From: a virus
Length of the DNA: 64,000 nucleotides
Strand: one strand, 5' to 3'
Virus record (IMG/VR): IMGVR_UViG_3300008262_006988
Position 1 is the first letter of the stretch. Every line of letters begins with the position of its first letter. The translations under genes and the position numbers were made by a program. Shown piece by piece: positions 1-64,000 of this stretch. Under the pieces are notes generated by a model, which was not told the DNA's origin, did not search any database, and saw only the letters and a list, made by a program, of their open reading frames with translations.

Positions 1-1154
1 CTGGTAAGTCAGCATCGCGTGTTGATGATACAATATATTACTTGCGCGACAATAATACTATAATGAAGTGGGATGATATTGAAGAAAATACTTCATTGCC
101 AGCTGTTACTGCATTTAAATCAAAAACTGTTATTAATGATTTTGAAATCGACTATCAGAATAATATGTGGATATTAGCTGATAACAATAAATTTTACAAA
201 TACACCCTCGAAAAAGAATTCATCTTATCAGGTGCACTTGATGATAAGGATTATACAAATTATAATATTGGGTTTATTGCGGATTTTTCTGATGGTGAGT
301 ACTATCAGAGAGCAGTAATTACACGCATTGGTTATGAACAACTACCACCACCACCTGCTGACCCAACAAATACTAGTCTGTCTGCTCAAAATTACAATTT
401 TAGTATGCTAGATATGCAGGGTAATTTACTCTCAAGCTTTAAGTATCAAACATTAACAGGTAGTGCAATTTTTGATCCATCTAACTCTGATTATTTGCGA
501 AAATTTGTTAATAATAAGTATACAGAGAGCAATTTAAATGTAAAAGCTACACTTACAAATGCTTTTAATATCACTGACACCCTAACAATTGACTTGCCAC
601 ACTCACTTGCTAATGTTGATCCGGGGTATCATCATTTTGCTGTCCGTTTTGATACTTACAACGGATATATGTATTTGTTTATTGATGGTCAACAGGTAGA
701 TATGTTACAGTTCACACCACGTAAATATCGATTTAATGGCTTTATTAGCAGACCGTTTTTAATAGGCACTTCATGCTTTACAAACTCTGTGCCACTCTTT
801 AAATACACGCAAAAACAAACATGCATTACTAAGGATATTACTATAAAGGACTTTAGAATATATAACGAGCCAATGAATTATTTCGATATCTCGTTTCTCG
901 CTAAGCGTGGTATGGAGATACAGGATATACACTTCAATGTACCTTGTGGTAGACGTGCTTATCTTGAAGAAGTAGAACGATTCTTCAAAGCATCGGTACC
1001 TGGAACAAAATCTGGGTTATATAATGTTGTAATTAAGAACAGCGGCATCATTAATGATGAGGTAAAAGGTGTATTGGAGCAAAGAATACTTGAAACTCTT
1101 CGTGCATCAGCTCCTATTTACAGTAAATTAAATAAAATAAAGTGGGAATCGTAA
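1..1154 (+). CDS. Virion structural protein with LamG/concanavalin A-like domain (5'-truncated)
   Basis: Frame is open back to the window start; YHHFAVRFD..MYLFIDGQQV..FLIG..IKDFRIYN is the LamG pattern. Confidence 0.65.
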   Translation, partial: GKSASRVDDTIYYLRDNNTIMKWDDIEENTSLPAVTAFKSKTVINDFEIDYQNNMWILADNNKFYKYTLEKEFILSGALDDKDYTNYNIGFIADFSDGEYYQRAVITRIGYEQLPPPPADPTNTSLSAQNYNFSMLDMQGNLLSSFKYQTLTGSAIFDPSNSDYLRKFVNNKYTESNLNVKATLTNAFNITDTLTIDLPHSLANVDPGYHHFAVRFDTYNGYMYLFIDGQQVDMLQFTPRKYRFNGFISRPFLIGTSCFTNSVPLFKYTQKQTCITKDITIKDFRIYNEPMNYFDISFLAKRGMEIQDIHFNVPCGRRAYLEEVERFFKASVPGTKSGLYNVVIKNSGIINDEVKGVLEQRILETLRASAPIYSKLNKIKWES

Positions 1155-1158
1155 ATAT

Positions 1159-2769
1159 ATGAATATTGCACAAATTGTAACAGAGAGCGGGCTAATGTTT
1201 GACAGACATACCAATTCCTCTTACACGTTACCGGTTACTAGCTTTGATGAGATAAAAATACAACCAAACGATGTTGCAACATCTACTGTAATAAACGGAA
1301 AATTTAAAAAACTCTACGATAATTTTTTGTATCTTTATAAATCATCCCGTATAGCATCAAACATGGTACCCATTTCATCTATTGCTATATGTGGTGTAAG
1401 TGCGTCTTCAAATGACCCTGTAACATGGAAGCGTGGCTTAAGTTCCAGTGCTTTTACGAAAATGGCTTTTGGTGGCTTTTACGGCGAGCTCAACGTAACA
1501 GATACTGCTGTTGTAAACAATACGGACTTAGATCGCTATTCTATCTTTTTTTCGACAGGTAAAGACATTGTTGTTTATAATAGCGATACTGATGATAAGA
1601 CGCTCACCCTTGTATTAAGTACAAATCAACTCGCTATTAATTACAACGTAAAATGGCAAAATATTGTTGATATCGAATTCGGTACAAAAAATCAAATGTA
1701 TGTTCTTGATAGAGGTGCAAATAGATTAGCAAAATATGATGTATCAGGATTTACTACCGATGATAGTATACTAAATAACAAGATTTTATACAAAGACAGC
1801 ATAGGTGGCTACGGTACTTACGATGATAGGTTGTTATTTAACTCACCCCGTGCCATGACGATATACAATACTGATGTAATAGTGCTCGATAATGATAACG
1901 GTTGCGTTAAGAGGTATGACGAAAATTTAAATTGGCGAATAACTTATAGATTGTTTAGAGACTTTTTATCAGCTTACCCAGTTGATATTGATTGTGACGA
2001 CTATGGTAATTTTTATATCTTAACTGAAAATGGTTATTTGTTAAAATATGATAATGATTTCTTAACAAAAACAACAATAAACCTGTTGCCTCTTTCAAGT
2101 ACAGGAGAAGTATTTAAAAGAATAACATTTTCACCCACAGAAGCAAATATAGGTTATATAACAACTAATAAAAACGTATATAAAGTTACAACAAGTGACG
2201 GATTTAATATTATTGGTCCTTATCTTTTTTATCGTAACTATATTAATACTAACGAAGACATATTATCTTTTTCTTCACTCTCTTACGGCATAAACGATAA
2301 GAATTTTGTTTTTTCAACAAACGGTACAAGGGGTATAATGCGTTTATATTATGACAATTTAAATTTATACGATGTTTTATCAATAAAAGACTTTGATGTG
2401 TATACTTTTGATGAAATTGCAATTAGTAGATATGAGTATCTACAGAATTGGGTATTTAACAAATCTATAGCTAAGTTACTTATAAATCATATGCGATTAA
2501 GAGACCAAATTACAGGTAAATTTTTAGCAAGAAAAGATAAATTTGAAAATATGGTTTTACAGGGTACGAGATATTTACTGCCCGAAGAGCAAGGTAGTTT
2601 ATTTTTTCAGCAAGATATAACGTATTTTATCGGTGCGAACGAAATTTTTCAAAATAATATAGTTAACAGATGTCTTGAGAAGATTTTTAATATTCAAGAA
2701 GAACTCTACACAGCGTTAATGCTAGATAAAAGGTATATATATGATATGGGGAAGCCTGTGATTATATAA
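1159..2769 (+). CDS. Beta-propeller (NHL-like) virion/baseplate-associated protein
   Basis: NHL-like blades FNSPRAMTIYNTDVIVLDNDNGCVKRYD and MYVLDRGANRLAKYD; structural context. Confidence 0.55.
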   Translation: MNIAQIVTESGLMFDRHTNSSYTLPVTSFDEIKIQPNDVATSTVINGKFKKLYDNFLYLYKSSRIASNMVPISSIAICGVSASSNDPVTWKRGLSSSAFTKMAFGGFYGELNVTDTAVVNNTDLDRYSIFFSTGKDIVVYNSDTDDKTLTLVLSTNQLAINYNVKWQNIVDIEFGTKNQMYVLDRGANRLAKYDVSGFTTDDSILNNKILYKDSIGGYGTYDDRLLFNSPRAMTIYNTDVIVLDNDNGCVKRYDENLNWRITYRLFRDFLSAYPVDIDCDDYGNFYILTENGYLLKYDNDFLTKTTINLLPLSSTGEVFKRITFSPTEANIGYITTNKNVYKVTTSDGFNIIGPYLFYRNYINTNEDILSFSSLSYGINDKNFVFSTNGTRGIMRLYYDNLNLYDVLSIKDFDVYTFDEIAISRYEYLQNWVFNKSIAKLLINHMRLRDQITGKFLARKDKFENMVLQGTRYLLPEEQGSLFFQQDITYFIGANEIFQNNIVNRCLEKIFNIQEELYTALMLDKRYIYDMGKPVII

Positions 2770-2797
2770 TATGTCATGTGGAAAGTACATGTAAAAC

Positions 2798-2805
2798 AAT
2801 AAATA
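2798..2805 (+). promoter_or_regulatory. T4-type late promoter (AATAAATA)
   Basis: TAAATA core 6 nt before ATG 2812. Confidence 0.6.
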
Positions 2806-2811
2806 ATTGAA

Positions 2812-3384
2812 ATGGCGACAATTTCTGTAGTAAAATTAAAAGTCAGGCGTGGTCCTGATAGACAGAGAAAACTTGTAATACTAGATAATGGTGAGTTAGG
2901 CTATACGACTGACCCGAGTGCAAATAGACTTTTTGTAGGTGATGGTGTTGCAAAGGGTGGTATTAGTACTTCAATGAAGTTCTTTTATGGTAGTATTACA
3001 ACGCCTTCTTCGCTTGTTTATACACAAATAGGTGATCTTGTTTACAATACTGATGACACACGTCTTTATATTTTGACAGGGATTGATTCAGATAATTTCC
3101 CCGACTATTCAAATAGACAGGCTTACCAGTTTATCGGTACAAGAGCTGATGATACTACGCTTACATACAACATTGCAGGAAGGTTGGCTGTTAAAACTAA
3201 CGGTATCGATGCAGCGCAAATATCTTCTAATGCTTTTGATTTTACTACAGGGTTTGATAGAGCGACGAGTACTAGTAAAATAAAAATTAATATAAATAAC
3301 ATCGATGCATCTTTACTACCGACTACTAACCCCGGGCCAGGTAAATTATGGAACAGTGGAGGATTCGTAAAAGTAGGAACGTAA
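2812..3384 (+). CDS. Short tail-fibre protein with Mtd_N-like N-terminal domain
   Basis: KLKVRRG..LDNGELGYTTD..RLFVGDG; C-terminal LPTTNPGPGKLWNSGG fibre motif. Confidence 0.7.
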   Translation: MATISVVKLKVRRGPDRQRKLVILDNGELGYTTDPSANRLFVGDGVAKGGISTSMKFFYGSITTPSSLVYTQIGDLVYNTDDTRLYILTGIDSDNFPDYSNRQAYQFIGTRADDTTLTYNIAGRLAVKTNGIDAAQISSNAFDFTTGFDRATSTSKIKININNIDASLLPTTNPGPGKLWNSGGFVKVGT

Positions 3385-3388
3385 CACT

Positions 3389-5248
3389 ATGGCTATTGAA
3401 ATCTCTTCAAACAGTGTAGTAAAGATAGTTGTCAGACGCGGTACCGATTCTGATAGACGTCTTACATTATTATCTAACGGTGAATTAGGTTACGCGCAGG
3501 ATGTACAACGTCTTTACATTGGTAATGGTATAACTGCTGGTGGTATACCGGTTGGAAATAAATTTTTTGGTACCGTACCAACAAGAGCAGCATACTTAGG
3601 CCTTGCAGAAGAAGGCGATACGATATTTGACACAACAACAAAGACATTGTATGGTCTTGATACTGGTGTTTGGAAGAACATACATCCGAGCTTCCAAGTA
3701 AATGTATTTGAACAGAGCTTAAACGGTACGTGGAATCTTTCACCTGATGCTTTTGCGGCTGCGTTTACGTTTGAACCTACTTACGAGCCATACTCAATAG
3801 CTGGGGTACCTAATAAGATAGATTTACATTCTAATTTTTGGTCGTTGTGTTCGGATTATGGTAGCTTCTATATAGGTGATATTAAAGCACGTACTGTTAA
3901 GAATAATTTTGATGCTACGCTTAATGTCGCAGAAGATATATATGTAAATTCAGGCTTATCAAACCCTAATCAAATACAAATTCTCGCACGTAACACAGCC
4001 GGAAATTCTTCCATACGTGCAGTTAGTGGTCTCTTTGATGTCGGCGGTCGTACTGGGTTATATTTGACTACTGATAGTAAAAATGCTCAGTATATTGATA
4101 ATGGTCAGAATGTTTTTATGCTGAATACAGGTGGTACATATAATGCACCTGATTTTCGTGTAGAAGGGTTAAGTAGATTCGTCTCTGACTCACATTTCGA
4201 CAACAACGTTACTATATACGGTAATTTGAGCGTATATGGCGATCTGTCATATCTCGAAACTGTTATTGCTACGACAAGCGCTGTAGAAATCATTAACAGA
4301 AATAAAAATGCTATTGCTCTTAAAGTATCCCAATTAGATAATGCTGCGGACCAGACACTTGCTCAGTTTAATAGCGACACAGGTAACCCGGTAATGCAAA
4401 TAAAGGACGGACCTTATGTAGGCATTAATGCGCCTTCTACTGAAATAAGTACTACAGCTAATTTTTCGGTATACGGTAAAACGTTGTTTACTACAAATAA
4501 TAGTACCTTTACAATAAATGCAGGTACCGGTAGCACAAATCTTAACGGAGCGATTAACATAGGCGGAACAGTAGATTTCGTTACCGGTCCGACAGCAAGC
4601 ACTGTTTCAAATAGGTTGCTTGTATTAAATGCGAGTAATCAAATTGAATATCGTGATATAAGCTCGAGCGCGTGGGCAGCAGACTTTTTAAAAGGGACAC
4701 TTACCGATAATTATGTACCGAAGAAGCAAGCTAGTATTACTAATACACTTACGAATTCACAAATATTCGATAATGGTACAAGTGTAGGTATAAATACCGC
4801 TATACCTAATGCTATATATAGGCTTGAAGTAAATGGGGCATTTAAGAGTACTTCTGTCAATACCGGCGCTGTTGATTGTACGAGCGTTACAACCAATAAT
4901 GGTAATATCACCATGGGAACAGGTGATTTATCTTGTGAAAATGTTAACGCGACGGGAGACGTTACTGCTTTCTTTACATCAGATAGACGTCTTAAAAACA
5001 ACATAACACCTATTACATCACCATTGGAGAAACTAATGCAGATTTCCGGTGTTAACTTTGAATGGGATGAAACTTTACAAGATTTACATAAGGGTACTGA
5101 TGTTGGTGTCATAGCACAAGAGATAGAAACAGTTTTACCTGAAGCGGTGACAACCCGCGTTAACGGCTATAAGGCTGTTAACTATGAAAAAGTTATACCT
5201 TTACTTGTAGAAGCAATAAAAGAGTTGCAAGAGAAACTAAATAAATAA
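3389..5248 (+). CDS. Long tail fibre: Mtd_N-like N-terminus, C-terminal peptidase S74 intramolecular chaperone
   Basis: KIVVRRG..LSNGELGY; TSDRRLKNNI..GVIAQEIE..LPEAV..VNYEKVIPLLVEAIKEL. Confidence 0.85.
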   Translation: MAIEISSNSVVKIVVRRGTDSDRRLTLLSNGELGYAQDVQRLYIGNGITAGGIPVGNKFFGTVPTRAAYLGLAEEGDTIFDTTTKTLYGLDTGVWKNIHPSFQVNVFEQSLNGTWNLSPDAFAAAFTFEPTYEPYSIAGVPNKIDLHSNFWSLCSDYGSFYIGDIKARTVKNNFDATLNVAEDIYVNSGLSNPNQIQILARNTAGNSSIRAVSGLFDVGGRTGLYLTTDSKNAQYIDNGQNVFMLNTGGTYNAPDFRVEGLSRFVSDSHFDNNVTIYGNLSVYGDLSYLETVIATTSAVEIINRNKNAIALKVSQLDNAADQTLAQFNSDTGNPVMQIKDGPYVGINAPSTEISTTANFSVYGKTLFTTNNSTFTINAGTGSTNLNGAINIGGTVDFVTGPTASTVSNRLLVLNASNQIEYRDISSSAWAADFLKGTLTDNYVPKKQASITNTLTNSQIFDNGTSVGINTAIPNAIYRLEVNGAFKSTSVNTGAVDCTSVTTNNGNITMGTGDLSCENVNATGDVTAFFTSDRRLKNNITPITSPLEKLMQISGVNFEWDETLQDLHKGTDVGVIAQEIETVLPEAVTTRVNGYKAVNYEKVIPLLVEAIKELQEKLNK

Positions 5249-5263
5249 GTAATATTAAAAGAT

Positions 5264-5842
5264 ATGGCGATAATTAATCCAAACGGAACTGTAAGTGTAG
5301 GTAATGCCGCGGGTGCTGGACGCAGTGTCAACGGGCTTACGAGCGGTACACCTAACGTACAAACGAATATCACTACTAAAGAATCGACATATATGGGCGG
5401 TAACCCTGCAAGAATAACTGCAGCAGGCGCTGTTTGTATGCCGAGACAAGCACAAATCACAACACCAATACCAAACGTCTTTAATGGTAATGCTATAATT
5501 TACAATAACGTACAAACTACAGCATGGAGAAGTACAGCATTATCAGAATTCCGTGCGGCCTATACAACGAGACCATCGTTGACATGGGCGTCCTCAAATA
5601 CCGGTAATTTTAATACTGGTACTATAACAATCACTGTAACACCACCTGCTGATGCAAATATTGCTGGTACATGTTCAGTATATTTAGCAGGCGTTTCTAC
5701 TGCTTGGGAGACTGTAAATACAAGCAATCAAAGACAATATACTGTTGCCAGAGGTACAGTGTATACTGCATATGTTAAAGATATAAATAACTGTGGTGCA
5801 AATATGGAAATATCAGTTGGAAATATTCAATATACTGGTTAA
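5264..5842 (+). CDS. Putative fibre-tip adhesin (gp38-like position)
   Basis: Directly follows the S74 fibre; Thr/Asn/Gly-rich, ALSEFR motif, beta-sandwich-like C-terminus. Confidence 0.5.
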   Translation: MAIINPNGTVSVGNAAGAGRSVNGLTSGTPNVQTNITTKESTYMGGNPARITAAGAVCMPRQAQITTPIPNVFNGNAIIYNNVQTTAWRSTALSEFRAAYTTRPSLTWASSNTGNFNTGTITITVTPPADANIAGTCSVYLAGVSTAWETVNTSNQRQYTVARGTVYTAYVKDINNCGANMEISVGNIQYTG

Positions 5843-5846
5843 TTTT

Positions 5847-7283
5847 ATGGAACTTGATTGCTATACATTTTACGCAAATATTATTTCGAGAAGTCTTGCA
5901 TACGTAGAAATAAACACGGATGATCCGAATTTCTGCAACGCATATGCAGTTACACGTAATCAATATATACTTGATCATTTCGGTATATATGATTTCCCTT
6001 TTAAGCATTACGATGCTAGCACTCAACAGCTTCAAGCTGTTGATGTCCGTACAGGTGAACCGGTAGTTATTAACCTACAAGAGATTAATACAACAGCAAT
6101 ATACGGAGATGCAAATTTACTCTCACCACCTACTGTCGGAAACCCCATCTTTTTTAATACTTTAAGTGAAAGAGATATTGCAGATATACAGCTACCATTC
6201 TGTACTTCAATAAAAGCGGCAAAAGATGATGGGTGTTACAATGACTCGCCATACGTACGCGAAATAAATTTTTTGGCTGAGGTCATGAGATTTAAAGAAT
6301 TTGTACATGAAGTTAATCTGCAGCCCGGTGATGAAATGATGCTCTTTTATCTTAATGATGAGTTTCATCGTAAATGTAATACAAAATTACGCAAGTATGT
6401 ACAAAGTCATACCAAGCACATAAAATTTGCAGCTATTGCGCATGTGTTAAGACAGTGCTTTGCTGCCTTGCAGCAAGAAAGTGATCCTATTACGACGTTT
6501 GAAGACGTTGAGCTGTTTTTTAGTGATGTATCAAAAATAAGAAATGTATGGGCAGCTTATTTAAAGCAACTCGTAGAGCGACAGATTGCAAAATATAATG
6601 CTGAGTATAAGCAGATATGTGATACATATTTTGCAGGTGATGAGCAAAGTAGAGAGCGTGATTTTATTAAAATACAATACGACAGAGCTATTTTTTCGCT
6701 TACTAACGTTAATATCGATGAAGAGCTTAAGAAATTCGGTGATAATGTGTTCTTTATTTTACGATACATACCACCAGACATTGATACGCCGAAAGAACTT
6801 GAGGGTATTATGTTATTTTCTGGATATGAAAATCACGTAATTGACACGCTTAGCAAAAACGGCGTCGATCTCGATGAGTCGTTGTTTACTTTTGATGGTC
6901 TTGATCCGTTATGGTGGACGTACAGTGGAATGCTCGGTCTTAATAAAGATGGTGCACCTTCTTTCTCTGAGCAGTTAAACAACTTATATATTGATAAAAT
7001 AAAAAACATTAGATTTGAGCAAATTAAACGCCATTCTAATGATATTGTTGAGATGGTAAAGCAAGAAGCGAGTGAACTCGACGAAGATGATATCAAGGAA
7101 ATTATTGACAGTATGCAAGATTTTGTGTCCTTTAAAGAGAGACTTGATTCATTTACGAACATCGTAGATGTCGTACAGTACTGGCCATCAGTATTATTAC
7201 CTCTACCGTCGTATGTAGCGCGACTTACAGGTGCAATAAATCACACTATAGACTTGCATAATCTCGTTCAAGCAAATTCTTAG
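5847..7283 (+). CDS. Hypothetical protein, possibly tail-fibre assembly related (start MELDCY)
   Basis: ATG 5847 follows upstream stop 5842; two helical repeats ending YIPPDIDTP and YWPSVLLPLP. Confidence 0.45.
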   Translation: MELDCYTFYANIISRSLAYVEINTDDPNFCNAYAVTRNQYILDHFGIYDFPFKHYDASTQQLQAVDVRTGEPVVINLQEINTTAIYGDANLLSPPTVGNPIFFNTLSERDIADIQLPFCTSIKAAKDDGCYNDSPYVREINFLAEVMRFKEFVHEVNLQPGDEMMLFYLNDEFHRKCNTKLRKYVQSHTKHIKFAAIAHVLRQCFAALQQESDPITTFEDVELFFSDVSKIRNVWAAYLKQLVERQIAKYNAEYKQICDTYFAGDEQSRERDFIKIQYDRAIFSLTNVNIDEELKKFGDNVFFILRYIPPDIDTPKELEGIMLFSGYENHVIDTLSKNGVDLDESLFTFDGLDPLWWTYSGMLGLNKDGAPSFSEQLNNLYIDKIKNIRFEQIKRHSNDIVEMVKQEASELDEDDIKEIIDSMQDFVSFKERLDSFTNIVDVVQYWPSVLLPLPSYVARLTGAINHTIDLHNLVQANS

Positions 7284-7285
7284 CC

Positions 7286-7314
7286 TTGATTTGTCAGCTC
7301 AAATAAGCTATTAT
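7286..7314 (+). promoter_or_regulatory. Sigma70-type promoter of the glycosylation cluster
   Basis: TTGATT-N17-TATTAT in the intergenic gap; ATG at 7326. Confidence 0.55.
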
Positions 7315-7325
7315 TAATACTCATA

Positions 7326-8066
7326 ATGATAGTAAATTCACTATGGATAGGTAAAGGTTTTTCTTTACTAGAAAAACTTACAATGAAAAGTTTTATCGAT
7401 CATGGGTATGACTTTCACCTGTGGGTGTATAGTAAGGAGTTAGCGAAGCTCTGTCCTGCGGGTGTTAAAGTATGTGATGCAAATCAGATTATTACTAGCG
7501 ACCGTATTTTTACTTACGAAGGTGGAGGTGATTGTAGACGTGGTTCTCTTGGTGGGTTTTCTGATTTATTTAGATACTATCTACTTCTCAGTGTAGACGG
7601 TATCTATGTAGATATGGATGTAACGTGCTTATCACCATTTGTGATAGAAAGTGATTACGGTTTTAGACCACATAGTAATGTTACTGCAGTAGCAAATATT
7701 CTTAAAGCACCAAAAAATAGCGATTTTCTTAAACGCTGCATAGAATTAACAGAAAATCATATAGACAAGCACAATACTAACTGGGTTAAGCCTGTGCAAT
7801 TATTTTCTGATGTAGTGCACGAGTTCAATTACGAGAAGTATATATTCCCTTATGAGTATTTCGGATGCGATAAGTCAGTTGATACAAATAATTACAAAAC
7901 TAAAAATTATTTCCTGTATCGTAATTTGTTACCGAAATATGGTATACATTGGTGTCATGAATGCTCGTACGGTACATGGTCATACAGTGATGTATATAAC
8001 TGGAATGAGCCGAAACCCCTTTCTGTTTATTACAATTTGCTTCTTAAGCATAAACTTATCGATTAA
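7326..8066 (+). CDS. Glycosyltransferase, GT32-like (DXD sugar-binding)
   Basis: SLWIG..MKSF, FSDLFRYYLL..GIYVDMDV. Confidence 0.8.
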   Translation: MIVNSLWIGKGFSLLEKLTMKSFIDHGYDFHLWVYSKELAKLCPAGVKVCDANQIITSDRIFTYEGGGDCRRGSLGGFSDLFRYYLLLSVDGIYVDMDVTCLSPFVIESDYGFRPHSNVTAVANILKAPKNSDFLKRCIELTENHIDKHNTNWVKPVQLFSDVVHEFNYEKYIFPYEYFGCDKSVDTNNYKTKNYFLYRNLLPKYGIHWCHECSYGTWSYSDVYNWNEPKPLSVYYNLLLKHKLID

Positions 8067-8069
8067 CAG

Positions 8070-9743
8070 ATGTGTAGCATTTTTGTAGCAATAACAAAGA
8101 ATAATAAAAGAGTTGATCACCAGGCATGTATTTCTGCCTTACATACAACAAAATCACGTGGACCTGATAATACATATTACACTTCTAACGGTAGTGTTTT
8201 TATTGGTGTAAATGTTCTTTCGCTTACTGGATCTACTTCAGTTAAAGACTACACATGTGATAAAGGTATTCTCGGGTTTAATGGTGAAATTTATAATTAT
8301 AATAAGCAACAGTACGATTCCGACACACAGGCTCTCTTTTTAAAGCTTATATCGTCAAATGACAAGTGTAAAGTAACGCGCGAGATTGAAGGCATGTTTT
8401 GTTATGCATTTTATGATAAAACATCACACGACCTTTATTTAGCGCGCGATGTTTTCGGTGAGAGAACACTTTACATATATGAAAATGAGGATTTATTACT
8501 TGCTTCATCGACTCTTCATGGTATAGAAAAATATATTGGAAAATTGCATATTGCTGAAGATCTCATCTCTTCGTATTTTTATACTCGACATTTTTTAACG
8601 TATAATAGTACTGTATATAAAAATGTGAGGCAAATCTTGCCTGGTACAATAGAAGTGTATAATGTACGTAACTATTCAAAGAGAGTATATACATATGAAA
8701 GTATAGCAGATTATATTTGTAGTAAACAAATGCAAGAATATGCGCGTGCTAATGATGAGGAGATGGTGGAGGAGCTAGATAGTACTCTTGACCATGTAAT
8801 GAAACAGATGTTACCGCTTCATCATAGCAGTGTCAGTTTTTCAGGGGGTATTGATTCGTCGCTTATAGCGCATTATACTGCAAAACATACTAACGACTAC
8901 ACACTCATCGGTATAAATTGTGTAGGTAAGGATTATATCTCTAACGATCTTAAAAAATTTCAACCATACTTTAATAATCAGATAATAACATTAGATATTA
9001 AGGAAAAGCAGTGGTGTAGCACTGTAAAAGATAGTTATAATATCACTCTGCAACCTCTTGGGTCACATAATTATTGCACAAAAGTATTTCTTGCAAAGTA
9101 TTTACAAAAGAAAGGTATAAAAGTGTTGTTTGGTGGTGAAGGTGCTGATGAATTATTCGGTGGCTATGATTTTTACCATATAATTGACGATACGTGTAGA
9201 TATAATATATCACCATATTCGAGTAAATTAACCTCTGTTATCGACTTCGCTCATAAAATAAGTGAAAATCCTCAATCATACCTCGATAAAATATGGGAAA
9301 AAGCGTATAGTATATATAACAGTGCGGTTCTATCGACATCTTTCACCGATACATCACTTGTAGTTAATGATGATGGAGTACGTAATACCGATCAGATAGC
9401 AGGCTGGTATGGTATTGAGGGTAGAACGCCTTTCTTACATAAAAAAATGCTTAAATTTGCATTAAATTTACCTTCAAAGTATAAACGCGGAAAGCCCCTC
9501 TTAAGGAAGTTGTTTGAAAAAAAGTTTCCTACTGTGTCTATTGAAAAAAAACAAGGTTTTGCAGGTTTTCCAAATGAATCGCAAAAGTATTATGCTCTTG
9601 ATAATACTTTTACATTATTTAATATAAATGATCTAACAAAATACGATACTGCAACACAGTGGAAATTACTCAATATTTATTATTTTTATGAAAGCTATAA
9701 TAGTAGGAACATCAGCAGAGCTTCTCGAGCACGAGCATGGTGA
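8070..9743 (+). CDS. Asparagine synthetase B-like glutamine amidotransferase
   Basis: N-terminal Cys2, RGPD, FNGEIYN, ARDVFG, SGGIDS PP-loop, GEGADELFGGY, EGRTPFL. Confidence 0.9.
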   Translation: MCSIFVAITKNNKRVDHQACISALHTTKSRGPDNTYYTSNGSVFIGVNVLSLTGSTSVKDYTCDKGILGFNGEIYNYNKQQYDSDTQALFLKLISSNDKCKVTREIEGMFCYAFYDKTSHDLYLARDVFGERTLYIYENEDLLLASSTLHGIEKYIGKLHIAEDLISSYFYTRHFLTYNSTVYKNVRQILPGTIEVYNVRNYSKRVYTYESIADYICSKQMQEYARANDEEMVEELDSTLDHVMKQMLPLHHSSVSFSGGIDSSLIAHYTAKHTNDYTLIGINCVGKDYISNDLKKFQPYFNNQIITLDIKEKQWCSTVKDSYNITLQPLGSHNYCTKVFLAKYLQKKGIKVLFGGEGADELFGGYDFYHIIDDTCRYNISPYSSKLTSVIDFAHKISENPQSYLDKIWEKAYSIYNSAVLSTSFTDTSLVVNDDGVRNTDQIAGWYGIEGRTPFLHKKMLKFALNLPSKYKRGKPLLRKLFEKKFPTVSIEKKQGFAGFPNESQKYYALDNTFTLFNINDLTKYDTATQWKLLNIYYFYESYNSRNISRASRARAW

Positions 9744-10323
9744 TTATATTGATAGCTTTGATTATGTCGCTAGATCTATTTCTGTCGCGGAGTTTCCAGG
9801 ATACGAAACACACGTAGGTACCAAAACTAATATGTTTTGGTCAAAGTATCAATATCTTTTTCGGTTTAAGTATATATTACAAACATATTGTAATGATTTA
9901 TTATTACTTGAAGAAGACCCTGATGAATATAGAGAGAGCTTTTGTATAAACCATCGGTATGAGCGTTATAATCGGTTGTTTTTTGATTTATGGTATGCAA
10001 TGCTATCCTCTAAACACAATTTAAAAAACATTTTTTACTATAGTAGAAAAAACTTACACGATTTACATAAGAAGATGGGGTACAGATCGCATAACGATTG
10101 CAACACGCCAACAGTCTATTCAAGCGCAGGTGCACGTGTGTTAGATTTTTTTGTCAACAATACAGACTGTTTTAATGAAATATGGGTCACGGGGTTTTCT
10201 TTTTTTGATAAGGCTACGTATTTTAACCCTGCAACTAATCATATGGTACGAGAGCATTGCTACTATAAAGAAAAATACTTTTACAAAAATCTTTTAAAAG
10301 AGAAAAAAATATATGAACTCTGA
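9688..10323 (+). CDS. GT29 sialyltransferase-like protein, copy 1
   Basis: IIVGTS..G.YIDSFDYVAR..GYETHVGTKT (motif L), SAG (S), VTGFSFF..YF (III), HCYYKE (VS). Confidence 0.75.
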   Translation: MKAIIVGTSAELLEHEHGDYIDSFDYVARSISVAEFPGYETHVGTKTNMFWSKYQYLFRFKYILQTYCNDLLLLEEDPDEYRESFCINHRYERYNRLFFDLWYAMLSSKHNLKNIFYYSRKNLHDLHKKMGYRSHNDCNTPTVYSSAGARVLDFFVNNTDCFNEIWVTGFSFFDKATYFNPATNHMVREHCYYKEKYFYKNLLKEKKIYEL

Positions 10324-11086
10324 CTTACATAGCGTAGTAATAGTAGGTAACAGTTTGAATTTATTAGAGACCAAGAGAGGCGATGTAATAGATAACTGTG
10401 ATATTGTAGTACGTATGGGGAGTTACTGCATCGATGGTTATGAAGAATATGTTGGTACGAAGACAGATATTTTTTGTACAATTGCAAATATGTTTTGCAA
10501 AAATTCACCTGATGATTCTGTTCTTTTTGCACTCGACCCTGGAATGACTTCTTTTAATTTTAAAAAAATTTTATTTTTAGAATATGATTGCGATGACTAT
10601 TATGAATCCACTGTACATGGTAATTCTTGGGGTAGCGGTAGTATACCGATACCGCCTGCTGCTGCTGGCGCTTTATATTTTAAAAAACTCTGCTCTTCAG
10701 ATAAGTTCAAATTAGCGTTTCAAAATCATATTGTTATTGATAGAATGATTCTTGATTATTTTATAGAGTACTTGCAGCTTGTTAATAAGGATGTATGTGT
10801 TGAGTTTTATAATAGCCTTTGGCGATCGAGGCTTTTTGCTAACTTTAATAGTATATTTCCGCAAATGGACATAGCGGTACCATCAAAAGGAATGTATATA
10901 ATCGATTATATTTTAAGAACGTTTAAAGACAGTAAAATATACGTTTGCGGTTTTGATGGATTTAGGACCACAAATTATTGGAGGCAGCTCGGTCCACTAA
11001 CATACACTTTTAGGAGCCATCAGCCTGCAAAAGAACAGTATATGTATAAAAAATTATTACGCGAAGGAATTATACATGAGCTGTAA
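10313..11086 (+). CDS. GT29 sialyltransferase-like protein, copy 2
   Basis: VVIVGNS..IDNCDIVVRMG..GYEEYVGTKT, PSKG, GFDGF..YW, HQPAKE. Confidence 0.8.
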   Translation: MNSDLHSVVIVGNSLNLLETKRGDVIDNCDIVVRMGSYCIDGYEEYVGTKTDIFCTIANMFCKNSPDDSVLFALDPGMTSFNFKKILFLEYDCDDYYESTVHGNSWGSGSIPIPPAAAGALYFKKLCSSDKFKLAFQNHIVIDRMILDYFIEYLQLVNKDVCVEFYNSLWRSRLFANFNSIFPQMDIAVPSKGMYIIDYILRTFKDSKIYVCGFDGFRTTNYWRQLGPLTYTFRSHQPAKEQYMYKKLLREGIIHEL

Positions 11087-11792
11087 TAACATCATCATAG
11101 TAGGTAACGGTGGCTGCTTACTTAACTCTAAAAATGGTAGTAAGATCGACTCTTATGATTATGTTGTACGTATGGGAAACTGTATAACTCGTGGATACGA
11201 GGAACATACCGGGACAAAGACAGATTTATACAGAGCTTCATGGGATAGATTACTTCACAATATCAATAAAACAAATATATATAGACCTATCGATCTTAGT
11301 TTCACATTTCATACACTTCTTCTTCTCGAGCGACAACCCGATACTTTTCATGAGACGGTATCAACAATGCTTTTAAAAAACAATACAAAATTATTTAAAA
11401 AGCCTTTTTTTCCAGAAATTTCATTTCCAGATTTTATTTTTTTAAAAAGAAATGAGCGTATTACACATGAATGTTGTTTAGAATATTTTACTAAGAAATA
11501 TAATATACGTACAGTAGAGCATATGGATATTGATACAAGAGTAAATGTTTTTTTACAGGTTAATACCCCAGCGAAACAAAATATGGTATTACCGTCGAGC
11601 GGTATACTCACACTCGCACATATTATTAAGACGAGACCTAATGATAATATTACTATTACTGGGTTTGATGGTTTTACTACGAGATATTATTGGCGTGATT
11701 ATGAAACATACTTTGATGGTCATAGCTCTTACCGTGAAAAGATGTTTATAAAACAATTAGTGAAAGATGGTAGAATAAGCATACTCAATTAA
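11076..11792 (+). CDS. GT29 sialyltransferase-like protein, copy 3
   Basis: IIIVGNGG.LL..G..IDSYDYVVRMG..GTKT, PSSG, GFDGF..YYW, HSSYRE. Confidence 0.8.
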   Translation: MSCNNIIIVGNGGCLLNSKNGSKIDSYDYVVRMGNCITRGYEEHTGTKTDLYRASWDRLLHNINKTNIYRPIDLSFTFHTLLLLERQPDTFHETVSTMLLKNNTKLFKKPFFPEISFPDFIFLKRNERITHECCLEYFTKKYNIRTVEHMDIDTRVNVFLQVNTPAKQNMVLPSSGILTLAHIIKTRPNDNITITGFDGFTTRYYWRDYETYFDGHSSYREKMFIKQLVKDGRISILN

Positions 11793-11799
11793 CTCAAAG

Positions 11800-12498
11800 A
11801 TGAAACGTATTATTATTATCGGTAATAGCTGCAGCCTCTTAGAACAAAAAAACGGGGATATAATTGATGGTTATGACTATATTGTAAGAATGGGCGGTAC
11901 ACCACGCATTAAAGGTTATGAAAAACATGTGGGTACCAAAACTAACATGTATTGTATGAAGTGGTTCAAATATTTTAATGTAGAAGTGGGAATTAATGAT
12001 ACCAATTTTGGGCAGATGCGTGAAAAGTTAGAGATAGAATATGATGATGTATTGTGTCTGTTACAAGACCCTGATAATTTCTACGAAGTAGCGACACCTT
12101 TTCAGCGATATGAAAAAAATTCTTTAAACAGATCGTTTTACTATCAAATAGGTGATAGATATCTACATGATTCTGCAATCTTAAACTTTAACTTACAGCA
12201 AAAGCAATGGTATTTCTTTAATAGTATAGATATGCAACAGCTTGTATGCTATTTACAGGGATATGATTCTAATATACGTTATAATAATGGTATTGAACCT
12301 ACAGCTGGACTATGTGTTATTTGGTTTTTTATGCAAAATTTTTCAAATTGTGAAATAACAGTTACGGGATTTGATGGATTTAAGACCGGACATTATTGGA
12401 AGCCGGCAATTAGTACTTTTTTTCAAAGCCACAATGGTTTAAGCGAGTGGATGTTTATAAAAAAATTAATAAAACGCGGTGATATAAGACTATTATGA
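11800..12498 (+). CDS. GT29 sialyltransferase-like protein, copy 4
   Basis: IIIIGNS..IDGYDYIVRMG..HVGTKT, PTAG, GFDGF..HYW, HNGLSE. Confidence 0.8.
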   Translation: MKRIIIIGNSCSLLEQKNGDIIDGYDYIVRMGGTPRIKGYEKHVGTKTNMYCMKWFKYFNVEVGINDTNFGQMREKLEIEYDDVLCLLQDPDNFYEVATPFQRYEKNSLNRSFYYQIGDRYLHDSAILNFNLQQKQWYFFNSIDMQQLVCYLQGYDSNIRYNNGIEPTAGLCVIWFFMQNFSNCEITVTGFDGFKTGHYWKPAISTFFQSHNGLSEWMFIKKLIKRGDIRLL

Positions 12499-13175
12499 AT
12501 ATTGTAGTGGTAGGAAATGGTCGCAGCGATGTTATGAGAGGTAATCTAATAGATAGTTTTGATTATGTAGTGCGTATGGGTTCGTGTTGCATCGATGGAT
12601 ACGAGCATTATGTTGGTACGAAGACAAGTATGCTGCGTTCATCATGGGATAGATTTTTTGGAAAAAAAGAAGATGGTACTCATGAATTTGTAAGTAAAAT
12701 TATTGGTTTTACTGATTTTCTCTTTTTAGAGCCGTATTTTGAGCCATTTTATGAAACAATGCATTTCGGCAATGTGTATCATTTGTATAAGATTTTTAAT
12801 AAGCCACGTTTTTTACAAAAGAGATTTATTAGCATTAAAAACGAGCGTATTTTGCATGAAATGTTTATAAGAGAGCATCTTTCACAAAAAAATATCTTTT
12901 ATTATAATATAAAAGATAGGGTTTCGCTTTTTTGTGAGTATAATAGTATGTATAATGACAGAGTCTTACATATGCCTTCAGCAGGCCTCTTTACTATTGA
13001 TTATATAGTAAAAACGTTTACTGATAGTGATATCTATATCACAGGCTTTGATGGATTTAAGACAAAATATTACTGGAGAAGTAATGATGAATACTTTGAT
13101 TCTCATAGCTCCATTAAAGAACAGTTATATCTTAAAAAATTACTTACTAAAGGTATCATTAAAGAGTTGCCATAA
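12495..13175 (+). CDS. GT29 sialyltransferase-like protein, copy 5
   Basis: IVVVGNG..IDSFDYVVRMG..YVGTKT, PSAG, GFDGF..YYW, HSSIKE. Confidence 0.8.
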   Translation: MNIVVVGNGRSDVMRGNLIDSFDYVVRMGSCCIDGYEHYVGTKTSMLRSSWDRFFGKKEDGTHEFVSKIIGFTDFLFLEPYFEPFYETMHFGNVYHLYKIFNKPRFLQKRFISIKNERILHEMFIREHLSQKNIFYYNIKDRVSLFCEYNSMYNDRVLHMPSAGLFTIDYIVKTFTDSDIYITGFDGFKTKYYWRSNDEYFDSHSSIKEQLYLKKLLTKGIIKELP

Positions 13176-13207
13176 TAGTTTTTTTTATATATTATATACT
13201 TTTATAT

Positions 13208-13897
13208 ATGGTCAATATTTACGTTGGTTGGGATAGTAGAGAGGTAGAGGCTTATAATGTATGCTGTGAGTCAATTAAGAGCCGAACACAGAAAAGTATT
13301 AATTATAATATAATACCTCTTAAAAAGCACGAATTACAGACGAGCGGGTTGTATTCGAGAAATTCTGATCCGCTTGCATCAACAGAATTTACATATACAA
13401 GATTTCTCGTACCTCTTTTACAAGACTATAAAGGTCTCGCAATTTTTTGTGATTGTGATTTTCTGTGGCTTGAAGGTATAGATGCGTTGTTACATGATAT
13501 AGATATAGATACACACAAAGCTGTTTACGTCTGTAAGCATGATTATACCCCTTCTCAAGAGATAAAAATGGACAATAAAGTTCAATCCTCTTACCCGAGA
13601 AAAAATTGGTCAAGTTTGATTGTATGGAATTGTGATCATGAAAAAAATAAAGTTCTCACAAAAGAAAAAGTTAATAGTGAGACTGGAGCTTTTCTTCATA
13701 GATTTCAATGGTTAGATGATAATGAAATCGGTGATATAAATATTCAATGGAACTGGCTTGTGGGTGAGTACTGCGAGGAGCAGCACGGATCACCAAAAGC
13801 TTTACATTATACAAATGGAGGACCGTGGTTTGAAAATTATAAAAATTGTCCTTACGCTTCTGTTTGGAATAAAGAACGCGATAGAATTGCATTTTAA
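13208..13897 (+). CDS. GT-A glycosyltransferase (GT8/CDI-like)
   Basis: IYVGWDSRE, STEFTYTRFLVP, DCD, YPRKNWSS, WNWL, LHYTNGGPW. Confidence 0.85.
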   Translation: MVNIYVGWDSREVEAYNVCCESIKSRTQKSINYNIIPLKKHELQTSGLYSRNSDPLASTEFTYTRFLVPLLQDYKGLAIFCDCDFLWLEGIDALLHDIDIDTHKAVYVCKHDYTPSQEIKMDNKVQSSYPRKNWSSLIVWNCDHEKNKVLTKEKVNSETGAFLHRFQWLDDNEIGDINIQWNWLVGEYCEEQHGSPKALHYTNGGPWFENYKNCPYASVWNKERDRIAF

Positions 13898-14168
13898 GTT
13901 TACTTCTCATCGCCGCATTACATATAAAAAGCAGAGTTGCAATTTAAGGCGACATCAACCCAAGAAACAAGATTATAAAAAACGCAATAAACTCGCCGGT
14001 CAATTTTTTGATTTTAATCAGCCTTGCCCGCCTATGATAAAAAATTGCATGGAATTGCGTGTACAGTACGAGAATGAAGTGAAAAAGCTCGAAAGCTATA
14101 AACTCTGTACACAGTGTAGTATTTTATTTTTGAGACAAAATATTATTGCATCTTTTGAAGTTGACTGA
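13887..14168 (+). CDS. Small 4-Cys protein A (probable TTG start)
   Basis: FFDFNQPCPPMIKNCMELR..CTQC; paralogue of 15095..15322; start uncertain. Confidence 0.6.
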   Translation: MHFKFTSHRRITYKKQSCNLRRHQPKKQDYKKRNKLAGQFFDFNQPCPPMIKNCMELRVQYENEVKKLESYKLCTQCSILFLRQNIIASFEVD

Positions 14169-15021
14169 TTATATCAAAACTCGATTTACCGTAAAGTGTA
14201 CCGTTAGTACTACAATTCTTACATGCATCATCGATACGTTTACCGTTTGCTAAATTATGCCTTACATCGGTCAACTGTTTACTAAACCAAAGATCATAAA
14301 AAGATGTATTCATTATATTACCAAGACCTGTTTGCTGCCTGTGCCAATCATTGCAGCATAAAACAATATCACCATTCCAATCTATTGTAATCCTATAAAA
14401 TGGTATAAAGCATTGTTGCTTTACTTTATTAAATTTAATATTTGTTACAGCGCCTGCTCTGTTGTTAAAATTCCACTCTTCAACTGTCTGCTCTAACGTC
14501 TGACTCTCTTTATCGTACCAAAGCCGTCTTAGTGCATATTTTTTAAAAGGTATTTTAGCAAACATTTGTTCTCGTGCAATAGCTTGATCTTCACCGTCAT
14601 AACAATCTACAACAATTCTATCTACATGATCTTTTATTTTTTCTACGTCATCACAGGTTAAAAAATCACCGTTTGTTGTGAGCTCTACATAGCACTCACG
14701 TAGCTCGTTCTTAATGTGAATAATATAATCGAGTATATTAGAATTGAGCAGTGGTTCGCCGAACCCTGAGATATGTATCGCTCCTTTATAGTTATTTTCC
14801 TTGAGTTGTTCAATAAGGCGATCTATAACCTTTCGATCCATTTGTAATTTTCTGTTCGGGTAAACTGCGGAATCATGCCTCGGGCAAAATACACATTTAC
14901 GGTTACAAAGCTCTGTAACATTTAATTCTATAGTTGTAAGACCTATCAATTTACCATATCTCTGCTCTTCAATAAATTGTTTATGAATAATATCACGCGT
15001 GTTTATATGATCTAACGACAT
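14143..15021 (-). CDS. Radical SAM enzyme with C-terminal SPASM/twitch domain
   Basis: CNRKCVFC, GFGEPLL, LTTNG, CFIPF..IDWNGDIVLCC..CKNC. Confidence 0.9.
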   Translation of the reverse strand: MSLDHINTRDIIHKQFIEEQRYGKLIGLTTIELNVTELCNRKCVFCPRHDSAVYPNRKLQMDRKVIDRLIEQLKENNYKGAIHISGFGEPLLNSNILDYIIHIKNELRECYVELTTNGDFLTCDDVEKIKDHVDRIVVDCYDGEDQAIAREQMFAKIPFKKYALRRLWYDKESQTLEQTVEEWNFNNRAGAVTNIKFNKVKQQCFIPFYRITIDWNGDIVLCCNDWHRQQTGLGNIMNTSFYDLWFSKQLTDVRHNLANGKRIDDACKNCSTNGTLYGKSSFDIISQLQKMQ

Positions 15022-15094
15022 TGTTAAATATTTTAAGCTATTATTTTTGTTATTGCAACATATTATAAAGTATATAAGTACTATATACGGTTAC

Positions 15095-15322
15095 ATGAAT
15101 CCTGTATTAACATTTTTTGAACTTGATCAGCCTTGTCCCTCAGAGATACCGCTATGTAATGAATTACGTAAGAAGTATATTCAGGATGTAGAGTTAGCGA
15201 GTGCAAAACACTGTAAAAAGTGCGAATTGACAAGCATAAAAGCAAAATATACAACAGTGGTATGGGAGCAATACATGGAACATATGACTTCAAAAAATAA
15301 AAAACAAGATATACTTTTATGA
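15095..15322 (+). CDS. Small 4-Cys protein B
   Basis: MNPVLTFFELDQPCPSEIPLCNELR..CKKC; TATAAGTA at 15073-15080 upstream. Confidence 0.7.
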   Translation: MNPVLTFFELDQPCPSEIPLCNELRKKYIQDVELASAKHCKKCELTSIKAKYTTVVWEQYMEHMTSKNKKQDILL

Positions 15323-15648
15323 TTATTGATTATATTTTCGGTTATTTAGTTGTACAGACAATATTAGTAATTTGGTTCTATAGCCCTTTCCGTATTACAC
15401 TCGGGCAACTTTTTTTTGATAAAAACATGTATATGTCTGATCAGTTTGAAACCTATTTACTAACACTCAACCCTTTCCTCGGTAAACTTCTTTCATGTTA
15501 TATTTGTTTTTCGTTCTGGACTTCACTTATTATAGGCTGCATAGGCTCTTTTTTCTTATATGACATGGAAATTATTATCCCTCTTGCCACAGCATTAACC
15601 TACCCCGGTATATGTTATTTTTATAAGTCTATTGTTGATAGATCTTAG
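15319..15648 (+). CDS. DUF1360-like membrane protein with CxxC
   Basis: Hydrophobic helices; FLGKLLSCYICFSFW; ATGA overlap with protein B. Confidence 0.7.
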   Translation: MIIDYIFGYLVVQTILVIWFYSPFRITLGQLFFDKNMYMSDQFETYLLTLNPFLGKLLSCYICFSFWTSLIIGCIGSFFLYDMEIIIPLATALTYPGICYFYKSIVDRS

Positions 15649-16108
15649 CAAATCGTGTGTAATATCTATAATATTTGACAATATACTGTCTCACAAATTG
15701 TCTTGCATCCTTTTCAAGCTCGTTACGATAGTACGCAACAGTATTTTTCATAACATCTTCATCGGTATATGTTAATTCACGTGCACTGCGTTTATATACT
15801 TGTGATTGCATCCAATGCCTAAATTCATGCAGTATATGATCGAATATCATTAAATGCTTTGTCCGTAGGCTGTCGCTTTTTATGTATGGCATGTCCGTAA
15901 TGTATAATTTGTTGGTTTTAAATTCATACATGCTTGAATCACTTTTAAATAAAATTTGTATTTTTATTTTTTTAAGATTGACAGCCTTTGACGGCTCGAT
16001 TTCAGCATACAACAAAGTAAGCGCTGAACTCATTGCTGGTAAATTGAGTTTATGTTTTATGAACCACTTTTGTGATTTTTTTGTCGGCAATAAATTAAAA
16101 ATATGCAT
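15629..16108 (-). CDS. HExxH zincin-like metallopeptidase
   Basis: ILHEFRHWMQ..YYRNELEKDA. Confidence 0.65.
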   Translation of the reverse strand: MHIFNLLPTKKSQKWFIKHKLNLPAMSSALTLLYAEIEPSKAVNLKKIKIQILFKSDSSMYEFKTNKLYITDMPYIKSDSLRTKHLMIFDHILHEFRHWMQSQVYKRSARELTYTDEDVMKNTVAYYRNELEKDARQFVRQYIVKYYRYYTRFAKIYQQ

Positions 16109-16116
16109 AAAAAATA

Positions 16117-16144
16117 TTGATTTCTGTTATTAAGATTTTAATAT
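16117..16144 (+). promoter_or_regulatory. Sigma70-type promoter
   Basis: TTGATT-N16-TAATAT, ATG at 16153. Confidence 0.45.
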
Positions 16145-16152
16145 ACGTGTAT

Positions 16153-16356
16153 ATGTATATTGAAAAGTATAACGTCTACGTCGCAAATAATACAACTAAA
16201 AAGGTAAAAAAAGTTCTCGTTGAGGCTAATACCCCTCAAGAAGCACATAAAAAAGCATATGTAAACACTCATATGTTTACAGAAGACATCACAAAGATTA
16301 CTGATTATAGTAATGCAGTAGTTTATACACATAAAGATGGGTTTATTACCAATTAA
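16153..16356 (+). CDS. Small hypothetical protein
   Basis: MYIEKYNVYV..VEANTPQEAHKK; downstream of the promoter. Confidence 0.6.
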   Translation: MYIEKYNVYVANNTTKKVKKVLVEANTPQEAHKKAYVNTHMFTEDITKITDYSNAVVYTHKDGFITN

Positions 16357-16359
16357 TTC

Positions 16360-16367
16360 TATAAATA
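16360..16367 (+). promoter_or_regulatory. T4-type late promoter TATAAATA
   Basis: Exact consensus in a 20-bp intergenic gap. Confidence 0.7.
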
Positions 16368-16376
16368 TACAAGCAT

Positions 16377-16571
16377 ATGGAAGAAGATCAAGAATTATCA
16401 ACAAACTTAACTATAGCAGATTTAACTACAATCGCCTCTATCATTGAAGCGATTGTAAATAGAGGTGCACTAAGACCACAAGAATTATCTCTCGTTGGCT
16501 CGGTGTATGAAAAAGTAGCAGCAATACTCAATAAAGTAAAAGATGAAAATAAAGGGAATAAAGACGCTTGA
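16377..16571 (+). CDS. Small helical hypothetical protein
   Basis: LTIADL..IIEAIVNRGALRPQELSLVGSVYEK; follows late box. Confidence 0.65.
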   Translation: MEEDQELSTNLTIADLTTIASIIEAIVNRGALRPQELSLVGSVYEKVAAILNKVKDENKGNKDA

Positions 16572-16722
16572 GCTAGAAGAGCGGCCGGACGGTAAATACG
16601 ATATTTTTGTGGATTATACCGAAGAATTTGAAGAGACATTAAAGAGTATTCTCGATAAAAAGAGAATAACAAAAAAAGATGTAGCGAATTTTATTCTTGA
16701 GTCACTCGGTTTAGGTCAATAA
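16543..16722 (+). CDS. 59-aa hypothetical protein absent from the ORF track
   Basis: MKIKGIKTLELEERPDGKYDIFVDYTEEFEETLKSILDKKRITKKDVANFILESLGLGQ; fills the gap, TAATG overlap with the next gene. Confidence 0.65.
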   Translation: MKIKGIKTLELEERPDGKYDIFVDYTEEFEETLKSILDKKRITKKDVANFILESLGLGQ

Positions 16723-16937
16723 TGAATACAATTAGCCTTACTAAAACACATGTAACAGCATCGGGTTCGGTGCATGCGCAGATAAAAATTAATAACAATG
16801 ATGTGGGGTTACTTTATCTAACACCGCGAGAAATTGACGTACTTACAAATGCATTGCGTGATGGGTTGCTTAACAGTAATACAGCACTCGAAACGGACTT
16901 ATTTGATGAAGAGTACAGTGATGAAGAGTTATACTAA
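16722..16937 (+). CDS. Small hypothetical protein with acidic tail
   Basis: TAATG coupling at both ends. Confidence 0.6.
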   Translation: MNTISLTKTHVTASGSVHAQIKINNNDVGLLYLTPREIDVLTNALRDGLLNSNTALETDLFDEEYSDEELY

Positions 16938-17614
16938 TGCTTGTTTTTGATGCAGAAAAGCACGTTTATAAAAACAAGTATACAGGTGATGTTTATACAT
17001 CTGTAACTACCCTGCTGGGTAAGTATAAAGCTCCATTCGACTCACAGGCTGCGGCACTCAAAGTAGCTCAGCGTGAAAAATGTTCGGTAGAAGAGATCCT
17101 TGCAAGATGGAAAGAAGCGAATGAAGCCAGCAAAGTTTATGGTACAAAAATACATAGTGCTATAGAGACATATCATAAATCGGGTTACGTAGAACCGGAG
17201 TATAAAGATCTGATTAGCTCTTACAGGCAACTCGGTATTGTCGATGAGCTCGATGAAATACAGTCAGAGCAGCAAGTTTATCTGCATGAATATCAAATTG
17301 CTGGTACAGCAGATATTATTCGACATGAAAAAAATGGTTGTTTTAGTATCTTTGATATAAAGACAAACAAAAAATTTAATTTAGCTAATCAGTACAATAC
17401 TAGGCTACTTCCACCCTTTGACCATCTCACTTCTTGCGAATACACTATATATGCTTTACAGCTCTCTCTTTATGCATATATGTATCAAAATAATACCGGT
17501 AGAAATGTAAATCAATTGGGGATATTTTTTTACGAACGTGAGAAAAATAAGTTTATATACTACCCGGTAATATACTTAAAGCATGATATCAAAAGAATAC
17601 TTCAAACATTATGA
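16937..17614 (+). CDS. PD-(D/E)XK exonuclease
   Basis: SVTTLL, GTKIHSAIE, IAGTADII, FDIKT, YALQLSLYA. Confidence 0.85.
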   Translation: MLVFDAEKHVYKNKYTGDVYTSVTTLLGKYKAPFDSQAAALKVAQREKCSVEEILARWKEANEASKVYGTKIHSAIETYHKSGYVEPEYKDLISSYRQLGIVDELDEIQSEQQVYLHEYQIAGTADIIRHEKNGCFSIFDIKTNKKFNLANQYNTRLLPPFDHLTSCEYTIYALQLSLYAYMYQNNTGRNVNQLGIFFYEREKNKFIYYPVIYLKHDIKRILQTL

Positions 17615-18066
17615 ATAGACCAAACTGGGACGAGCATGCATTGATGTTAGCTTATACTGCTACTTGCAGAAGCCCTGATCCTCATGTAAAAGTTGGTGCT
17701 TGTGCACTCGATATACATAATAATGTTCTCGGTGTAGCATACAATGGTCTTGCACCTGGCAAAGAAGTAACGAAGTTCTTCTGGGATGATAGAGATAAAA
17801 GACGTCCGTTTGTAATACACGCTGAAACTAATCTTCTTTCACGCATACAAATAGGAGCTGTACATACTATTGCCTGTACATTATTACCTTGTTCTTCATG
17901 TGCGAGAGCTATAGCTGCACATAAGGCGAAGCGTGTTATATACAGCGAAACTTATGACCGTGATACCGAAGGTCTTCGTATATTTGATTTCTATAACATT
18001 GAAGTTATAAATATACCAAAAAACCGTGTAGTAGAATATATTAAAACAGCATATGAAATTCATTGA
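17611..18066 (+). CDS. dCMP deaminase
   Basis: RPNWDE, KVGAC, YNG, IHAETN, PCSSC. Confidence 0.9.
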   Translation: MNRPNWDEHALMLAYTATCRSPDPHVKVGACALDIHNNVLGVAYNGLAPGKEVTKFFWDDRDKRRPFVIHAETNLLSRIQIGAVHTIACTLLPCSSCARAIAAHKAKRVIYSETYDRDTEGLRIFDFYNIEVINIPKNRVVEYIKTAYEIH

Positions 18067-18538
18067 AACAATATTACAATGCAGTCAAATTAAAGAAGCG
18101 AAATTATATGGAGCTGCTAAAAAAGCTGCTGAATCACCCGAGACGGGTGTTATTATACAAAAACCCGCAGCATTTCATGTTATCCGTGATTGCGCAACAC
18201 TTGCTTACAAATATCTACCTCACTACGTCTTCGGGCACTATGCAAACCCATTTGAAGTATTAAAAGGTAAATTTACAAAACGAGACATAGAAGAGTTTCT
18301 TGCAAGCGCAAATTCTGATATTGTTAACTTCCATTTACTTGCCTTAATCCTAGAGAAAATAAGAAAGAGTACTAATATTCAGACAACAGCAGTACCTGAA
18401 CAGCAAATTAATCTCAAGACAGCTCTCTCATCCGATGATCCTTACGGAGATTACGAATCATATGGTGCAGAAGAGGTGCAAGTTGTTCAACTTGACAACC
18501 TAACCCTTCTTTGTAGAGCATTTAATGTATTAACATAA
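18053..18538 (+). CDS. Hypothetical protein
   Basis: 161-aa ORF in operon. Confidence 0.6.
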   Translation: MKFIETILQCSQIKEAKLYGAAKKAAESPETGVIIQKPAAFHVIRDCATLAYKYLPHYVFGHYANPFEVLKGKFTKRDIEEFLASANSDIVNFHLLALILEKIRKSTNIQTTAVPEQQINLKTALSSDDPYGDYESYGAEEVQVVQLDNLTLLCRAFNVLT

Positions 18539-18548
18539 ATACTCATTG

Positions 18549-18905
18549 ATGAAATTTACAGGTACACTATTACGTATTATCAATCAACTACGTATGTATC
18601 ACTGGCTTTGTGATACATACGCACAGCACAAAGCATACGGAAGTGCATATGATGATTTAAGTGATCTTGTCGATGCATTTACCGAGGTATATATGGGTAA
18701 GTACGGTAAGACTAGCAATAATATAACTCTCAATATCGAGTTGAGCGCAGATACCGCTACATCAACAGAGTTCATTGATTCAGCTATTAACTTTTTGTTA
18801 AAGATAAACGAAATGGCGAGTGAAGAAGATACCGATCTTCTTAATATAAGAGACGAAATGCTTAGCTCTCTTAATAAGTTGAAATATTTGCTTACTCTTC
18901 ACTAA
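18549..18905 (+). CDS. Ferritin-like four-helix protein (DUF5856-like)
   Basis: YHW..YAQHKAYG..YD.L.DLVDAFTEVYMGKYG..DLLNIRDEM..LKYLLTL; CATAAATA at 18534-18541. Confidence 0.8.
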   Translation: MKFTGTLLRIINQLRMYHWLCDTYAQHKAYGSAYDDLSDLVDAFTEVYMGKYGKTSNNITLNIELSADTATSTEFIDSAINFLLKINEMASEEDTDLLNIRDEMLSSLNKLKYLLTLH

Positions 18906-20331
18906 CAAATTTTTTTACGATATCTAAGAACGGTTGTTCAGGTACACGTGTTTTAAAAACGTTAAAGTTATATTTCGCAATTTGCTTAGCTTTCATAAAA
19001 AGAGCATTATATTCTTCTTCTGGTAGTTTTAAAATTTTATTCACAACTTCAGTAATTTTATTCATTCGTATTTGTGGGTCTTCTTCATCATCATAGCTCT
19101 CATCCCATAAATTAGCAAACGTCATATAACCACACGTCTTTAAGAATTTTAAGATACCTGGCTGACCGAGAACAATAAACGGTGCCTTAAATGCTATCGG
19201 TTTATATGTCTTTTCAGTTATAAACCGATATGCACAGTTTGTTGTATTTCTTGTCTCTGCTATAGTCTCGGTGACAATATGTATATCGCAATTTCGATAC
19301 ATATCCATATTAAACGTATTCCAGTGATTATATTTAAAAAAATCACTAGCCGTAAATTGATTGTTCATGTGTTGATTCTCATATGCACCTTGTATAGTTT
19401 CAGTATCAAATTCTGTAAAAAGCGGTAGTTTTGCTAAAAAAAGTTCTATATCTTTTTTTTCATTTTTTGTTATTTTTTGTGGGTCAAAAAAGCGATAGCT
19501 TTCTAATATATTATTTCTTGTTGTGTAGGGTGATAATTTTAAAAGCTTGTCGTACGTTATTTCTTCAAGACTTACGCAAATATTATTAAAGCTGTAGTTG
19601 TTCTGTCTCCATATTTGGTAACACAAAAAATATCTGTGTTGACGTGGTCTCGCATTTAATAATAGCATTCTATATTTGCTATACTTTTTCGTTATTTTTG
19701 TAAAGTGTGTATAAGTATGTCGCATATAGAAATTATATGCGCGTTTCGTTACACATTCAAAAAACGGCCAAAAAACTACATTAAATTTAAATGGTAATCT
19801 TCGTACGTTGCAGTCGTTTGACGTAAAGATGATTACTTTTTCTATATCGAGCTGTATTTGATCACAAAAATTTTTTAATGTTTCATAATGTTTGTCAGTA
19901 TAAAATGACGCTTCTGACATATCATTAATAATAAACAAACATTGTTTATTGTTTATACTATAAACGTGTTCAGGTGTTAGGAGGTCCTTTAAAAAATTTT
20001 TATGTATATCATCCTCTATCAGTTTAATCATGTAACGCGGACTGATCGTATATACAAATTTCTCGTGTGTCAGTATTATATCAGATAGTTTCTTACGGTT
20101 GACTTTAAATTGAGTGCTTAAAATTGTCTCAGGAAGAATATGATAATCATGGCGTGTAATAGTACATGTAAATTGTCTGTTGTCAGGAAATTTAAACAAT
20201 CTTTCAAAATCATCACCGTTAATATAAGTGTATAAATTCGCGTAATGGTTAAAAAACCTACCGTCACTTTTTGAACTTACTTGCGGGCTATCGCAGAGCT
20301 TATTATAAGCAAAATTTATTGAACCATACAT
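18892..20331 (-). CDS. Putative GT10 (fucosyltransferase-like) fold glycosyltransferase
   Basis: IVTET..FITEKTYKPI..PFIVLG resembles the GT10 ENS..YITEK..P(V/I)V.G motif; LNARPRQHR. Confidence 0.55.
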   Translation of the reverse strand: MYGSINFAYNKLCDSPQVSSKSDGRFFNHYANLYTYINGDDFERLFKFPDNRQFTCTITRHDYHILPETILSTQFKVNRKKLSDIILTHEKFVYTISPRYMIKLIEDDIHKNFLKDLLTPEHVYSINNKQCLFIINDMSEASFYTDKHYETLKNFCDQIQLDIEKVIIFTSNDCNVRRLPFKFNVVFWPFFECVTKRAYNFYMRHTYTHFTKITKKYSKYRMLLLNARPRQHRYFLCYQIWRQNNYSFNNICVSLEEITYDKLLKLSPYTTRNNILESYRFFDPQKITKNEKKDIELFLAKLPLFTEFDTETIQGAYENQHMNNQFTASDFFKYNHWNTFNMDMYRNCDIHIVTETIAETRNTTNCAYRFITEKTYKPIAFKAPFIVLGQPGILKFLKTCGYMTFANLWDESYDDEEDPQIRMNKITEVVNKILKLPEEEYNALFMKAKQIAKYNFNVFKTRVPEQPFLDIVKKFVSEE

Positions 20332-21437
20332 TGAAGTGAAGATATTAAATTCTGAAGCTTATTGTGATTAATAAGATGTTTTACTTTAATTTGTTGATAT
20401 GTCTCAATAATCTCTTTAATTGTTTCTGTAGGTAATGTATGTATGCTTACTTCTGGTAGCAGCTCATCATATGCAACTGTAATACCTTCTTTAACTTTAC
20501 CGTTTTCATGGATACCCTTAATGCGTGTACCAAGAACACCCGAGACATTATTGAAACATATATTTATATTAAAATCATCACAAAACTTAAGTATATCGGG
20601 TATATCACGCCAGTTTTGTATCATTGGACACACTGCTACACTATTAAAAATTTTACGACGGTTTTTATTCTCATATTCTTGTATAGATGTTATATTTTTT
20701 AGCACTGTATTAAGATCGCCGCCACGACGTATAAATTTATATGTATCATGGTTGAGTGAATCAATAGAAATACAGACTATTACGTCTTTATACCTGTCAA
20801 AAATATCAAATACTTTTTGATTTAAAATGCTACCGTTGGTTGTGATACAAATCTCAATGTTTGGATTATAGGTATAAAGCATCTCCCATATCTTATAGTA
20901 TAAAGGTGTTGCAAACGGCTCACCACCAAGAAATTTCGCACATTGTAAATGTGGAGCAAAGAGAGTCAGTTGTTTTAAGAACTCGTCATCATATGGCGAC
21001 ACAAGTGGTGGTAGTTTTTCGCGGTTTTTGCGTATAGATGAAGACCAATCTCCTCCGCACATAATACACTCATAGTTACATATTGATGACATCTCAAATT
21101 CCAGCATAACTGGAAAAATGCTATTTAACTTGAATTGTTTATGGTGAAATGCTGCGAGAAGTGAGTTATGATAATTGCCGGATGATATTTGCTTGTAGCA
21201 ACTTGTACAACCTTTTGTAAAGTCAAAACTATCAATAGCTTTACGCATTTCTTTTATTTTTTCACCGAACCATATATCAGTAAGTGAAGATTCAGGGTAT
21301 CTCCCGAGTTCGTAGTCCCTGCTCATACAGCATGCTGATATAATACCTGTAGATTTAAAATTAAGTGATACAAAGGGCGCGTTGCAGACATGCTGCTTGG
21401 CAGTAAGAAAGTCAAATACTTGCTTTATATCACTCAT
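20316..21437 (-). CDS. Radical SAM enzyme with N-terminal SPASM/twitch domain
   Basis: CNAPF..SACC..CTSC, then CNYECIMC, GGEPF, ITTNG, SIDS. Confidence 0.9.
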   Translation of the reverse strand: MSDIKQVFDFLTAKQHVCNAPFVSLNFKSTGIISACCMSRDYELGRYPESSLTDIWFGEKIKEMRKAIDSFDFTKGCTSCYKQISSGNYHNSLLAAFHHKQFKLNSIFPVMLEFEMSSICNYECIMCGGDWSSSIRKNREKLPPLVSPYDDEFLKQLTLFAPHLQCAKFLGGEPFATPLYYKIWEMLYTYNPNIEICITTNGSILNQKVFDIFDRYKDVIVCISIDSLNHDTYKFIRRGGDLNTVLKNITSIQEYENKNRRKIFNSVAVCPMIQNWRDIPDILKFCDDFNINICFNNVSGVLGTRIKGIHENGKVKEGITVAYDELLPEVSIHTLPTETIKEIIETYQQIKVKHLINHNKLQNLISSLQCMVQ

Positions 21438-21472
21438 ATATTATAATTAAAGTATTATAATATAATTACTAC

Positions 21473-22093
21473 ATGCGTTATCCACTTTTAATAAAGGTAA
21501 ATTTTTTAATAGACAAAATTATTCTATTTGTTGGTCTTTTGCAGTGTTTAAAGTTTTGGAAAAGAAGTTTTTTTATAAGAAAAAAAAAGCAAATTGATAT
21601 TCTTTGTGTATATGATAAGAAGCATCATCATATAGAGCAAATCATACAGCAGCATACACAAAAGAGTGTATTGTGTTATGAACTCAGCAATTGCACGAAT
21701 ACACAAATATGTGAGCGCGTATATACGCTTTGTAATTTTTATCAACCTGCAATATTGCTTGTAATATTTGCGAAAACAAATTATGATGCCCCTTCTTTTA
21801 GTGCAGAAGATAATACCTCGACAACAAGAAAATGTTACGAGACCGATGATTTCTATAAAACACGCATAGTTACATACTTTTTACGGTTTGTTCATACATT
21901 TCTCTTAATAAAGACGATATGTAAATGCAATAATATTAAATTATACTGGTATCTACCGCAAAATACTATAGCTATGGTCAATAAAAAACAAAATTATAGA
22001 TTATTTAATGATGATGAAACAGTTGTATGCTTACCTTATAGGGGTAAAGAAAGCATTGATATTGTAATTCAACAGTTTTTGCAACAATTATGA
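21473..22093 (+). CDS. Hypothetical protein (degenerate SGNH-like?)
   Basis: C-terminal LIKTICKCNNIKLYWY shared with the neighbour. Confidence 0.5.
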   Translation: MRYPLLIKVNFLIDKIILFVGLLQCLKFWKRSFFIRKKKQIDILCVYDKKHHHIEQIIQQHTQKSVLCYELSNCTNTQICERVYTLCNFYQPAILLVIFAKTNYDAPSFSAEDNTSTTRKCYETDDFYKTRIVTYFLRFVHTFLLIKTICKCNNIKLYWYLPQNTIAMVNKKQNYRLFNDDETVVCLPYRGKESIDIVIQQFLQQL

Positions 22094-22740
22094 CACTATA
22101 CGAGCTTCAATTGTATAATAATTTTATTAATGACATATTACCTCAAAAAAAATTACGTAATGTTTTTTTGTTGTGTGATGATTATGAGTATAGTGATGAT
22201 GTGGGTATTTTTGTTCTCGGTAAATCTGAGTACTATACTTCCAATGTCGAGAATTGGTGTACAGAACTATCGCAGCATATAAACTTGTCTGTTAAACACA
22301 TACCATCCAATTTTACACAGGATATTAACGGCTATAGTTCAAACGAAGATTTTATACCACATTTGTATTATATTTTACAGAGTAAGAATATTAAAGCTGT
22401 TATAATAAATTGTCAAAGATACAAGTGCTTTACCGGCATAAAACAAACAGAAAAAATAATGACACGTCGCTGTACTTTTTTTAAGGATAACACTAAGCAT
22501 TATACAGATATTATTGAAGCGTTTTTTCACTATTTAAAAACATGTATAATTTTTATAAAACTTTGTGACTATTATAATGTAAAACTTGTTTTAATAGACA
22601 CAGATCGTACTCATACTGGGGTTTTATGGTCATTTTTTAGATTTGTATTTTTACCACGCAATAAAAATACACTTGTTATTACTGGAAAAGGAGTATGTGA
22701 TAAATTTTTATTAAAAGTAGTAAAATTTCTTAAAAAATAA
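22090..22740 (+). CDS. Hypothetical protein (degenerate SGNH-like?)
   Basis: NWCTELSQHINL..GYSSNEDF..FIKLCDYYNVKLVLI; no GDS motif. Confidence 0.5.
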   Translation: MTLYELQLYNNFINDILPQKKLRNVFLLCDDYEYSDDVGIFVLGKSEYYTSNVENWCTELSQHINLSVKHIPSNFTQDINGYSSNEDFIPHLYYILQSKNIKAVIINCQRYKCFTGIKQTEKIMTRRCTFFKDNTKHYTDIIEAFFHYLKTCIIFIKLCDYYNVKLVLIDTDRTHTGVLWSFFRFVFLPRNKNTLVITGKGVCDKFLLKVVKFLKK

Positions 22741-22766
22741 TATGTATTTAGTATAAGATAATATAT

Positions 22767-22916
22767 ATGGTTAGGTCCTTTTTAAGGAGCTGCAGAAGTT
22801 TTTTATATAACACCAGTGTATTTCTAGGTTTTTGTACACGCAATGAGCCTGTTGTCGTCTATCGTTATATAACTAAACGTAAGCTTCGTGGCTACCCGAG
22901 GCAGAATAAAATATAA
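22767..22916 (+). CDS. Possible 49-aa basic protein
   Basis: MVRSFLRSCRSFLYNTSVFLGFCTRNEPVVVYRYITKRKLRGYPRQNKI fills the gap before the convergent gene. Confidence 0.3.
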   Translation: MVRSFLRSCRSFLYNTSVFLGFCTRNEPVVVYRYITKRKLRGYPRQNKI

Positions 22917-22933
22917 AATACTACTCTATAACA

Positions 22934-24421
22934 TTAAATGTTGTTTGGTATGACGGCGTTAAAGTTTGTAGATGTAACTACACCGTTTTGGTATATAATA
23001 TTACCATACCCGAACAAGTATTTTGAATAATCTGCCGCTGTCATTGTTCCAGTCCATGTTACAACACCATTAAGGTCGGTTGCTGATACTGTTGGAACTT
23101 GTATCCAAGTACGTGAGAAATTAAAAGGCTCAACCTGACATGTCCAGAATTGAACCGCAGAAACAGGAACTGAAATAGTATCAGGCTTTACATTAAATTG
23201 CGGTATACCCGCAGGTTTTGTAAACCAAGCTGTTGGTCTATTCGGCCAAGTAATAGCTGCACTAAGAACATATTTATTAAGCCATAGAGCTTCATTACCA
23301 ACGTTTAAGGTCACATCGTGCATCTTGTTTGCATCATGGGAAAAGTCCCATGGAATACCAGATGGTATTTTTGAGAAAGTATCGTCTACTCTATCGTGTC
23401 CCCCGTGGTGATCATTAGAGCCGTTAATCAATAAAATTGGAACACGTGTAAAATTTGCTTCCATCTCAGCTGTAGGGGCATTTAAATAAATTCTCTCACC
23501 TGAAAGCCATGCTGGATATGTAGTTGCAGGTACCTTGTATTTCCAAAGATTTTTATCACGATAGTATGTTGTCCATCCGTTTCCAAAGTACGAAACTACG
23601 GCTTTTATTCTATCATCCATTGCCATGCTCCACGACATCGTACCACCATAAGAGTGGCCTCTCATACCAATTTTATTAACGTTTATTTCAGGCTGAGTTA
23701 AAAGATACTCAAATGCTCTACGCATAACACATGCCCACAAATATTCGCTTGTTTGTCTAGCATCACTAATTTGACCGCCACCTGAGAGGGTTGTGTTAAT
23801 TGTATATCCGCCTTCAGTAGATCTGTGAATACCGTATGATAAGGCCGGCGGATATTCAGTTACCGGTAAAGCATCCGGTCTTTTGCCAGCGTAGTCATAT
23901 CCAAATGTGGCCCACCCAGCAGATGTATATGACGGGTAGTCTTGAAGATAGCTTTGCCATCCCTGCGCTACAAACAAGCAAGGAAACCCTCCGGCGGGAG
24001 GAGTACTAGTAGGGACAACGTAGTAGCAAAATAATCTAAAAGTATACCCGGAAAAAGTTATATCAATATACAGTTTTCTTTTTCTGAGCCCGTCAGCGGT
24101 AGTATCCTCAATGACTTGAGGATTAAATGGTCCGTTGCCAGCTTCAGTAGGATCGAACTTTGCAAATGAATATCCTTTCCTCCATAAAGATGCACCATTT
24201 GCAATCAGGTTTGTATTATCTGTCTTGTACCACTCTCCGTTTCGTTTATAAGCATACGTACCACTTATTGCTGTAGAATTAGCAACCGTTAAACCATTGC
24301 CATCTGTACAATAAATTAATTCACCATTCGATCCTGTTATTGACAAATAATCAGTAGTATAACTATCGGGGTTCGTAGATAGAGGAGACAGGGTTGTAGA
24401 TCCAAATATGATACCAGGCAT
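22934..24421 (-). CDS. Alpha/beta-hydrolase (acetylesterase/dienelactone hydrolase-like) with fibre-like N-terminal anchor
   Basis: GHSYGG nucleophile elbow, NGSND, later His; N-terminal GELIYCTDG..AYKRNGEW. Confidence 0.8.
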   Translation of the reverse strand: MPGIIFGSTTLSPLSTNPDSYTTDYLSITGSNGELIYCTDGNGLTVANSTAISGTYAYKRNGEWYKTDNTNLIANGASLWRKGYSFAKFDPTEAGNGPFNPQVIEDTTADGLRKRKLYIDITFSGYTFRLFCYYVVPTSTPPAGGFPCLFVAQGWQSYLQDYPSYTSAGWATFGYDYAGKRPDALPVTEYPPALSYGIHRSTEGGYTINTTLSGGGQISDARQTSEYLWACVMRRAFEYLLTQPEINVNKIGMRGHSYGGTMSWSMAMDDRIKAVVSYFGNGWTTYYRDKNLWKYKVPATTYPAWLSGERIYLNAPTAEMEANFTRVPILLINGSNDHHGGHDRVDDTFSKIPSGIPWDFSHDANKMHDVTLNVGNEALWLNKYVLSAAITWPNRPTAWFTKPAGIPQFNVKPDTISVPVSAVQFWTCQVEPFNFSRTWIQVPTVSATDLNGVVTWTGTMTAADYSKYLFGYGNIIYQNGVVTSTNFNAVIPNNI

Positions 24422-24423
24422 GA

Positions 24424-24618
24424 TTATATAAAGTGTTTTTCCGCCTCTTCACGCGAGTTAAACCAAAACCACCCATCCACCGGGTATGTATGCATGTCTT
24501 TTTCATCTCTTAGTAAAGTATAATCTTTATTATATACAGCACTCGGTCCAAAAAATATTTCGCCACTTTGATCTTGTTTGTAAAATCCCGATGTATCTTG
24601 TTCTATTTCTTCTTCCAT
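24424..24618 (-). CDS. Small protein associated with the receptor-binding gene
   Basis: SGFYK..TYPVDGWFWFNSREEA; 2-4 bp gaps within the operon. Confidence 0.65.
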   Translation of the reverse strand: MEEEIEQDTSGFYKQDQSGEIFFGPSAVYNKDYTLLRDEKDMHTYPVDGWFWFNSREEAEKHFI

Positions 24619-24622
24619 ACGA

Positions 24623-25954
24623 TTAAACTGTTACTGTCCAATTTTTTGCAGTTGCTATAGCTGGATTATGTGTCGCTGTCCCGAAGTTTCCGGTTACAGT
24701 AATTACTTTTCCACCTGTAGGCTGCGCACTCAACCCGTAATAGAGGTTGTTTAATTCCGATCCTGATAAACTAGCATTGAGGAAACTTATAGAAGCATTT
24801 ATTCCGCTTAAACCTACAGTTTTTAAACTGTAGCAATTTTGATACATGTTTGTACAGTTTGTTGACGCCGACAAATTAATAGTACCGGTGCTTACAAGAG
24901 TATTGCAGTTATTAAACATTGCTTGAGTATTCGTACAAGCTGGGAGAGATAGGGTCGTTATTCCTGTTTTTCTTAAAGAAAAACAATCTTGAAATGCTTG
25001 TGTAGCGTTAGTTACTTTTGCAAGATTCCAACTTCCAATATTTAATTCTGTAATAGCATTGCATCCTACAAAGGCATTTGCAATTGTAGTTACATTTGAA
25101 GCGTTCCAGTTTGTTACATCAAGTTTAGCTAAAGCGTAGCAAGTAAACGCAAAAAACGACAAATCTGTTACGTTCGCCATATTCCAGTTAGAGCATTTGA
25201 TCTCCATCAAGCCGTAACATGCTCTAACAAAACCTGCAAACGTCGTAACGTTTGCTGTATTCCAGGTTGAAGCATCAATATACTGTAAAGAGAAACATTG
25301 AAAGAACATAAATGAAGCGTTCGTAATGTTTGTCATGTTCCATTCTGCTGAATTAATCTGTCTCAACGCAACACAACTATAAAATAAATTATTAAGACTA
25401 GTTATATTTCCCCATGAGGTAATATTTACTCTTTCGAGATAACCACATCTTAGGGAAGAGTTTCCTATAAAAAGCCTTTGTCCAGAAGCTAAATTTGGTA
25501 AATTTATCTCCATGTCTAACCAACCTGTGGAATATAAATTATTTGCAGGAATACTAACTCCTGTATATTTTTCTGACATCGAGCATTGTGAAAAAGATGC
25601 TCCTGCTGGTGGTGTTATTGTTACTATTGCTTGCCTATATCCACCAGATGTGATTGTAGCGGATGAAACATTATTCCAATCATAATTGTGATTAATAACA
25701 GTATTGTTTGCGGCAGATTCAACTATACCATCTCCCCAATCTATAGTGTAATTTGCACCATTGCTTGTTGAAAATTTTACTGCTGCGAAATTTGTTGGAG
25801 AATTAAAAACGGCATGAAGAGCTTTAACGGTTCCTGACGCGGCGGATGGTAATGCTAACCAGTCGTAAGGGCGAACCCATGCAGAAGATAACGATGCGGT
25901 ATCGGTTGTAAATAATGGTTTGCTACCAAGATAAGCTTTTATATATGTTGCCAT
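24623..25954 (-). CDS. BspA/DUF285-type LRR protein, putative receptor-binding protein
   Basis: About 26-aa repeats WNxxNVTxxxxxFxxCxxL; IDWGDG PKD-like segment. Confidence 0.8.
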   Translation of the reverse strand: MATYIKAYLGSKPLFTTDTASLSSAWVRPYDWLALPSAASGTVKALHAVFNSPTNFAAVKFSTSNGANYTIDWGDGIVESAANNTVINHNYDWNNVSSATITSGGYRQAIVTITPPAGASFSQCSMSEKYTGVSIPANNLYSTGWLDMEINLPNLASGQRLFIGNSSLRCGYLERVNITSWGNITSLNNLFYSCVALRQINSAEWNMTNITNASFMFFQCFSLQYIDASTWNTANVTTFAGFVRACYGLMEIKCSNWNMANVTDLSFFAFTCYALAKLDVTNWNASNVTTIANAFVGCNAITELNIGSWNLAKVTNATQAFQDCFSLRKTGITTLSLPACTNTQAMFNNCNTLVSTGTINLSASTNCTNMYQNCYSLKTVGLSGINASISFLNASLSGSELNNLYYGLSAQPTGGKVITVTGNFGTATHNPAIATAKNWTVTV

Positions 25955-25955
25955 A

Positions 25956-26552
25956 TTATGTTGTTATAAAATAAAGTGTATTTGGATCCTTAATGCTTAT
26001 CGCATCATATTGTGTTTGAGTCAAGGCGCGAATAAAATACACCGGTGTAGTATCAGAAGTATTTGTTCTTATATAAGAGGCGCTATTCGATGAAAGTGTA
26101 GTATATGTACTTTGCCAATTAGCCGAGAGAGATTTTAAGTCTGTTCCTTGATAATTCCAGGTTGTTGCAGAATTAGAATTAACTGTAGTATATGTAGACT
26201 CCCAATTACCAGAAAGACTGGTTACGTCAGAACCTGACCCACCGCCACCTGTACCCCAGGTTGAGCTATTAGATTGAACCGTTGTGTATGTAGAATTCCA
26301 GTTAGCTGATACACTTAAGAAACTTAAATCAGAACTGCTCAAATATGCAGCTGAGTTAGCTACTAAATTAGTATAGGCATCACTACCACCGACCCAGCCG
26401 GCAGTAAGAACTTTAATATCAGTTCCTTGGTAATTCCAGTTTGTAGAACTATTAGTTTGAACAGTTGAAAATAAAGAATTAATTTTATCATCAGATGGAT
26501 AATTTGTAATTGTTACCGATAACGGAAATAAAAGTGATGAAAAATTACTCAT
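25956..26552 (-). CDS. Fibre adaptor with Trp/Asn repeats
   Basis: SANWxSTYTT repeats; C-terminal LTQTQYDAISIKDPNTLYFI. Confidence 0.7.
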   Translation of the reverse strand: MSNFSSLLFPLSVTITNYPSDDKINSLFSTVQTNSSTNWNYQGTDIKVLTAGWVGGSDAYTNLVANSAAYLSSSDLSFLSVSANWNSTYTTVQSNSSTWGTGGGGSGSDVTSLSGNWESTYTTVNSNSATTWNYQGTDLKSLSANWQSTYTTLSSNSASYIRTNTSDTTPVYFIRALTQTQYDAISIKDPNTLYFITT

Positions 26553-26553
26553 A

Positions 26554-26973
26554 TTAATCTATTCTCCACCCATTAACATTGCCAAAATAAGTTAAAGAAA
26601 AGCATAAACCATTTAAATCGCAATTCAACAGTTCATTAAGAGACTGAATTTTATCCATAATACTATTTATTGTAAAATTATTGTTTTTCCATGTTAGGTT
26701 AAAATCTTGAAATAGTATAGTATCACCTATTGAAGGAGAACTTGGTAAGGTTGCAGTCACAGTATTAGTTGACGTATCAATGACATATGAATATCCCTTT
26801 TCAGCGTTAAAGTTTGTATTTTTATAAATTTTTTCATTATCGATGCTCCAGACCCCGGAATTTGCATTAACAGTTGTATATGTTGCGTTATATCGACTAA
26901 AATCGGCAGTATAGCCTGATAATGTTAATATACCGCGAACATCAACAGCATTTTTAAGTGTTTCAATAGCCAT
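26554..26973 (-). CDS. Fibre docking protein (T4 gp9/gp10/gp34-like domain)
   Basis: YVIDTS..TATLPSSPSIGDTILFQD..TWKNNNFTI..GWR. Confidence 0.65.
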   Translation of the reverse strand: MAIETLKNAVDVRGILTLSGYTADFSRYNATYTTVNANSGVWSIDNEKIYKNTNFNAEKGYSYVIDTSTNTVTATLPSSPSIGDTILFQDFNLTWKNNNFTINSIMDKIQSLNELLNCDLNGLCFSLTYFGNVNGWRID

Positions 26974-26975
26974 AA

Positions 26976-28514
26976 TTACTCAATGTCGTATAGTCTTATA
27001 TATTTATTCACGCCGTTAAGAGTAATCTGTATAAATGTGTTATCAGCAGTTATTGATGTAGCAATTGTTGTGTTGCCAGTGATATTAACAGTGTTTAAAC
27101 GCAAAGTATTTGCTTGTAAATTACTTGCTGTAATATTACCGGTAATTGTACCTCCTGTAAGTGGTAAGAAGTTATTGTAAACGTAACTACGTGTTGCATT
27201 CTCTGCACTCGTTGAATTTACATTGCTATATACACTTTCCCACCTGCTGGATGTACTATTTACATTACTATAAACACTATTCCAATTAGCTGAAGAGCTA
27301 TTAACGTTACTATAAACTGAATCTAATTTAGCGGCTGTATTAGTAAGTGAGTTATATGCAGCATTCCAGTTAGCTGATGTACTATTTACAGAGCTATATA
27401 CAGAATTCCAATTTGCAGAAGCACTATTGACGTTATTGTATACTGAGTCTAATTTTGCAGCAGTATTTGCAGAGGTACTGTTAACATTACTGTAAACTGA
27501 ATCAAGCTTTGCAGCGATATTAGCGGATGTACTGTTAACATTACTGTAAACGCTATTCCAATTAGCTGAAGCGCTATTAACGTTGCTGTATACAGAGTTC
27601 CAGCTAGCAGATGCACTATTAACATTACTGTAAACGCTATTCCAATTAGCAGAAGCGCTATTGACGTTATTGTATACAGAGTCTAATTTTGCAGATGTTG
27701 TTGCGAGTGAATTATATGCAGCATTCCAGTTAGCTGATGTACTATTTACAGAGCTATATACAGAATCTAATTTTGCAGCAGTATTTGCAGAGGTACTGTT
27801 GACATTGCTGTAAACTGAATTCCAATTAGCGCTATTTGAATATACTGCACTATTTGTTGAATCAAAACGCTGTAAAGTACCGCCTAATACCCCGGTAATA
27901 AGCTCTTGTCCACCAGACATTATTCTTCCTGATGTCCATATATCGCTTGATGCGCTTAACTCTCCTTTTACTGTAAAATCTTTATTAGGATTTGAAACCT
28001 TTACACCGACATTTGGGTAAATGGAGTTGTGTCCGCCAATATGAAGTATTTCTATATTTGAATCGACGTCATAAAAGGAAGCAATGTCACCTGCGCCTGT
28101 TTGACCAACCCAAAGTGCTTCACCGCCACCGGTATTAATAACGCTTAATGCACTTGTTGTTGAAAATACGGTATTTTTAAAAGTCTGAGTACCGGTACAG
28201 GAAAGATCCCCGTATATAGTCACGTTCTGATTGAAGAATACGTCGCCAGTAAGCCTACCACCGGAAAGCGGCAAGTAGTTGCTTTGTTTTGAATATGCAG
28301 ATTCCCAATTTGCAGAGCTGCTTTGCATTGAAGAGTATGTGCTCTGCCAATTTGCAGAATTACTCTGCATTGAGGAATAATTGCTTTGCCAGTTTCCAGA
28401 ATTTGAATTTACAGTTGTTAAAACTTTATCATATTTTGGTATAACAACATTAACTCCGGTGTGGGTCAATGACCCGTTAAATTGAACGTCATTTTTATAA
28501 ATTTCGAGTGCCAT
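26976..28514 (-). CDS. Tail fibre with 14-aa WNSVYSNVNSxSAN repeat shaft
   Basis: Tandem repeats, two LPLxGGxxTG motifs; TATAAATA at 28524-28531. Confidence 0.75.
   Translation of the reverse strand: MALEIYKNDVQFNGSLTHTGVNVVIPKYDKVLTTVNSNSGNWQSNYSSMQSNSANWQSTYSSMQSSSANWESAYSKQSNYLPLSGGRLTGDVFFNQNVTIYGDLSCTGTQTFKNTVFSTTSALSVINTGGGEALWVGQTGAGDIASFYDVDSNIEILHIGGHNSIYPNVGVKVSNPNKDFTVKGELSASSDIWTSGRIMSGGQELITGVLGGTLQRFDSTNSAVYSNSANWNSVYSNVNSTSANTAAKLDSVYSSVNSTSANWNAAYNSLATTSAKLDSVYNNVNSASANWNSVYSNVNSASASWNSVYSNVNSASANWNSVYSNVNSTSANIAAKLDSVYSNVNSTSANTAAKLDSVYNNVNSASANWNSVYSSVNSTSANWNAAYNSLTNTAAKLDSVYSNVNSSSANWNSVYSNVNSTSSRWESVYSNVNSTSAENATRSYVYNNFLPLTGGTITGNITASNLQANTLRLNTVNITGNTTIATSITADNTFIQITLNGVNKYIRLYDIE
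27352..27766. repeat. Intragenic tandem repeats; identical 55-bp copies at 27352-27406 and 27712-27766
   Basis: ttatatgcagcattccagttagctgatgtactatttacagagctatatacagaat occurs twice, 360 bp apart. Confidence 0.9.
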
Positions 28515-28523
28515 ATACACTAG

Positions 28524-28531
28524 TATTTATA
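28524..28531 (-). promoter_or_regulatory. T4-type late promoter TATAAATA
   Basis: Exact consensus on the minus strand. Confidence 0.7.
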
Positions 28532-28560
28532 TTATTGATAATGAAATAATGTGTATTTTA

Positions 28561-30537
28561 TTAAAAATCCCACAAACGTAAAGCCCGATTTACACCATTT
28601 ATTGACATAACTAAAAATGTACCACTTGCAGTAACTGGTGTAGTAAATGTGCTTAATGTAGCGTGTGTTATTGATGCATTACGCAATTGAGTATTAGCGT
28701 TAAGATAAACATCCGCATTAAAATCCACTTGCCCTGTAAGTATGCCCCCTGCAAGAGGTAGATAGTTAACCTGATTTGTATATGCCAATTGCCAATTTGC
28801 AGAATTTGTCGCAACAGTGCTGTATGTTGATTCCCAGCGCGGTGATGCATTAACTGCACCCTGCCACCCTGCGCTTAAATTATAAACACTTGAATATGTA
28901 CTGTCATATCTAGTAACGTCAATAGGGGTACTCCATACAGCACTATATGTCCAGACAGTTGTATTTGTATCATTCCAAGCTGCACTACCTGCTGTTACCG
29001 CGCTCTGTACCTGTAAGTTTACAGCACTTTGTTGGCTAAAGAGGGTTGCTGTGGTATTCCATTTTGCGGAATTGCTATTAACGTTAGTATATGTATTTTC
29101 CCAATTACTAGTTAATGCTTTAAGATCTGTACCATTATAATCCCATGAAGCAGAGTTATTTCTTACAAAAGTTGATGTATAATCCCAGGTTCCTGAAAGT
29201 AAGTTTACTGTATTATGTGCAGCATTCCAATTAAGATAATTGTTATTGACAGTATTATAGGTATTTTGCCAGTTTCCTGTTAGAGCTCTTACACCGTAAT
29301 CAGCATTCCATGTTGCACTATTCGCTAATACCGTATTATATGTGTTTTCCCAATTGCTTGTTAATACTTTAACATCAGTGCCCGTATATCCCCAGCTGCT
29401 GGAATTAGTGCGCACCGCGCTGTAAACACTGCTCCAATTAGCGCTGGTGCTATTAACAGTTGTATATGTACTTTCCCACCTACCCGTAAGCACTTTAATA
29501 TCGGTTCCATTATATGACCAAAATGCTGAGTTTGTTTGTACAGTACTATATGTATCCTCCCAGTTGCCTGTAAGTGATATAAGAGCTGTATCGTTGGATG
29601 CCCATTGAGCAGAGTTGTTTTGTACAGTAGTCGATATATCAATCCATGTACTACTGTTGGTTCTTACATTAGTGTATGTATTCTGCCAGTTTCCTGTAAG
29701 CGCTCTTACCCCAAAATCTGTAGAATTATCAATAGCCCACTGTGCCGAGTTAGCATTTACAACAGTAAAGGTATTATTCCATGTTCCACTGTTATTATTA
29801 ACGTTGGTATATGTATTTTCCCAGTTACCAGTAAGTGATATAAGAGCTGTATCGTTGGATGCCCATTGAGCTGAATTAGCATTTACAATGGAAGAAGTAT
29901 CGGACCATGTTCCGCTGTTACTAATGACGTTGGTATATGTGTTCTCCCAGTTGCCTGTAAGTGATATAAGAGCTGTATCGTTGGATGCCCACTGTGCCGA
30001 GTTAGCATTTACAATAGATGAAGTATCGGACCATGCTCCGGAATTGGCATTTAATATAGCGGTACTATCATTCCATATATTATAATTGCTATTAAAAAGA
30101 AAAGAGGTATTATCCCATGTAGCAGATTCACTGCGCATTGTAGTCTCAGTGTCTGCCCATCCGCCGCTATTTAATGCAAAGAGACTCTCCACATCATTCC
30201 AACCCGCACTATTAGCGCGCATGATATTGTATGTGTTATCCCAATCTATAGTATTGAGGCCACCCCAGCCGGCACTAAGAGTTCTTACAGTCTGGTAAGT
30301 AGACTGAAAATTACCGCTGTTCGTGACGTACGATGTGGAGGCAGTGTTCCAGAGCCCGCTTGATCCATATATGAGCGTCTGTGTCGTATTGTATACGTTA
30401 TTAAGTAGGTCTAATACAGGTATTCTTAATTCAGATTTTACACCGGTATCTTCATAGCCGACGAAATAGCTAGAAAGAATTAAATTATTCTTGTTTTTAA
30501 GCGTGAAATCTGAAAATTTCTTTGTACTAAAAGCCAT
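28561..30537 (-). CDS. Tail fibre with Trp/Asn/Thr repeat shaft
   Basis: LTGNWENTYTNV / NSAQW repeats; C-terminus paralogous to the 26976 gene. Confidence 0.75.
   Translation of the reverse strand: MAFSTKKFSDFTLKNKNNLILSSYFVGYEDTGVKSELRIPVLDLLNNVYNTTQTLIYGSSGLWNTASTSYVTNSGNFQSTYQTVRTLSAGWGGLNTIDWDNTYNIMRANSAGWNDVESLFALNSGGWADTETTMRSESATWDNTSFLFNSNYNIWNDSTAILNANSGAWSDTSSIVNANSAQWASNDTALISLTGNWENTYTNVISNSGTWSDTSSIVNANSAQWASNDTALISLTGNWENTYTNVNNNSGTWNNTFTVVNANSAQWAIDNSTDFGVRALTGNWQNTYTNVRTNSSTWIDISTTVQNNSAQWASNDTALISLTGNWEDTYSTVQTNSAFWSYNGTDIKVLTGRWESTYTTVNSTSANWSSVYSAVRTNSSSWGYTGTDVKVLTSNWENTYNTVLANSATWNADYGVRALTGNWQNTYNTVNNNYLNWNAAHNTVNLLSGTWDYTSTFVRNNSASWDYNGTDLKALTSNWENTYTNVNSNSAKWNTTATLFSQQSAVNLQVQSAVTAGSAAWNDTNTTVWTYSAVWSTPIDVTRYDSTYSSVYNLSAGWQGAVNASPRWESTYSTVATNSANWQLAYTNQVNYLPLAGGILTGQVDFNADVYLNANTQLRNASITHATLSTFTTPVTASGTFLVMSINGVNRALRLWDF
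29570..29991. repeat. Three identical 35-bp intragenic repeats (starts 29570, 29831, 29957)
   Basis: gtaagtgatataagagctgtatcgttggatgccca, encoding WASNDTALISLT; spacings 261 and 126 bp. Confidence 0.9.
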
Positions 30538-30542
30538 ACTAT

Positions 30543-30550
30543 TATTTATA
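30543..30550 (-). promoter_or_regulatory. T4-type late promoter TATAAATA
   Basis: Exact; 5 nt before ATG 30537; contains the upstream stop codon. Confidence 0.75.
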
Positions 30551-33500
30551 GGGTGTACATTATATTTAAACCGTCCTCTGTTACTATATATTCACCTTCA
30601 AAAGTAATGTAAGGTACCGGCGGGTCAATGTGTCCCCAAACAAATGCGTTATCAGATTCGTCTATGCTTCCTGTTCTTGTACCAAGAGTAGCGTAATTGT
30701 CAAATTCTGTTAAAAATACAGGGTTCGCAAAATTTAAATTCAGCACATCCATTGTTGGCATGTACATTGTCTGTGTTTTTATGGCTACAGCGCCGTTTAT
30801 ATATGCAAATTCTATAACAAAAATATAAAACATACACGACACATCACGTCCGACGTATGTTAATTTGTATATATCAGTATCGCTATTATAAGTTAATACA
30901 GGTTTATCAATCTCAACAATATTAAGCTCAATACTCTTGTCAATTAATGAGAATCCGCGCAACATTTCAAAGGTAAGAGTCTCATCGCGTTCTTGCGGAT
31001 ATACCTGTGAAAATTCTTTAGTACCTATGTCGTGTATAAAGATTTTTGGGTAAATTATTTTGTAGTTTGATGCACTTAGTTCTGGTAAGATGCACATCTT
31101 ACAGACTAAAAGATTATTATTAATCTCATCAAACCATACTGTTGATAATTTTTCAAAATTAATATTAACACCTTTTGAAATGGCGTTCATGGTGCCGGTG
31201 TTACTGTATATCGTGTTACCGTCCGGTGATGGTACAACTGCATCAAAGACAGCATAATTTTCTGTCTCAATTAATATAGTATCATAGTAAATGTCGAAGT
31301 TAATTACTTTACTATATATTTCTTGCTGTATATCGTAGTTATACTTTACAAAAATCGCACTAAGAGCTGATGAAAGAGGTATTACTTCAGAGTCTGATGC
31401 ACGTCTAAAATACATATCACCGTATGCTTTAAACTCTGCGTCATATATAGTTTTATTTTCTGTTACATAAGAGGATGTAGTATCGACAACAGTTTCACGT
31501 AACGGAATATGGTAGTCGAGGAAGAAGGATGTCTCTGTGTAAAGCGTTGGTGCACTTTCCGCACCACAAGGTGCACCACTATTTGCAACAAAATAAAAAC
31601 TACCATCATAATCACCAATAGATGTAAAGGGTGGTGTGTATGTGAATTCACCTGGGTAAGCGAATGTAGCGCGGTATGTTGGTAAGTTTAAGTGATTGAC
31701 ACCACCATCAACAAGTTCTTGATAATAAAGACCAGCATCGTTAGGATCATAGGAAGGACTGTCTGATGGTACATCAGGTAACTGTGCATCATTTGATAGA
31801 GTAAACGTCTGACCATCTTTTACATTACAATCGTATTTTACGTCAATATAATCACTGCAAAAGCTCTCTGGTTGAAAGTCATACGAGGCTATTACGTAAT
31901 CTACACCGGATAACGGAAACATACCGTTTCCTGAAGGTGTGTTATTGAGTGTTGATGTTGAGGTCTTAAGAATAACACCTGAATAACCTTTTTCTTCATC
32001 TACAACATTATAATTAAAGTTGTACCCCGATAAGGAATCATAGAAAAGATGACCATCGAGAACCAAGCATTGAAAGGGTAATGTTGATGTTTTGTTTAAT
32101 TCTTGAGTTACTTTGTACGGCTCAACATCTTTGTATAGACCGTAATCGTTACCGTAAATATCACTCTTATATTGTATTAAGGTCTTGTTAATGGGTAGCT
32201 GTTTCTGTATACGCTCATCGATCGGAAACTGGTTAGCAGGTATTAGTGGGTAAACATCACCATTTGCCCATATATTCTTCTTATCACCTTTAAAAAATTC
32301 TTGTGGGTCAGAATAACGTACAACACCAAAGTTTGAAATGTTTAGGCTCTGCTCACGTGATTGATATGCTCTAAATGTATGAAGTTGAGAATCTGACTGC
32401 ACATCACCAAAAGCGTATTGATTTGAAAAGTCAATTTTATTAAAATGATTTTCTTCACGAAATACAAACGGTGTCTTAAAATCTTGTTGTGTATTGCTCG
32501 TTATGTTACCGTATTTTGAAGGATCTGGAAAATAGTAAACAGTATTAGGTTCTAAACCATCTTTAAGTACAGGTGTAAACTTAAAGTTTGTAAAATGCAA
32601 AAGCCCTTGTTTGTCAGGTTTAAAGAATAACCCTATTTCTTTACCTGTCTTTAAAAATTCTTCACTAGGAATTGCTGCAATACTTGGATAGCGTTTGTTA
32701 AGAACGTTAGCAAATTCACTTTCTGCCTCAAAAAGAATACCTGAAACACCTACACTGCCTGATGAATTGGTTTGTATATAATAAAAGTCGGTACCAATAA
32801 ACTTTGTTATAAATTCTTTTTGATCGGTTAAGTTTAATTCTTGACGCTGCTCAATATTAATGAGCTTTGTATAGTCATTATCTTTTAAAAAACCTAATTG
32901 ATTAGAATTTACAGCAGGGTCAATTGTTAAATTTTCACCGAGTTCTATAAGATAAAAAGGATATTGAAAGATAGCTCTAAGGATACTTTCATCGATATTT
33001 AAAAATAAATATGGATCAACATTATATTGATTGAGATTAAAATATTTTGATCTAATGTCATTATTAGCGCTGTATGCAGAGCTAGGTAATGTCGGTGTTA
33101 TGTCGTAGTAGTTTGAATACGTGTCATATATATCCTCCACTTCTATTACCGTATCATTTTTTATGGTAGAGATCGGTGTATAGAGTGACGATATATCTTT
33201 AACATAATCATCAGTTGTTACTGTCTCTATTATAGCATTATAAATTAATTTTTGAATACCGTAATTTGAACCATTGAGGTTGTTAGCAATTGCAGTATAT
33301 TGGACTTTATCGCGTAGAGTAGAGTAATATAGACAGATGTCTTTTAATTTCTTAGCAAAAAACGGAACTGCAGCTGCTAAATCGCGTTGATTTGTAGGAT
33401 CAATGTTTTTAAGAAATCGCTGCTCATCAACAGTCGAATAGTTAATAACTATGTCGTTTATTAGGCTTATATACAGTTTTTGTATTGTCGCTTGACTATC

Positions 33501-33716
33501 AATTTTTGATACTTTTTTCTGTATGAACCAGTTGTTTAAATAAGAGCTGTATCTCGCAAGATATTCTTCTGTACCTGCAGATATTACTTCACCACCAAAT
33601 TTCGCCCAATCAATAAAAGAAAGCGGCTCATCACTATCTACGGGTGCTTGTGATGGGGTCAACGATGTTATTGAATTAGGTATTCTATCATCTATGAACC
33701 TTGTAATATCTGACAT
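30546..33716 (-). CDS. Large baseplate-associated structural protein
   Basis: 1056 aa in the wedge operon; ATTAAATA 5 nt upstream; C-terminal YIVTEDG motif. Confidence 0.55.
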   Translation of the reverse strand: MSDITRFIDDRIPNSITSLTPSQAPVDSDEPLSFIDWAKFGGEVISAGTEEYLARYSSYLNNWFIQKKVSKIDSQATIQKLYISLINDIVINYSTVDEQRFLKNIDPTNQRDLAAAVPFFAKKLKDICLYYSTLRDKVQYTAIANNLNGSNYGIQKLIYNAIIETVTTDDYVKDISSLYTPISTIKNDTVIEVEDIYDTYSNYYDITPTLPSSAYSANNDIRSKYFNLNQYNVDPYLFLNIDESILRAIFQYPFYLIELGENLTIDPAVNSNQLGFLKDNDYTKLINIEQRQELNLTDQKEFITKFIGTDFYYIQTNSSGSVGVSGILFEAESEFANVLNKRYPSIAAIPSEEFLKTGKEIGLFFKPDKQGLLHFTNFKFTPVLKDGLEPNTVYYFPDPSKYGNITSNTQQDFKTPFVFREENHFNKIDFSNQYAFGDVQSDSQLHTFRAYQSREQSLNISNFGVVRYSDPQEFFKGDKKNIWANGDVYPLIPANQFPIDERIQKQLPINKTLIQYKSDIYGNDYGLYKDVEPYKVTQELNKTSTLPFQCLVLDGHLFYDSLSGYNFNYNVVDEEKGYSGVILKTSTSTLNNTPSGNGMFPLSGVDYVIASYDFQPESFCSDYIDVKYDCNVKDGQTFTLSNDAQLPDVPSDSPSYDPNDAGLYYQELVDGGVNHLNLPTYRATFAYPGEFTYTPPFTSIGDYDGSFYFVANSGAPCGAESAPTLYTETSFFLDYHIPLRETVVDTTSSYVTENKTIYDAEFKAYGDMYFRRASDSEVIPLSSALSAIFVKYNYDIQQEIYSKVINFDIYYDTILIETENYAVFDAVVPSPDGNTIYSNTGTMNAISKGVNINFEKLSTVWFDEINNNLLVCKMCILPELSASNYKIIYPKIFIHDIGTKEFSQVYPQERDETLTFEMLRGFSLIDKSIELNIVEIDKPVLTYNSDTDIYKLTYVGRDVSCMFYIFVIEFAYINGAVAIKTQTMYMPTMDVLNLNFANPVFLTEFDNYATLGTRTGSIDESDNAFVWGHIDPPVPYITFEGEYIVTEDGLNIMYTL

Positions 33717-33724
33717 ATATGTAT

Positions 33725-36700
33725 TTAATTATTATACGTAATATTAGCGGCAGAAGTAAATAATAGCAGACCTTTTGTTAGCTCGTAACTTAAAAGTGTT
33801 TGCGCGATACCGTTATCTTTACTCCACGATTCAAATGTACTTTGATTGTAGGTTAGAGTTGTCAGCGGATCCTTCCAATTTATTACATTATTATACACTG
33901 TACCTTCATAGGTTGGTTTAAATTCGTAAAATTTATAATATGTGCTTATATCCGTACCAGAAACTGCAGGTGGTGCCACCAAATTCCATCCCCAGAAATA
34001 TGAAAATGTAGACAGCGGTAAAATACTCGAAAGAGCATAGTTGTTTATACATTTATCATTAACTGTAGTATATTTTTCAGAAAATTTCTCGTATGCAACA
34101 ATTGTTTTACCAGATGTAATAACACCGGATATTGGTGATATTTCATTTCCGAGATTTACACCATATTTTGTATTTGAAGGTATTGTAAATTTATAATCGA
34201 AATTTTCGTTGTAAGCATTAATATCACCGTAAAGATGTTTATGTTTTATAGAGAGTATATCGATTACACGTCGTATTTGTGGTGGATAGGAGTAATTGTG
34301 TTTTTCAAAAGCTACAATAAATTCGGTGCAAAATGACAGAAGCGTCTCAAGAGTGCAAGTTGTAATATCTGCTTTATTAGCGACGAAATTTGCTATTTTT
34401 TCATATATTGTTTTTCCGAGCTCGTAAGGCATTGAATCAATATCGCCGACAATTGTCCCAAGAAAATCATTAAAAAATACATCTTTGTCTAATAGCATTT
34501 CTTGATGTCTTAATGACTTGTAATACTCAGCTAAGTCGTAGTTTTCGTTAATTTTTGTAATATTGTACATTCCTTTTGAGGGGAATACGTTAAAGATATT
34601 AGATTGACCGGTGAGGTACTTAACGGTTGTTGAAGGTACCATGTATTTGTTAATCCATCTTTGACCAAACCAGTCACCGTACGCTTGAAACTGCTCTGTC
34701 TCAAACGCCGATAATGGATATGAGGAGAGCAAAGGTGGGTATTTTAAATCTAAATATGTCTCAACTTCAAACGCGGTTGTCGGTGGCTTAGTACTGTCAA
34801 GAACGTAAGCCTTGCGATCCATATTATTAATAACCCATATATAATCACCGGTATCACAAGCTATGCCTACTATACTGCCTATGTAGGATGTTTCGTTTCC
34901 TGCAGATCCTGCAATATAGTTGGTGGTATTGCGTGTTATGCCATCAATTTTTGTTACTGTATGTTTATTGTGTGCTACCCATGCGTTTTGACTACCGTCA
35001 ACTGCTATGTTGCCGATCATTCTAAACCCTGAAAGAGGGTAACCTGAAACAAGACTACCGTCTTGATTGAATTTATATACAAGGTCATTGTGTGCAGTGA
35101 GCGTGCTGCCTGTAGTGTTATTTATTGCAGTAACCCAAATATAAAAATTTCTATCAGCACATATCTCTACAGGCTGTATTCTGTTCGGGAACGGTATGGT
35201 AGTTAATAGTGTCCCGTAAGTATTATACTTACACAAGTAATTTGATAGTGGGTGGGTGTATGCAACCCATATATTGTCTAATCTATCCGTCTCTACACTT
35301 GCTGGTAACAACGTTGATTCGCCAGTATAACCACTCAGTGCACGTATATTATATGAACTACCTTCATAATAAAAGGTATTATTAAACGGAGGTAGTGCAA
35401 CGTTTGTTACATATTGTTTTATATTATCTATTTTTATTACTATACCTGTCTCATATAAAGCACACCATACATTCTGCTTACTATCAAGCGCTATACTACT
35501 CGGTGCTGCTGCTACCGGTGAGAGAGGTGCTGCGCTTAGCGGAGCATGTAGTCTGTAGTCACGTTGATATATGAGATTGTTAACTAGCGTAGGGCATGCT
35601 GATAATCTAAATTGCTTTAACAGTGTACCATCAGCTCTATAATTAAGAATAGTGTCGTTTGTTGAATCTGCAACCCATGCTTGATAATCGTTATTCTTAC
35701 CGGCGCCGGATGGTGCAAGTGAGATAGCTAATATGTTTCGATGCTCTGTAGTTTTTAAAAATATTTGAGCAGCAGTAAGAGTCATTGATACAAAGCCAGA
35801 ACAACTGTCATAAACTTGCTGTTTAAGTATTTGCATCAAATAGCTGTATTGCGGTACAGCAACATAGCCTAATAATGCATCTTTTGGGTAGTTAATTGGT
35901 TCGATAAGCGTAATTGCAGCTGTTAGAGCGCAGTTTATTGCTGTATCTGATGATACGAAGTAACCTTTGTAAAAACCGCCTACTGATTGTGGTATTTGAT
36001 CATCAAAATCGTCATAAAATTTTACGTTAGTAATAGGCCTTAATCCGTTTTGTGTTACTTCTACTAACCCGGTACTAAAAGAATTGACGATAGCTGTTGA
36101 TAGTTCAGGATGTACTGTCATTGACGACAGTGGTGGATAGGTTTTTGTAGTGAAATTTTCAGTATCCTTTAATTTTATCACAAATGGCACTGGTGTGTGC
36201 TGCCAGCTTATCTCTGGCATTTCGAATTTTGTTGTGGATAATGTACCCTCGCCGTCAATACCTGTCGTAGTTATTGATAATTTGTCTGCAGGGTTATGTC
36301 TGACTTTTACAACCGGCTGTGATAGTGATTTTATTGTTTGAAAATGAGCAGGCTGCAGCCTGATAGTGTCATAGACGTTGTTATACTGTGTAAACCTGTC
36401 GTTAAGTTGGACGTTGTTTGGTGTTGCAAAAACAAAGATAGGGTTTTCGCGGGATGTATAGTTTTTTGCTCTTTCATCTACATAATAAAATTCTGCAGAC
36501 CCTGTTACACCGGCAAATACACTGTCTTCATCGTTTTTTGAACATATTTCAAATCGATTTTGAGACTTGTTGTATCTTGTATAAATTTCAGTAAGATCAG
36601 CTGTTAAAGTATCCGTATCAGTATAAAACTCTCTACTACCAATTTTTTGTTTAATTTTAAACCGACTTAAAAGACGTAGGTGCGACCATTTGTCATTAAA

Positions 36701-37216
36701 AAAATTATCGATATTTTGATAATCTCCAGATGAACCAGAAGCGTAAAGATAAAAAGTGTGGCCGGTAGCGCTTACTGCATGATAGTTTTGCCAGCTATCA
36801 CGTATAATTATTTTGAGAGGGTCACCTATCTTGCTTGCGGGAACATCATACACCAATTTACCTATATCATCAAAAATATAATCAAACGGTATAAAGTCAT
36901 ATATGTTTACTGTGGGTGAATATATACTCTCGTATGCTTCACCGTTAACATCAAGTATGGTGAGATTGACTTTATATTCACCAGGCCATTGATATACATG
37001 ACTCGCTGTTAAATCAGTTGAATAGGTACCATCACCGAAATCCCATCTTACAACTTTATTTGATACACTTAACGCTCCTGACAAGAGATCTGATGTCGAT
37101 AAATCAGGTTTAAAAATTAGCGGCGTATTTTCAAGGGTATATGATGACAGCGAATTTTTACCGGTGTGGTCATTTATATAGAAATAAAGATACGAACGTT
37201 TAAAATCAGTATTCAT
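33725..37216 (-). CDS. Baseplate wedge protein (gp7 position) with PKD domain and beta-propeller
   Basis: WDFGDG..HVYQWPGEYKVNLT; repeated IAVDxxxNxWVA blades; follows gp6. Confidence 0.65.
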   Translation of the reverse strand: MNTDFKRSYLYFYINDHTGKNSLSSYTLENTPLIFKPDLSTSDLLSGALSVSNKVVRWDFGDGTYSTDLTASHVYQWPGEYKVNLTILDVNGEAYESIYSPTVNIYDFIPFDYIFDDIGKLVYDVPASKIGDPLKIIIRDSWQNYHAVSATGHTFYLYASGSSGDYQNIDNFFNDKWSHLRLLSRFKIKQKIGSREFYTDTDTLTADLTEIYTRYNKSQNRFEICSKNDEDSVFAGVTGSAEFYYVDERAKNYTSRENPIFVFATPNNVQLNDRFTQYNNVYDTIRLQPAHFQTIKSLSQPVVKVRHNPADKLSITTTGIDGEGTLSTTKFEMPEISWQHTPVPFVIKLKDTENFTTKTYPPLSSMTVHPELSTAIVNSFSTGLVEVTQNGLRPITNVKFYDDFDDQIPQSVGGFYKGYFVSSDTAINCALTAAITLIEPINYPKDALLGYVAVPQYSYLMQILKQQVYDSCSGFVSMTLTAAQIFLKTTEHRNILAISLAPSGAGKNNDYQAWVADSTNDTILNYRADGTLLKQFRLSACPTLVNNLIYQRDYRLHAPLSAAPLSPVAAAPSSIALDSKQNVWCALYETGIVIKIDNIKQYVTNVALPPFNNTFYYEGSSYNIRALSGYTGESTLLPASVETDRLDNIWVAYTHPLSNYLCKYNTYGTLLTTIPFPNRIQPVEICADRNFYIWVTAINNTTGSTLTAHNDLVYKFNQDGSLVSGYPLSGFRMIGNIAVDGSQNAWVAHNKHTVTKIDGITRNTTNYIAGSAGNETSYIGSIVGIACDTGDYIWVINNMDRKAYVLDSTKPPTTAFEVETYLDLKYPPLLSSYPLSAFETEQFQAYGDWFGQRWINKYMVPSTTVKYLTGQSNIFNVFPSKGMYNITKINENYDLAEYYKSLRHQEMLLDKDVFFNDFLGTIVGDIDSMPYELGKTIYEKIANFVANKADITTCTLETLLSFCTEFIVAFEKHNYSYPPQIRRVIDILSIKHKHLYGDINAYNENFDYKFTIPSNTKYGVNLGNEISPISGVITSGKTIVAYEKFSEKYTTVNDKCINNYALSSILPLSTFSYFWGWNLVAPPAVSGTDISTYYKFYEFKPTYEGTVYNNVINWKDPLTTLTYNQSTFESWSKDNGIAQTLLSYELTKGLLLFTSAANITYNN

Positions 37217-39072
37217 TAATATTCTTGATTAACGAGTTGAATCGAAGGCGATACTACAGATATTTTATTAATAAATTCTGTAACATTATTTAAATAAGGA
37301 TATTTAAAATATGGCAGCTGCAAATCTTGTGCAGTAATAGTTATATCGTTATAAGGGTAAACGGGGTTATACAATAAAAGACTGACACCGGGAGTTGAAT
37401 ATACTATGTTGTCAATTGTTGTAGCTGTATTTACACCTATTACACCTTCGATAGATAATATCTCGTTTGTAATATCTGTAAGAGATATATATAATCCAAG
37501 GTTATCACGTGTTGTTGAAAAATAGTTAGCAAATACCTTATATACAAGCTCTTGTACTGCTTCTGAACTACGAGATGAAGACGGGTTACGTAGAACTTCA
37601 AGCACTGTAATATCACTTGTCTCGGGTGTTGGTGTTACACCGGCAACCCGTACACCGATATCAACAGCAGTATAAACTGGGTCATTTATTATTATCTCTG
37701 ATGTTGTAAGTTTAATTTGCTGTAAATCATTTAATAATATTTGTTTTTGAGCGCTATTTAAATAATTGTTTCTTGTTGCGATGGAATTTATTTTTTCAAG
37801 TTTAGGTACTGAGTATATATAAACATTGTTCGAGTTACTTGCATCAGCAAATTTAACTTGACTATACAAAACTCTCGATTCGAGATTAGGTTTTGTAACA
37901 CCGAGATCAAAATAATATTTTAAGTGTCCGGAAATATATGCCCAATTATTAACAGCTTTTGTTGACGCTATAATATTACCATAATTTTTTGAAATGTAGT
38001 TTTCAAAATCAGACGATGTAATTAATCGATACTGTGATTTAAAAGTATTAGTAGCGTTGGTTTTAATACTACTCGCTGTCTCGATATCTACAAATCGCGT
38101 TGTGGGATCAGTATTAGTGAATAATAAACTCGCTACCTGACTAGTAGTTATTAGGGAAAGATTGGGTGGTGTGGTATCTGTTTGTATACTGCTAAATCTT
38201 GCGGTATTATATAAAAATAATCTGTTACCATTGATAGTATTAGGACCCGACTCACCTTGTGCACCATCAGATTGTAGATAATAAATAGCAACTTCATCAT
38301 TTGGGCTTAATTGCTTACCAGTAATATTGTTACCGAATTTTATTTCATACCTCAAATTTTCATTGAGTCTTATTTCATAAGTTTTTGCATTTGCTCTCTC
38401 AAGGAAAAGTGACTGTGTTGCTTTCCATTTTTCCCATTTAGGATTTGCAAGTGTATTGTCTTTTACATAGACATCGATATTAAAGTGATCTATATACGGA
38501 GCACTCCCGTCAATACCAACTATAGTCGGTGTTACGACTTCGTATGGTTCTCCAGTTGCATAATATGTAGGGTATTCACGATAAAGGCCTTGATATAAAA
38601 GATTCTCTTCTTGAAACTTTGTAAGTTCTTCTAAACTGTCTGTTGCTTTTGTAAATGTTATATCTTTATTAAAAGAAAATGAAAGCCCATTAATAGTGAA
38701 ATATGCATACCTTGGTATTGTGTATGTACCAGCGGGAAGCGCTGTTGTACCTGACGCTTTAAAAGGTAATATAGCGGTCTGGTAACCTATAGGTGCATAG
38801 TTTAATATTTTAACTATTCTGTTTATATTTTCATATAAATCTGCTGTTGAGAAAGTACTTTCCGCACCTGTTCTGTTAAGATAAAAAAGCAATACATGGT
38901 ACGCATAACCGATAATATCAATTACTGATGATAAATTACTACCTTCAAAATTTTGATCTGTAAAGATCTTATTCGTACTGAGACGCTTGATAATTAAGCT
39001 TTTTAAGCTTAGCGCATCAAATGCTGCATACCCGTCTAGCGGTAGAGTAAATTCTGCAAAGTTGTTGTTCAT
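37216..39072 (-). CDS. Baseplate wedge subunit, T4 gp6-like
   Basis: FTDQNFEGSNLSSVIDI, YEIKFGNNITGK, RLITSSDFE. Confidence 0.85.
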   Translation of the reverse strand: MNNNFAEFTLPLDGYAAFDALSLKSLIIKRLSTNKIFTDQNFEGSNLSSVIDIIGYAYHVLLFYLNRTGAESTFSTADLYENINRIVKILNYAPIGYQTAILPFKASGTTALPAGTYTIPRYAYFTINGLSFSFNKDITFTKATDSLEELTKFQEENLLYQGLYREYPTYYATGEPYEVVTPTIVGIDGSAPYIDHFNIDVYVKDNTLANPKWEKWKATQSLFLERANAKTYEIRLNENLRYEIKFGNNITGKQLSPNDEVAIYYLQSDGAQGESGPNTINGNRLFLYNTARFSSIQTDTTPPNLSLITTSQVASLLFTNTDPTTRFVDIETASSIKTNATNTFKSQYRLITSSDFENYISKNYGNIIASTKAVNNWAYISGHLKYYFDLGVTKPNLESRVLYSQVKFADASNSNNVYIYSVPKLEKINSIATRNNYLNSAQKQILLNDLQQIKLTTSEIIINDPVYTAVDIGVRVAGVTPTPETSDITVLEVLRNPSSSRSSEAVQELVYKVFANYFSTTRDNLGLYISLTDITNEILSIEGVIGVNTATTIDNIVYSTPGVSLLLYNPVYPYNDITITAQDLQLPYFKYPYLNNVTEFINKISVVSPSIQLVNQEY

Positions 39073-39073
39073 A

Positions 39074-39616
39074 TTATGTATTAAAGAAGAAACCGGAATT
39101 ATTTAATGTACCGACGAGTGTAAAGCTATTCTGAGATATGGTGGGTATATTTATAATAAGTGTAATTTGATATTGATTAGAATCTGCATCTGCGGGTATA
39201 AACCTAACGTCGATTGGAGATGTAGGGTCTTTTGCACGTCCTTTTGCAGTAACTGCAACAACTTGTACCTTTTTAACCTCGACTCGCGGTTCAAACGTTG
39301 TTATACCTTCATATATAGCTTGACCTATAAGTTCTGCAGTGTCTTTAGAGCATGGTTCAAATATGTATTGTATTAAATTAATGCCAAAGAAAGGGTTAAG
39401 CAATTTTTGACCTGGTACTGTTGTAAAGAGGTTAAACAGTGAATTTTTTATAGCACCGTAATCATAACTCAGCGTTAAATCTTTAACTTCAGATTGTTTT
39501 AATAACTCGTTGTTTTTCGTATAATTCATCTTAAGATCAAGATAAAGATCACTATACGTAAATGTAGATATAGGTTTTTTGGGTTGCTGTATAGAGTTGA
39601 GCTTAATACTCGCCAT
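39074..39616 (-). CDS. Baseplate wedge/sheath initiator, T4 gp25-like
   Basis: YSDLYLDL, AIKNSLFNLFTTVPGQKLLNPFFG, FEPRV. Confidence 0.9.
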   Translation of the reverse strand: MASIKLNSIQQPKKPISTFTYSDLYLDLKMNYTKNNELLKQSEVKDLTLSYDYGAIKNSLFNLFTTVPGQKLLNPFFGINLIQYIFEPCSKDTAELIGQAIYEGITTFEPRVEVKKVQVVAVTAKGRAKDPTSPIDVRFIPADADSNQYQITLIINIPTISQNSFTLVGTLNNSGFFFNT

Positions 39617-39621
39617 ATAAA

Positions 39622-39629
39622 TATTTATG
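39622..39629 (-). promoter_or_regulatory. Late promoter CATAAATA of the baseplate operon
   Basis: 5 nt before ATG 39616. Confidence 0.65.
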
Positions 39630-39684
39630 ACGTTTTTTATTTTTAAAAAATGTTTCTCCTATACCTAAATAATAAATAATTATA

Positions 39685-40281
39685 ATGAATAAAAAATTCG
39701 TAAAGCTTTATGAGAGCATTCGTACCCGTTATACTAATGGCGGATTTCTCGCCAATGATGTTGTAAAATTTGCTGATGGCGCCTTGCGTGATCCATTTTT
39801 TAAAGAGGTCCAAGATGACTATAAGAAAGAAGTAGAAAGATATATTACATCTGGCGATACTTTACGTATTAAAAATATTAAATCTGCTATGCCAGCAGTA
39901 ATGGGTGCTGGTAATACTGATAATAATGGATATAGCTTTAATGCTGAAGTATGCCGTGAAATTGCACCTGGTAGATTTTCAAATGATGCAATAACTGTAC
40001 CTGTACATCTCTTAGTACGTGTGGATTCATATCCTAATTTGCCTGAAGTACCTGCAAAACACAGATATGAAGATAAATCACATATCGATGCTAAACCTGT
40101 TAAAGATGAGGGTGAAGAGGTTCCGTTCTTCTCTCCTGGTAGAACGCGTACCGCGGATTTAGGTAATGGTAAAGATTCAAAAAGTGAAACTAATCTTTCC
40201 GGTAAAAACGTGAAGATACCAAGTATGCCTGCTAAAGGTGCAAAAGATCCTGCAAGCTATACTGCAGCTTATCTACCTTAA
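39685..40281 (+). CDS. Late protein, putative head-internal protein
   Basis: AATAAATA 6 nt upstream; N-terminus MNKKFVKLYES. Confidence 0.55.
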   Translation: MNKKFVKLYESIRTRYTNGGFLANDVVKFADGALRDPFFKEVQDDYKKEVERYITSGDTLRIKNIKSAMPAVMGAGNTDNNGYSFNAEVCREIAPGRFSNDAITVPVHLLVRVDSYPNLPEVPAKHRYEDKSHIDAKPVKDEGEEVPFFSPGRTRTADLGNGKDSKSETNLSGKNVKIPSMPAKGAKDPASYTAAYLP

Positions 40282-40282
40282 G

Positions 40283-41209
40283 TTAAATCTCAGATAGCTT
40301 TATTAAACAGGAATAACAATTTATCTCCTGATCAATAACAAAACTCGATCTATAGATATACTCTGCAAGGGTGATCAAGTAATTCTTTTTTCTTTCAGCA
40401 TCTTGTTCTCTTGAATCAATAAAATTAAAGAGATCACGCATTAACGCAACATAATCGCTACTAAAAGTATGCTCATTCTCAATAAGAACTCTGCGGATGT
40501 GATTGATATTCTTTTTTTGCACCTCTTTAAAGATTAGTTCAAGCGTCTCATCATTCTTTAAACTATCGAGTTTAAGAACACCTGTAGAAGAATTTTTTTG
40601 TAATTCGTTAATACATTTTCTTAGATCAGGGTAATTGTTTTTTATTAGTTCAACAAGCTTAGGTTTTTGATCATCAGCAACACTAATATTTTCTGATTTA
40701 AGAACTACAACACAACGCTTAAGAACACTCTCGAGTGTTGGTGTAAGGTCGAATGATTGGCATCTGCTCTGAAGAGCAGGAATTACTCTGTACTTGTAGT
40801 TTGCTGTTAGAATAAAGCGTGTTAACTTTGCATATTCTTCCATTGTATTGCGGAGTACTCGTTGTGCATCTATTGTGAGACCATCACACTCGTCGAGTAT
40901 GATAACTTTAGTCTTTCCATCAAAGCTTCTTGTTTGTGCAAAGCTTGTTACCTTAGTACGTATAGTATCAATACCATTCTCATCACTTGCGTTAATGTAT
41001 AGATATTGACACTGTAGAATGTCATTTACGATGATTTTAGCGAGCGATGTCTTGCCTAGACCCGGTGTACCAATAAAGAGAAGATTAGGTATTTCTTTCT
41101 TTGCTTTTACTGAAGTAAAAAACTCCCGTACAGAATCTGTGCATACATAATTATCTAATGTAGCTGGTCGGTATTTTTCACACCATAAAGAATTGAAGTC
41201 ATATGCCAT
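40283..41209 (-). CDS. Clamp loader AAA+ subunit (T4 gp44/RFC-like)
   Basis: WCEKYRP, GTPGLGKT, INASDENGID, ILDECD, LQSRC. Confidence 0.95.
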   Translation of the reverse strand: MAYDFNSLWCEKYRPATLDNYVCTDSVREFFTSVKAKKEIPNLLFIGTPGLGKTSLAKIIVNDILQCQYLYINASDENGIDTIRTKVTSFAQTRSFDGKTKVIILDECDGLTIDAQRVLRNTMEEYAKLTRFILTANYKYRVIPALQSRCQSFDLTPTLESVLKRCVVVLKSENISVADDQKPKLVELIKNNYPDLRKCINELQKNSSTGVLKLDSLKNDETLELIFKEVQKKNINHIRRVLIENEHTFSSDYVALMRDLFNFIDSREQDAERKKNYLITLAEYIYRSSFVIDQEINCYSCLIKLSEI

Positions 41210-41212
41210 ATA

Positions 41213-41677
41213 TTATTTGCCTGATGAACCAAACCCCTTTTCACCTCTATCACTTTCAACTACCTTTCCCCATTCAACAGGCATATGTATATTAAAATAC
41301 AATACGAACTGCGCAATTCTATCACCTTTTTGTACTTTATATTCAACGTCAGTATTATTATACAGCTTAATACCTGCATCACCCCTATATCCGTTGTCGA
41401 TAATACCAGGATGCGCTGAAACACCGTGTTTAAATCCTAGCCCACTTCTCGATTCAACTTTAACCCAATAACCTTCTGGGATAAAAGCAAACTTCAACCC
41501 TACATTAACTACCGCACTGCCTCTTGCTGGTATTACAACTTCCTCTACACTATAAACATCATATCCCGTATCACTCTCGTGATTCTTACTCGGCAGCTTC
41601 GCATCTGGATGTGTCTGCTCGAATTTCATTACCGGTAAGTATTGGACAACTTTATCTTTCGTATCATTATAATTCAT
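41213..41677 (-). CDS. dut: Trimeric dUTPase
   Basis: GYD, RSG, GIIDNGYRG, GDRIAQ, RGEKGFGSSG. Confidence 0.95.
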   Translation of the reverse strand: MNYNDTKDKVVQYLPVMKFEQTHPDAKLPSKNHESDTGYDVYSVEEVVIPARGSAVVNVGLKFAFIPEGYWVKVESRSGLGFKHGVSAHPGIIDNGYRGDAGIKLYNNTDVEYKVQKGDRIAQFVLYFNIHMPVEWGKVVESDRGEKGFGSSGK

Positions 41678-41684
41678 GCACGTT

Positions 41685-41712
41685 ATTATAATTTTGCTGT
41701 ATAAAAAATCAA
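41685..41712 (-). promoter_or_regulatory. Sigma70-type promoter of dUTPase and clamp loader
   Basis: TTGATT-N16-TATAAT, 7 nt before ATG. Confidence 0.7.
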
Positions 41713-41717
41713 CCTGG

Positions 41718-41725
41718 TATAAATA
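41718..41725 (+). promoter_or_regulatory. T4-type late promoter TATAAATA
   Basis: Exact, upstream of ATG 41736. Confidence 0.7.
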
Positions 41726-41735
41726 ATTTTCGCGT

Positions 41736-42206
41736 ATGGAAGACGAACCTAAAGTTACAGTTGAAGATTTACTCGCTCAATTACAGGCTCCTGCTACTTC
41801 AGAGAGACAAATCGAAGAGCCTAGACCACCTTTACGTAAGGAGGATTTAGAAGATTTTGTAATCCAAAAAAGCAGTACCCTTGTTGACGAGACTCTTAAC
41901 ATGATAACAAATGTTCGCGATTATATTACATCAGCACCTGAAAGCAAAGATGTTTCTTCGATGGCTGAATTAATAAATGCTGCATCATCAGCTATCGAGA
42001 CACTAAACAAAATTGTTATTTCAAATAAGAAAAATGAAACGTCTGTAAAAATTAAAGAAATGGATGTTGCAGTAAAGAAGGAATTACAAACTGCTGATGA
42101 AAATCTTAAAATAGCTCTCAAGAGAGAAGATATATTTAAGATGCTCTTTAAGGAAGCAAAGCCTATTGAAGGGCAGGTTGTTGAAAATAAGCAACTCGAA
42201 AATTAA
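41736..42206 (+). CDS. Probable terminase small subunit (gp16-like)
   Basis: Size, late promoter, and two-helix core LVDETLNMI..APESKDVSSMAELINAASSAIETL resembling gp16. Confidence 0.45.
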   Translation: MEDEPKVTVEDLLAQLQAPATSERQIEEPRPPLRKEDLEDFVIQKSSTLVDETLNMITNVRDYITSAPESKDVSSMAELINAASSAIETLNKIVISNKKNETSVKIKEMDVAVKKELQTADENLKIALKREDIFKMLFKEAKPIEGQVVENKQLEN

Positions 42207-45200
42207 CCGCCAGCTGACGGTTTACCTGATTTATCAGCTTTCTTGTATTTTTCACAGCTGAGAAATTGTTTAATAAATTTCTTCCCAATCTCTTCAAGTG
42301 TTTCTTTAAATGATTTGTTGAGTTGTTTGAGTAATTTAACAATATTAAACCGCTCGATAATTCTATTAACAAACCGCTCAACCATTTCACCAATTTTTTC
42401 CTTTACTTCTTTAAAGTCCATTTCTAGCAATGCTTTAACATCAGGGAACGTAATAATTGGTAGCTGGAAGTTACAGATAATAGAATAAAGCTGCTCTTGC
42501 ATTTTAATAAACCCTGTCAAGCTTGTTGGGGGACCAGATGTAGCGACACTAGCAGCAAGGCTTAGCAGATCTTTAATTGAGCCGATATCAACAGAAGGTA
42601 ATATAGGTGGCAGCTGTAAGTCATCAAAAATAAGGCTTGGATCGAGTACATCGATAAGCTCGGAGCTGGTAGGTAAGAGAGGACCGAGAGTCGGATCGCC
42701 TCCTAATAACCCACCGAGTTGGTTAATAGAGCCAGCAGCGCCGTCGTAATAACCGGTTATCGTCTGTGCAATAGGATTTTCAAGGGCACCGTCAATAAAG
42801 CCATCGTAATTTTTTTGTATCAAACCGCTTATGACATCGTTTGATTGATCATTATCGAACATACCACCGATTAAAGTGCTTGCTGCATCCGCTAACCCTT
42901 CTGGTACACCCAGTAATGATAATTGTGCTGCAGCGGTAGCAGGTGATGATGTATCGAGTCTATTAGAAGCTGCTGTTGCTGCTGTTGTTGAGAGACGTTG
43001 TTGTATGGCTTTACTTGGGTTAAAGCCTGTTCTAACGCTCTTTAATAAGTAGTCTACTTTTTGATATACACCTTCAACATTAATAAAGAATGTAAAAATA
43101 TCGGCTGTTTGTCTGTTACTGAACTTACCAGAGCCGAGACCGCTCATAAGAGAAACAACATCCTGAAGTAAAGATGTACCAGTTGCTGCTTGTTGTTGTG
43201 CATTGTTAAACCCTGGTGCTGTAATAGTTCCAGGTGTATTTAACGCTAGTGTTGTGGGTGCAAAGTCATCTGCTTTAGAAGGGGTACTGGTTGCAGGCAG
43301 TTGATAGGATAAATCAGCGCCTGCAGGTAGAAGTATTGCATCGGTATCAGAAGAATTTTCTGAAGAAGCTTCATTCATTAGAGCGTCAATATCTACCACT
43401 TCTTGGTTGCCCCTAAAAGTTGTCGGAGCAACGTCATTACTTGCTGTTGCTCCTGGTGATGGAGCCAATATATTACTTTGAGTATTTGTTGCGCCTGATT
43501 CTGGCCAATCAGGTAGTGGTGGTTCTACTATACTCTCATTTTGTATTGCTGCAGCTTGTGATGCAGCTTGCGTTACCGCTTTTACGTTAGCACCGGCATT
43601 TGAATTAGCTTGATAAGAAGTACCAATACGACCTTGAGTAGAGAGTTGTGATTGTAGTTCTCTGTATTGTTCAACACTAGTGACGCTACCTTCAAGAAAT
43701 TCAAAAGAAGCAGTTGTACCTTTTGGCATATTAAGGAACGGTGTTCCGCTTGAGTTTCTGCCCACTTCAACACCAAGCCCTTGACTTTGCAGTGCACGGT
43801 ATGTATTAGACCCAAACTCTCCCCACGTACGTTGCGAGCTGTTATTACCGACCCACTTACCTCCTGTATCATTACCAACGGCAAGTATTTTGTAACTATT
43901 ACCGTTTGCATCTGTAAATGTAACAATAGCAGGTTGACGTAAACGCGCTACGGGATTTCCATTTGCATCTAACTGTATTTTTTTAAGTGAGGAATCTAGC
44001 GGTATTGTATAACCGAGTATTTCACTATCATTGGGTATACCGGATGCTGTTTGACCGAGATACGTATTTGAAAGTGTGGTATCTTGAGTAGTATTTCCAT
44101 CATTATTAAACGAAAATGATGTTATTTGTCCAGCATCTTGTGCGGTTGCAGTTGTAGAGATATTGCCTTCTGCAGCAGCGTAAATACCTGTTTGACCGGA
44201 TGCTGATACTGTATTGCGCGGTAGCACGACAGAAGATCTGCCAGAAAAGTATTCCTCAATAACTGAACTTTGGGTAAGTTGCTGAATTTTAGCTTGAGCC
44301 TGAGCTAAACTTGCCATTTCATTTATTTCATTAACAATACCTGCGGCTTGCTCTTCTCCTTTTAATAAAATAAAATCTTTATCTGATGCCATTGCTGGTC
44401 TGTTATCACGATAATTAAAGCCTGATTTATTACCTATGTTACTCAGGTAACTAATGTATTGAAAAATCCTTGGATTTGAAATTACACTTACAAGTGCTGA
44501 GATTAATGCACCTATACCGGAATTTAATTTTACAAATGTTGGTAAATCATTAATTAAGTTAACGCCGTGAGCAAGAGTTGCATCAACAGCTAGATTTGCA
44601 GTAACTGTAGTATTACCATATGCTACAGGTATAAGATTACGTCTCATTAGAGCAGTATTAAATTTGCTCAAATTATACATTATGTTTCTTGTAGTAGGGC
44701 TTATTTTATTTTCAGTTGACGCTGAAAATGGAATAGGTACACCGTAACGTTCTTGTGTTATATCAATAAGTGGTAGTGTTGAATCAAGTTGCATGTACTT
44801 GGTGTTAGCCATAACACCTATACTGTCGCTTGTAGCGTCATTAAAATCACTGAGATCTGCAGTACCGGTATTTATGGGTGATACACCAATAATAGAAGAG
44901 CCTGCTTGTACGAGTGGATTATTTGCAAAGTTCTGTAAACTTGTAGCAGCTTCGCTTGCAAATCTTGTAAGTCCTTGCGGTACTATTTTTGATAAAAATC
45001 CTTGTGTAAATAAACTACCTGTGCTGCTATAACGAACTATTTCTCTATACGAATATTTCTTTTTTACAACCCAATATAATATTGAATCATTTGCAAAGCT
45101 AAATGACTTATATTGACTTTCAATATTTGAAAAAAATGAATTAAGTGCCGTTGCAACATTTCCCGCTTTAAACGCATTACGGAAATTTACAGCACTTTTT

Positions 45201-45343
45201 ATTTCCTTCTCACTCGCTAATTTACCAAGACCACTTTTTAATTTTACAGCACCGTTATTTAAATATACAAGTGAACCGGTAACATTAGCATCCGCAATGT
45301 TTTGACTACCTATAATAACATTTTTGTTACCTCTTCTACTCAT
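42203..45343 (-). CDS. Large hub-associated protein, possible 3D/DPBB lytic domain
   Basis: ATGA-coupled to the hub gene; KILAVGNDTGG motif; low-complexity linkers. Confidence 0.4.
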   Translation of the reverse strand: MSRRGNKNVIIGSQNIADANVTGSLVYLNNGAVKLKSGLGKLASEKEIKSAVNFRNAFKAGNVATALNSFFSNIESQYKSFSFANDSILYWVVKKKYSYREIVRYSSTGSLFTQGFLSKIVPQGLTRFASEAATSLQNFANNPLVQAGSSIIGVSPINTGTADLSDFNDATSDSIGVMANTKYMQLDSTLPLIDITQERYGVPIPFSASTENKISPTTRNIMYNLSKFNTALMRRNLIPVAYGNTTVTANLAVDATLAHGVNLINDLPTFVKLNSGIGALISALVSVISNPRIFQYISYLSNIGNKSGFNYRDNRPAMASDKDFILLKGEEQAAGIVNEINEMASLAQAQAKIQQLTQSSVIEEYFSGRSSVVLPRNTVSASGQTGIYAAAEGNISTTATAQDAGQITSFSFNNDGNTTQDTTLSNTYLGQTASGIPNDSEILGYTIPLDSSLKKIQLDANGNPVARLRQPAIVTFTDANGNSYKILAVGNDTGGKWVGNNSSQRTWGEFGSNTYRALQSQGLGVEVGRNSSGTPFLNMPKGTTASFEFLEGSVTSVEQYRELQSQLSTQGRIGTSYQANSNAGANVKAVTQAASQAAAIQNESIVEPPLPDWPESGATNTQSNILAPSPGATASNDVAPTTFRGNQEVVDIDALMNEASSENSSDTDAILLPAGADLSYQLPATSTPSKADDFAPTTLALNTPGTITAPGFNNAQQQAATGTSLLQDVVSLMSGLGSGKFSNRQTADIFTFFINVEGVYQKVDYLLKSVRTGFNPSKAIQQRLSTTAATAASNRLDTSSPATAAAQLSLLGVPEGLADAASTLIGGMFDNDQSNDVISGLIQKNYDGFIDGALENPIAQTITGYYDGAAGSINQLGGLLGGDPTLGPLLPTSSELIDVLDPSLIFDDLQLPPILPSVDIGSIKDLLSLAASVATSGPPTSLTGFIKMQEQLYSIICNFQLPIITFPDVKALLEMDFKEVKEKIGEMVERFVNRIIERFNIVKLLKQLNKSFKETLEEIGKKFIKQFLSCEKYKKADKSGKPSAGG

Positions 45344-46998
45344 ATACTTGTATCACTATTTAATTGATTCTTTAGGTATGTCTTTACACATCTTATATCC
45401 GTATAATATTCACCATTAATAAAATGATGTTCAACGCCTATAATAAAATAAATACCTAATATTTTGTTATCAAATGCACTCGCCTCTAATGCACCGTCTC
45501 TGTTTATACCTATAAAGCGCCCAGCCTGCCTGTGGGTTGAACCCGGTAGTCTAAACGTAACAGTAGCATTAGTAAAAATACTCGCATATAGTGTTTTGTT
45601 TCTACCTGTTGCAAGTCTTTGATCTTTTTCAGCTTCTACTACAGAAAAAACATTTTGTGTATTTTTGCGTTCATTACGAATAAGACCGGGGTTAAAATTT
45701 TGTATATAGCCGCCTTTTAACGGGTCAACATAATTCGATTTATAGACTTTTAATGTCTCTTCTATGTCACCTTTTTGTGAATCAATTTGAAATGTACTAT
45801 TTTCAAAATTATAGCTATGTACAATTTTTGAAGTAAGTTCTTTTTGCGAAAAAACACCTGACATATCGCTAAAATTAAAATTACGTATGGTACCTATTCT
45901 TTCAAAATACAAAGACTTACTCGGCACCACTTCAAGCTTATACAGAAAACCTGCAACAGCTTCGTTATCAATTTGAGTAAACCCGCCAATTTTTACAGTT
46001 TCTAAATAAAGCGGGCCACCAGCATCTGCGCTACGTGAATAGCTATCTTTAAAATAATTCTTTAAGCTTTTAAAAGTAAATACTCTCGGACTTCTTTCAA
46101 TACGTAAGAAGCACTGATCGAAATCACTTTCAGCATTTGATACATGTCTACTTAAAAGATAATTTAATGCATCGAGAGCTTTATATTGCGCGGGTGCTGA
46201 AAAGAAAGCTGATGTCCCACCGGCATCCCAATTAATATCCTGTTCTTCTGTAGGTATATTAGGGGTTGGTGTTGCTGGCAATTGCGGTGGTAAAAAGTCT
46301 ACGTTATATTTGTCGACACCAACTTCTGGATTATTAAACGTCTCTTTTAATAATTCTTTTATAGCTAGACCAGTTTTTATACCTCTACCTGTATTTGTCG
46401 AATTTACAATATTTTTATTTTTTGTATATTGCGCTGTTGTAAAATATGTATTTTGAGTACGCAGCAATTCATAATAAAGATCCCAAAAATATAATTTCTT
46501 ATGCTTTACGTCAGGTGTATCGCCTTCTATGTCTTCGGAATGATATATTGCAAAATCATATAACATTCTAAAATTTTCTTGTGATTGTTTGTTGCCTATG
46601 TTTCCAGGATTTGTAGCGTCAAGACTCGGCATTATATCAACTCGTAAGATATCACGACTATCGCCTTTGAAGATAAATCCGTTCGAAGGTATGCTGCCTC
46701 CTGGCTGTGTACTTGGAGCGTATGACGGGTTGTTAATACTGTTGTAATACTGAGGTGTAGCAGGTGTATTAGCTCCCGTATAGTCACGCTCAATCATATC
46801 AAAAGTATTATCAATTACGATATACCCTTTATGATAAAAATTTTCAAAAGAATCTTCAATAACTAATCTCTTAATAGCAGATGGTTTTACTACCTGCATA
46901 CGTCCTTCTAGATTAACAATAGATACATCGAATCTATAATAGGTATTATTGATTCTATATACCAATGAATCGTTTGTTGGTAAATCAGGGTAATCCAT
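45340..46998 (-). CDS. Baseplate hub protein (gp27-like)
   Basis: LVIEDSF..KGYIVI; FRLPGSTHRQAGRFI..GIYFIIGVEHHF..YYTDIRCVK. Confidence 0.7.
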   Translation of the reverse strand: MDYPDLPTNDSLVYRINNTYYRFDVSIVNLEGRMQVVKPSAIKRLVIEDSFENFYHKGYIVIDNTFDMIERDYTGANTPATPQYYNSINNPSYAPSTQPGGSIPSNGFIFKGDSRDILRVDIMPSLDATNPGNIGNKQSQENFRMLYDFAIYHSEDIEGDTPDVKHKKLYFWDLYYELLRTQNTYFTTAQYTKNKNIVNSTNTGRGIKTGLAIKELLKETFNNPEVGVDKYNVDFLPPQLPATPTPNIPTEEQDINWDAGGTSAFFSAPAQYKALDALNYLLSRHVSNAESDFDQCFLRIERSPRVFTFKSLKNYFKDSYSRSADAGGPLYLETVKIGGFTQIDNEAVAGFLYKLEVVPSKSLYFERIGTIRNFNFSDMSGVFSQKELTSKIVHSYNFENSTFQIDSQKGDIEETLKVYKSNYVDPLKGGYIQNFNPGLIRNERKNTQNVFSVVEAEKDQRLATGRNKTLYASIFTNATVTFRLPGSTHRQAGRFIGINRDGALEASAFDNKILGIYFIIGVEHHFINGEYYTDIRCVKTYLKNQLNSDTSI

Positions 46999-47001
46999 TT
47001 G

Positions 47002-47364
47002 TTATACAAGTTGCGTTTCTATTTCATTAAAAAGCTCAGGTAAATATTGTGGTCTTAAAATTTTTATTGTTGTACCAGATTCAGGGAATAGAAGCGGGTT
47101 ATAGATTTTATTTACTAAGCAGATAAGCCACCATAATTCTATAGTTTTATACGCTCTAAAGCTTATCATTGTCCATGGTTCTTTTTGTTTTGCAGTAATA
47201 TAATAAATTTTTGTTTGATCAATTTGATCAGGTAAATAAAGCGTTTGTAATAAATTGTAAAAATAATGAACGCCGTTATTTTTATAGATACGAAAGATTT
47301 TTTCGTATCTATATCTATTAAGTGCAGGTAAATCCTTTATTTGATTTTGAAATAACCCTATCAT
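47002..47364 (-). CDS. Baseplate wedge protein, T4 gp53-like
   Basis: ISFRAYKTIELWWLICLVNKIYNP; late box at 47371-47376. Confidence 0.8.
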   Translation of the reverse strand: MIGLFQNQIKDLPALNRYRYEKIFRIYKNNGVHYFYNLLQTLYLPDQIDQTKIYYITAKQKEPWTMISFRAYKTIELWWLICLVNKIYNPLLFPESGTTIKILRPQYLPELFNEIETQLV

Positions 47365-47402
47365 TAGAATTATTTAACTAAAAACTATTAAATTGCGCCT
47401 AA

Positions 47403-48533
47403 TTATGTTTCTCCTGCTTGAACAACTTCTTGTTTTGTAAGCATGTGATACATAAAGTTACGTGTTGTTGAATTAAGTCCATGTAAGGTTATTTTAACCA
47501 TATAAGCATCTGGTACTATTGCTTCTACCTTGTGCGATGACGTAAGCTGACTTACAGCTCTTGTTCCATCTGTTGTAGTATCCACTGTTGTCTGTGTTTC
47601 AGCATACGGTACATCAAATATTAATCGACGACGTGATCCTTGAAAATCAACAGATAAACTTGATATATAAGCGTATGGAAAGAATTTTACTCCTGGTATT
47701 TCAGCCTCGTAAATAACCGGTTGCTCAACAGTGTTGATGCTTGTTTTACCGGGTCTGTTATTATACATTAACAAGAATATAAGCTGCCAATTGTTAAATA
47801 CGTCATTAAAGTCTACTTGACCGGTATTTATTAATGGAAATGTAACAACAATATCTTCACCGTCGTCTGAATAATTAAAAAATTTAGACCTTTCAACATA
47901 TGTAACTTCAAAAGGTCTATTTGTTGCTGCTAACATTTCAGTTACACCTGTAAGAAACTCGGAACCTGCTTGTGCCATACTGCCAAGTACGTTAGTAGGA
48001 CCTGAAGAGCTAAACTGATTCTGTATACCGTCCCATGCATTTTCAAAGTATGGTAAGTAAAATTTCCATCCGGTATTTTCTGTTAAATAAAGATTTCTAT
48101 ATGGTACTAGGTAGGGTGAATTCCAAGCAGTATCGTTAGCGTTACCGGGTAGCACCTTGTCGCTTACCGCTGTAATAAGACCAGCACCTGTTTGTACATC
48201 ACTAGCAATTGTTTTAAGCAATTTACTTGCATCCGGTCTGCTTGCAAGTTGTTGTGCTATCTCGTTTGCTCCGTTAGCAGTTAACCCGAGAGAGTACTTT
48301 AATTGCGCGATAAGAGCGTTGGTACGTAATCTCTTTTCAGTTAATTTTATATACGGAACTTCCTCACGTGAAGCAGGTCTCGGTGAATGAGTCCAATAAT
48401 AATGACGAACAACATCAACCGGTAAAGGAAGCGGTTGTATTATAGGTAGAGCAACAGCGTCATTAACACTAGTAGATGGTACACCGGTTGCGGGTACATC
48501 AAGTGCACTCCTTCTTATTGACCATAAACTCAT
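47403..48533 (-). CDS. Tail-tube initiator/baseplate cap (gp48-like)
   Basis: Position after tape measure; tube-like fold AYISSLSVDFQG..VPDAYMVKITL. Confidence 0.55.
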   Translation of the reverse strand: MSLWSIRRSALDVPATGVPSTSVNDAVALPIIQPLPLPVDVVRHYYWTHSPRPASREEVPYIKLTEKRLRTNALIAQLKYSLGLTANGANEIAQQLASRPDASKLLKTIASDVQTGAGLITAVSDKVLPGNANDTAWNSPYLVPYRNLYLTENTGWKFYLPYFENAWDGIQNQFSSSGPTNVLGSMAQAGSEFLTGVTEMLAATNRPFEVTYVERSKFFNYSDDGEDIVVTFPLINTGQVDFNDVFNNWQLIFLLMYNNRPGKTSINTVEQPVIYEAEIPGVKFFPYAYISSLSVDFQGSRRRLIFDVPYAETQTTVDTTTDGTRAVSQLTSSHKVEAIVPDAYMVKITLHGLNSTTRNFMYHMLTKQEVVQAGET

Positions 48534-48548
48534 ACGTAATATTATTTA

Positions 48549-51149
48549 TTAAGGTGCTATGCCTGCAGCGTTTAATGCATTCATTTTAGAATGTAATGTG
48601 CTTGTATTGCCGAACGAATTTATAGAGTTTTTAACACTACTAACTACGACATTATTTCTTGGTGCATTACCGAGGGATGCAATTCCTTTTGATGTTTGCT
48701 CGAGATGCGAGACTTGTGCTTTGCTATTAAAAGCAGATTCTTTCAGCATATTTAAAATCGGGCCATTAATAAGCTGATATAATTTTTCTTGTGTTTCAAA
48801 CTGTTGTTTACTGTCTTGTTCTTCCTTTACAAGTAAACCTCGATATGTGCTTGTTTGCATTTCAAACTTATCAGGAGCTTGATTTAATCTGTTAAACGGA
48901 GTTGCTGTTATTAAATTTTCTGTAGGTTGGCTTGTAGTTTGTCGAACGTTTACAGGTGCAGGGGAGGAGTATATATCCATTTTTGGAAATAAGTACTCTT
49001 CTGGTATACCTGCTTTATCTACCAATATATCACCTACATTTTTTTGCTTTTCTTTGAGCTCTTTAATTTTCTTTAAAGCCATATCACGTTCTTTTTGTGT
49101 ATTATATAAGTTACCGGTTATAGAAGGGTCTATTAAGCCTTCAAATAAAGAACCAGAAAAAATTAAATTTTGAAAGCCCTGTGATGTTGTAAGATCTTCT
49201 CGTGTTTTTTTATCTTTACCTCGTTTATTTATTTCTTCTTGTTGTTCTTTTATTTGTGCTCTGTATGCTTCAAATTGTTCGAGCTGCTTTTTTTGTTCTT
49301 CGGGTATAACGCTCATATAGCTTGCTTGTCTACTATACTTACCTTCTGTTGAGAAATCTGTAGTAAGTAATTTTAGTGTTGATATTTTACCATCAGGTGT
49401 TACGACTTGTTTTAAACTATCCATTACGTTAAGAAAAGTACGAATGCCTTGTGTAATGCCTGGTGCGTATCTATCAAGTATAAGTAATCCACGATGCTGC
49501 GTTCTTTCGTCGCCGCTAAACACCATTCCAAGACCACTTAATAATTCTGAAATAGTGCTAAATGCTTTGGTGATTTTTTCGCTTATAGTAGTAAACACAG
49601 TGTTAAACATATCGCCAATATTAATTGGTTTTACTTCTTTGCCTGCATCTGGCTTGACACCCATCTTTGCTGCTGTCCAATCAAACGAACTTTTTGCAAG
49701 AGATTTAAATATTTCTGCAACTGGCTTTAATGAAGGGAAGTAATTTGTAGTAATACTGTCTAATGCTGTTGCGACATCATTGTAGTTAATGTCTGTACCT
49801 TTCTTTAATAAGTTAAATACATCACCTAATGCACCAAACCCATCTCTAAAAAATGTAATTACAGGTTGAAATATATTAGCAATACCGCCAAATACACCGT
49901 GATATAATTGCTCAACAGTTGCTCCAATAAACGGTATTTTCATGCTCTTATCACCGGCTTTATCATATGCAGCGCCAAGCAATCTTTCTTTTGAAGTATC
50001 GAGCAATAGTGCGAGGTATTCAGCGCCAGGTATAGCAAACGCAAGCTGTTTAAAGCCTGCTTTATAATTACCTTTATGCATTAAACTCAATGCATCCCAT
50101 AGGTCAACCATTCTACCTATGAAAGGTATATTTCTAATAATTTCTTTTACGCTTTTATTTTTTGGGCCAAGTGATTGAAAGAACGACATTATGCCACCAC
50201 CCATTGAAGTCTTGGTAAATGCATCAAACATTTTCTTTACTGTTGGAAATTTAAATACACCAAAAGCAAGAGCACCAACACCTCCGAGCAAGAGCATAAG
50301 AGGTGATATTAATTTTAGTAGAGGGGACTTACCATCGGCTTTTTTTGAGTCTTTAACCTCATGCAAGAGTGCGTCAAATTTTGTAGCGTTGTCAAGTGAT
50401 GTTAATAATCTTCTATCTTTTCTCGATAAATTAATCTCCGGAGGAGTTGTTTTTTCTTTGCGCTCTCTTGCAGCCGTCCGCTGATTAGCGCTTGTAATAG
50501 CTTCAAATATAGAAGTAAGCTTTTTATCGGATGAAGACTTAAACGAGTTTAAAATATTAATTTGTTGCTTTAATATATTAGCTGCATCACCTTTAACATT
50601 TACATTACCAGATTTACCCGTTGATACCCTATCTTTTAATTGAGCTATAGATGATGTTACGTTGTCGAGTTTACCACCAAGTACAGTAACGATGTTATCT
50701 ATATATGCTTTAAATGGATCTTCTTTACCTTCTTGTGATTTTGAGAGAAATGTTTCACTTACTGTTTTAAAATTTGATGATAATGTTGTTTGTAATTTAT
50801 CGATCGTTTCTTCTTGTTTTGTACCGTACTTATTAAGCTCGTTATTAATGTTTTTGCCTATTTCTTTGTTGGTAGAAACGATATTGGTGTTAATTTTATT
50901 AAGCTCATCAACGGTCTTTTCACCTGCTGATGTTACAGCTTGTTCATTTTTATGTGATGTTCGTACAAGCTCGCTAACAATCTCTTTTACATCGCGTAAT
51001 GCAGTTAAATGCTTAGTAATATCGGGTAATTTGTCACCGAGTACGTGTGCTGTTTTTTCAATGACGCGCTGCTGTGATCTGACTTCTTTTTCAATGTTAG
51101 CAACAGTGCCGAATATAGATTGAAGCTGTTCTGCATTTACCTCGTTCAT
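48549..51149 (-). CDS. Tape measure protein
   Basis: 866 aa, helical, hydrophobic segment LMLLLGGVGALAFGVF, IPFIG repeats; after tube and chaperone genes. Confidence 0.65.
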   Translation of the reverse strand: MNEVNAEQLQSIFGTVANIEKEVRSQQRVIEKTAHVLGDKLPDITKHLTALRDVKEIVSELVRTSHKNEQAVTSAGEKTVDELNKINTNIVSTNKEIGKNINNELNKYGTKQEETIDKLQTTLSSNFKTVSETFLSKSQEGKEDPFKAYIDNIVTVLGGKLDNVTSSIAQLKDRVSTGKSGNVNVKGDAANILKQQINILNSFKSSSDKKLTSIFEAITSANQRTAARERKEKTTPPEINLSRKDRRLLTSLDNATKFDALLHEVKDSKKADGKSPLLKLISPLMLLLGGVGALAFGVFKFPTVKKMFDAFTKTSMGGGIMSFFQSLGPKNKSVKEIIRNIPFIGRMVDLWDALSLMHKGNYKAGFKQLAFAIPGAEYLALLLDTSKERLLGAAYDKAGDKSMKIPFIGATVEQLYHGVFGGIANIFQPVITFFRDGFGALGDVFNLLKKGTDINYNDVATALDSITTNYFPSLKPVAEIFKSLAKSSFDWTAAKMGVKPDAGKEVKPINIGDMFNTVFTTISEKITKAFSTISELLSGLGMVFSGDERTQHRGLLILDRYAPGITQGIRTFLNVMDSLKQVVTPDGKISTLKLLTTDFSTEGKYSRQASYMSVIPEEQKKQLEQFEAYRAQIKEQQEEINKRGKDKKTREDLTTSQGFQNLIFSGSLFEGLIDPSITGNLYNTQKERDMALKKIKELKEKQKNVGDILVDKAGIPEEYLFPKMDIYSSPAPVNVRQTTSQPTENLITATPFNRLNQAPDKFEMQTSTYRGLLVKEEQDSKQQFETQEKLYQLINGPILNMLKESAFNSKAQVSHLEQTSKGIASLGNAPRNNVVVSSVKNSINSFGNTSTLHSKMNALNAAGIAP

Positions 51150-51172
51150 TTAATATATTTAATAAAAAAATA

Positions 51173-51925
51173 TTAAATGGTAAAAAACGATCCGTCGATA
51201 TCTATTGTTATATCACCTATTTTACAGAATTTATTTTCTAAGATTCTATAAGCTTTTATAAAGTCTAAAATAATATTTGTAATATTAGAAGAAAATTTTT
51301 CAGCAATAGCGATTCTATCTTCAATTCTTATAGTGCTAAATATTACCTCAGTAACTTCTTCACCGTTCTTTATAGTAACAGATTTTATAAATTTTAAAAG
51401 CTCGTATATAAATAACTCACCGATAACAGACTTTAAATCTGCACCCTGTTGTTTAAGTTTATTTAGCGAATAATTACTCAACTCAAAGTCGGTTTTAAGC
51501 TGTGGTGCTACTAAGCTTATGGTTATGTTATCGCTTGTAAAAGTGTGTTCAAGATTTGTTAGTTCAATTGAAGGAGCGTTAGCAATAACTTCTTCTAAGT
51601 TTATATCCCTTTCACCGTTGTTATAAGATTTATCAATACCAGTTGAACGTAATGTAAGCGCTATAACTACACGATCAATAGTTGTTAGCGTATTAATGTC
51701 TATGCTCTCTGTACTATTTTCTTTTATAATGTTGTATATGTTAGCATTAAACGAAAGTTTAGTAAGAGATTCATCTATAGCTGATTTAAGTAAATTTTTC
51801 TGTTGCTTTAGTGTAAGATTTTTAAATTTGACAGTTCTTTTTAACGTCGGTATAAAAACATCGATAAGAGCTTGCTGGTTAATATTATCAAGCTGCTTTA
51901 GTAAGTCATTAACATTTGCATTCAT
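51173..51925 (-). CDS. Baseplate hub assembly chaperone (gp26-like), start MNANVND
   Basis: VFIPTLKRTVKFKNLTLKQQK..LTTIDR..LTLR. Confidence 0.7.
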   Translation of the reverse strand: MNANVNDLLKQLDNINQQALIDVFIPTLKRTVKFKNLTLKQQKNLLKSAIDESLTKLSFNANIYNIIKENSTESIDINTLTTIDRVVIALTLRSTGIDKSYNNGERDINLEEVIANAPSIELTNLEHTFTSDNITISLVAPQLKTDFELSNYSLNKLKQQGADLKSVIGELFIYELLKFIKSVTIKNGEEVTEVIFSTIRIEDRIAIAEKFSSNITNIILDFIKAYRILENKFCKIGDITIDIDGSFFTI

Positions 51926-51973
51926 GTCTTTATTATATATAATCAAAACTATATAGTATTCAACCTATATACG

Positions 51974-52846
51974 CTATTGAGGTGGTGGTCCGATCATTAC
52001 CGACCGGTTCTGTTGTTTTTGTTGTTCGCTTTTTTCCTTATTATAAAAATTAATATACAGCATAAGCTCTGCCGGTGTCGATCCATACACTACATCGTAG
52101 GGTAGTTTTAACTTTGATGTTAAAATATATTCAAGCTCATATATAGACAGCAACTCCCTTTTATAGCATAATTTAAGAAATTCGAGTACTGAATTTTCAA
52201 CAAGGGTTAACGGTACTTCTAGAGAATTATCAGGTGATGTATCCGGCGCCATAACTGTCATTAAATTTATACCATTTATTTTGCTCTCTAGTTCTGTTAA
52301 AAAATTCTTAGCGTCTTTAAAAACATTTACCGGTAATCGTTCTACTATATCGTCTCTCTCTAACGGTACTACAATATTATTAATTTTTATTTGTCTTATT
52401 GTTGTAAATAATGATTCGTTAGTTTTATCAATAAATAAATTATTTGGTATACCAAAAGTAACTTCAAGTATAGCATTATATGTTTTTATAATCGTATCAT
52501 ATCCTGTTAAATCGAGTTCAGCAAGCTTTTGTATAATATCGTAAATACGGTAATTTACGTTAAACTTTTTTTCTGTTTCTGGCGATGTCACGATTAGTTC
52601 TATGTCAGAAAGTATGCAAACTGAACGGATTGTAAGCAGTATAAGCAGCTTATCAAGAAATGTAAAGGTTTCGTGTTTCTGATCGGTGGCTTTTTCAATA
52701 AGCTCATTAAACGCAACTTCAATTAATGCGTTGTTGTCGTTTGTTATAGTCTTTACTATACTTTTATATTCTTTAAACGTTAACTCTTTTAGTCTTATAG
52801 TGCGTTGCTGGCTGGGTATATATACTGTATAATAAAAAGAAAGCAT
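51974..52846 (-). CDS. Hub/tail assembly chaperone (gp26-like plus gp51-like C-terminus)
   Basis: VYIPSQQRTIRLKELTFKEYK..FLDKLLILLTIR; C-terminal YELEY..TPAELMLYI. Confidence 0.65.
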   Translation of the reverse strand: MLSFYYTVYIPSQQRTIRLKELTFKEYKSIVKTITNDNNALIEVAFNELIEKATDQKHETFTFLDKLLILLTIRSVCILSDIELIVTSPETEKKFNVNYRIYDIIQKLAELDLTGYDTIIKTYNAILEVTFGIPNNLFIDKTNESLFTTIRQIKINNIVVPLERDDIVERLPVNVFKDAKNFLTELESKINGINLMTVMAPDTSPDNSLEVPLTLVENSVLEFLKLCYKRELLSIYELEYILTSKLKLPYDVVYGSTPAELMLYINFYNKEKSEQQKQQNRSVMIGPPPQ

Positions 52847-52883
52847 TGATAATAATTAATGCTATTTCTGTATAACTCAATAA

Positions 52884-53771
52884 TTACAGCGGTGTAAAGC
52901 TGTTAATGTTAAACGCACCGCCTGTTATTTTAGGGAAACCGTTTTTAGAAATGTTGTTAATGATGCTGATGATCGGGAAATAAGAGTTATTGGCGACTGT
53001 ATAATGAGAGTATGTCCAGCGTGTTGTAATTGTCGAAAGTTTTTCCTCAGTGTAGTCGAGTGTCTGCTCACCGACGTTATAAGGTACACAATTATAAAAT
53101 TGCCACACTTTACGTGGGATCATTGACATATTAGCTAATGATCGTGAGTATTGCATCACCATCACGTTTGCTTTTACATTCTTCGGATCTCGTGTTATTG
53201 GTGTATCTCCAGGTCTCGCTGCAAGACCGTAATGTGAAGCGAGTATTACCCATGGTCTTATTACGAAATCAACGAATGATGTATTAGTCTCTCTAAACTC
53301 AAGCGCAAGTGTTGGCGGCTCGATTTGTCTCCCGTTAGCTATTATGCCTGGCGTAAAACCGCGATTGTTTGGTACGCTTATAGATCCGACATCATACTGT
53401 TCATTAGGTAGAGTAGCGCTGTAGGTAAACAGACATCCTACTATTCTTTGTGTTGCATGATTATATGTCGTGTTTTTTGCAACGTCAATATCAAACCCGT
53501 GCTTACTACCGTCTGTTCGTTCAAGCGTCTGAAGAACTTCTGTGGTCAGATTTCGAGGTAAACTTTCAATGAGGACAATCCACTGTGTTGATAGCGGTGT
53601 TGCTGTAATCCACGAATCCATCTGCGCGAGAAAATAATCCCGTGCACTTATAAGAGGTTGACCAGGTATATTAGTACCAATGAGTTCGGTGATTTGTGGA
53701 GCAAACGGCGGGTTAGTACCGTTAATTAACCCCACAGCGTTGTTTAGCGCGCTAGTTATTGGATCTGTCAC
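52884..53771 (-). CDS. Tail-tube-like baseplate protein (gp54-like)
   Basis: Tube fold LEFRETN..PWV..WQFYNCVP..LDY; late box at 53777-53782. Confidence 0.65.
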   Translation of the reverse strand: MTDPITSALNNAVGLINGTNPPFAPQITELIGTNIPGQPLISARDYFLAQMDSWITATPLSTQWIVLIESLPRNLTTEVLQTLERTDGSKHGFDIDVAKNTTYNHATQRIVGCLFTYSATLPNEQYDVGSISVPNNRGFTPGIIANGRQIEPPTLALEFRETNTSFVDFVIRPWVILASHYGLAARPGDTPITRDPKNVKANVMVMQYSRSLANMSMIPRKVWQFYNCVPYNVGEQTLDYTEEKLSTITTRWTYSHYTVANNSYFPIISIINNISKNGFPKITGGAFNINSFTPL

Positions 53772-53788
53772 TTAATTATTTATTAAGT

Positions 53789-54352
53789 CTACGCTGATCT
53801 CGTGAAGTAGTGATAAGATAATGTAGTAGTAAACTCTACTGTTTCACCTGTACCTGCTGCAATATTATAATTTAATGCACCAACAGATCTCGGTGATACA
53901 CCGACTAGTGTGTACTCTGCGACTTTAAGCATTTTATTGTCGAGCTGAACGAGAGTGATGTATGATGTTTGCCTTGGTGTGAGGTAATCACCTGTGCTGG
54001 TTGCATCATCAAACGTATATCTTGACCAGTCTTCGAATTTTTGGCGTATTTGTGATTTTGCATCAGCATAGAAGGTAAGTGAGTAGCTATCGCTACCTGG
54101 GTATACTGCATTACCTGGTACGTTAAAGTTAAGACCCATAAACGGTACAGGTACATTTGTTATTGCTCTTTCAGGTAATGTCGCAGTTTTGACATATACA
54201 AGATCAGAATTATCAAAAACAATTGGTTGTCCTGCAGCGTTTACTGCACTACCTGTATTGATTTGTAATACACGGAAATTAAAATCGCGAGCGAATTCTC
54301 TTTCACGTGCTACTCTGTAGAAGTCTTGGATTAGTTGATTTACGTCTGCCAT
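53789..54352 (-). CDS. Tail tube protein (gp19-like)
   Basis: VKTATLP..VPFMG..VPG..LTFY..FEDW..LVQLD..EFTTTLSYHYF; late box at 54358-54363. Confidence 0.9.
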   Translation of the reverse strand: MADVNQLIQDFYRVAREREFARDFNFRVLQINTGSAVNAAGQPIVFDNSDLVYVKTATLPERAITNVPVPFMGLNFNVPGNAVYPGSDSYSLTFYADAKSQIRQKFEDWSRYTFDDATSTGDYLTPRQTSYITLVQLDNKMLKVAEYTLVGVSPRSVGALNYNIAAGTGETVEFTTTLSYHYFTRSA

Positions 54353-54379
54353 ATAATTATTTAGTTAAATGTTAGCTAT

Positions 54380-56692
54380 TTAGGCAACAATTTCTTGGAA
54401 ATTAGCTCCTGTTCTTGTTGCATAGAAGTTGACAAGAATAAACTCTGCAGCTCTCACTGGTTTGAGATATATGTCAACTATAAGTTCGTTTTGATCGATA
54501 ACATCAGGTGTATTGTTTCTTTCATCGCATATGATCAAGTAGTCATATACACCTTGTGTATTTTTGGCGAGATCAAATATAGGTGAGAGAACGTTTTTAA
54601 CATTTGTTCTTGTAAACAGTGTGTTAGGTTCAAATACAAAATATCTCACTGTATTTTTTGTCTGCACTTCGAGGTATAAGAATAGACGGCGTACGTTTAC
54701 TCTATCAAATGCACTTGGTCTCTTAAGTGATGTCTTTTGACCGAAGATTACAAACCCTTCATTCGGGAAGAATACTACAGGGTTAAGTGATAGCTTATAC
54801 AATTGATCACGTTGTTTTTGTTTCGGGAAAAATCCGAGATCAGTTATACCTGTCACTACACCTCTCGTAAACCCTGCAGGTGCAAACCATGGATAGAAGT
54901 TAGTATCTGTTTCAGCCATCGAGGCTGCTGCAAAACCTGAGAATGGTACCCATGTTTGTCTATTAGAAGTCATGTCTGCAACTTTTGCAATGTTAGCATA
55001 TATTGCTACATAGCTTGAATTAATACCTGCAAATTGATTTCTTAACGGCCAGTAAATGTGTTGTGAGAAGTTTTTCTCTGGGTCATCTAATGTTTTAATA
55101 TCATTACCTTCAACAAATATATTTGTAAGAGGATCTGCAATAAATAAGTGATCTTTACGCTTATTATCTGCAAAGGTGATAAATTCGTTTGCAACTGCAA
55201 GGTAGTATTGTGCTGCTTGCGGTATGGTATCCTCACTTTGTGCTGTTAACCCGTTTGTAAGGTTTGTATACGGTACCATGTCGTCAAAATAACCACTTGT
55301 TGAAGGGTTAAGTGAGTTTACATATACTGTACCGAGACCAGCTTCGCAGGTGATGCTAAGCGGATATATTTCGCTATTTTCGATTTTATCGAGACATGTC
55401 TGTACTTTCGCTGGTACATTACCGATTTTCTTTGTGTCGAGGCTTTGCTCTACATAATCACTTACTGCAAAAAGATGGTTTGTTGTCTTGAGATCGTTAA
55501 CCATCGCTTGTACAACAGCAGAAGGTGCACCCATACGTGTTGTGTATGATGAGACTGTGTCATCTGCTAACGGTGCGACGCGTGGTCCACTTAAGAAGCG
55601 GACGTTTTTTGTTGGTACACCGTTAATATCATCCCACGAGACACCTTTATTTTTATTAGAGATGTAAGGGTTTACAAGAGTAATAATATTTTTAGAGCTG
55701 TCGTCAAGATTTTCGAGGAAGAATGTTTTTGCTGGTCCACCGTTTGGATCGTTAATTTGACTATAGTAATCGAGTGAAGCTACATAGCTCTCTTCAAGAA
55801 TAAAGTCAAGTGCGATTGTATCAGGTGAGAAAATTGATTGACGTAATTTAAATAAACCAAAGGCGACAGTATCGTTGTCAACTTTAGAGCTTATATTAAA
55901 GGATGGCAAGTTTTCCATTACCTCAGAAACACTATCAACCACACCTTCGGCTGCTGCGGAAAGCGGGAAATTGAGACGTGTTGTCGGTACTTCAACGTAC
56001 GTGCTTGTACCACCGTCATATATAGAAGTAAGAGTATTATTAATGGATAATACGTTAATAATATTATCGAAAGTAGTAGCAGGGTTGAGGTTTGAGTTAT
56101 CTATAAGACCAACATAGTAACCTTCAAACTTACTATTAATTGTTGTCTGTGCTTTATTAAGCACTATAAGACCAGCTTTTCCAAAATCACTTACACTTGT
56201 AAAACCTGGCGTAGCTTTGCCGCTTGCAGACCAAGTAAATGCATCACCGCGTAAAATACCAAGATATTGTTCTTTTGTTAATTTTACGTGAGTTGGTTTA
56301 CCGAAGAAATATGTACCATTTGCAATATCAAAGTTTGTTGAAGAAAGACCTGATGTTGAGTTGTATGTTTTGGTTGGGTATACAAGAGCACTATATGTGC
56401 TGCTAAAGTCAACACCTTGGTTTTCACCGTATGGCAATCTATAAACAAGTACATCTGCTGGTGTTTTTGATACCGCTTTTACGGTATGATAGAAATATCT
56501 CTCTGCAGAATTGGTTGGTACACCAAAAATACGCTCATATTCTGAGAGTGATCCTATTTGTATAGGTTCTGATGTCGGCCCTTTTGCGGCAAAGCCGGGA
56601 ATAAAAACCGTTGTAGGCGGTGCACCTACCGCTCTCAATGAGAGATCTACTTCATTAATCTGAACACCGGGACTCTGTATCGTTCTTGCCAT
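54380..56692 (-). CDS. Tail sheath protein (gp18-like)
   Basis: SPGVQINEVDLS, PWFAPAGFTRG, QRDQLY, FDRVNVRRLF, FVFEPN, ICDERNNTP. Confidence 0.95.
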   Translation of the reverse strand: MARTIQSPGVQINEVDLSLRAVGAPPTTVFIPGFAAKGPTSEPIQIGSLSEYERIFGVPTNSAERYFYHTVKAVSKTPADVLVYRLPYGENQGVDFSSTYSALVYPTKTYNSTSGLSSTNFDIANGTYFFGKPTHVKLTKEQYLGILRGDAFTWSASGKATPGFTSVSDFGKAGLIVLNKAQTTINSKFEGYYVGLIDNSNLNPATTFDNIINVLSINNTLTSIYDGGTSTYVEVPTTRLNFPLSAAAEGVVDSVSEVMENLPSFNISSKVDNDTVAFGLFKLRQSIFSPDTIALDFILEESYVASLDYYSQINDPNGGPAKTFFLENLDDSSKNIITLVNPYISNKNKGVSWDDINGVPTKNVRFLSGPRVAPLADDTVSSYTTRMGAPSAVVQAMVNDLKTTNHLFAVSDYVEQSLDTKKIGNVPAKVQTCLDKIENSEIYPLSITCEAGLGTVYVNSLNPSTSGYFDDMVPYTNLTNGLTAQSEDTIPQAAQYYLAVANEFITFADNKRKDHLFIADPLTNIFVEGNDIKTLDDPEKNFSQHIYWPLRNQFAGINSSYVAIYANIAKVADMTSNRQTWVPFSGFAAASMAETDTNFYPWFAPAGFTRGVVTGITDLGFFPKQKQRDQLYKLSLNPVVFFPNEGFVIFGQKTSLKRPSAFDRVNVRRLFLYLEVQTKNTVRYFVFEPNTLFTRTNVKNVLSPIFDLAKNTQGVYDYLIICDERNNTPDVIDQNELIVDIYLKPVRAAEFILVNFYATRTGANFQEIVA

Positions 56693-56698
56693 ATAAAT

Positions 56699-56706
56699 TA
56701 TTTATG
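56699..56706 (-). promoter_or_regulatory. Late promoter CATAAATA of the sheath gene
   Basis: 6 nt before ATG 56692. Confidence 0.7.
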
Positions 56707-56751
56707 GCTTTTAGTTTTACTTTTTAAAAAATGACAAACTATTCTGAAAAT

Positions 56752-57339
56752 TTATATATAGTCGTTTAAAGGTTCAACTATTAATTGTGAATAATCATAT
56801 GTAAAAGATGATTCCATTTCATTTGAATTACGGTAATCATACTCTATACCTCCAAGACCAGTAGGGAATGATTGAATATATTTAAATTCTATAATTTTTT
56901 TGTTATATTCATCTAACCCAAAAATGGAAATATCACACCTATACTCAAGATTTGATTTATTGCTTGTTAAATCTTGTATATCGTATACACCTATCTGATC
57001 ATCATTTAAAAGTTTTAACCATTTATATATAAACCAGTAGTTATTAAATCTATTATCTATAGTAAATTTTACAGAGTTAGGTTGATATGGTTTTCTTGCA
57101 TGGCTTGTATGTAATAGAGAGTGACCTGCATAAGGTGTTGTAACTGCAGGTACCTCAATATCAGGTACTATATGACCATATATTGAAAATTGTAGACTTT
57201 CTGGTATTATAGTATCAGGAGAACGTATTTGTTTTGATGATATCTCACGTAATGCCGGGGGTATATTAATAACCATGAGAAATTTGTCTTTTCTCGATTT
57301 GTTTAATGGGCTTTGTATGTATGTTATTTCGTTTGCCAT
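56752..57339 (-). CDS. Tail completion/tube terminator (gp3-like)
   Basis: VKFTIDNRFNNYWFIYKWL..FPTGLGGIEYD..FTYDY. Confidence 0.7.
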   Translation of the reverse strand: MANEITYIQSPLNKSRKDKFLMVINIPPALREISSKQIRSPDTIIPESLQFSIYGHIVPDIEVPAVTTPYAGHSLLHTSHARKPYQPNSVKFTIDNRFNNYWFIYKWLKLLNDDQIGVYDIQDLTSNKSNLEYRCDISIFGLDEYNKKIIEFKYIQSFPTGLGGIEYDYRNSNEMESSFTYDYSQLIVEPLNDYI

Positions 57340-57342
57340 GTA

Positions 57343-59052
57343 TTAATATAGTGGTTTCCACCCTTCACTCTCTAAAGTCAACATCTCTGCATTTTCTTCA
57401 AGGTTTTCATCAAAAAGTATAGGTAGCGGTGGTGCTGCTTCATCACTATTTTGTTGATTACTATACATTGATGTAGGGTTTATGAAATATTTAATACCGT
57501 AATCTAATGTTCGTATTTTTAATGGTCTTTTATTATCATCATATTCTTCTATCTCAAAATATTTTTCAACTAATTCATTTTCTAATATAATAAGAGCCCA
57601 TATAAGACTCATTACTCTATCATCATGAATATCGGTCCCTGGTTTTGCAGACCACGTGCCGTTTGGATATCTTACAAAGTTTTTTAATTCGTTTAATGTG
57701 CGAATATCGTGTATCCGCACACTTTTTAGCTCGTTTACAAAATATCTCATATTAGTAACACCTTTATATTTGGTATTTGTATGAGCTACGATACCTATTT
57801 TATTAAAAGATAGATTACCTGCCTTAACGCCGTAACTTACGATATTCTCATAGTTATGTGTATGCTTTAACTGATCTACTACTTGCGCACCGCAGTTATT
57901 TCTTTCAATTAATGCAGGTGGTGACCCCCAGTGTTGTAATATTTCGTGTAATTTTGTAGTAAAATTAAAGGGGCTTATAGTTTTATCATGATAAACGGCG
58001 ACTTGTCTAATATTTTGTAATTCGGTTATATCTAATACCTGAACAACACTAGCTGCTTCACCAACACCCTCACTTACGTCGACGCCTGCTACATATAATC
58101 TGTCACTTTTTGGTTCATCCCAAAGCAGATACTTACCTTCGTCATATACCAATGTAGGGTCGCAGCAATCTGCACGTAATTCCTCAAATAATTTTTCATC
58201 TACCGCACTTTCACCTGTTTCAACAAAAACATTACCAAATTCTTGATCAAATGCTTCACGATTTCCTAAAGATCTAATAGTTTTTTCTTTCCATACCTCA
58301 TCACGTCCGGGTACATCCCACCAATCAACACGTTCTGCGTGCCAATCATTTTTACCTTCTGTTGCTTCAGAATAAAGTTTGTGAAATAAATTGCCTGTAC
58401 CCTTTGGTGTTGAAGCTACAAATATTTTTGATTTTTTGGATGAAGAAATAATAGGGTAAACAGAGTTCCAAAAGTCTTCAACAAGGTGATTATCAATAAA
58501 CGCAAGCTCATCAAGAATTAGACAGTTACAGCTGTCACCACGACCTGCATCACTACTTGTAGTAGATATACCTATACTTGACCCGTTTGCCAATGACATA
58601 GATGTTTTACCATACTCTAAAACACCTGGTTTTAAGTAATTGGGTAGTTTTTCATATGCAGTACGTACCCGTTTAAAAATATTCATAGCAGTTACTTCTT
58701 TGTTAGCTACAATTAATGTACGCTGATCTTCAAAAAAGCATGAATTCCATAATGCATAAATAGTCATAAGTGTTGTTTTACCTATCTGTCTACTTGCAAG
58801 TAATACAACAAACCTACTATCTCTTAAAGCACGCAATATTCTTTTTTGAAATGGATGAAGTTCAATTTTTATTTTACCGCGATCGAGGTTTGTAATATAA
58901 AAAAAATTTTCCGCAAAATATAATATGTTTTTTCTACATTTTTCTATATCAATTACCCACTCCGGGTGATCTGCATAATCAAATGTAGCATCTGGTGTCG
59001 GTAACTGCTCGTTACCTAAATAGTATTCTTTTTTTTGTTTTTTAGTCGCCAT
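57343..59052 (-). CDS. Terminase large subunit (gp17-like)
   Basis: SRQIGKTT, LILDELAF, STPKG, FDQEF, GVDVSEG, IERN, HDDRVMSL. Confidence 0.97.
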   Translation of the reverse strand: MATKKQKKEYYLGNEQLPTPDATFDYADHPEWVIDIEKCRKNILYFAENFFYITNLDRGKIKIELHPFQKRILRALRDSRFVVLLASRQIGKTTLMTIYALWNSCFFEDQRTLIVANKEVTAMNIFKRVRTAYEKLPNYLKPGVLEYGKTSMSLANGSSIGISTTSSDAGRGDSCNCLILDELAFIDNHLVEDFWNSVYPIISSSKKSKIFVASTPKGTGNLFHKLYSEATEGKNDWHAERVDWWDVPGRDEVWKEKTIRSLGNREAFDQEFGNVFVETGESAVDEKLFEELRADCCDPTLVYDEGKYLLWDEPKSDRLYVAGVDVSEGVGEAASVVQVLDITELQNIRQVAVYHDKTISPFNFTTKLHEILQHWGSPPALIERNNCGAQVVDQLKHTHNYENIVSYGVKAGNLSFNKIGIVAHTNTKYKGVTNMRYFVNELKSVRIHDIRTLNELKNFVRYPNGTWSAKPGTDIHDDRVMSLIWALIILENELVEKYFEIEEYDDNKRPLKIRTLDYGIKYFINPTSMYSNQQNSDEAAPPLPILFDENLEENAEMLTLESEGWKPLY

Positions 59053-59070
59053 ATATATAAGTATATATAC

Positions 59071-59925
59071 ATGAACTTAACTCGTACAATGGAACAGCTC
59101 GGTGAGCTATATGAAGAAAAAGTAACTTTACCAAAAGATACGTTTCAGGTTGAAACTTCGAAAAAAGCTGCACCTGCAAAAGGTAAAGGCAAAAAGCCTT
59201 TTGTATCATCACCGTCTGGCCCTGCAGAAGCTGAAGGTATTAAGGAAGAAACTATAGATCCTAAAACCTCAAAAAAGAATAACTTCTTTGAGCCTAAAAA
59301 ATTTTCTCAAAATAATGAAAAAACAGAAACACAAAATATAAATAATTTTATGAACAAATCTATTTTTGATAAGCTTTACGAGGATGTAATGTCTGAACGC
59401 CTCGATGATACAGAAGTTAATGATGCTGAGGCTCTCGGCTTGCCTGGTGAAGGCGAAGGCGAGGGTGAGATGGAAGGTGAAGATACTGTCACACTTACCA
59501 TGGATCGTGAAACAGCACAAAAATTACATGATCTTTTAATGGGTGTTCTCGGTGGCGAAGAAGAGCCAGCCGTTGAAGAAGAGCCTGAAATGGGCGGTGA
59601 GATGAGTGAAGACGCTGAAGAAAAAGACGAAGAAGAAGAAGTTGATGATGAAGATAGCGACACACTCGGTGAAGCAACAGATATTAAAGAGCTTAAAGGT
59701 AAAGGTGAATCCTTACAGAGCAAAAATAACAAGGTCGGCGATGTAACTGGTAAGCTCACATCAAAAGGTGGCGGAGAAGGAAAAGTAACTGATGAAGTAA
59801 GCTCAAAGAGCACTGGTAAGCATGCCATTGTCTCAGATACAGATTCCGGCAACCTCAAGGGTAAGAATAATAAAGTTGCCGGTAAGGCATCAAAGGTCGG
59901 CGAATATCTCGCTGGTCTCAAGTAA
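59071..59925 (+). CDS. Acidic/Lys-rich late protein, putative prohead core or internal protein
   Basis: ATG 59071 after TATAAGTA; Glu-rich centre, Gly/Lys-rich end; internal late promoter. Confidence 0.6.
   Translation: MNLTRTMEQLGELYEEKVTLPKDTFQVETSKKAAPAKGKGKKPFVSSPSGPAEAEGIKEETIDPKTSKKNNFFEPKKFSQNNEKTETQNINNFMNKSIFDKLYEDVMSERLDDTEVNDAEALGLPGEGEGEGEMEGEDTVTLTMDRETAQKLHDLLMGVLGGEEEPAVEEEPEMGGEMSEDAEEKDEEEEVDDEDSDTLGEATDIKELKGKGESLQSKNNKVGDVTGKLTSKGGGEGKVTDEVSSKSTGKHAIVSDTDSGNLKGKNNKVAGKASKVGEYLAGLK
59337..59344 (+). promoter_or_regulatory. Intragenic late promoter TATAAATA before in-frame ATG 59350
   Basis: Exact consensus with the canonical 5-nt gap. Confidence 0.6.
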
Positions 59926-59946
59926 GATAAATAAAAAATAGATTAT

Positions 59947-59981
59947 AAAGAGCCTTATTTTCGAATAAGGCTCTTTTTTTT
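59947..59981 (+). terminator. Rho-independent terminator with UUCG loop
   Basis: aaagagccttatt-ttcg-aataaggctcttt followed by a T run. Confidence 0.9.
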
Positions 59982-59982
59982 G

Positions 59983-59990
59983 TATAAATA
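59983..59990 (+). promoter_or_regulatory. T4-type late promoter TATAAATA
   Basis: Exact; 5 nt before GTG 59996. Confidence 0.75.
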
Positions 59991-59995
59991 TTTCT

Positions 59996-60325
59996 GTGAA
60001 TTTTAAAGACTATTTTAATACGAAGAGTGTTGAGCCGACAAAGAAACGACATATGCATCCTATAGGTCGCGATGTTTCATCACATCCACAATCACCGGGT
60101 AAATTTGTACCTGATATGCATCGTACTATACATAAGAATCAAAAGCTTAACACTCTCATGAAGCAGCAATCAGGTAAGGCAGTTTTGAGTAAAAAAGATA
60201 TAGCACAAATTGAAGGTGAATTTCCGCCTTTGAGATTTGACCCTAATAAACCCAAAAAGATAGGTAATACAGGTGTTACACTACGGTTTGATGCTTCTAT
60301 GAATAGACCTATTATTGAAAAATAA
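59996..60325 (+). CDS. Small basic late protein
   Basis: MNFKDYF start; own late promoter. Confidence 0.6.
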   Translation: MNFKDYFNTKSVEPTKKRHMHPIGRDVSSHPQSPGKFVPDMHRTIHKNQKLNTLMKQQSGKAVLSKKDIAQIEGEFPPLRFDPNKPKKIGNTGVTLRFDASMNRPIIEK

Positions 60326-60330
60326 ACACA

Positions 60331-61068
60331 ATGGAGACAAAAGATTATTATACAGGCGGTATTGAGACAAGTGTATATCCTATGTCTTTTCAGGATAACG
60401 AGTGTTTTCGTATTACTGATAAAGATAATAATGAGTCAGAGCGCTTACTTGTATCAAATTACTGGCGTGAATTAATAAATCTTTACGGTCAAAAAATTAA
60501 TTATTACGTTAATAATTTCGCTCTATCATCTGCAGATTTATTGTATGGTGAAGAGCCATTACAAAAATTCTCACCACCTGTTGCAATATTGGCGGCTGTC
60601 AATCTTAATGATAATGCTTTAATGTTGAGTAAGTACGGTCTTCTTTCAGAAGATGAACTAACAGCATTTATTCATATAAGTGGGTTTTACGCTACCTTCG
60701 GTTACGATAAGGAGCCAAAATCAGGTGATGTGTTTCAGTTAATTGAATATGGTAGAGATAGACCAGGTGGACGTGATGGTAAGTTTTTTGAAATAACGGA
60801 GCGACTTGATGAAGATGTCGCACAAATAAATGCACTCGCCGGTCATTATGTCTGGTTGATTAAAGGTAAACGATTTGAGACATCGTTTGAGCCGGGGTTA
60901 TCAGCTGACGCTGTTAATAATCAGGTATATGATGATACAAAGAATACTTCTTTGACGGCGATGTCGGGTGCAAATAAGCCTTACTCGTTCAATGTCGATG
61001 TTGAGTCTAAGACCATTTTTGATTATTCAAAAACTGATTATAGCGACGTTTACGGTGGATATTATTAA
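60331..61068 (+). CDS. Neck protein (T4 gp14-like)
   Basis: ELINLYGQKINY..LYGEEPLQKF..KYGL..EDELTAFI..PKSGD. Confidence 0.75.
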   Translation: METKDYYTGGIETSVYPMSFQDNECFRITDKDNNESERLLVSNYWRELINLYGQKINYYVNNFALSSADLLYGEEPLQKFSPPVAILAAVNLNDNALMLSKYGLLSEDELTAFIHISGFYATFGYDKEPKSGDVFQLIEYGRDRPGGRDGKFFEITERLDEDVAQINALAGHYVWLIKGKRFETSFEPGLSADAVNNQVYDDTKNTSLTAMSGANKPYSFNVDVESKTIFDYSKTDYSDVYGGYY

Positions 61069-61340
61069 GTGTCGGTACTTCTACTATAAAAAGCATCGTA
61101 ATCCGGCACTCGCTCATTTCGGTAAATACCTATCATCTTATCTGCTTCTCTGCAACTACTAAACGGTATTTTTACCCTATTGCGCTGTGTATCAACAAAT
61201 GTATAAATAAGCCCGTTCTCTTCTTTCTCGATTTTTAGAATAAAATAAGTAGTACCGGGTATCAGTTTTTCACCCGTCTGTGTTTGTCGTATTCTTAACT
61301 GTGAATTAACTGTGAATTGTGTACCGGTAATGTAGTGCAT
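61065..61340 (-). CDS. Small beta-rich hypothetical protein
   Basis: 91-aa ORF in the minus-strand run. Confidence 0.55.
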   Translation of the reverse strand: MHYITGTQFTVNSQLRIRQTQTGEKLIPGTTYFILKIEKEENGLIYTFVDTQRNRVKIPFSSCREADKMIGIYRNERVPDYDAFYSRSTDT

Positions 61341-61552
61341 GTAAAGTCAATTTGATCATCATTTTGTTCGAGAATCTCAAGTTCACACTTCATAGATTCA
61401 TATCGTTCTGTAATATATTTTTGAAAAGCAAGCGGCTTAATCCAATCCATATCTTCATTCTGCAAGCGGTGACCGAGCTGTTTCATTTTACCTGAAACAA
61501 TGTCGACAGCTTCAAGTAGACAAAGCCAACGTGTATATTCATTTTTCGACAT
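61295..61552 (-). CDS. Hypothetical protein (likely start MSKNEY; ORF extends to 61648)
   Basis: Helical; WIKPLAFQKYITERYESM. Confidence 0.55.
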   Translation of the reverse strand: MSKNEYTRWLCLLEAVDIVSGKMKQLGHRLQNEDMDWIKPLAFQKYITERYESMKCELEILEQNDDQIDFTCTTLPVHNSQLIHS

Positions 61553-61556
61553 TGTC

Positions 61557-62021
61557 TCACTGCCCTTTGATGTATTTATTGTTATGTGCTCGTTTGAGTG
61601 TTTCTGTTGCATACCCGAGTAATATACATGAAATATCCTGTACGTCAATATTTTTTTCGTCGACAGATAAAGTTTCTGTCGCTACATATAGAGTTTCAAA
61701 AAAAGATATTATTGTTTTTTGAGCATTTTCATATATTGAAATAGCTAGTAATCTTTCTTTATCATCAGTTATATTTTTTTTAAATGCTGAAATTATAGTA
61801 TTAATATACAATAAAATAATATTTTTTAAAAATAAGTTGTACGTTGTTGATGCTTTATAAAATGTATAACCTTCATCAAATTTTTTTGCTTGATCAATAG
61901 TTAAAAATTGCTTCAATTGCATTGTGAGTCGATCGTAGTCGACAGCTTCAGGCTGCAATTTTTGCGAAAAAATATCGTTAGGTTTTTCCGTCGTAATATT
62001 AGCTATACTATTTGGTATCAT
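61557..62021 (-). CDS. Hypothetical helical protein
   Basis: 154-aa ORF overlapping the upstream gene end. Confidence 0.55.
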   Translation of the reverse strand: MIPNSIANITTEKPNDIFSQKLQPEAVDYDRLTMQLKQFLTIDQAKKFDEGYTFYKASTTYNLFLKNIILLYINTIISAFKKNITDDKERLLAISIYENAQKTIISFFETLYVATETLSVDEKNIDVQDISCILLGYATETLKRAHNNKYIKGQ

Positions 62022-62430
62022 CTATTTTCGGTATGCTAATTTTTTGTGTACTTGTCTCAAGTATAGGTTGAGTTGCAAGAGCCGTGTCAATATTAATATA
62101 TACTTTAATAAGTTTTTGGCAAGTAACGCATGTATACTGATTGTCAGTGTTAAATCTTAGTGGAACGATTTGCTTGTGATTCGCAGAACATGGACACGTT
62201 ACCTCGGTTGTCTGGAAGCTAAGTTCTTTGAGCTGCTCGAGTTCTATTTTACGTACCCGTAAAATAGTAATACTATCGACAATATAATTAAACCCGTTAT
62301 ATAATGCAAATTGTATAACAAGACTAGTAATTACTGATACAAATATATTTACACCAACAGTTACAAAGAAAAGTGTAATAGCCGATGTTATTGTAATAAG
62401 CAGTAAAAGCTGCTTTATAAGTGTTTTCAC
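62008..62430 (-). CDS. Membrane protein with C-terminal Zn-ribbon
   Basis: Two N-terminal hydrophobic helices; CPC..CVTC. Confidence 0.65.
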   Translation of the reverse strand: MKTLIKQLLLLITITSAITLFFVTVGVNIFVSVITSLVIQFALYNGFNYIVDSITILRVRKIELEQLKELSFQTTEVTCPCSANHKQIVPLRFNTDNQYTCVTCQKLIKVYINIDTALATQPILETSTQKISIPKIDDTK

Positions 62431-62439
62431 ACAATTAAC

Positions 62440-62841
62440 TTAAGAAACAGGTGGCGCTTTTTCAACTCTTTCTTTTGCTTTAGCAAAATAAGAATTTAAC
62501 TCAAAAAGTGATTTTTTTAAAGCGGTAATAATCTCAGTAATTTCTTCCTCCATTTGTTTATTTTGCTTTATTGCAGGATTTTTAAGAGCATTTTTAAACA
62601 TTGTAAGTGCATTTGATGTACCGATAATTAAGTCACCAAAAATTGAGACAGTGTTTGGAAGCGGGTATGGCATAACATTACCCGCTTTTGCAGTGTTAGG
62701 GCTTTGCGACTCGTGGTCTTTATTCGCATTTACTATATCTTTAAATTTTAACTGCTGTGTGCCAAACTCTTTTCCAGCAATACCTTGTACCCATTTATTA
62801 TAGTACATTGTAGCATCTTCAAATAACAGCTTATTTTTCAC
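62440..62841 (-). CDS. Late hypothetical protein
   Basis: ATTAAATA 5 nt before GTG; MKNKLLFED. Confidence 0.6.
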   Translation of the reverse strand: MKNKLLFEDATMYYNKWVQGIAGKEFGTQQLKFKDIVNANKDHESQSPNTAKAGNVMPYPLPNTVSIFGDLIIGTSNALTMFKNALKNPAIKQNKQMEEEITEIITALKKSLFELNSYFAKAKERVEKAPPVS

Positions 62842-62846
62842 AAAAA

Positions 62847-62868
62847 TATTTAATACGTTGTATAAATA
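62847..62868. promoter_or_regulatory. Back-to-back divergent late promoters
   Basis: Minus ATTAAATA (62847-62854) and plus TATAAATA (62861-62868), each 5 nt from its start codon. Confidence 0.7.
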
Positions 62869-62873
62869 ATTAT

Positions 62874-63272
62874 ATGAGTTTGTTTAGCAAAAAATTTAAT
62901 TATATACTCGAAGCTGATGAAGAGCCACAACCAGCGCCTGCTAGTGATCGTGAAGCGATGGCTCAACAACTTGATACAGCAAGACCAAGTGATTTTGATG
63001 TACAGCAAGCAGGAAGAGCGCAATTAGTAGATCAACATAAAGCTAATCAAATTAAGCAACTCGATGAATGGATTGCGCAGCTCGATTCCTTTATTGAATT
63101 TTTAAACGGTACATCGCCAGAGTCTATTCAGTCAAAATTACATGAAGCTCCTTGCGAAACTATCTTTCAAGACATTGCACGTAGTGAAAAGAAAAAAATC
63201 TCACGTCTTGCTGCTGAATTAAGCTCGTTAAGTGAATCATTCAAAGGATACAAAATATCCGCTAACGATTAA
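62874..63272 (+). CDS. Late helical protein, putative head-internal
   Basis: MSLFSKKFNYILEAD; exact late box. Confidence 0.6.
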   Translation: MSLFSKKFNYILEADEEPQPAPASDREAMAQQLDTARPSDFDVQQAGRAQLVDQHKANQIKQLDEWIAQLDSFIEFLNGTSPESIQSKLHEAPCETIFQDIARSEKKKISRLAAELSSLSESFKGYKISAND

Positions 63273-64000
63273 TATTACTGAGCATTAATTTTGCTTTTAT
63301 ACCTGAAAAACTGTTCTTAATAAAAAGTGATGGTTGTATTTCATACCTGTCACAGGCAATACAAAGATCGTTTATGTCTTTAAATTGTCTCCCTATCTGC
63401 TCAGGCCATATAAATACTGTTTCACCTTGATCAATTAAAATTTCTGTTTTTTTGTGACTAGCATTATCTAACCACTGACTATCTAAGACCCATATCTTTT
63501 TATACAGTCTAAAAAGTGACAATTGTTGTTCTTGTAGAACAGTGAATGTCTTGCTGCTTTTCTCTTGGATGCCTGCAACGGCTGTTGCATTACGTACAAA
63601 GAAAGCATCGATAGGTCCTTCAAAAATAAAAATATAATCTAATGATGGGTCAATTTTATTAATATTGAATAAAGATCTTTCCCCGTTTATTTTACCGAGA
63701 TACTTTGGTCTGAGGTATGTATCTTTTTCATATATAGCTCTTGTCTGGTAAAAGATAATATCACCATCTTCGTTGTAAAATGGTATAATGATGCGGTTCT
63801 TATGTACTTTATCTGTTAAAGAGAGCCAAAGAGTATCAGGTCTGTTTACTGCCTTATCAATACGTCTCTCCTTTATAAGCTTTAATGCATCAGTTACTAC
63901 TTTATTCTTGTTATAAAAGTGTAGCTGACTCTCATCATATAGGTTAATGCTATCAAGCGGCAACACGTGTTGATAGGTCTTCGTAGGCTCAATATCACTT
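63262..64000 (-). CDS. DNA primase (gp61-like), 5'-truncated
   Basis: RIIIPFYN..FYQTRA..PKYL, Toprim FEGPIDAFF, VLD, KDIND; frame open to the window end. Confidence 0.9.
   Translation of the reverse strand, partial: SDIEPTKTYQHVLPLDSINLYDESQLHFYNKNKVVTDALKLIKERRIDKAVNRPDTLWLSLTDKVHKNRIIIPFYNEDGDIIFYQTRAIYEKDTYLRPKYLGKINGERSLFNINKIDPSLDYIFIFEGPIDAFFVRNATAVAGIQEKSSKTFTVLQEQQLSLFRLYKKIWVLDSQWLDNASHKKTEILIDQGETVFIWPEQIGRQFKDINDLCIACDRYEIQPSLFIKNSFSGIKAKLMLSNINR

What the first reader, a model, noticed from the sequence alone, without database searches (positions are those of the whole stretch)
7326..22740. Candidate complete phage glycan-building system: GT32, amidotransferase, 5x GT29, GT8-like, GT10-like and two radical SAM enzymes
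Seen: eight glycosyltransferase-like genes of four families, an AsnB-like enzyme and two SPASM/twitch radical SAM enzymes, placed between two tail-fibre modules; 7326-14168 is one tightly coupled run. Known: AsnB-like proteins in polysaccharide loci (WbpS type) amidate uronic acids, and twitch radical SAM enzymes such as BtrN oxidise sugars. Inference: the phage builds a complex, amidated, ulosonic-acid-capped glycan on virion proteins, the host envelope (superinfection exclusion) or DNA. The target cannot be determined from sequence.
Basis: partly seen in the sequence, partly recalled or inferred. Interest (0 to 1): 0.82.

Follow-up and report, generated by a model that had tools for sequence, protein, structure and literature searches.

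The report
Phage sialyltransferase-like glycan gene cassette
An uncultured T4-like marine phage carries, next to its tail-fibre genes, a conserved operon of eight sugar-adding enzymes, five of them copies of the sialyltransferase family best known from animals, so it probably builds an acidic sugar chain; its target is unknown and it is not a complete pathway.

Summary
Window 7326-13897 is one tightly packed operon: a GT32-like transferase, an AsnB-type glutamine amidotransferase, five diverged GT29 genes and a GT8-fold transferase. All five GT29 copies pass Pfam's cut-off and carry sialylmotifs L, S, III and VS. A radical SAM/SPASM gene follows on the other strand.

The "GT10-like" gene (18892-20331) is a GT-B fold transferase of undecided family. 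It pairs with an N-terminal-twitch radical SAM gene.

"Complete system" is not supported.
- 15047-18905 holds unrelated genes: a nuclease, a dCMP deaminase and small ORFs.
- No sugar-nucleotide synthesis, priming transferase or exporter was found among the ORFs scanned.

Co-conservation is supported.
- A close relative keeps the same block in the same place. Its glycan genes are only 39-67% identical, against 80-96% for its structural genes. It also carries four extra GT29 copies elsewhere.
- In unrelated viral contigs, GT29-like genes recur beside radical SAM/SPASM, GT8-like, GT32-like and AsnB-like genes, and beside CMP-ulosonate pathway genes.

All enzymes are predicted soluble. I read this as a cytoplasmic cassette adding ulosonic acids, most likely to fibre or virion proteins (about 0.4), or else to host envelope precursors (about 0.3).

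Other first-stage notes of this scan flag this same stretch. I found no paper describing GT29 arrays in phages.

The parts
7326..8066 (+). GT32-like glycosyltransferase (Gly_transf_sug, DxD motif), first gene of the operon
   Evidence: PF04488 E 1.9e-6, 28.9 bits against cut-off 23. The L001 orthologue is 67% identical. A PF04488 gene also lies in the L004 GT29/rSAM cluster.
8070..9743 (+). AsnB-type glutamine-dependent amidotransferase (Ntn glutaminase plus PP-loop synthetase)
   Evidence: GATase_7 and Asn_synthase. TIGR01536 scores 176 bits, below its cut-off of 267. Cys2 and the SGGIDSS PP-loop are read. The L001 orthologue is 45% identical. AsnB-like genes lie near GT29 in L029.
9688..10323 (+). 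GT29a, the most diverged sialyltransferase-like paralogue
   Evidence: PF00777, 36.7 bits. Pairs with L001 8631-9269 at 49% identity, SH-aLRT 100.
10313..11086 (+). GT29b, a long-branch paralogue with an insertion
   Evidence: PF00777, 44.3 bits. Motifs L, S, III and VS present. Long branch of 1.83.
11076..11792 (+). GT29c, the best-conserved paralogue
   Evidence: PF00777, 76.6 bits. PDB hits ST6GalNAc2 at 6e-10 and ST3Gal1 at 5e-7 over motif L. 25 metagenomic homologues at 27-80% identity.
11800..12498 (+). GT29d
   Evidence: PF00777, 54.5 bits. Groups with P0025 and L001 9259-9978, SH-aLRT 98.
12495..13175 (+). GT29e
   Evidence: PF00777, 38.4 bits. Groups with P0016-P0018 and L001 10713-11426, SH-aLRT 95.
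13208..13897 (+). GT8-fold (GT-A, DxD) glycosyltransferase, PHROG 28018
   Evidence: phrog_28018 at 8.7e-57. AF2 pLDDT 81; Foldseek matches WbbM, 3tzt, LgtC, glycogenin and UGGT. Orthologues lie next to GT29 or rSAM genes in L001, L030, L036 and L039.
13887..14168 (+). Small 4-Cys protein, paralogue of 15047-15322; last gene of the run (start codon uncertain)
   Evidence: 41% identical over 44 aa to 15047-15322, E 6e-9. A homologue follows the GT8-like gene in L001.
14143..15021 (-). Radical SAM enzyme with a C-terminal SPASM/twitch domain (rSAM1)
   Evidence: PF04055 plus PF13186. CX3CX2C read. 590 homologues at E<=1e-10. Adjacent to GT29 or GT8-like genes in L004, L030 and L036.
15047..15322 (+). 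Second small 4-Cys protein (membership in the cassette uncertain)
   Evidence: not found near rSAM1 homologues in L004, L030 or L036.
18892..20331 (-).
   Evidence: No Pfam, PHROG or NCBIfam hit. AF2 pLDDT 78. Foldseek finds OtsA and SdgB at E 2e-4; VIA gives Z 11.4 to T4 BGT and 10.9 to FucT. 77 homologues, none with a Pfam domain.
20316..21437 (-). Radical SAM enzyme with an N-terminal twitch domain (rSAM2), overlapping the GT-B gene by 16 nt
   Evidence: SPASM at residues 18-81 and Radical_SAM at 116-286. NF033640 N_Twi_rSAM at 1e-43, 150 bits against cut-off 170.
21473..22093 (+). Unknown protein with a hydrophobic N-terminus (membership uncertain)
   Evidence: No family hit. KD19 of 2.08 at residue 5. 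No detectable similarity to 22090-22740.
22090..22740 (+). Possible SGNH/GDSL-fold protein without an evident catalytic serine (membership uncertain)
   Evidence: The ESM Atlas model matches GDSL-type esterases at TM 0.62. No Pfam hit.

Best explanation
The core (7326-15021) is a conserved phage glycan-assembly cassette that works in the infected cell's cytoplasm.

Proposed roles:
- Five old, non-redundant GT29 paralogues each transfer a CMP-activated 2-keto-3-deoxy (ulosonic) acid, such as Kdo or a nonulosonic acid, to a different acceptor or linkage.
- The GT32-like and GT8-fold DxD enzymes add hexoses from NDP-sugars.
- The AsnB-type enzyme amidates a carboxylate of the glycan or its precursor. 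It would use glutamine and ATP through an acyl-adenylate.
- The radical SAM/SPASM enzyme tailors a sugar or the acceptor.

Donors must come from the host or from genes outside the window. The most likely acceptor is the phage's own fibre or other virion proteins made from the flanking operons.

The GT-B plus N-twitch radical SAM pair (18892-21437) is a second, separate glycan unit. The stretch 15047-18905 does not belong to either.

Shown: enzyme families, motifs, folds, synteny and recurrent gene association. Inferred: donor class, the chemistry of AsnB and the radical SAM enzymes, and the acceptor.

My sub-confidences: a real glycan module 0.85; an ulosonic-acid donor 0.65; a virion protein target 0.4.
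For: - Families and motifs.
- Folds: GT8-like and GT-B.
- Operon packing: coordinates.
- Synteny: contig IMGVR_UViG_3300044644_002471 keeps fibre-o5264-o5793-GT32-AsnB-GT29 x4-GT8-like-small Cys protein in the same order.
- Orthology: window GT29a and GT29d each pair, and GT29c and GT29e each group, with a distinct copy in that relative (SH-aLRT 95-100). The copies are therefore old and kept separately.
- Recurrence in unrelated contigs: L004 has an aminotransferase, GT29 x3, rSAM/SPASM x3 and a GT32-like gene. L030 and L036 have GT29, rSAM1-like and GT8-like genes. L039 has a GT8-like gene next to GT29. L029 is a complete 144-kb phage with AsnB-like, CTP_transf_3, sulfotransferase, GT29 and rSAM/SPASM genes.
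- Donor context: among 148 genes within 2.5 kb of GT29-like genes in 26 loci, CTP_transf_3 occurs 6 times, NeuB twice and DAHP_synth_1 twice. There is also an HMGL-like/CTP_transf_3 fusion.
- Contig-length fingerprints link GT29c, rSAM1 and GT-B homologues on further contigs of 13154, 19797, 58689, 27302, 17186 and 4249 bp. The method is validated by P0010 being identical to L001 10001-10723.
- Cytoplasmic action: no transmembrane segment in any GT, AsnB or rSAM protein.
- Virion target: the cassette lies between fibre modules. It is far more diverged than the structural genes, 39-67% against 80-96%. The relative has a second GT29 array beside the baseplate and tail module.
- Precedent, not read here: Freeman et al. 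2023 on mycobacteriophage virion glycosylation, known only as reference 61 of PMC12801897.
Against: - No biochemical data exist for any prokaryotic or phage GT29. Petit et al. 2018 could not predict function.
- No CMP-ulosonate synthetase was found in the window. tblastn with four phage CTP_transf_3 proteins gave nothing below E 0.3, and the Pfam scans found none.
- Gene position near fibres is weak evidence, because T4-like phages gather accessory genes at such sites. The GT8-like homologue of pelagiphage Mosig sits in a replication-gene region.
- The published reading of similar cyanophage gene sets is host surface modification (PMC12801897).
- rSAM1 is on the opposite strand. Its homologues in S-SCSM2R and L004 pair with an aminotransferase, so it may belong to a different small pathway.
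Confidence: 0.4

Rival explanations
1. Host envelope remodelling. The soluble transferases act on host lipid-linked LPS core, O-unit or capsule intermediates at the inner face of the membrane. Host exporters then carry the altered, ulosonic-acid-rich glycan to the surface. This would block superinfection or stop progeny sticking to infected cells and debris.
For: - GT8 and GT32 folds are typical of LPS and capsule enzymes (LgtC and WbbM matches).
- Large cyanophages carry comparable sets: 13 GTs plus KdsA and KdsB in S-SCSM2R. Their authors read these as host cell-surface modification (PMC12801897).
- Bacterial GT29 occur mostly in marine proteobacteria and were linked speculatively to LPS (PMC5811610).
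- The lack of priming and export genes fits reliance on host machinery.
Against: - No membrane anchor on any enzyme.
- The family is nearly absent from bacterial genomes: 4 loci, all MAG contigs, in 185,579 species genomes. This gives no sign of recent capture from a host LPS locus.
- The cassette is fixed between fibre genes in two related phages.
Confidence: 0.3
2. There is no single pathway. The stretch is a hypervariable accessory island where independent glycan-related genes have gathered. The GT29 array, AsnB, the radical SAM genes and the GT-B gene would serve separate, unrelated ends.
For: - 15047-18905 is unrelated to glycans.
- rSAM1, the GT-B gene and rSAM2 are on the opposite strand.
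- The glycan genes diverge much faster than the backbone, and copy number differs between relatives.
- GT8-like homologues occur without GT29 in cultured phages.
Against: - 7326-13897 is translationally coupled and syntenic in the relative.
- The same combination of families recurs in unrelated contigs.
Confidence: 0.15
3. DNA hypermodification. The transferases and tailoring enzymes decorate modified bases of the phage genome to evade restriction, as T4 glucosylates hydroxymethylcytosine.
For: - The GT-B model's top VIA match is T4 beta-glucosyltransferase at Z 11.4, tied with many other GT-B enzymes.
- A dCMP deaminase and a nuclease lie between the two units.
- An unchecked first-stage note reports another GT-B gene beside the replication genes.
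Against: - No base hydroxymethylase or DpdA-type gene was seen among the scanned ORFs.
- To my knowledge, no GT29, GT8 or GT32 enzyme has been shown to act on DNA.
- The cassette sits in the fibre region, not the nucleotide-metabolism region.
Confidence: 0.05

Closest known systems
Bacterial GT29 sialyltransferase-like proteins (Petit et al. 2018, PMC5811610)
   Same: Short soluble proteins that carry sialylmotifs L, S, III and VS. They lack the transmembrane stem and the L-S disulfide cysteines of animal enzymes. Function is untested.
   Different: Here the genes are phage-borne, in tandem arrays of 5 (at least 9 in a relative), and embedded in an operon with AsnB, GT32-like and GT8-like genes. 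That paper does not mention phages. Only 4 loci were found in 185,579 species genomes.
Cell-wall/LPS gene sets of large T4-like cyanophages (P-SSM2, S-SCSM1, S-SCSM2R; PMC12801897)
   Same: T4-like marine myoviruses with many glycosyltransferases and sugar-tailoring genes. S-SCSM2R shares homologues of the GT8-like gene (46%), AsnB (24.5%) and the radical SAM/SPASM gene (27%).
   Different: None of the listed S-SCSM2R transferases is GT29. tblastn of GT29c against 50,697 phage records gave one partial hit. S-SCSM2R encodes KdsA and KdsB; this window has no donor-synthesis gene.
Animal and poxvirus GT29 sialyltransferases (e.g. ST6GalNAc2 6apj, ST3Gal1 2wnb)
   Same: Same Pfam family and the same four motifs, including the His-x4-Glu of motif VS.
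   Different: No type II membrane anchor, stem or disulfide. They are about 210-260 aa against more than 300. They act in a bacterial cytoplasm. Donor and acceptor are unknown.
Virion glycosylation by mycobacteriophage-encoded glycosyltransferases (Freeman et al. 2023, cited in PMC12801897, reference 61)
   Same: Phage-encoded soluble transferases next to structural genes. This is the functional model adopted here for the target.
   Different: Different enzyme families and host type, and no ulosonic-acid transferases.
Cytoplasmic flagellin glycosylation with pseudaminic or legionaminic acid (Maf/FlmG systems; bioRxiv 10.1101/2022.03.25.485807)
   Same: CMP-nonulosonic acids are transferred directly to Ser/Thr of a filament protein in the cytoplasm, without a lipid carrier. 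MptE-like (Maf-type) domains occur twice among the neighbours of phage GT29 genes.
   Different: The transferases there are Maf/FlmG, not GT29. There is no evidence here for the acceptor.

Membership tests
GT29 (Pfam PF00777, sialyltransferase family) | Score above Pfam's gathering cut-off | tested here: met
   All five copies score 36.7-76.6 bits against a cut-off of 23.
GT29 (Pfam PF00777, sialyltransferase family) | Sialylmotifs L, S, III and VS, including the His and Glu of motif VS | tested here: met
   Alignment A1 of 30 sequences: the motif L block, PSxG...GFDGF, YW and H-x4-E. E221 is invariant and H216 is in at least 90% of rows. All five window copies have the His and Glu. Motif L aligns to ST6GalNAc2 and ST3Gal1.
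GT29 (Pfam PF00777, sialyltransferase family) | GT-A variant 2 fold | not tested
GT29 (Pfam PF00777, sialyltransferase family) | Transfer from a CMP-activated ulosonic acid | not testable with these tools
   Context only: CTP_transf_3, NeuB and KdsA-family genes lie beside GT29-like genes in other phage contigs.
GT29 (Pfam PF00777, sialyltransferase family) | Type II membrane topology and the L-S disulfide of the eukaryotic enzymes | tested here: not met
   The proteins start at motif L and have no hydrophobic segment. The motif L cysteine is present only in GT29c. Bacterial GT29 are the same.
Asparagine synthetase B / class II glutamine amidotransferase | N-terminal nucleophile Cys2, GATase domain, PP-loop SGGxDS, Asn_synthase domain | tested here: met
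   PF13537 at 7e-13 and PF00733 at 5e-27. The protein begins MCSIF and contains SGGIDSS.
Asparagine synthetase B / class II glutamine amidotransferase | Equivalog-level match to true AsnB (TIGR01536) | tested here: not met
   176 bits against a cut-off of 267. It is an AsnB-family amidotransferase, not shown to make asparagine.
GT8 | Sequence match to the family model | tested here: not met
   No Pfam family at E<=0.01. A profile of five orthologues finds no GT8 chain in the PDB by sequence.
GT8 | GT-A fold like LgtC or glycogenin, with a DxD motif | tested here: met
   Foldseek finds WbbM at 1.2e-8, 3tzt at 1.6e-7, LgtC at 1e-6 and glycogenin at 7e-6, with TM 0.55-0.64. D82-x-D84 is invariant in A3.
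GT10 (alpha-1,3/4-fucosyltransferases) | Sequence or fold match specific to GT10 | tested here: inconclusive
   No Pfam hit. H. pylori FucT (Z 10.9) and FUT9 (Z 9.6) are tied with T4 BGT, PimA and other GT-B enzymes. A conserved ..TEK.. motif (E373, K374 invariant in A2) recalls GT10 and GT11. That resemblance is from memory.
GT32 (Gly_transf_sug) | PF04488 above cut-off, with a DxD motif | tested here: met
   28.9 bits against 23. DMD is seen in the translation.
Radical SAM with SPASM/twitch auxiliary cluster domain | CX3CX2C motif plus a Cys-rich SPASM-type domain | tested here: met
   PF04055 and PF13186 in both genes. The domain is C-terminal in rSAM1 and N-terminal in rSAM2. rSAM2 scores 150 bits on NF033640 against a cut-off of 170.
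BtrN-type sugar dehydrogenase | Specific relationship to BtrN, or activity on a sugar substrate | not testable with these tools
   The best NCBIfam hits cover only the generic radical SAM core. The 'BtrN' labels on Campylobacter phage homologues (27-28% identity) are depositors' names.
Complete polysaccharide assembly locus (Wzx/Wzy or ABC type) | Priming phosphoglycosyltransferase, flippase or ABC exporter, polymerase, sugar-nucleotide synthesis | tested here: not met
   None appears among the Pfam, NCBIfam or PHROG results for the ORFs of 7326-22740 or the other window ORFs scanned. The only membrane-like proteins are DUF1360 and 21473-22093.

The most novel reading that the evidence does not exclude
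Marine T4-like phages 'sialylate' their own virions. Tandem, fast-evolving GT29 paralogues would add different ulosonic acids or linkages directly to fibre proteins in the cytoplasm. This would give an acidic, variable glycan coat that tunes adsorption or masks the fibres. These phage arrays belong to a reservoir of more than 1,400 clusters of minimal GT29 genes, much of it viral. That reservoir bears on how the 'eukaryotic' sialyltransferase family spread between domains.
Probability: 0.3. Interest if true: 0.85.

Novelty: new variant of a known kind. Interest (0 to 1): 0.62.

Why it matters
GT29 is the family that makes all animal sialoglycans. Its prokaryotic members are few, recently noticed and uncharacterised.

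What this work adds:
- They form conserved tandem arrays in phage operons.
- They keep recurring company with radical SAM/SPASM, GT8-fold, GT32-like and AsnB-type enzymes, and with CMP-ulosonate pathway genes.
- They belong to a family of over a thousand 50%-identity clusters in metagenomes, while almost none turn up in bacterial species genomes.

This gives a concrete, testable entry point to three questions. What do prokaryote-type GT29 enzymes transfer? Do marine phages glycosylate their fibres or their hosts? Could viruses have carried this family between lineages?

The short, soluble enzymes may also be useful catalysts for ulosonic-acid glycoengineering.

Tried and rejected
- Near-identity DNA search of 7326-14168 against 50,697 phage records found no match.
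- A single-protein scan of IMG/VR with GT29c found no relative. The alignment-based scan was needed.
- The metagenome-contig scan gave 135 GT29-like stretches, the best only 31% identical (60% over short motif-L pieces). The 60-80% relatives seen in the protein database could not be fetched there.
Synteny in the closest relatives (P0002, P0003, P0009, P0013) could only be inferred from shared contig lengths.
- No whole genome is held for the window. The rest of the roughly 169-kb contig could not be searched for KdsB, NeuA or NeuB.
- Sequence searches of the PDB with the GT-B and GT8-like genes or their profiles gave nothing significant.
- The promoter and terminator scan is uninformative in this AT-rich DNA: 102 promoter-like sites against 92 expected. 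The TTGATT-N17-TATTAT site at 7286-7314 exists but is not above chance.
- The ESM Atlas gave nothing for 5850-7283.
- PADLOC shows only generic radical SAM (pVip) and Cas4-like hits.
- The idea that 21473-22093 and 22090-22740 are paralogues was rejected: no similarity.
- The idea that the small 4-Cys proteins are obligate partners of rSAM1 was rejected. They are absent beside rSAM1 homologues in L004, L030 and L036.

Full report
**Setting.** The window is part of an uncultured, low-GC (about 34%) T4-like myovirus.
- It encodes a large terminase, a tail sheath, a gp6-type wedge protein, a T4 baseplate protein, a clamp-loader subunit and a dUTPase.
- The terminase is at most 38% identical to that of any cultured phage.
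- The 6.8-kb core of the finding has no near DNA match among 50,697 phage records.
- No whole genome is held for the window.
- The protein database shows the window's own proteins on a contig of 168,849 bp.

**The observation: the core operon.**
- 7326-8066 matches PF04488 above its cut-off and has a DxD motif.
- 8070-9743 has the GATase_7 and Asn_synthase domains, begins with the Cys2 nucleophile and keeps the SGGIDSS PP-loop. It scores below the equivalog cut-off for true asparagine synthetase.
- Five consecutive genes (9688-13175) each pass the gathering score of PF00777.
- In a 30-sequence alignment they show the four sialylmotifs: the motif L block, PSxG...GFDGF, YW and His-x4-Glu. The Glu is invariant and the His nearly so.
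- Motif L of the best copy aligns to human ST6GalNAc2 and pig ST3Gal1.
- 13208-13897 has no Pfam hit. Its model (pLDDT 81) matches GT8 enzymes, and it keeps an invariant DxD.
- From 7326 to about 14168 the genes overlap or are at most 32 nt apart.
- On the opposite strand lies a 292-aa radical SAM enzyme with a C-terminal SPASM/twitch domain.

**The observation: the rest of the stretch.**
- The "GT10-like" gene (18892-20331) belongs to a family of 77 detectable homologues, none with a Pfam domain.
- Its model (pLDDT 78) is a two-Rossmann GT-B enzyme. T4 beta-glucosyltransferase, PimA and fucosyltransferases are tied, so GT10 membership is undecided.
- It overlaps by 16 nt a radical SAM gene whose twitch domain is N-terminal. 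That gene sits near, but under, the cut-off of NF033640.
- 22090-22740 may have an SGNH fold without an evident catalytic serine.
- 21473-22093 is unknown and is not its paralogue.
- Between the two units, 15047-18905 encodes small proteins, a DUF1360 membrane protein, a PD-(D/E)XK nuclease, a dCMP deaminase and DUF5856. None of these is a glycan function.
- Both flanks are fibre-type: a Peptidase_S74 fibre on the left; an alpha/beta-hydrolase with a fibre-like N-terminus, DUF285 and a tail-tip domain on the right.
- The stretch therefore holds eight glycosyltransferase-like genes. It is two units plus unrelated genes, not one complete system.
- No sugar-nucleotide synthesis, priming transferase, flippase or polymerase gene was found among the roughly 47 window ORFs scanned.

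**Co-conservation in a close relative.** The best comparison is IMG/VR contig 3300044644_002471 (loci L001 and L003).
- Its baseplate, tail and replication genes are 80-96% identical to the window's.
- It keeps, in the same order, the fibre genes, the two following ORFs, GT32, AsnB, four GT29 genes, the GT8-like gene and the small 4-Cys protein.
- These glycan-block genes are only 39-67% identical.
- A quick maximum-likelihood tree pairs window GT29a and GT29d, and groups GT29c and GT29e, each with a different copy of that contig (SH-aLRT 95-100).
- The paralogues are therefore old and separately retained, which argues for distinct roles.
- The same relative carries four more, recently duplicated GT29 genes. 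They are inserted at the site that corresponds to window 41677-41736, beside the dUTPase gene.

**Co-conservation further afield.** The same families recur together in unrelated viral contigs.
- L004: three GT29, three radical SAM/SPASM, a GT32-like gene and an aminotransferase.
- L030 and L036: GT29, then an rSAM1 homologue directly followed by the GT8-like gene.
- L039: the GT8-like gene next to GT29.
- L029, a complete 144-kb phage: AsnB-like, a CTP_transf_3 cytidylyltransferase, a sulfotransferase, GT29 and radical SAM/SPASM.
- Homologues of GT29c, rSAM1 and the GT-B gene also share contig lengths (13154, 19797, 58689, 27302, 17186 and 4249 bp). This implies further co-occurrence.
- That fingerprint is validated by P0010 being identical to the L001 copy.

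**What the GT29 genes probably transfer.**
- Among 148 genes lying within 2.5 kb of GT29-like genes in 26 non-redundant viral loci, CTP_transf_3 appears six times. This is the CMP-Kdo and CMP-nonulosonate synthetase family.
- NeuB and the KdsA-type DAHP_synth_1 family each appear twice.
- One locus has an aldolase-cytidylyltransferase fusion.
- This context, together with the family's known chemistry, supports CMP-activated ulosonic acids as donors.
- The window itself has no cytidylyltransferase. Donors must come from the host, or from parts of the genome I could not read. CMP-Kdo exists in Gram-negative cells (established knowledge).
- Unchecked first-stage notes mention further sugar-tailoring genes outside the window.

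**Where it acts.**
- None of the transferases, AsnB or the radical SAM enzymes has a hydrophobic segment. The chemistry is therefore cytoplasmic.
- The acceptor could be a phage protein or a host lipid-linked intermediate.
- Three observations tip me slightly towards virion or fibre proteins (about 0.4): the fixed position between fibre operons in two related phages; divergence far above the genomic backbone; and near-absence of this GT29 type from 185,579 bacterial species genomes, with only four MAG contigs.
- Host-envelope remodelling is the published reading of cyanophage glycosyltransferase sets (PMC12801897). It remains a strong rival (about 0.3).
- DNA modification is unlikely.

**Comparison with what is known.**
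- Petit et al. 2018 (PMC5811610) reported 23 bacterial GT29 sequences. They have the same four motifs, no membrane anchor and no disulfide cysteines, and their function is unknown. Phages are not mentioned.
- The S-SCSM2R paper lists 13 glycosyltransferases as possibly the record for a marine phage. None is listed as GT29.
- tblastn of GT29c against cultured-phage records finds one partial hit.
- One Azotobacter phage paper annotates a sialyltransferase in passing, family not given.
- A profile of the phage-type sequences finds 5,646 representative clusters at E<=1e-3 and 1,402 at 1e-10. Most of the top hits are 170-260 aa and start at motif L.
- The kind (phage glycan islands, prokaryotic GT29) is known. 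The variant appears undescribed: tandem GT29 arrays in a conserved operon with AsnB, GT32-like, GT8-fold and radical SAM partners.

**Limits.**
- No GT29 structure was predicted.
- The tree is the quick version.
- Donor, acceptor and the roles of AsnB and the radical SAM enzymes are inferred.

Noticed in passing
L003:7889-10675 (IMGVR_UViG_3300044644_002471); corresponds to window 41677-41736: The close relative has four recently duplicated GT29 genes (226-231 aa, branch lengths about 0.1). They are inserted between the dUTPase gene and the 156-aa gene, a site that is empty in the window.
   Followed up: partly
window 13887-14168 and 15047-15322: Two paralogous small proteins (41% identical over 44 aa) with a CPx5C...Cx2C pattern flank the opposite-strand radical SAM gene. 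A homologue follows the GT8-like gene in L001, but none is seen beside rSAM1 homologues elsewhere.
   Followed up: partly
window 22934-24421 (-): An alpha/beta-hydrolase (Peptidase_S9/DLH-type serine hydrolase hits) with a fibre-like N-terminus, at the end of the right-hand fibre operon. It may be a virion-borne esterase.
   Followed up: partly
L029:5280-12517 (IMGVR_UViG_3300033149_003715, 144 kb, terminal repeats): A complete unrelated phage has this gene order: methyltransferase, AsnB-like, cupin, CTP_transf_3, sulfotransferase, GT29-like, unknown, radical SAM/SPASM. It is a parallel cassette that includes donor activation.
   Followed up: partly
L005, L006, L008, L011, L015, L020 and others (about 10 loci): One phage lineage carries a short (about 170 aa) GT29-like gene followed directly by a GDP-mannose 4,6-dehydratase. 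The pair lies about 2.7 kb upstream of the large terminase gene.
   Followed up: no
L041:5483-7204: A 573-aa fusion of an HMGL-like aldolase with a CTP_transf_3 cytidylyltransferase. It lies beside a UDP-glucose/GDP-mannose dehydrogenase-family gene, an epimerase and a GT29-like gene. It may make and activate an ulosonic acid in one protein.
   Followed up: no
L128:11070-12684 (Synechococcus phage S-SCSM2R) and L004:5279-8387: An aminotransferase lies beside or close to a radical SAM/SPASM gene in both a cultured cyanophage and an IMG/VR contig (in L004 two GT29 genes lie between them). The radical SAM enzyme may belong to an amino-sugar sub-pathway.
   Followed up: no
window 5850-7283 (+): An acidic 477-aa protein (net charge about -30) lies between the fibre genes and the GT32-like gene. 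It has no hit in Pfam, PHROGs or the ESM Atlas, yet it is syntenic (39% identity) in the relative.
   Followed up: partly
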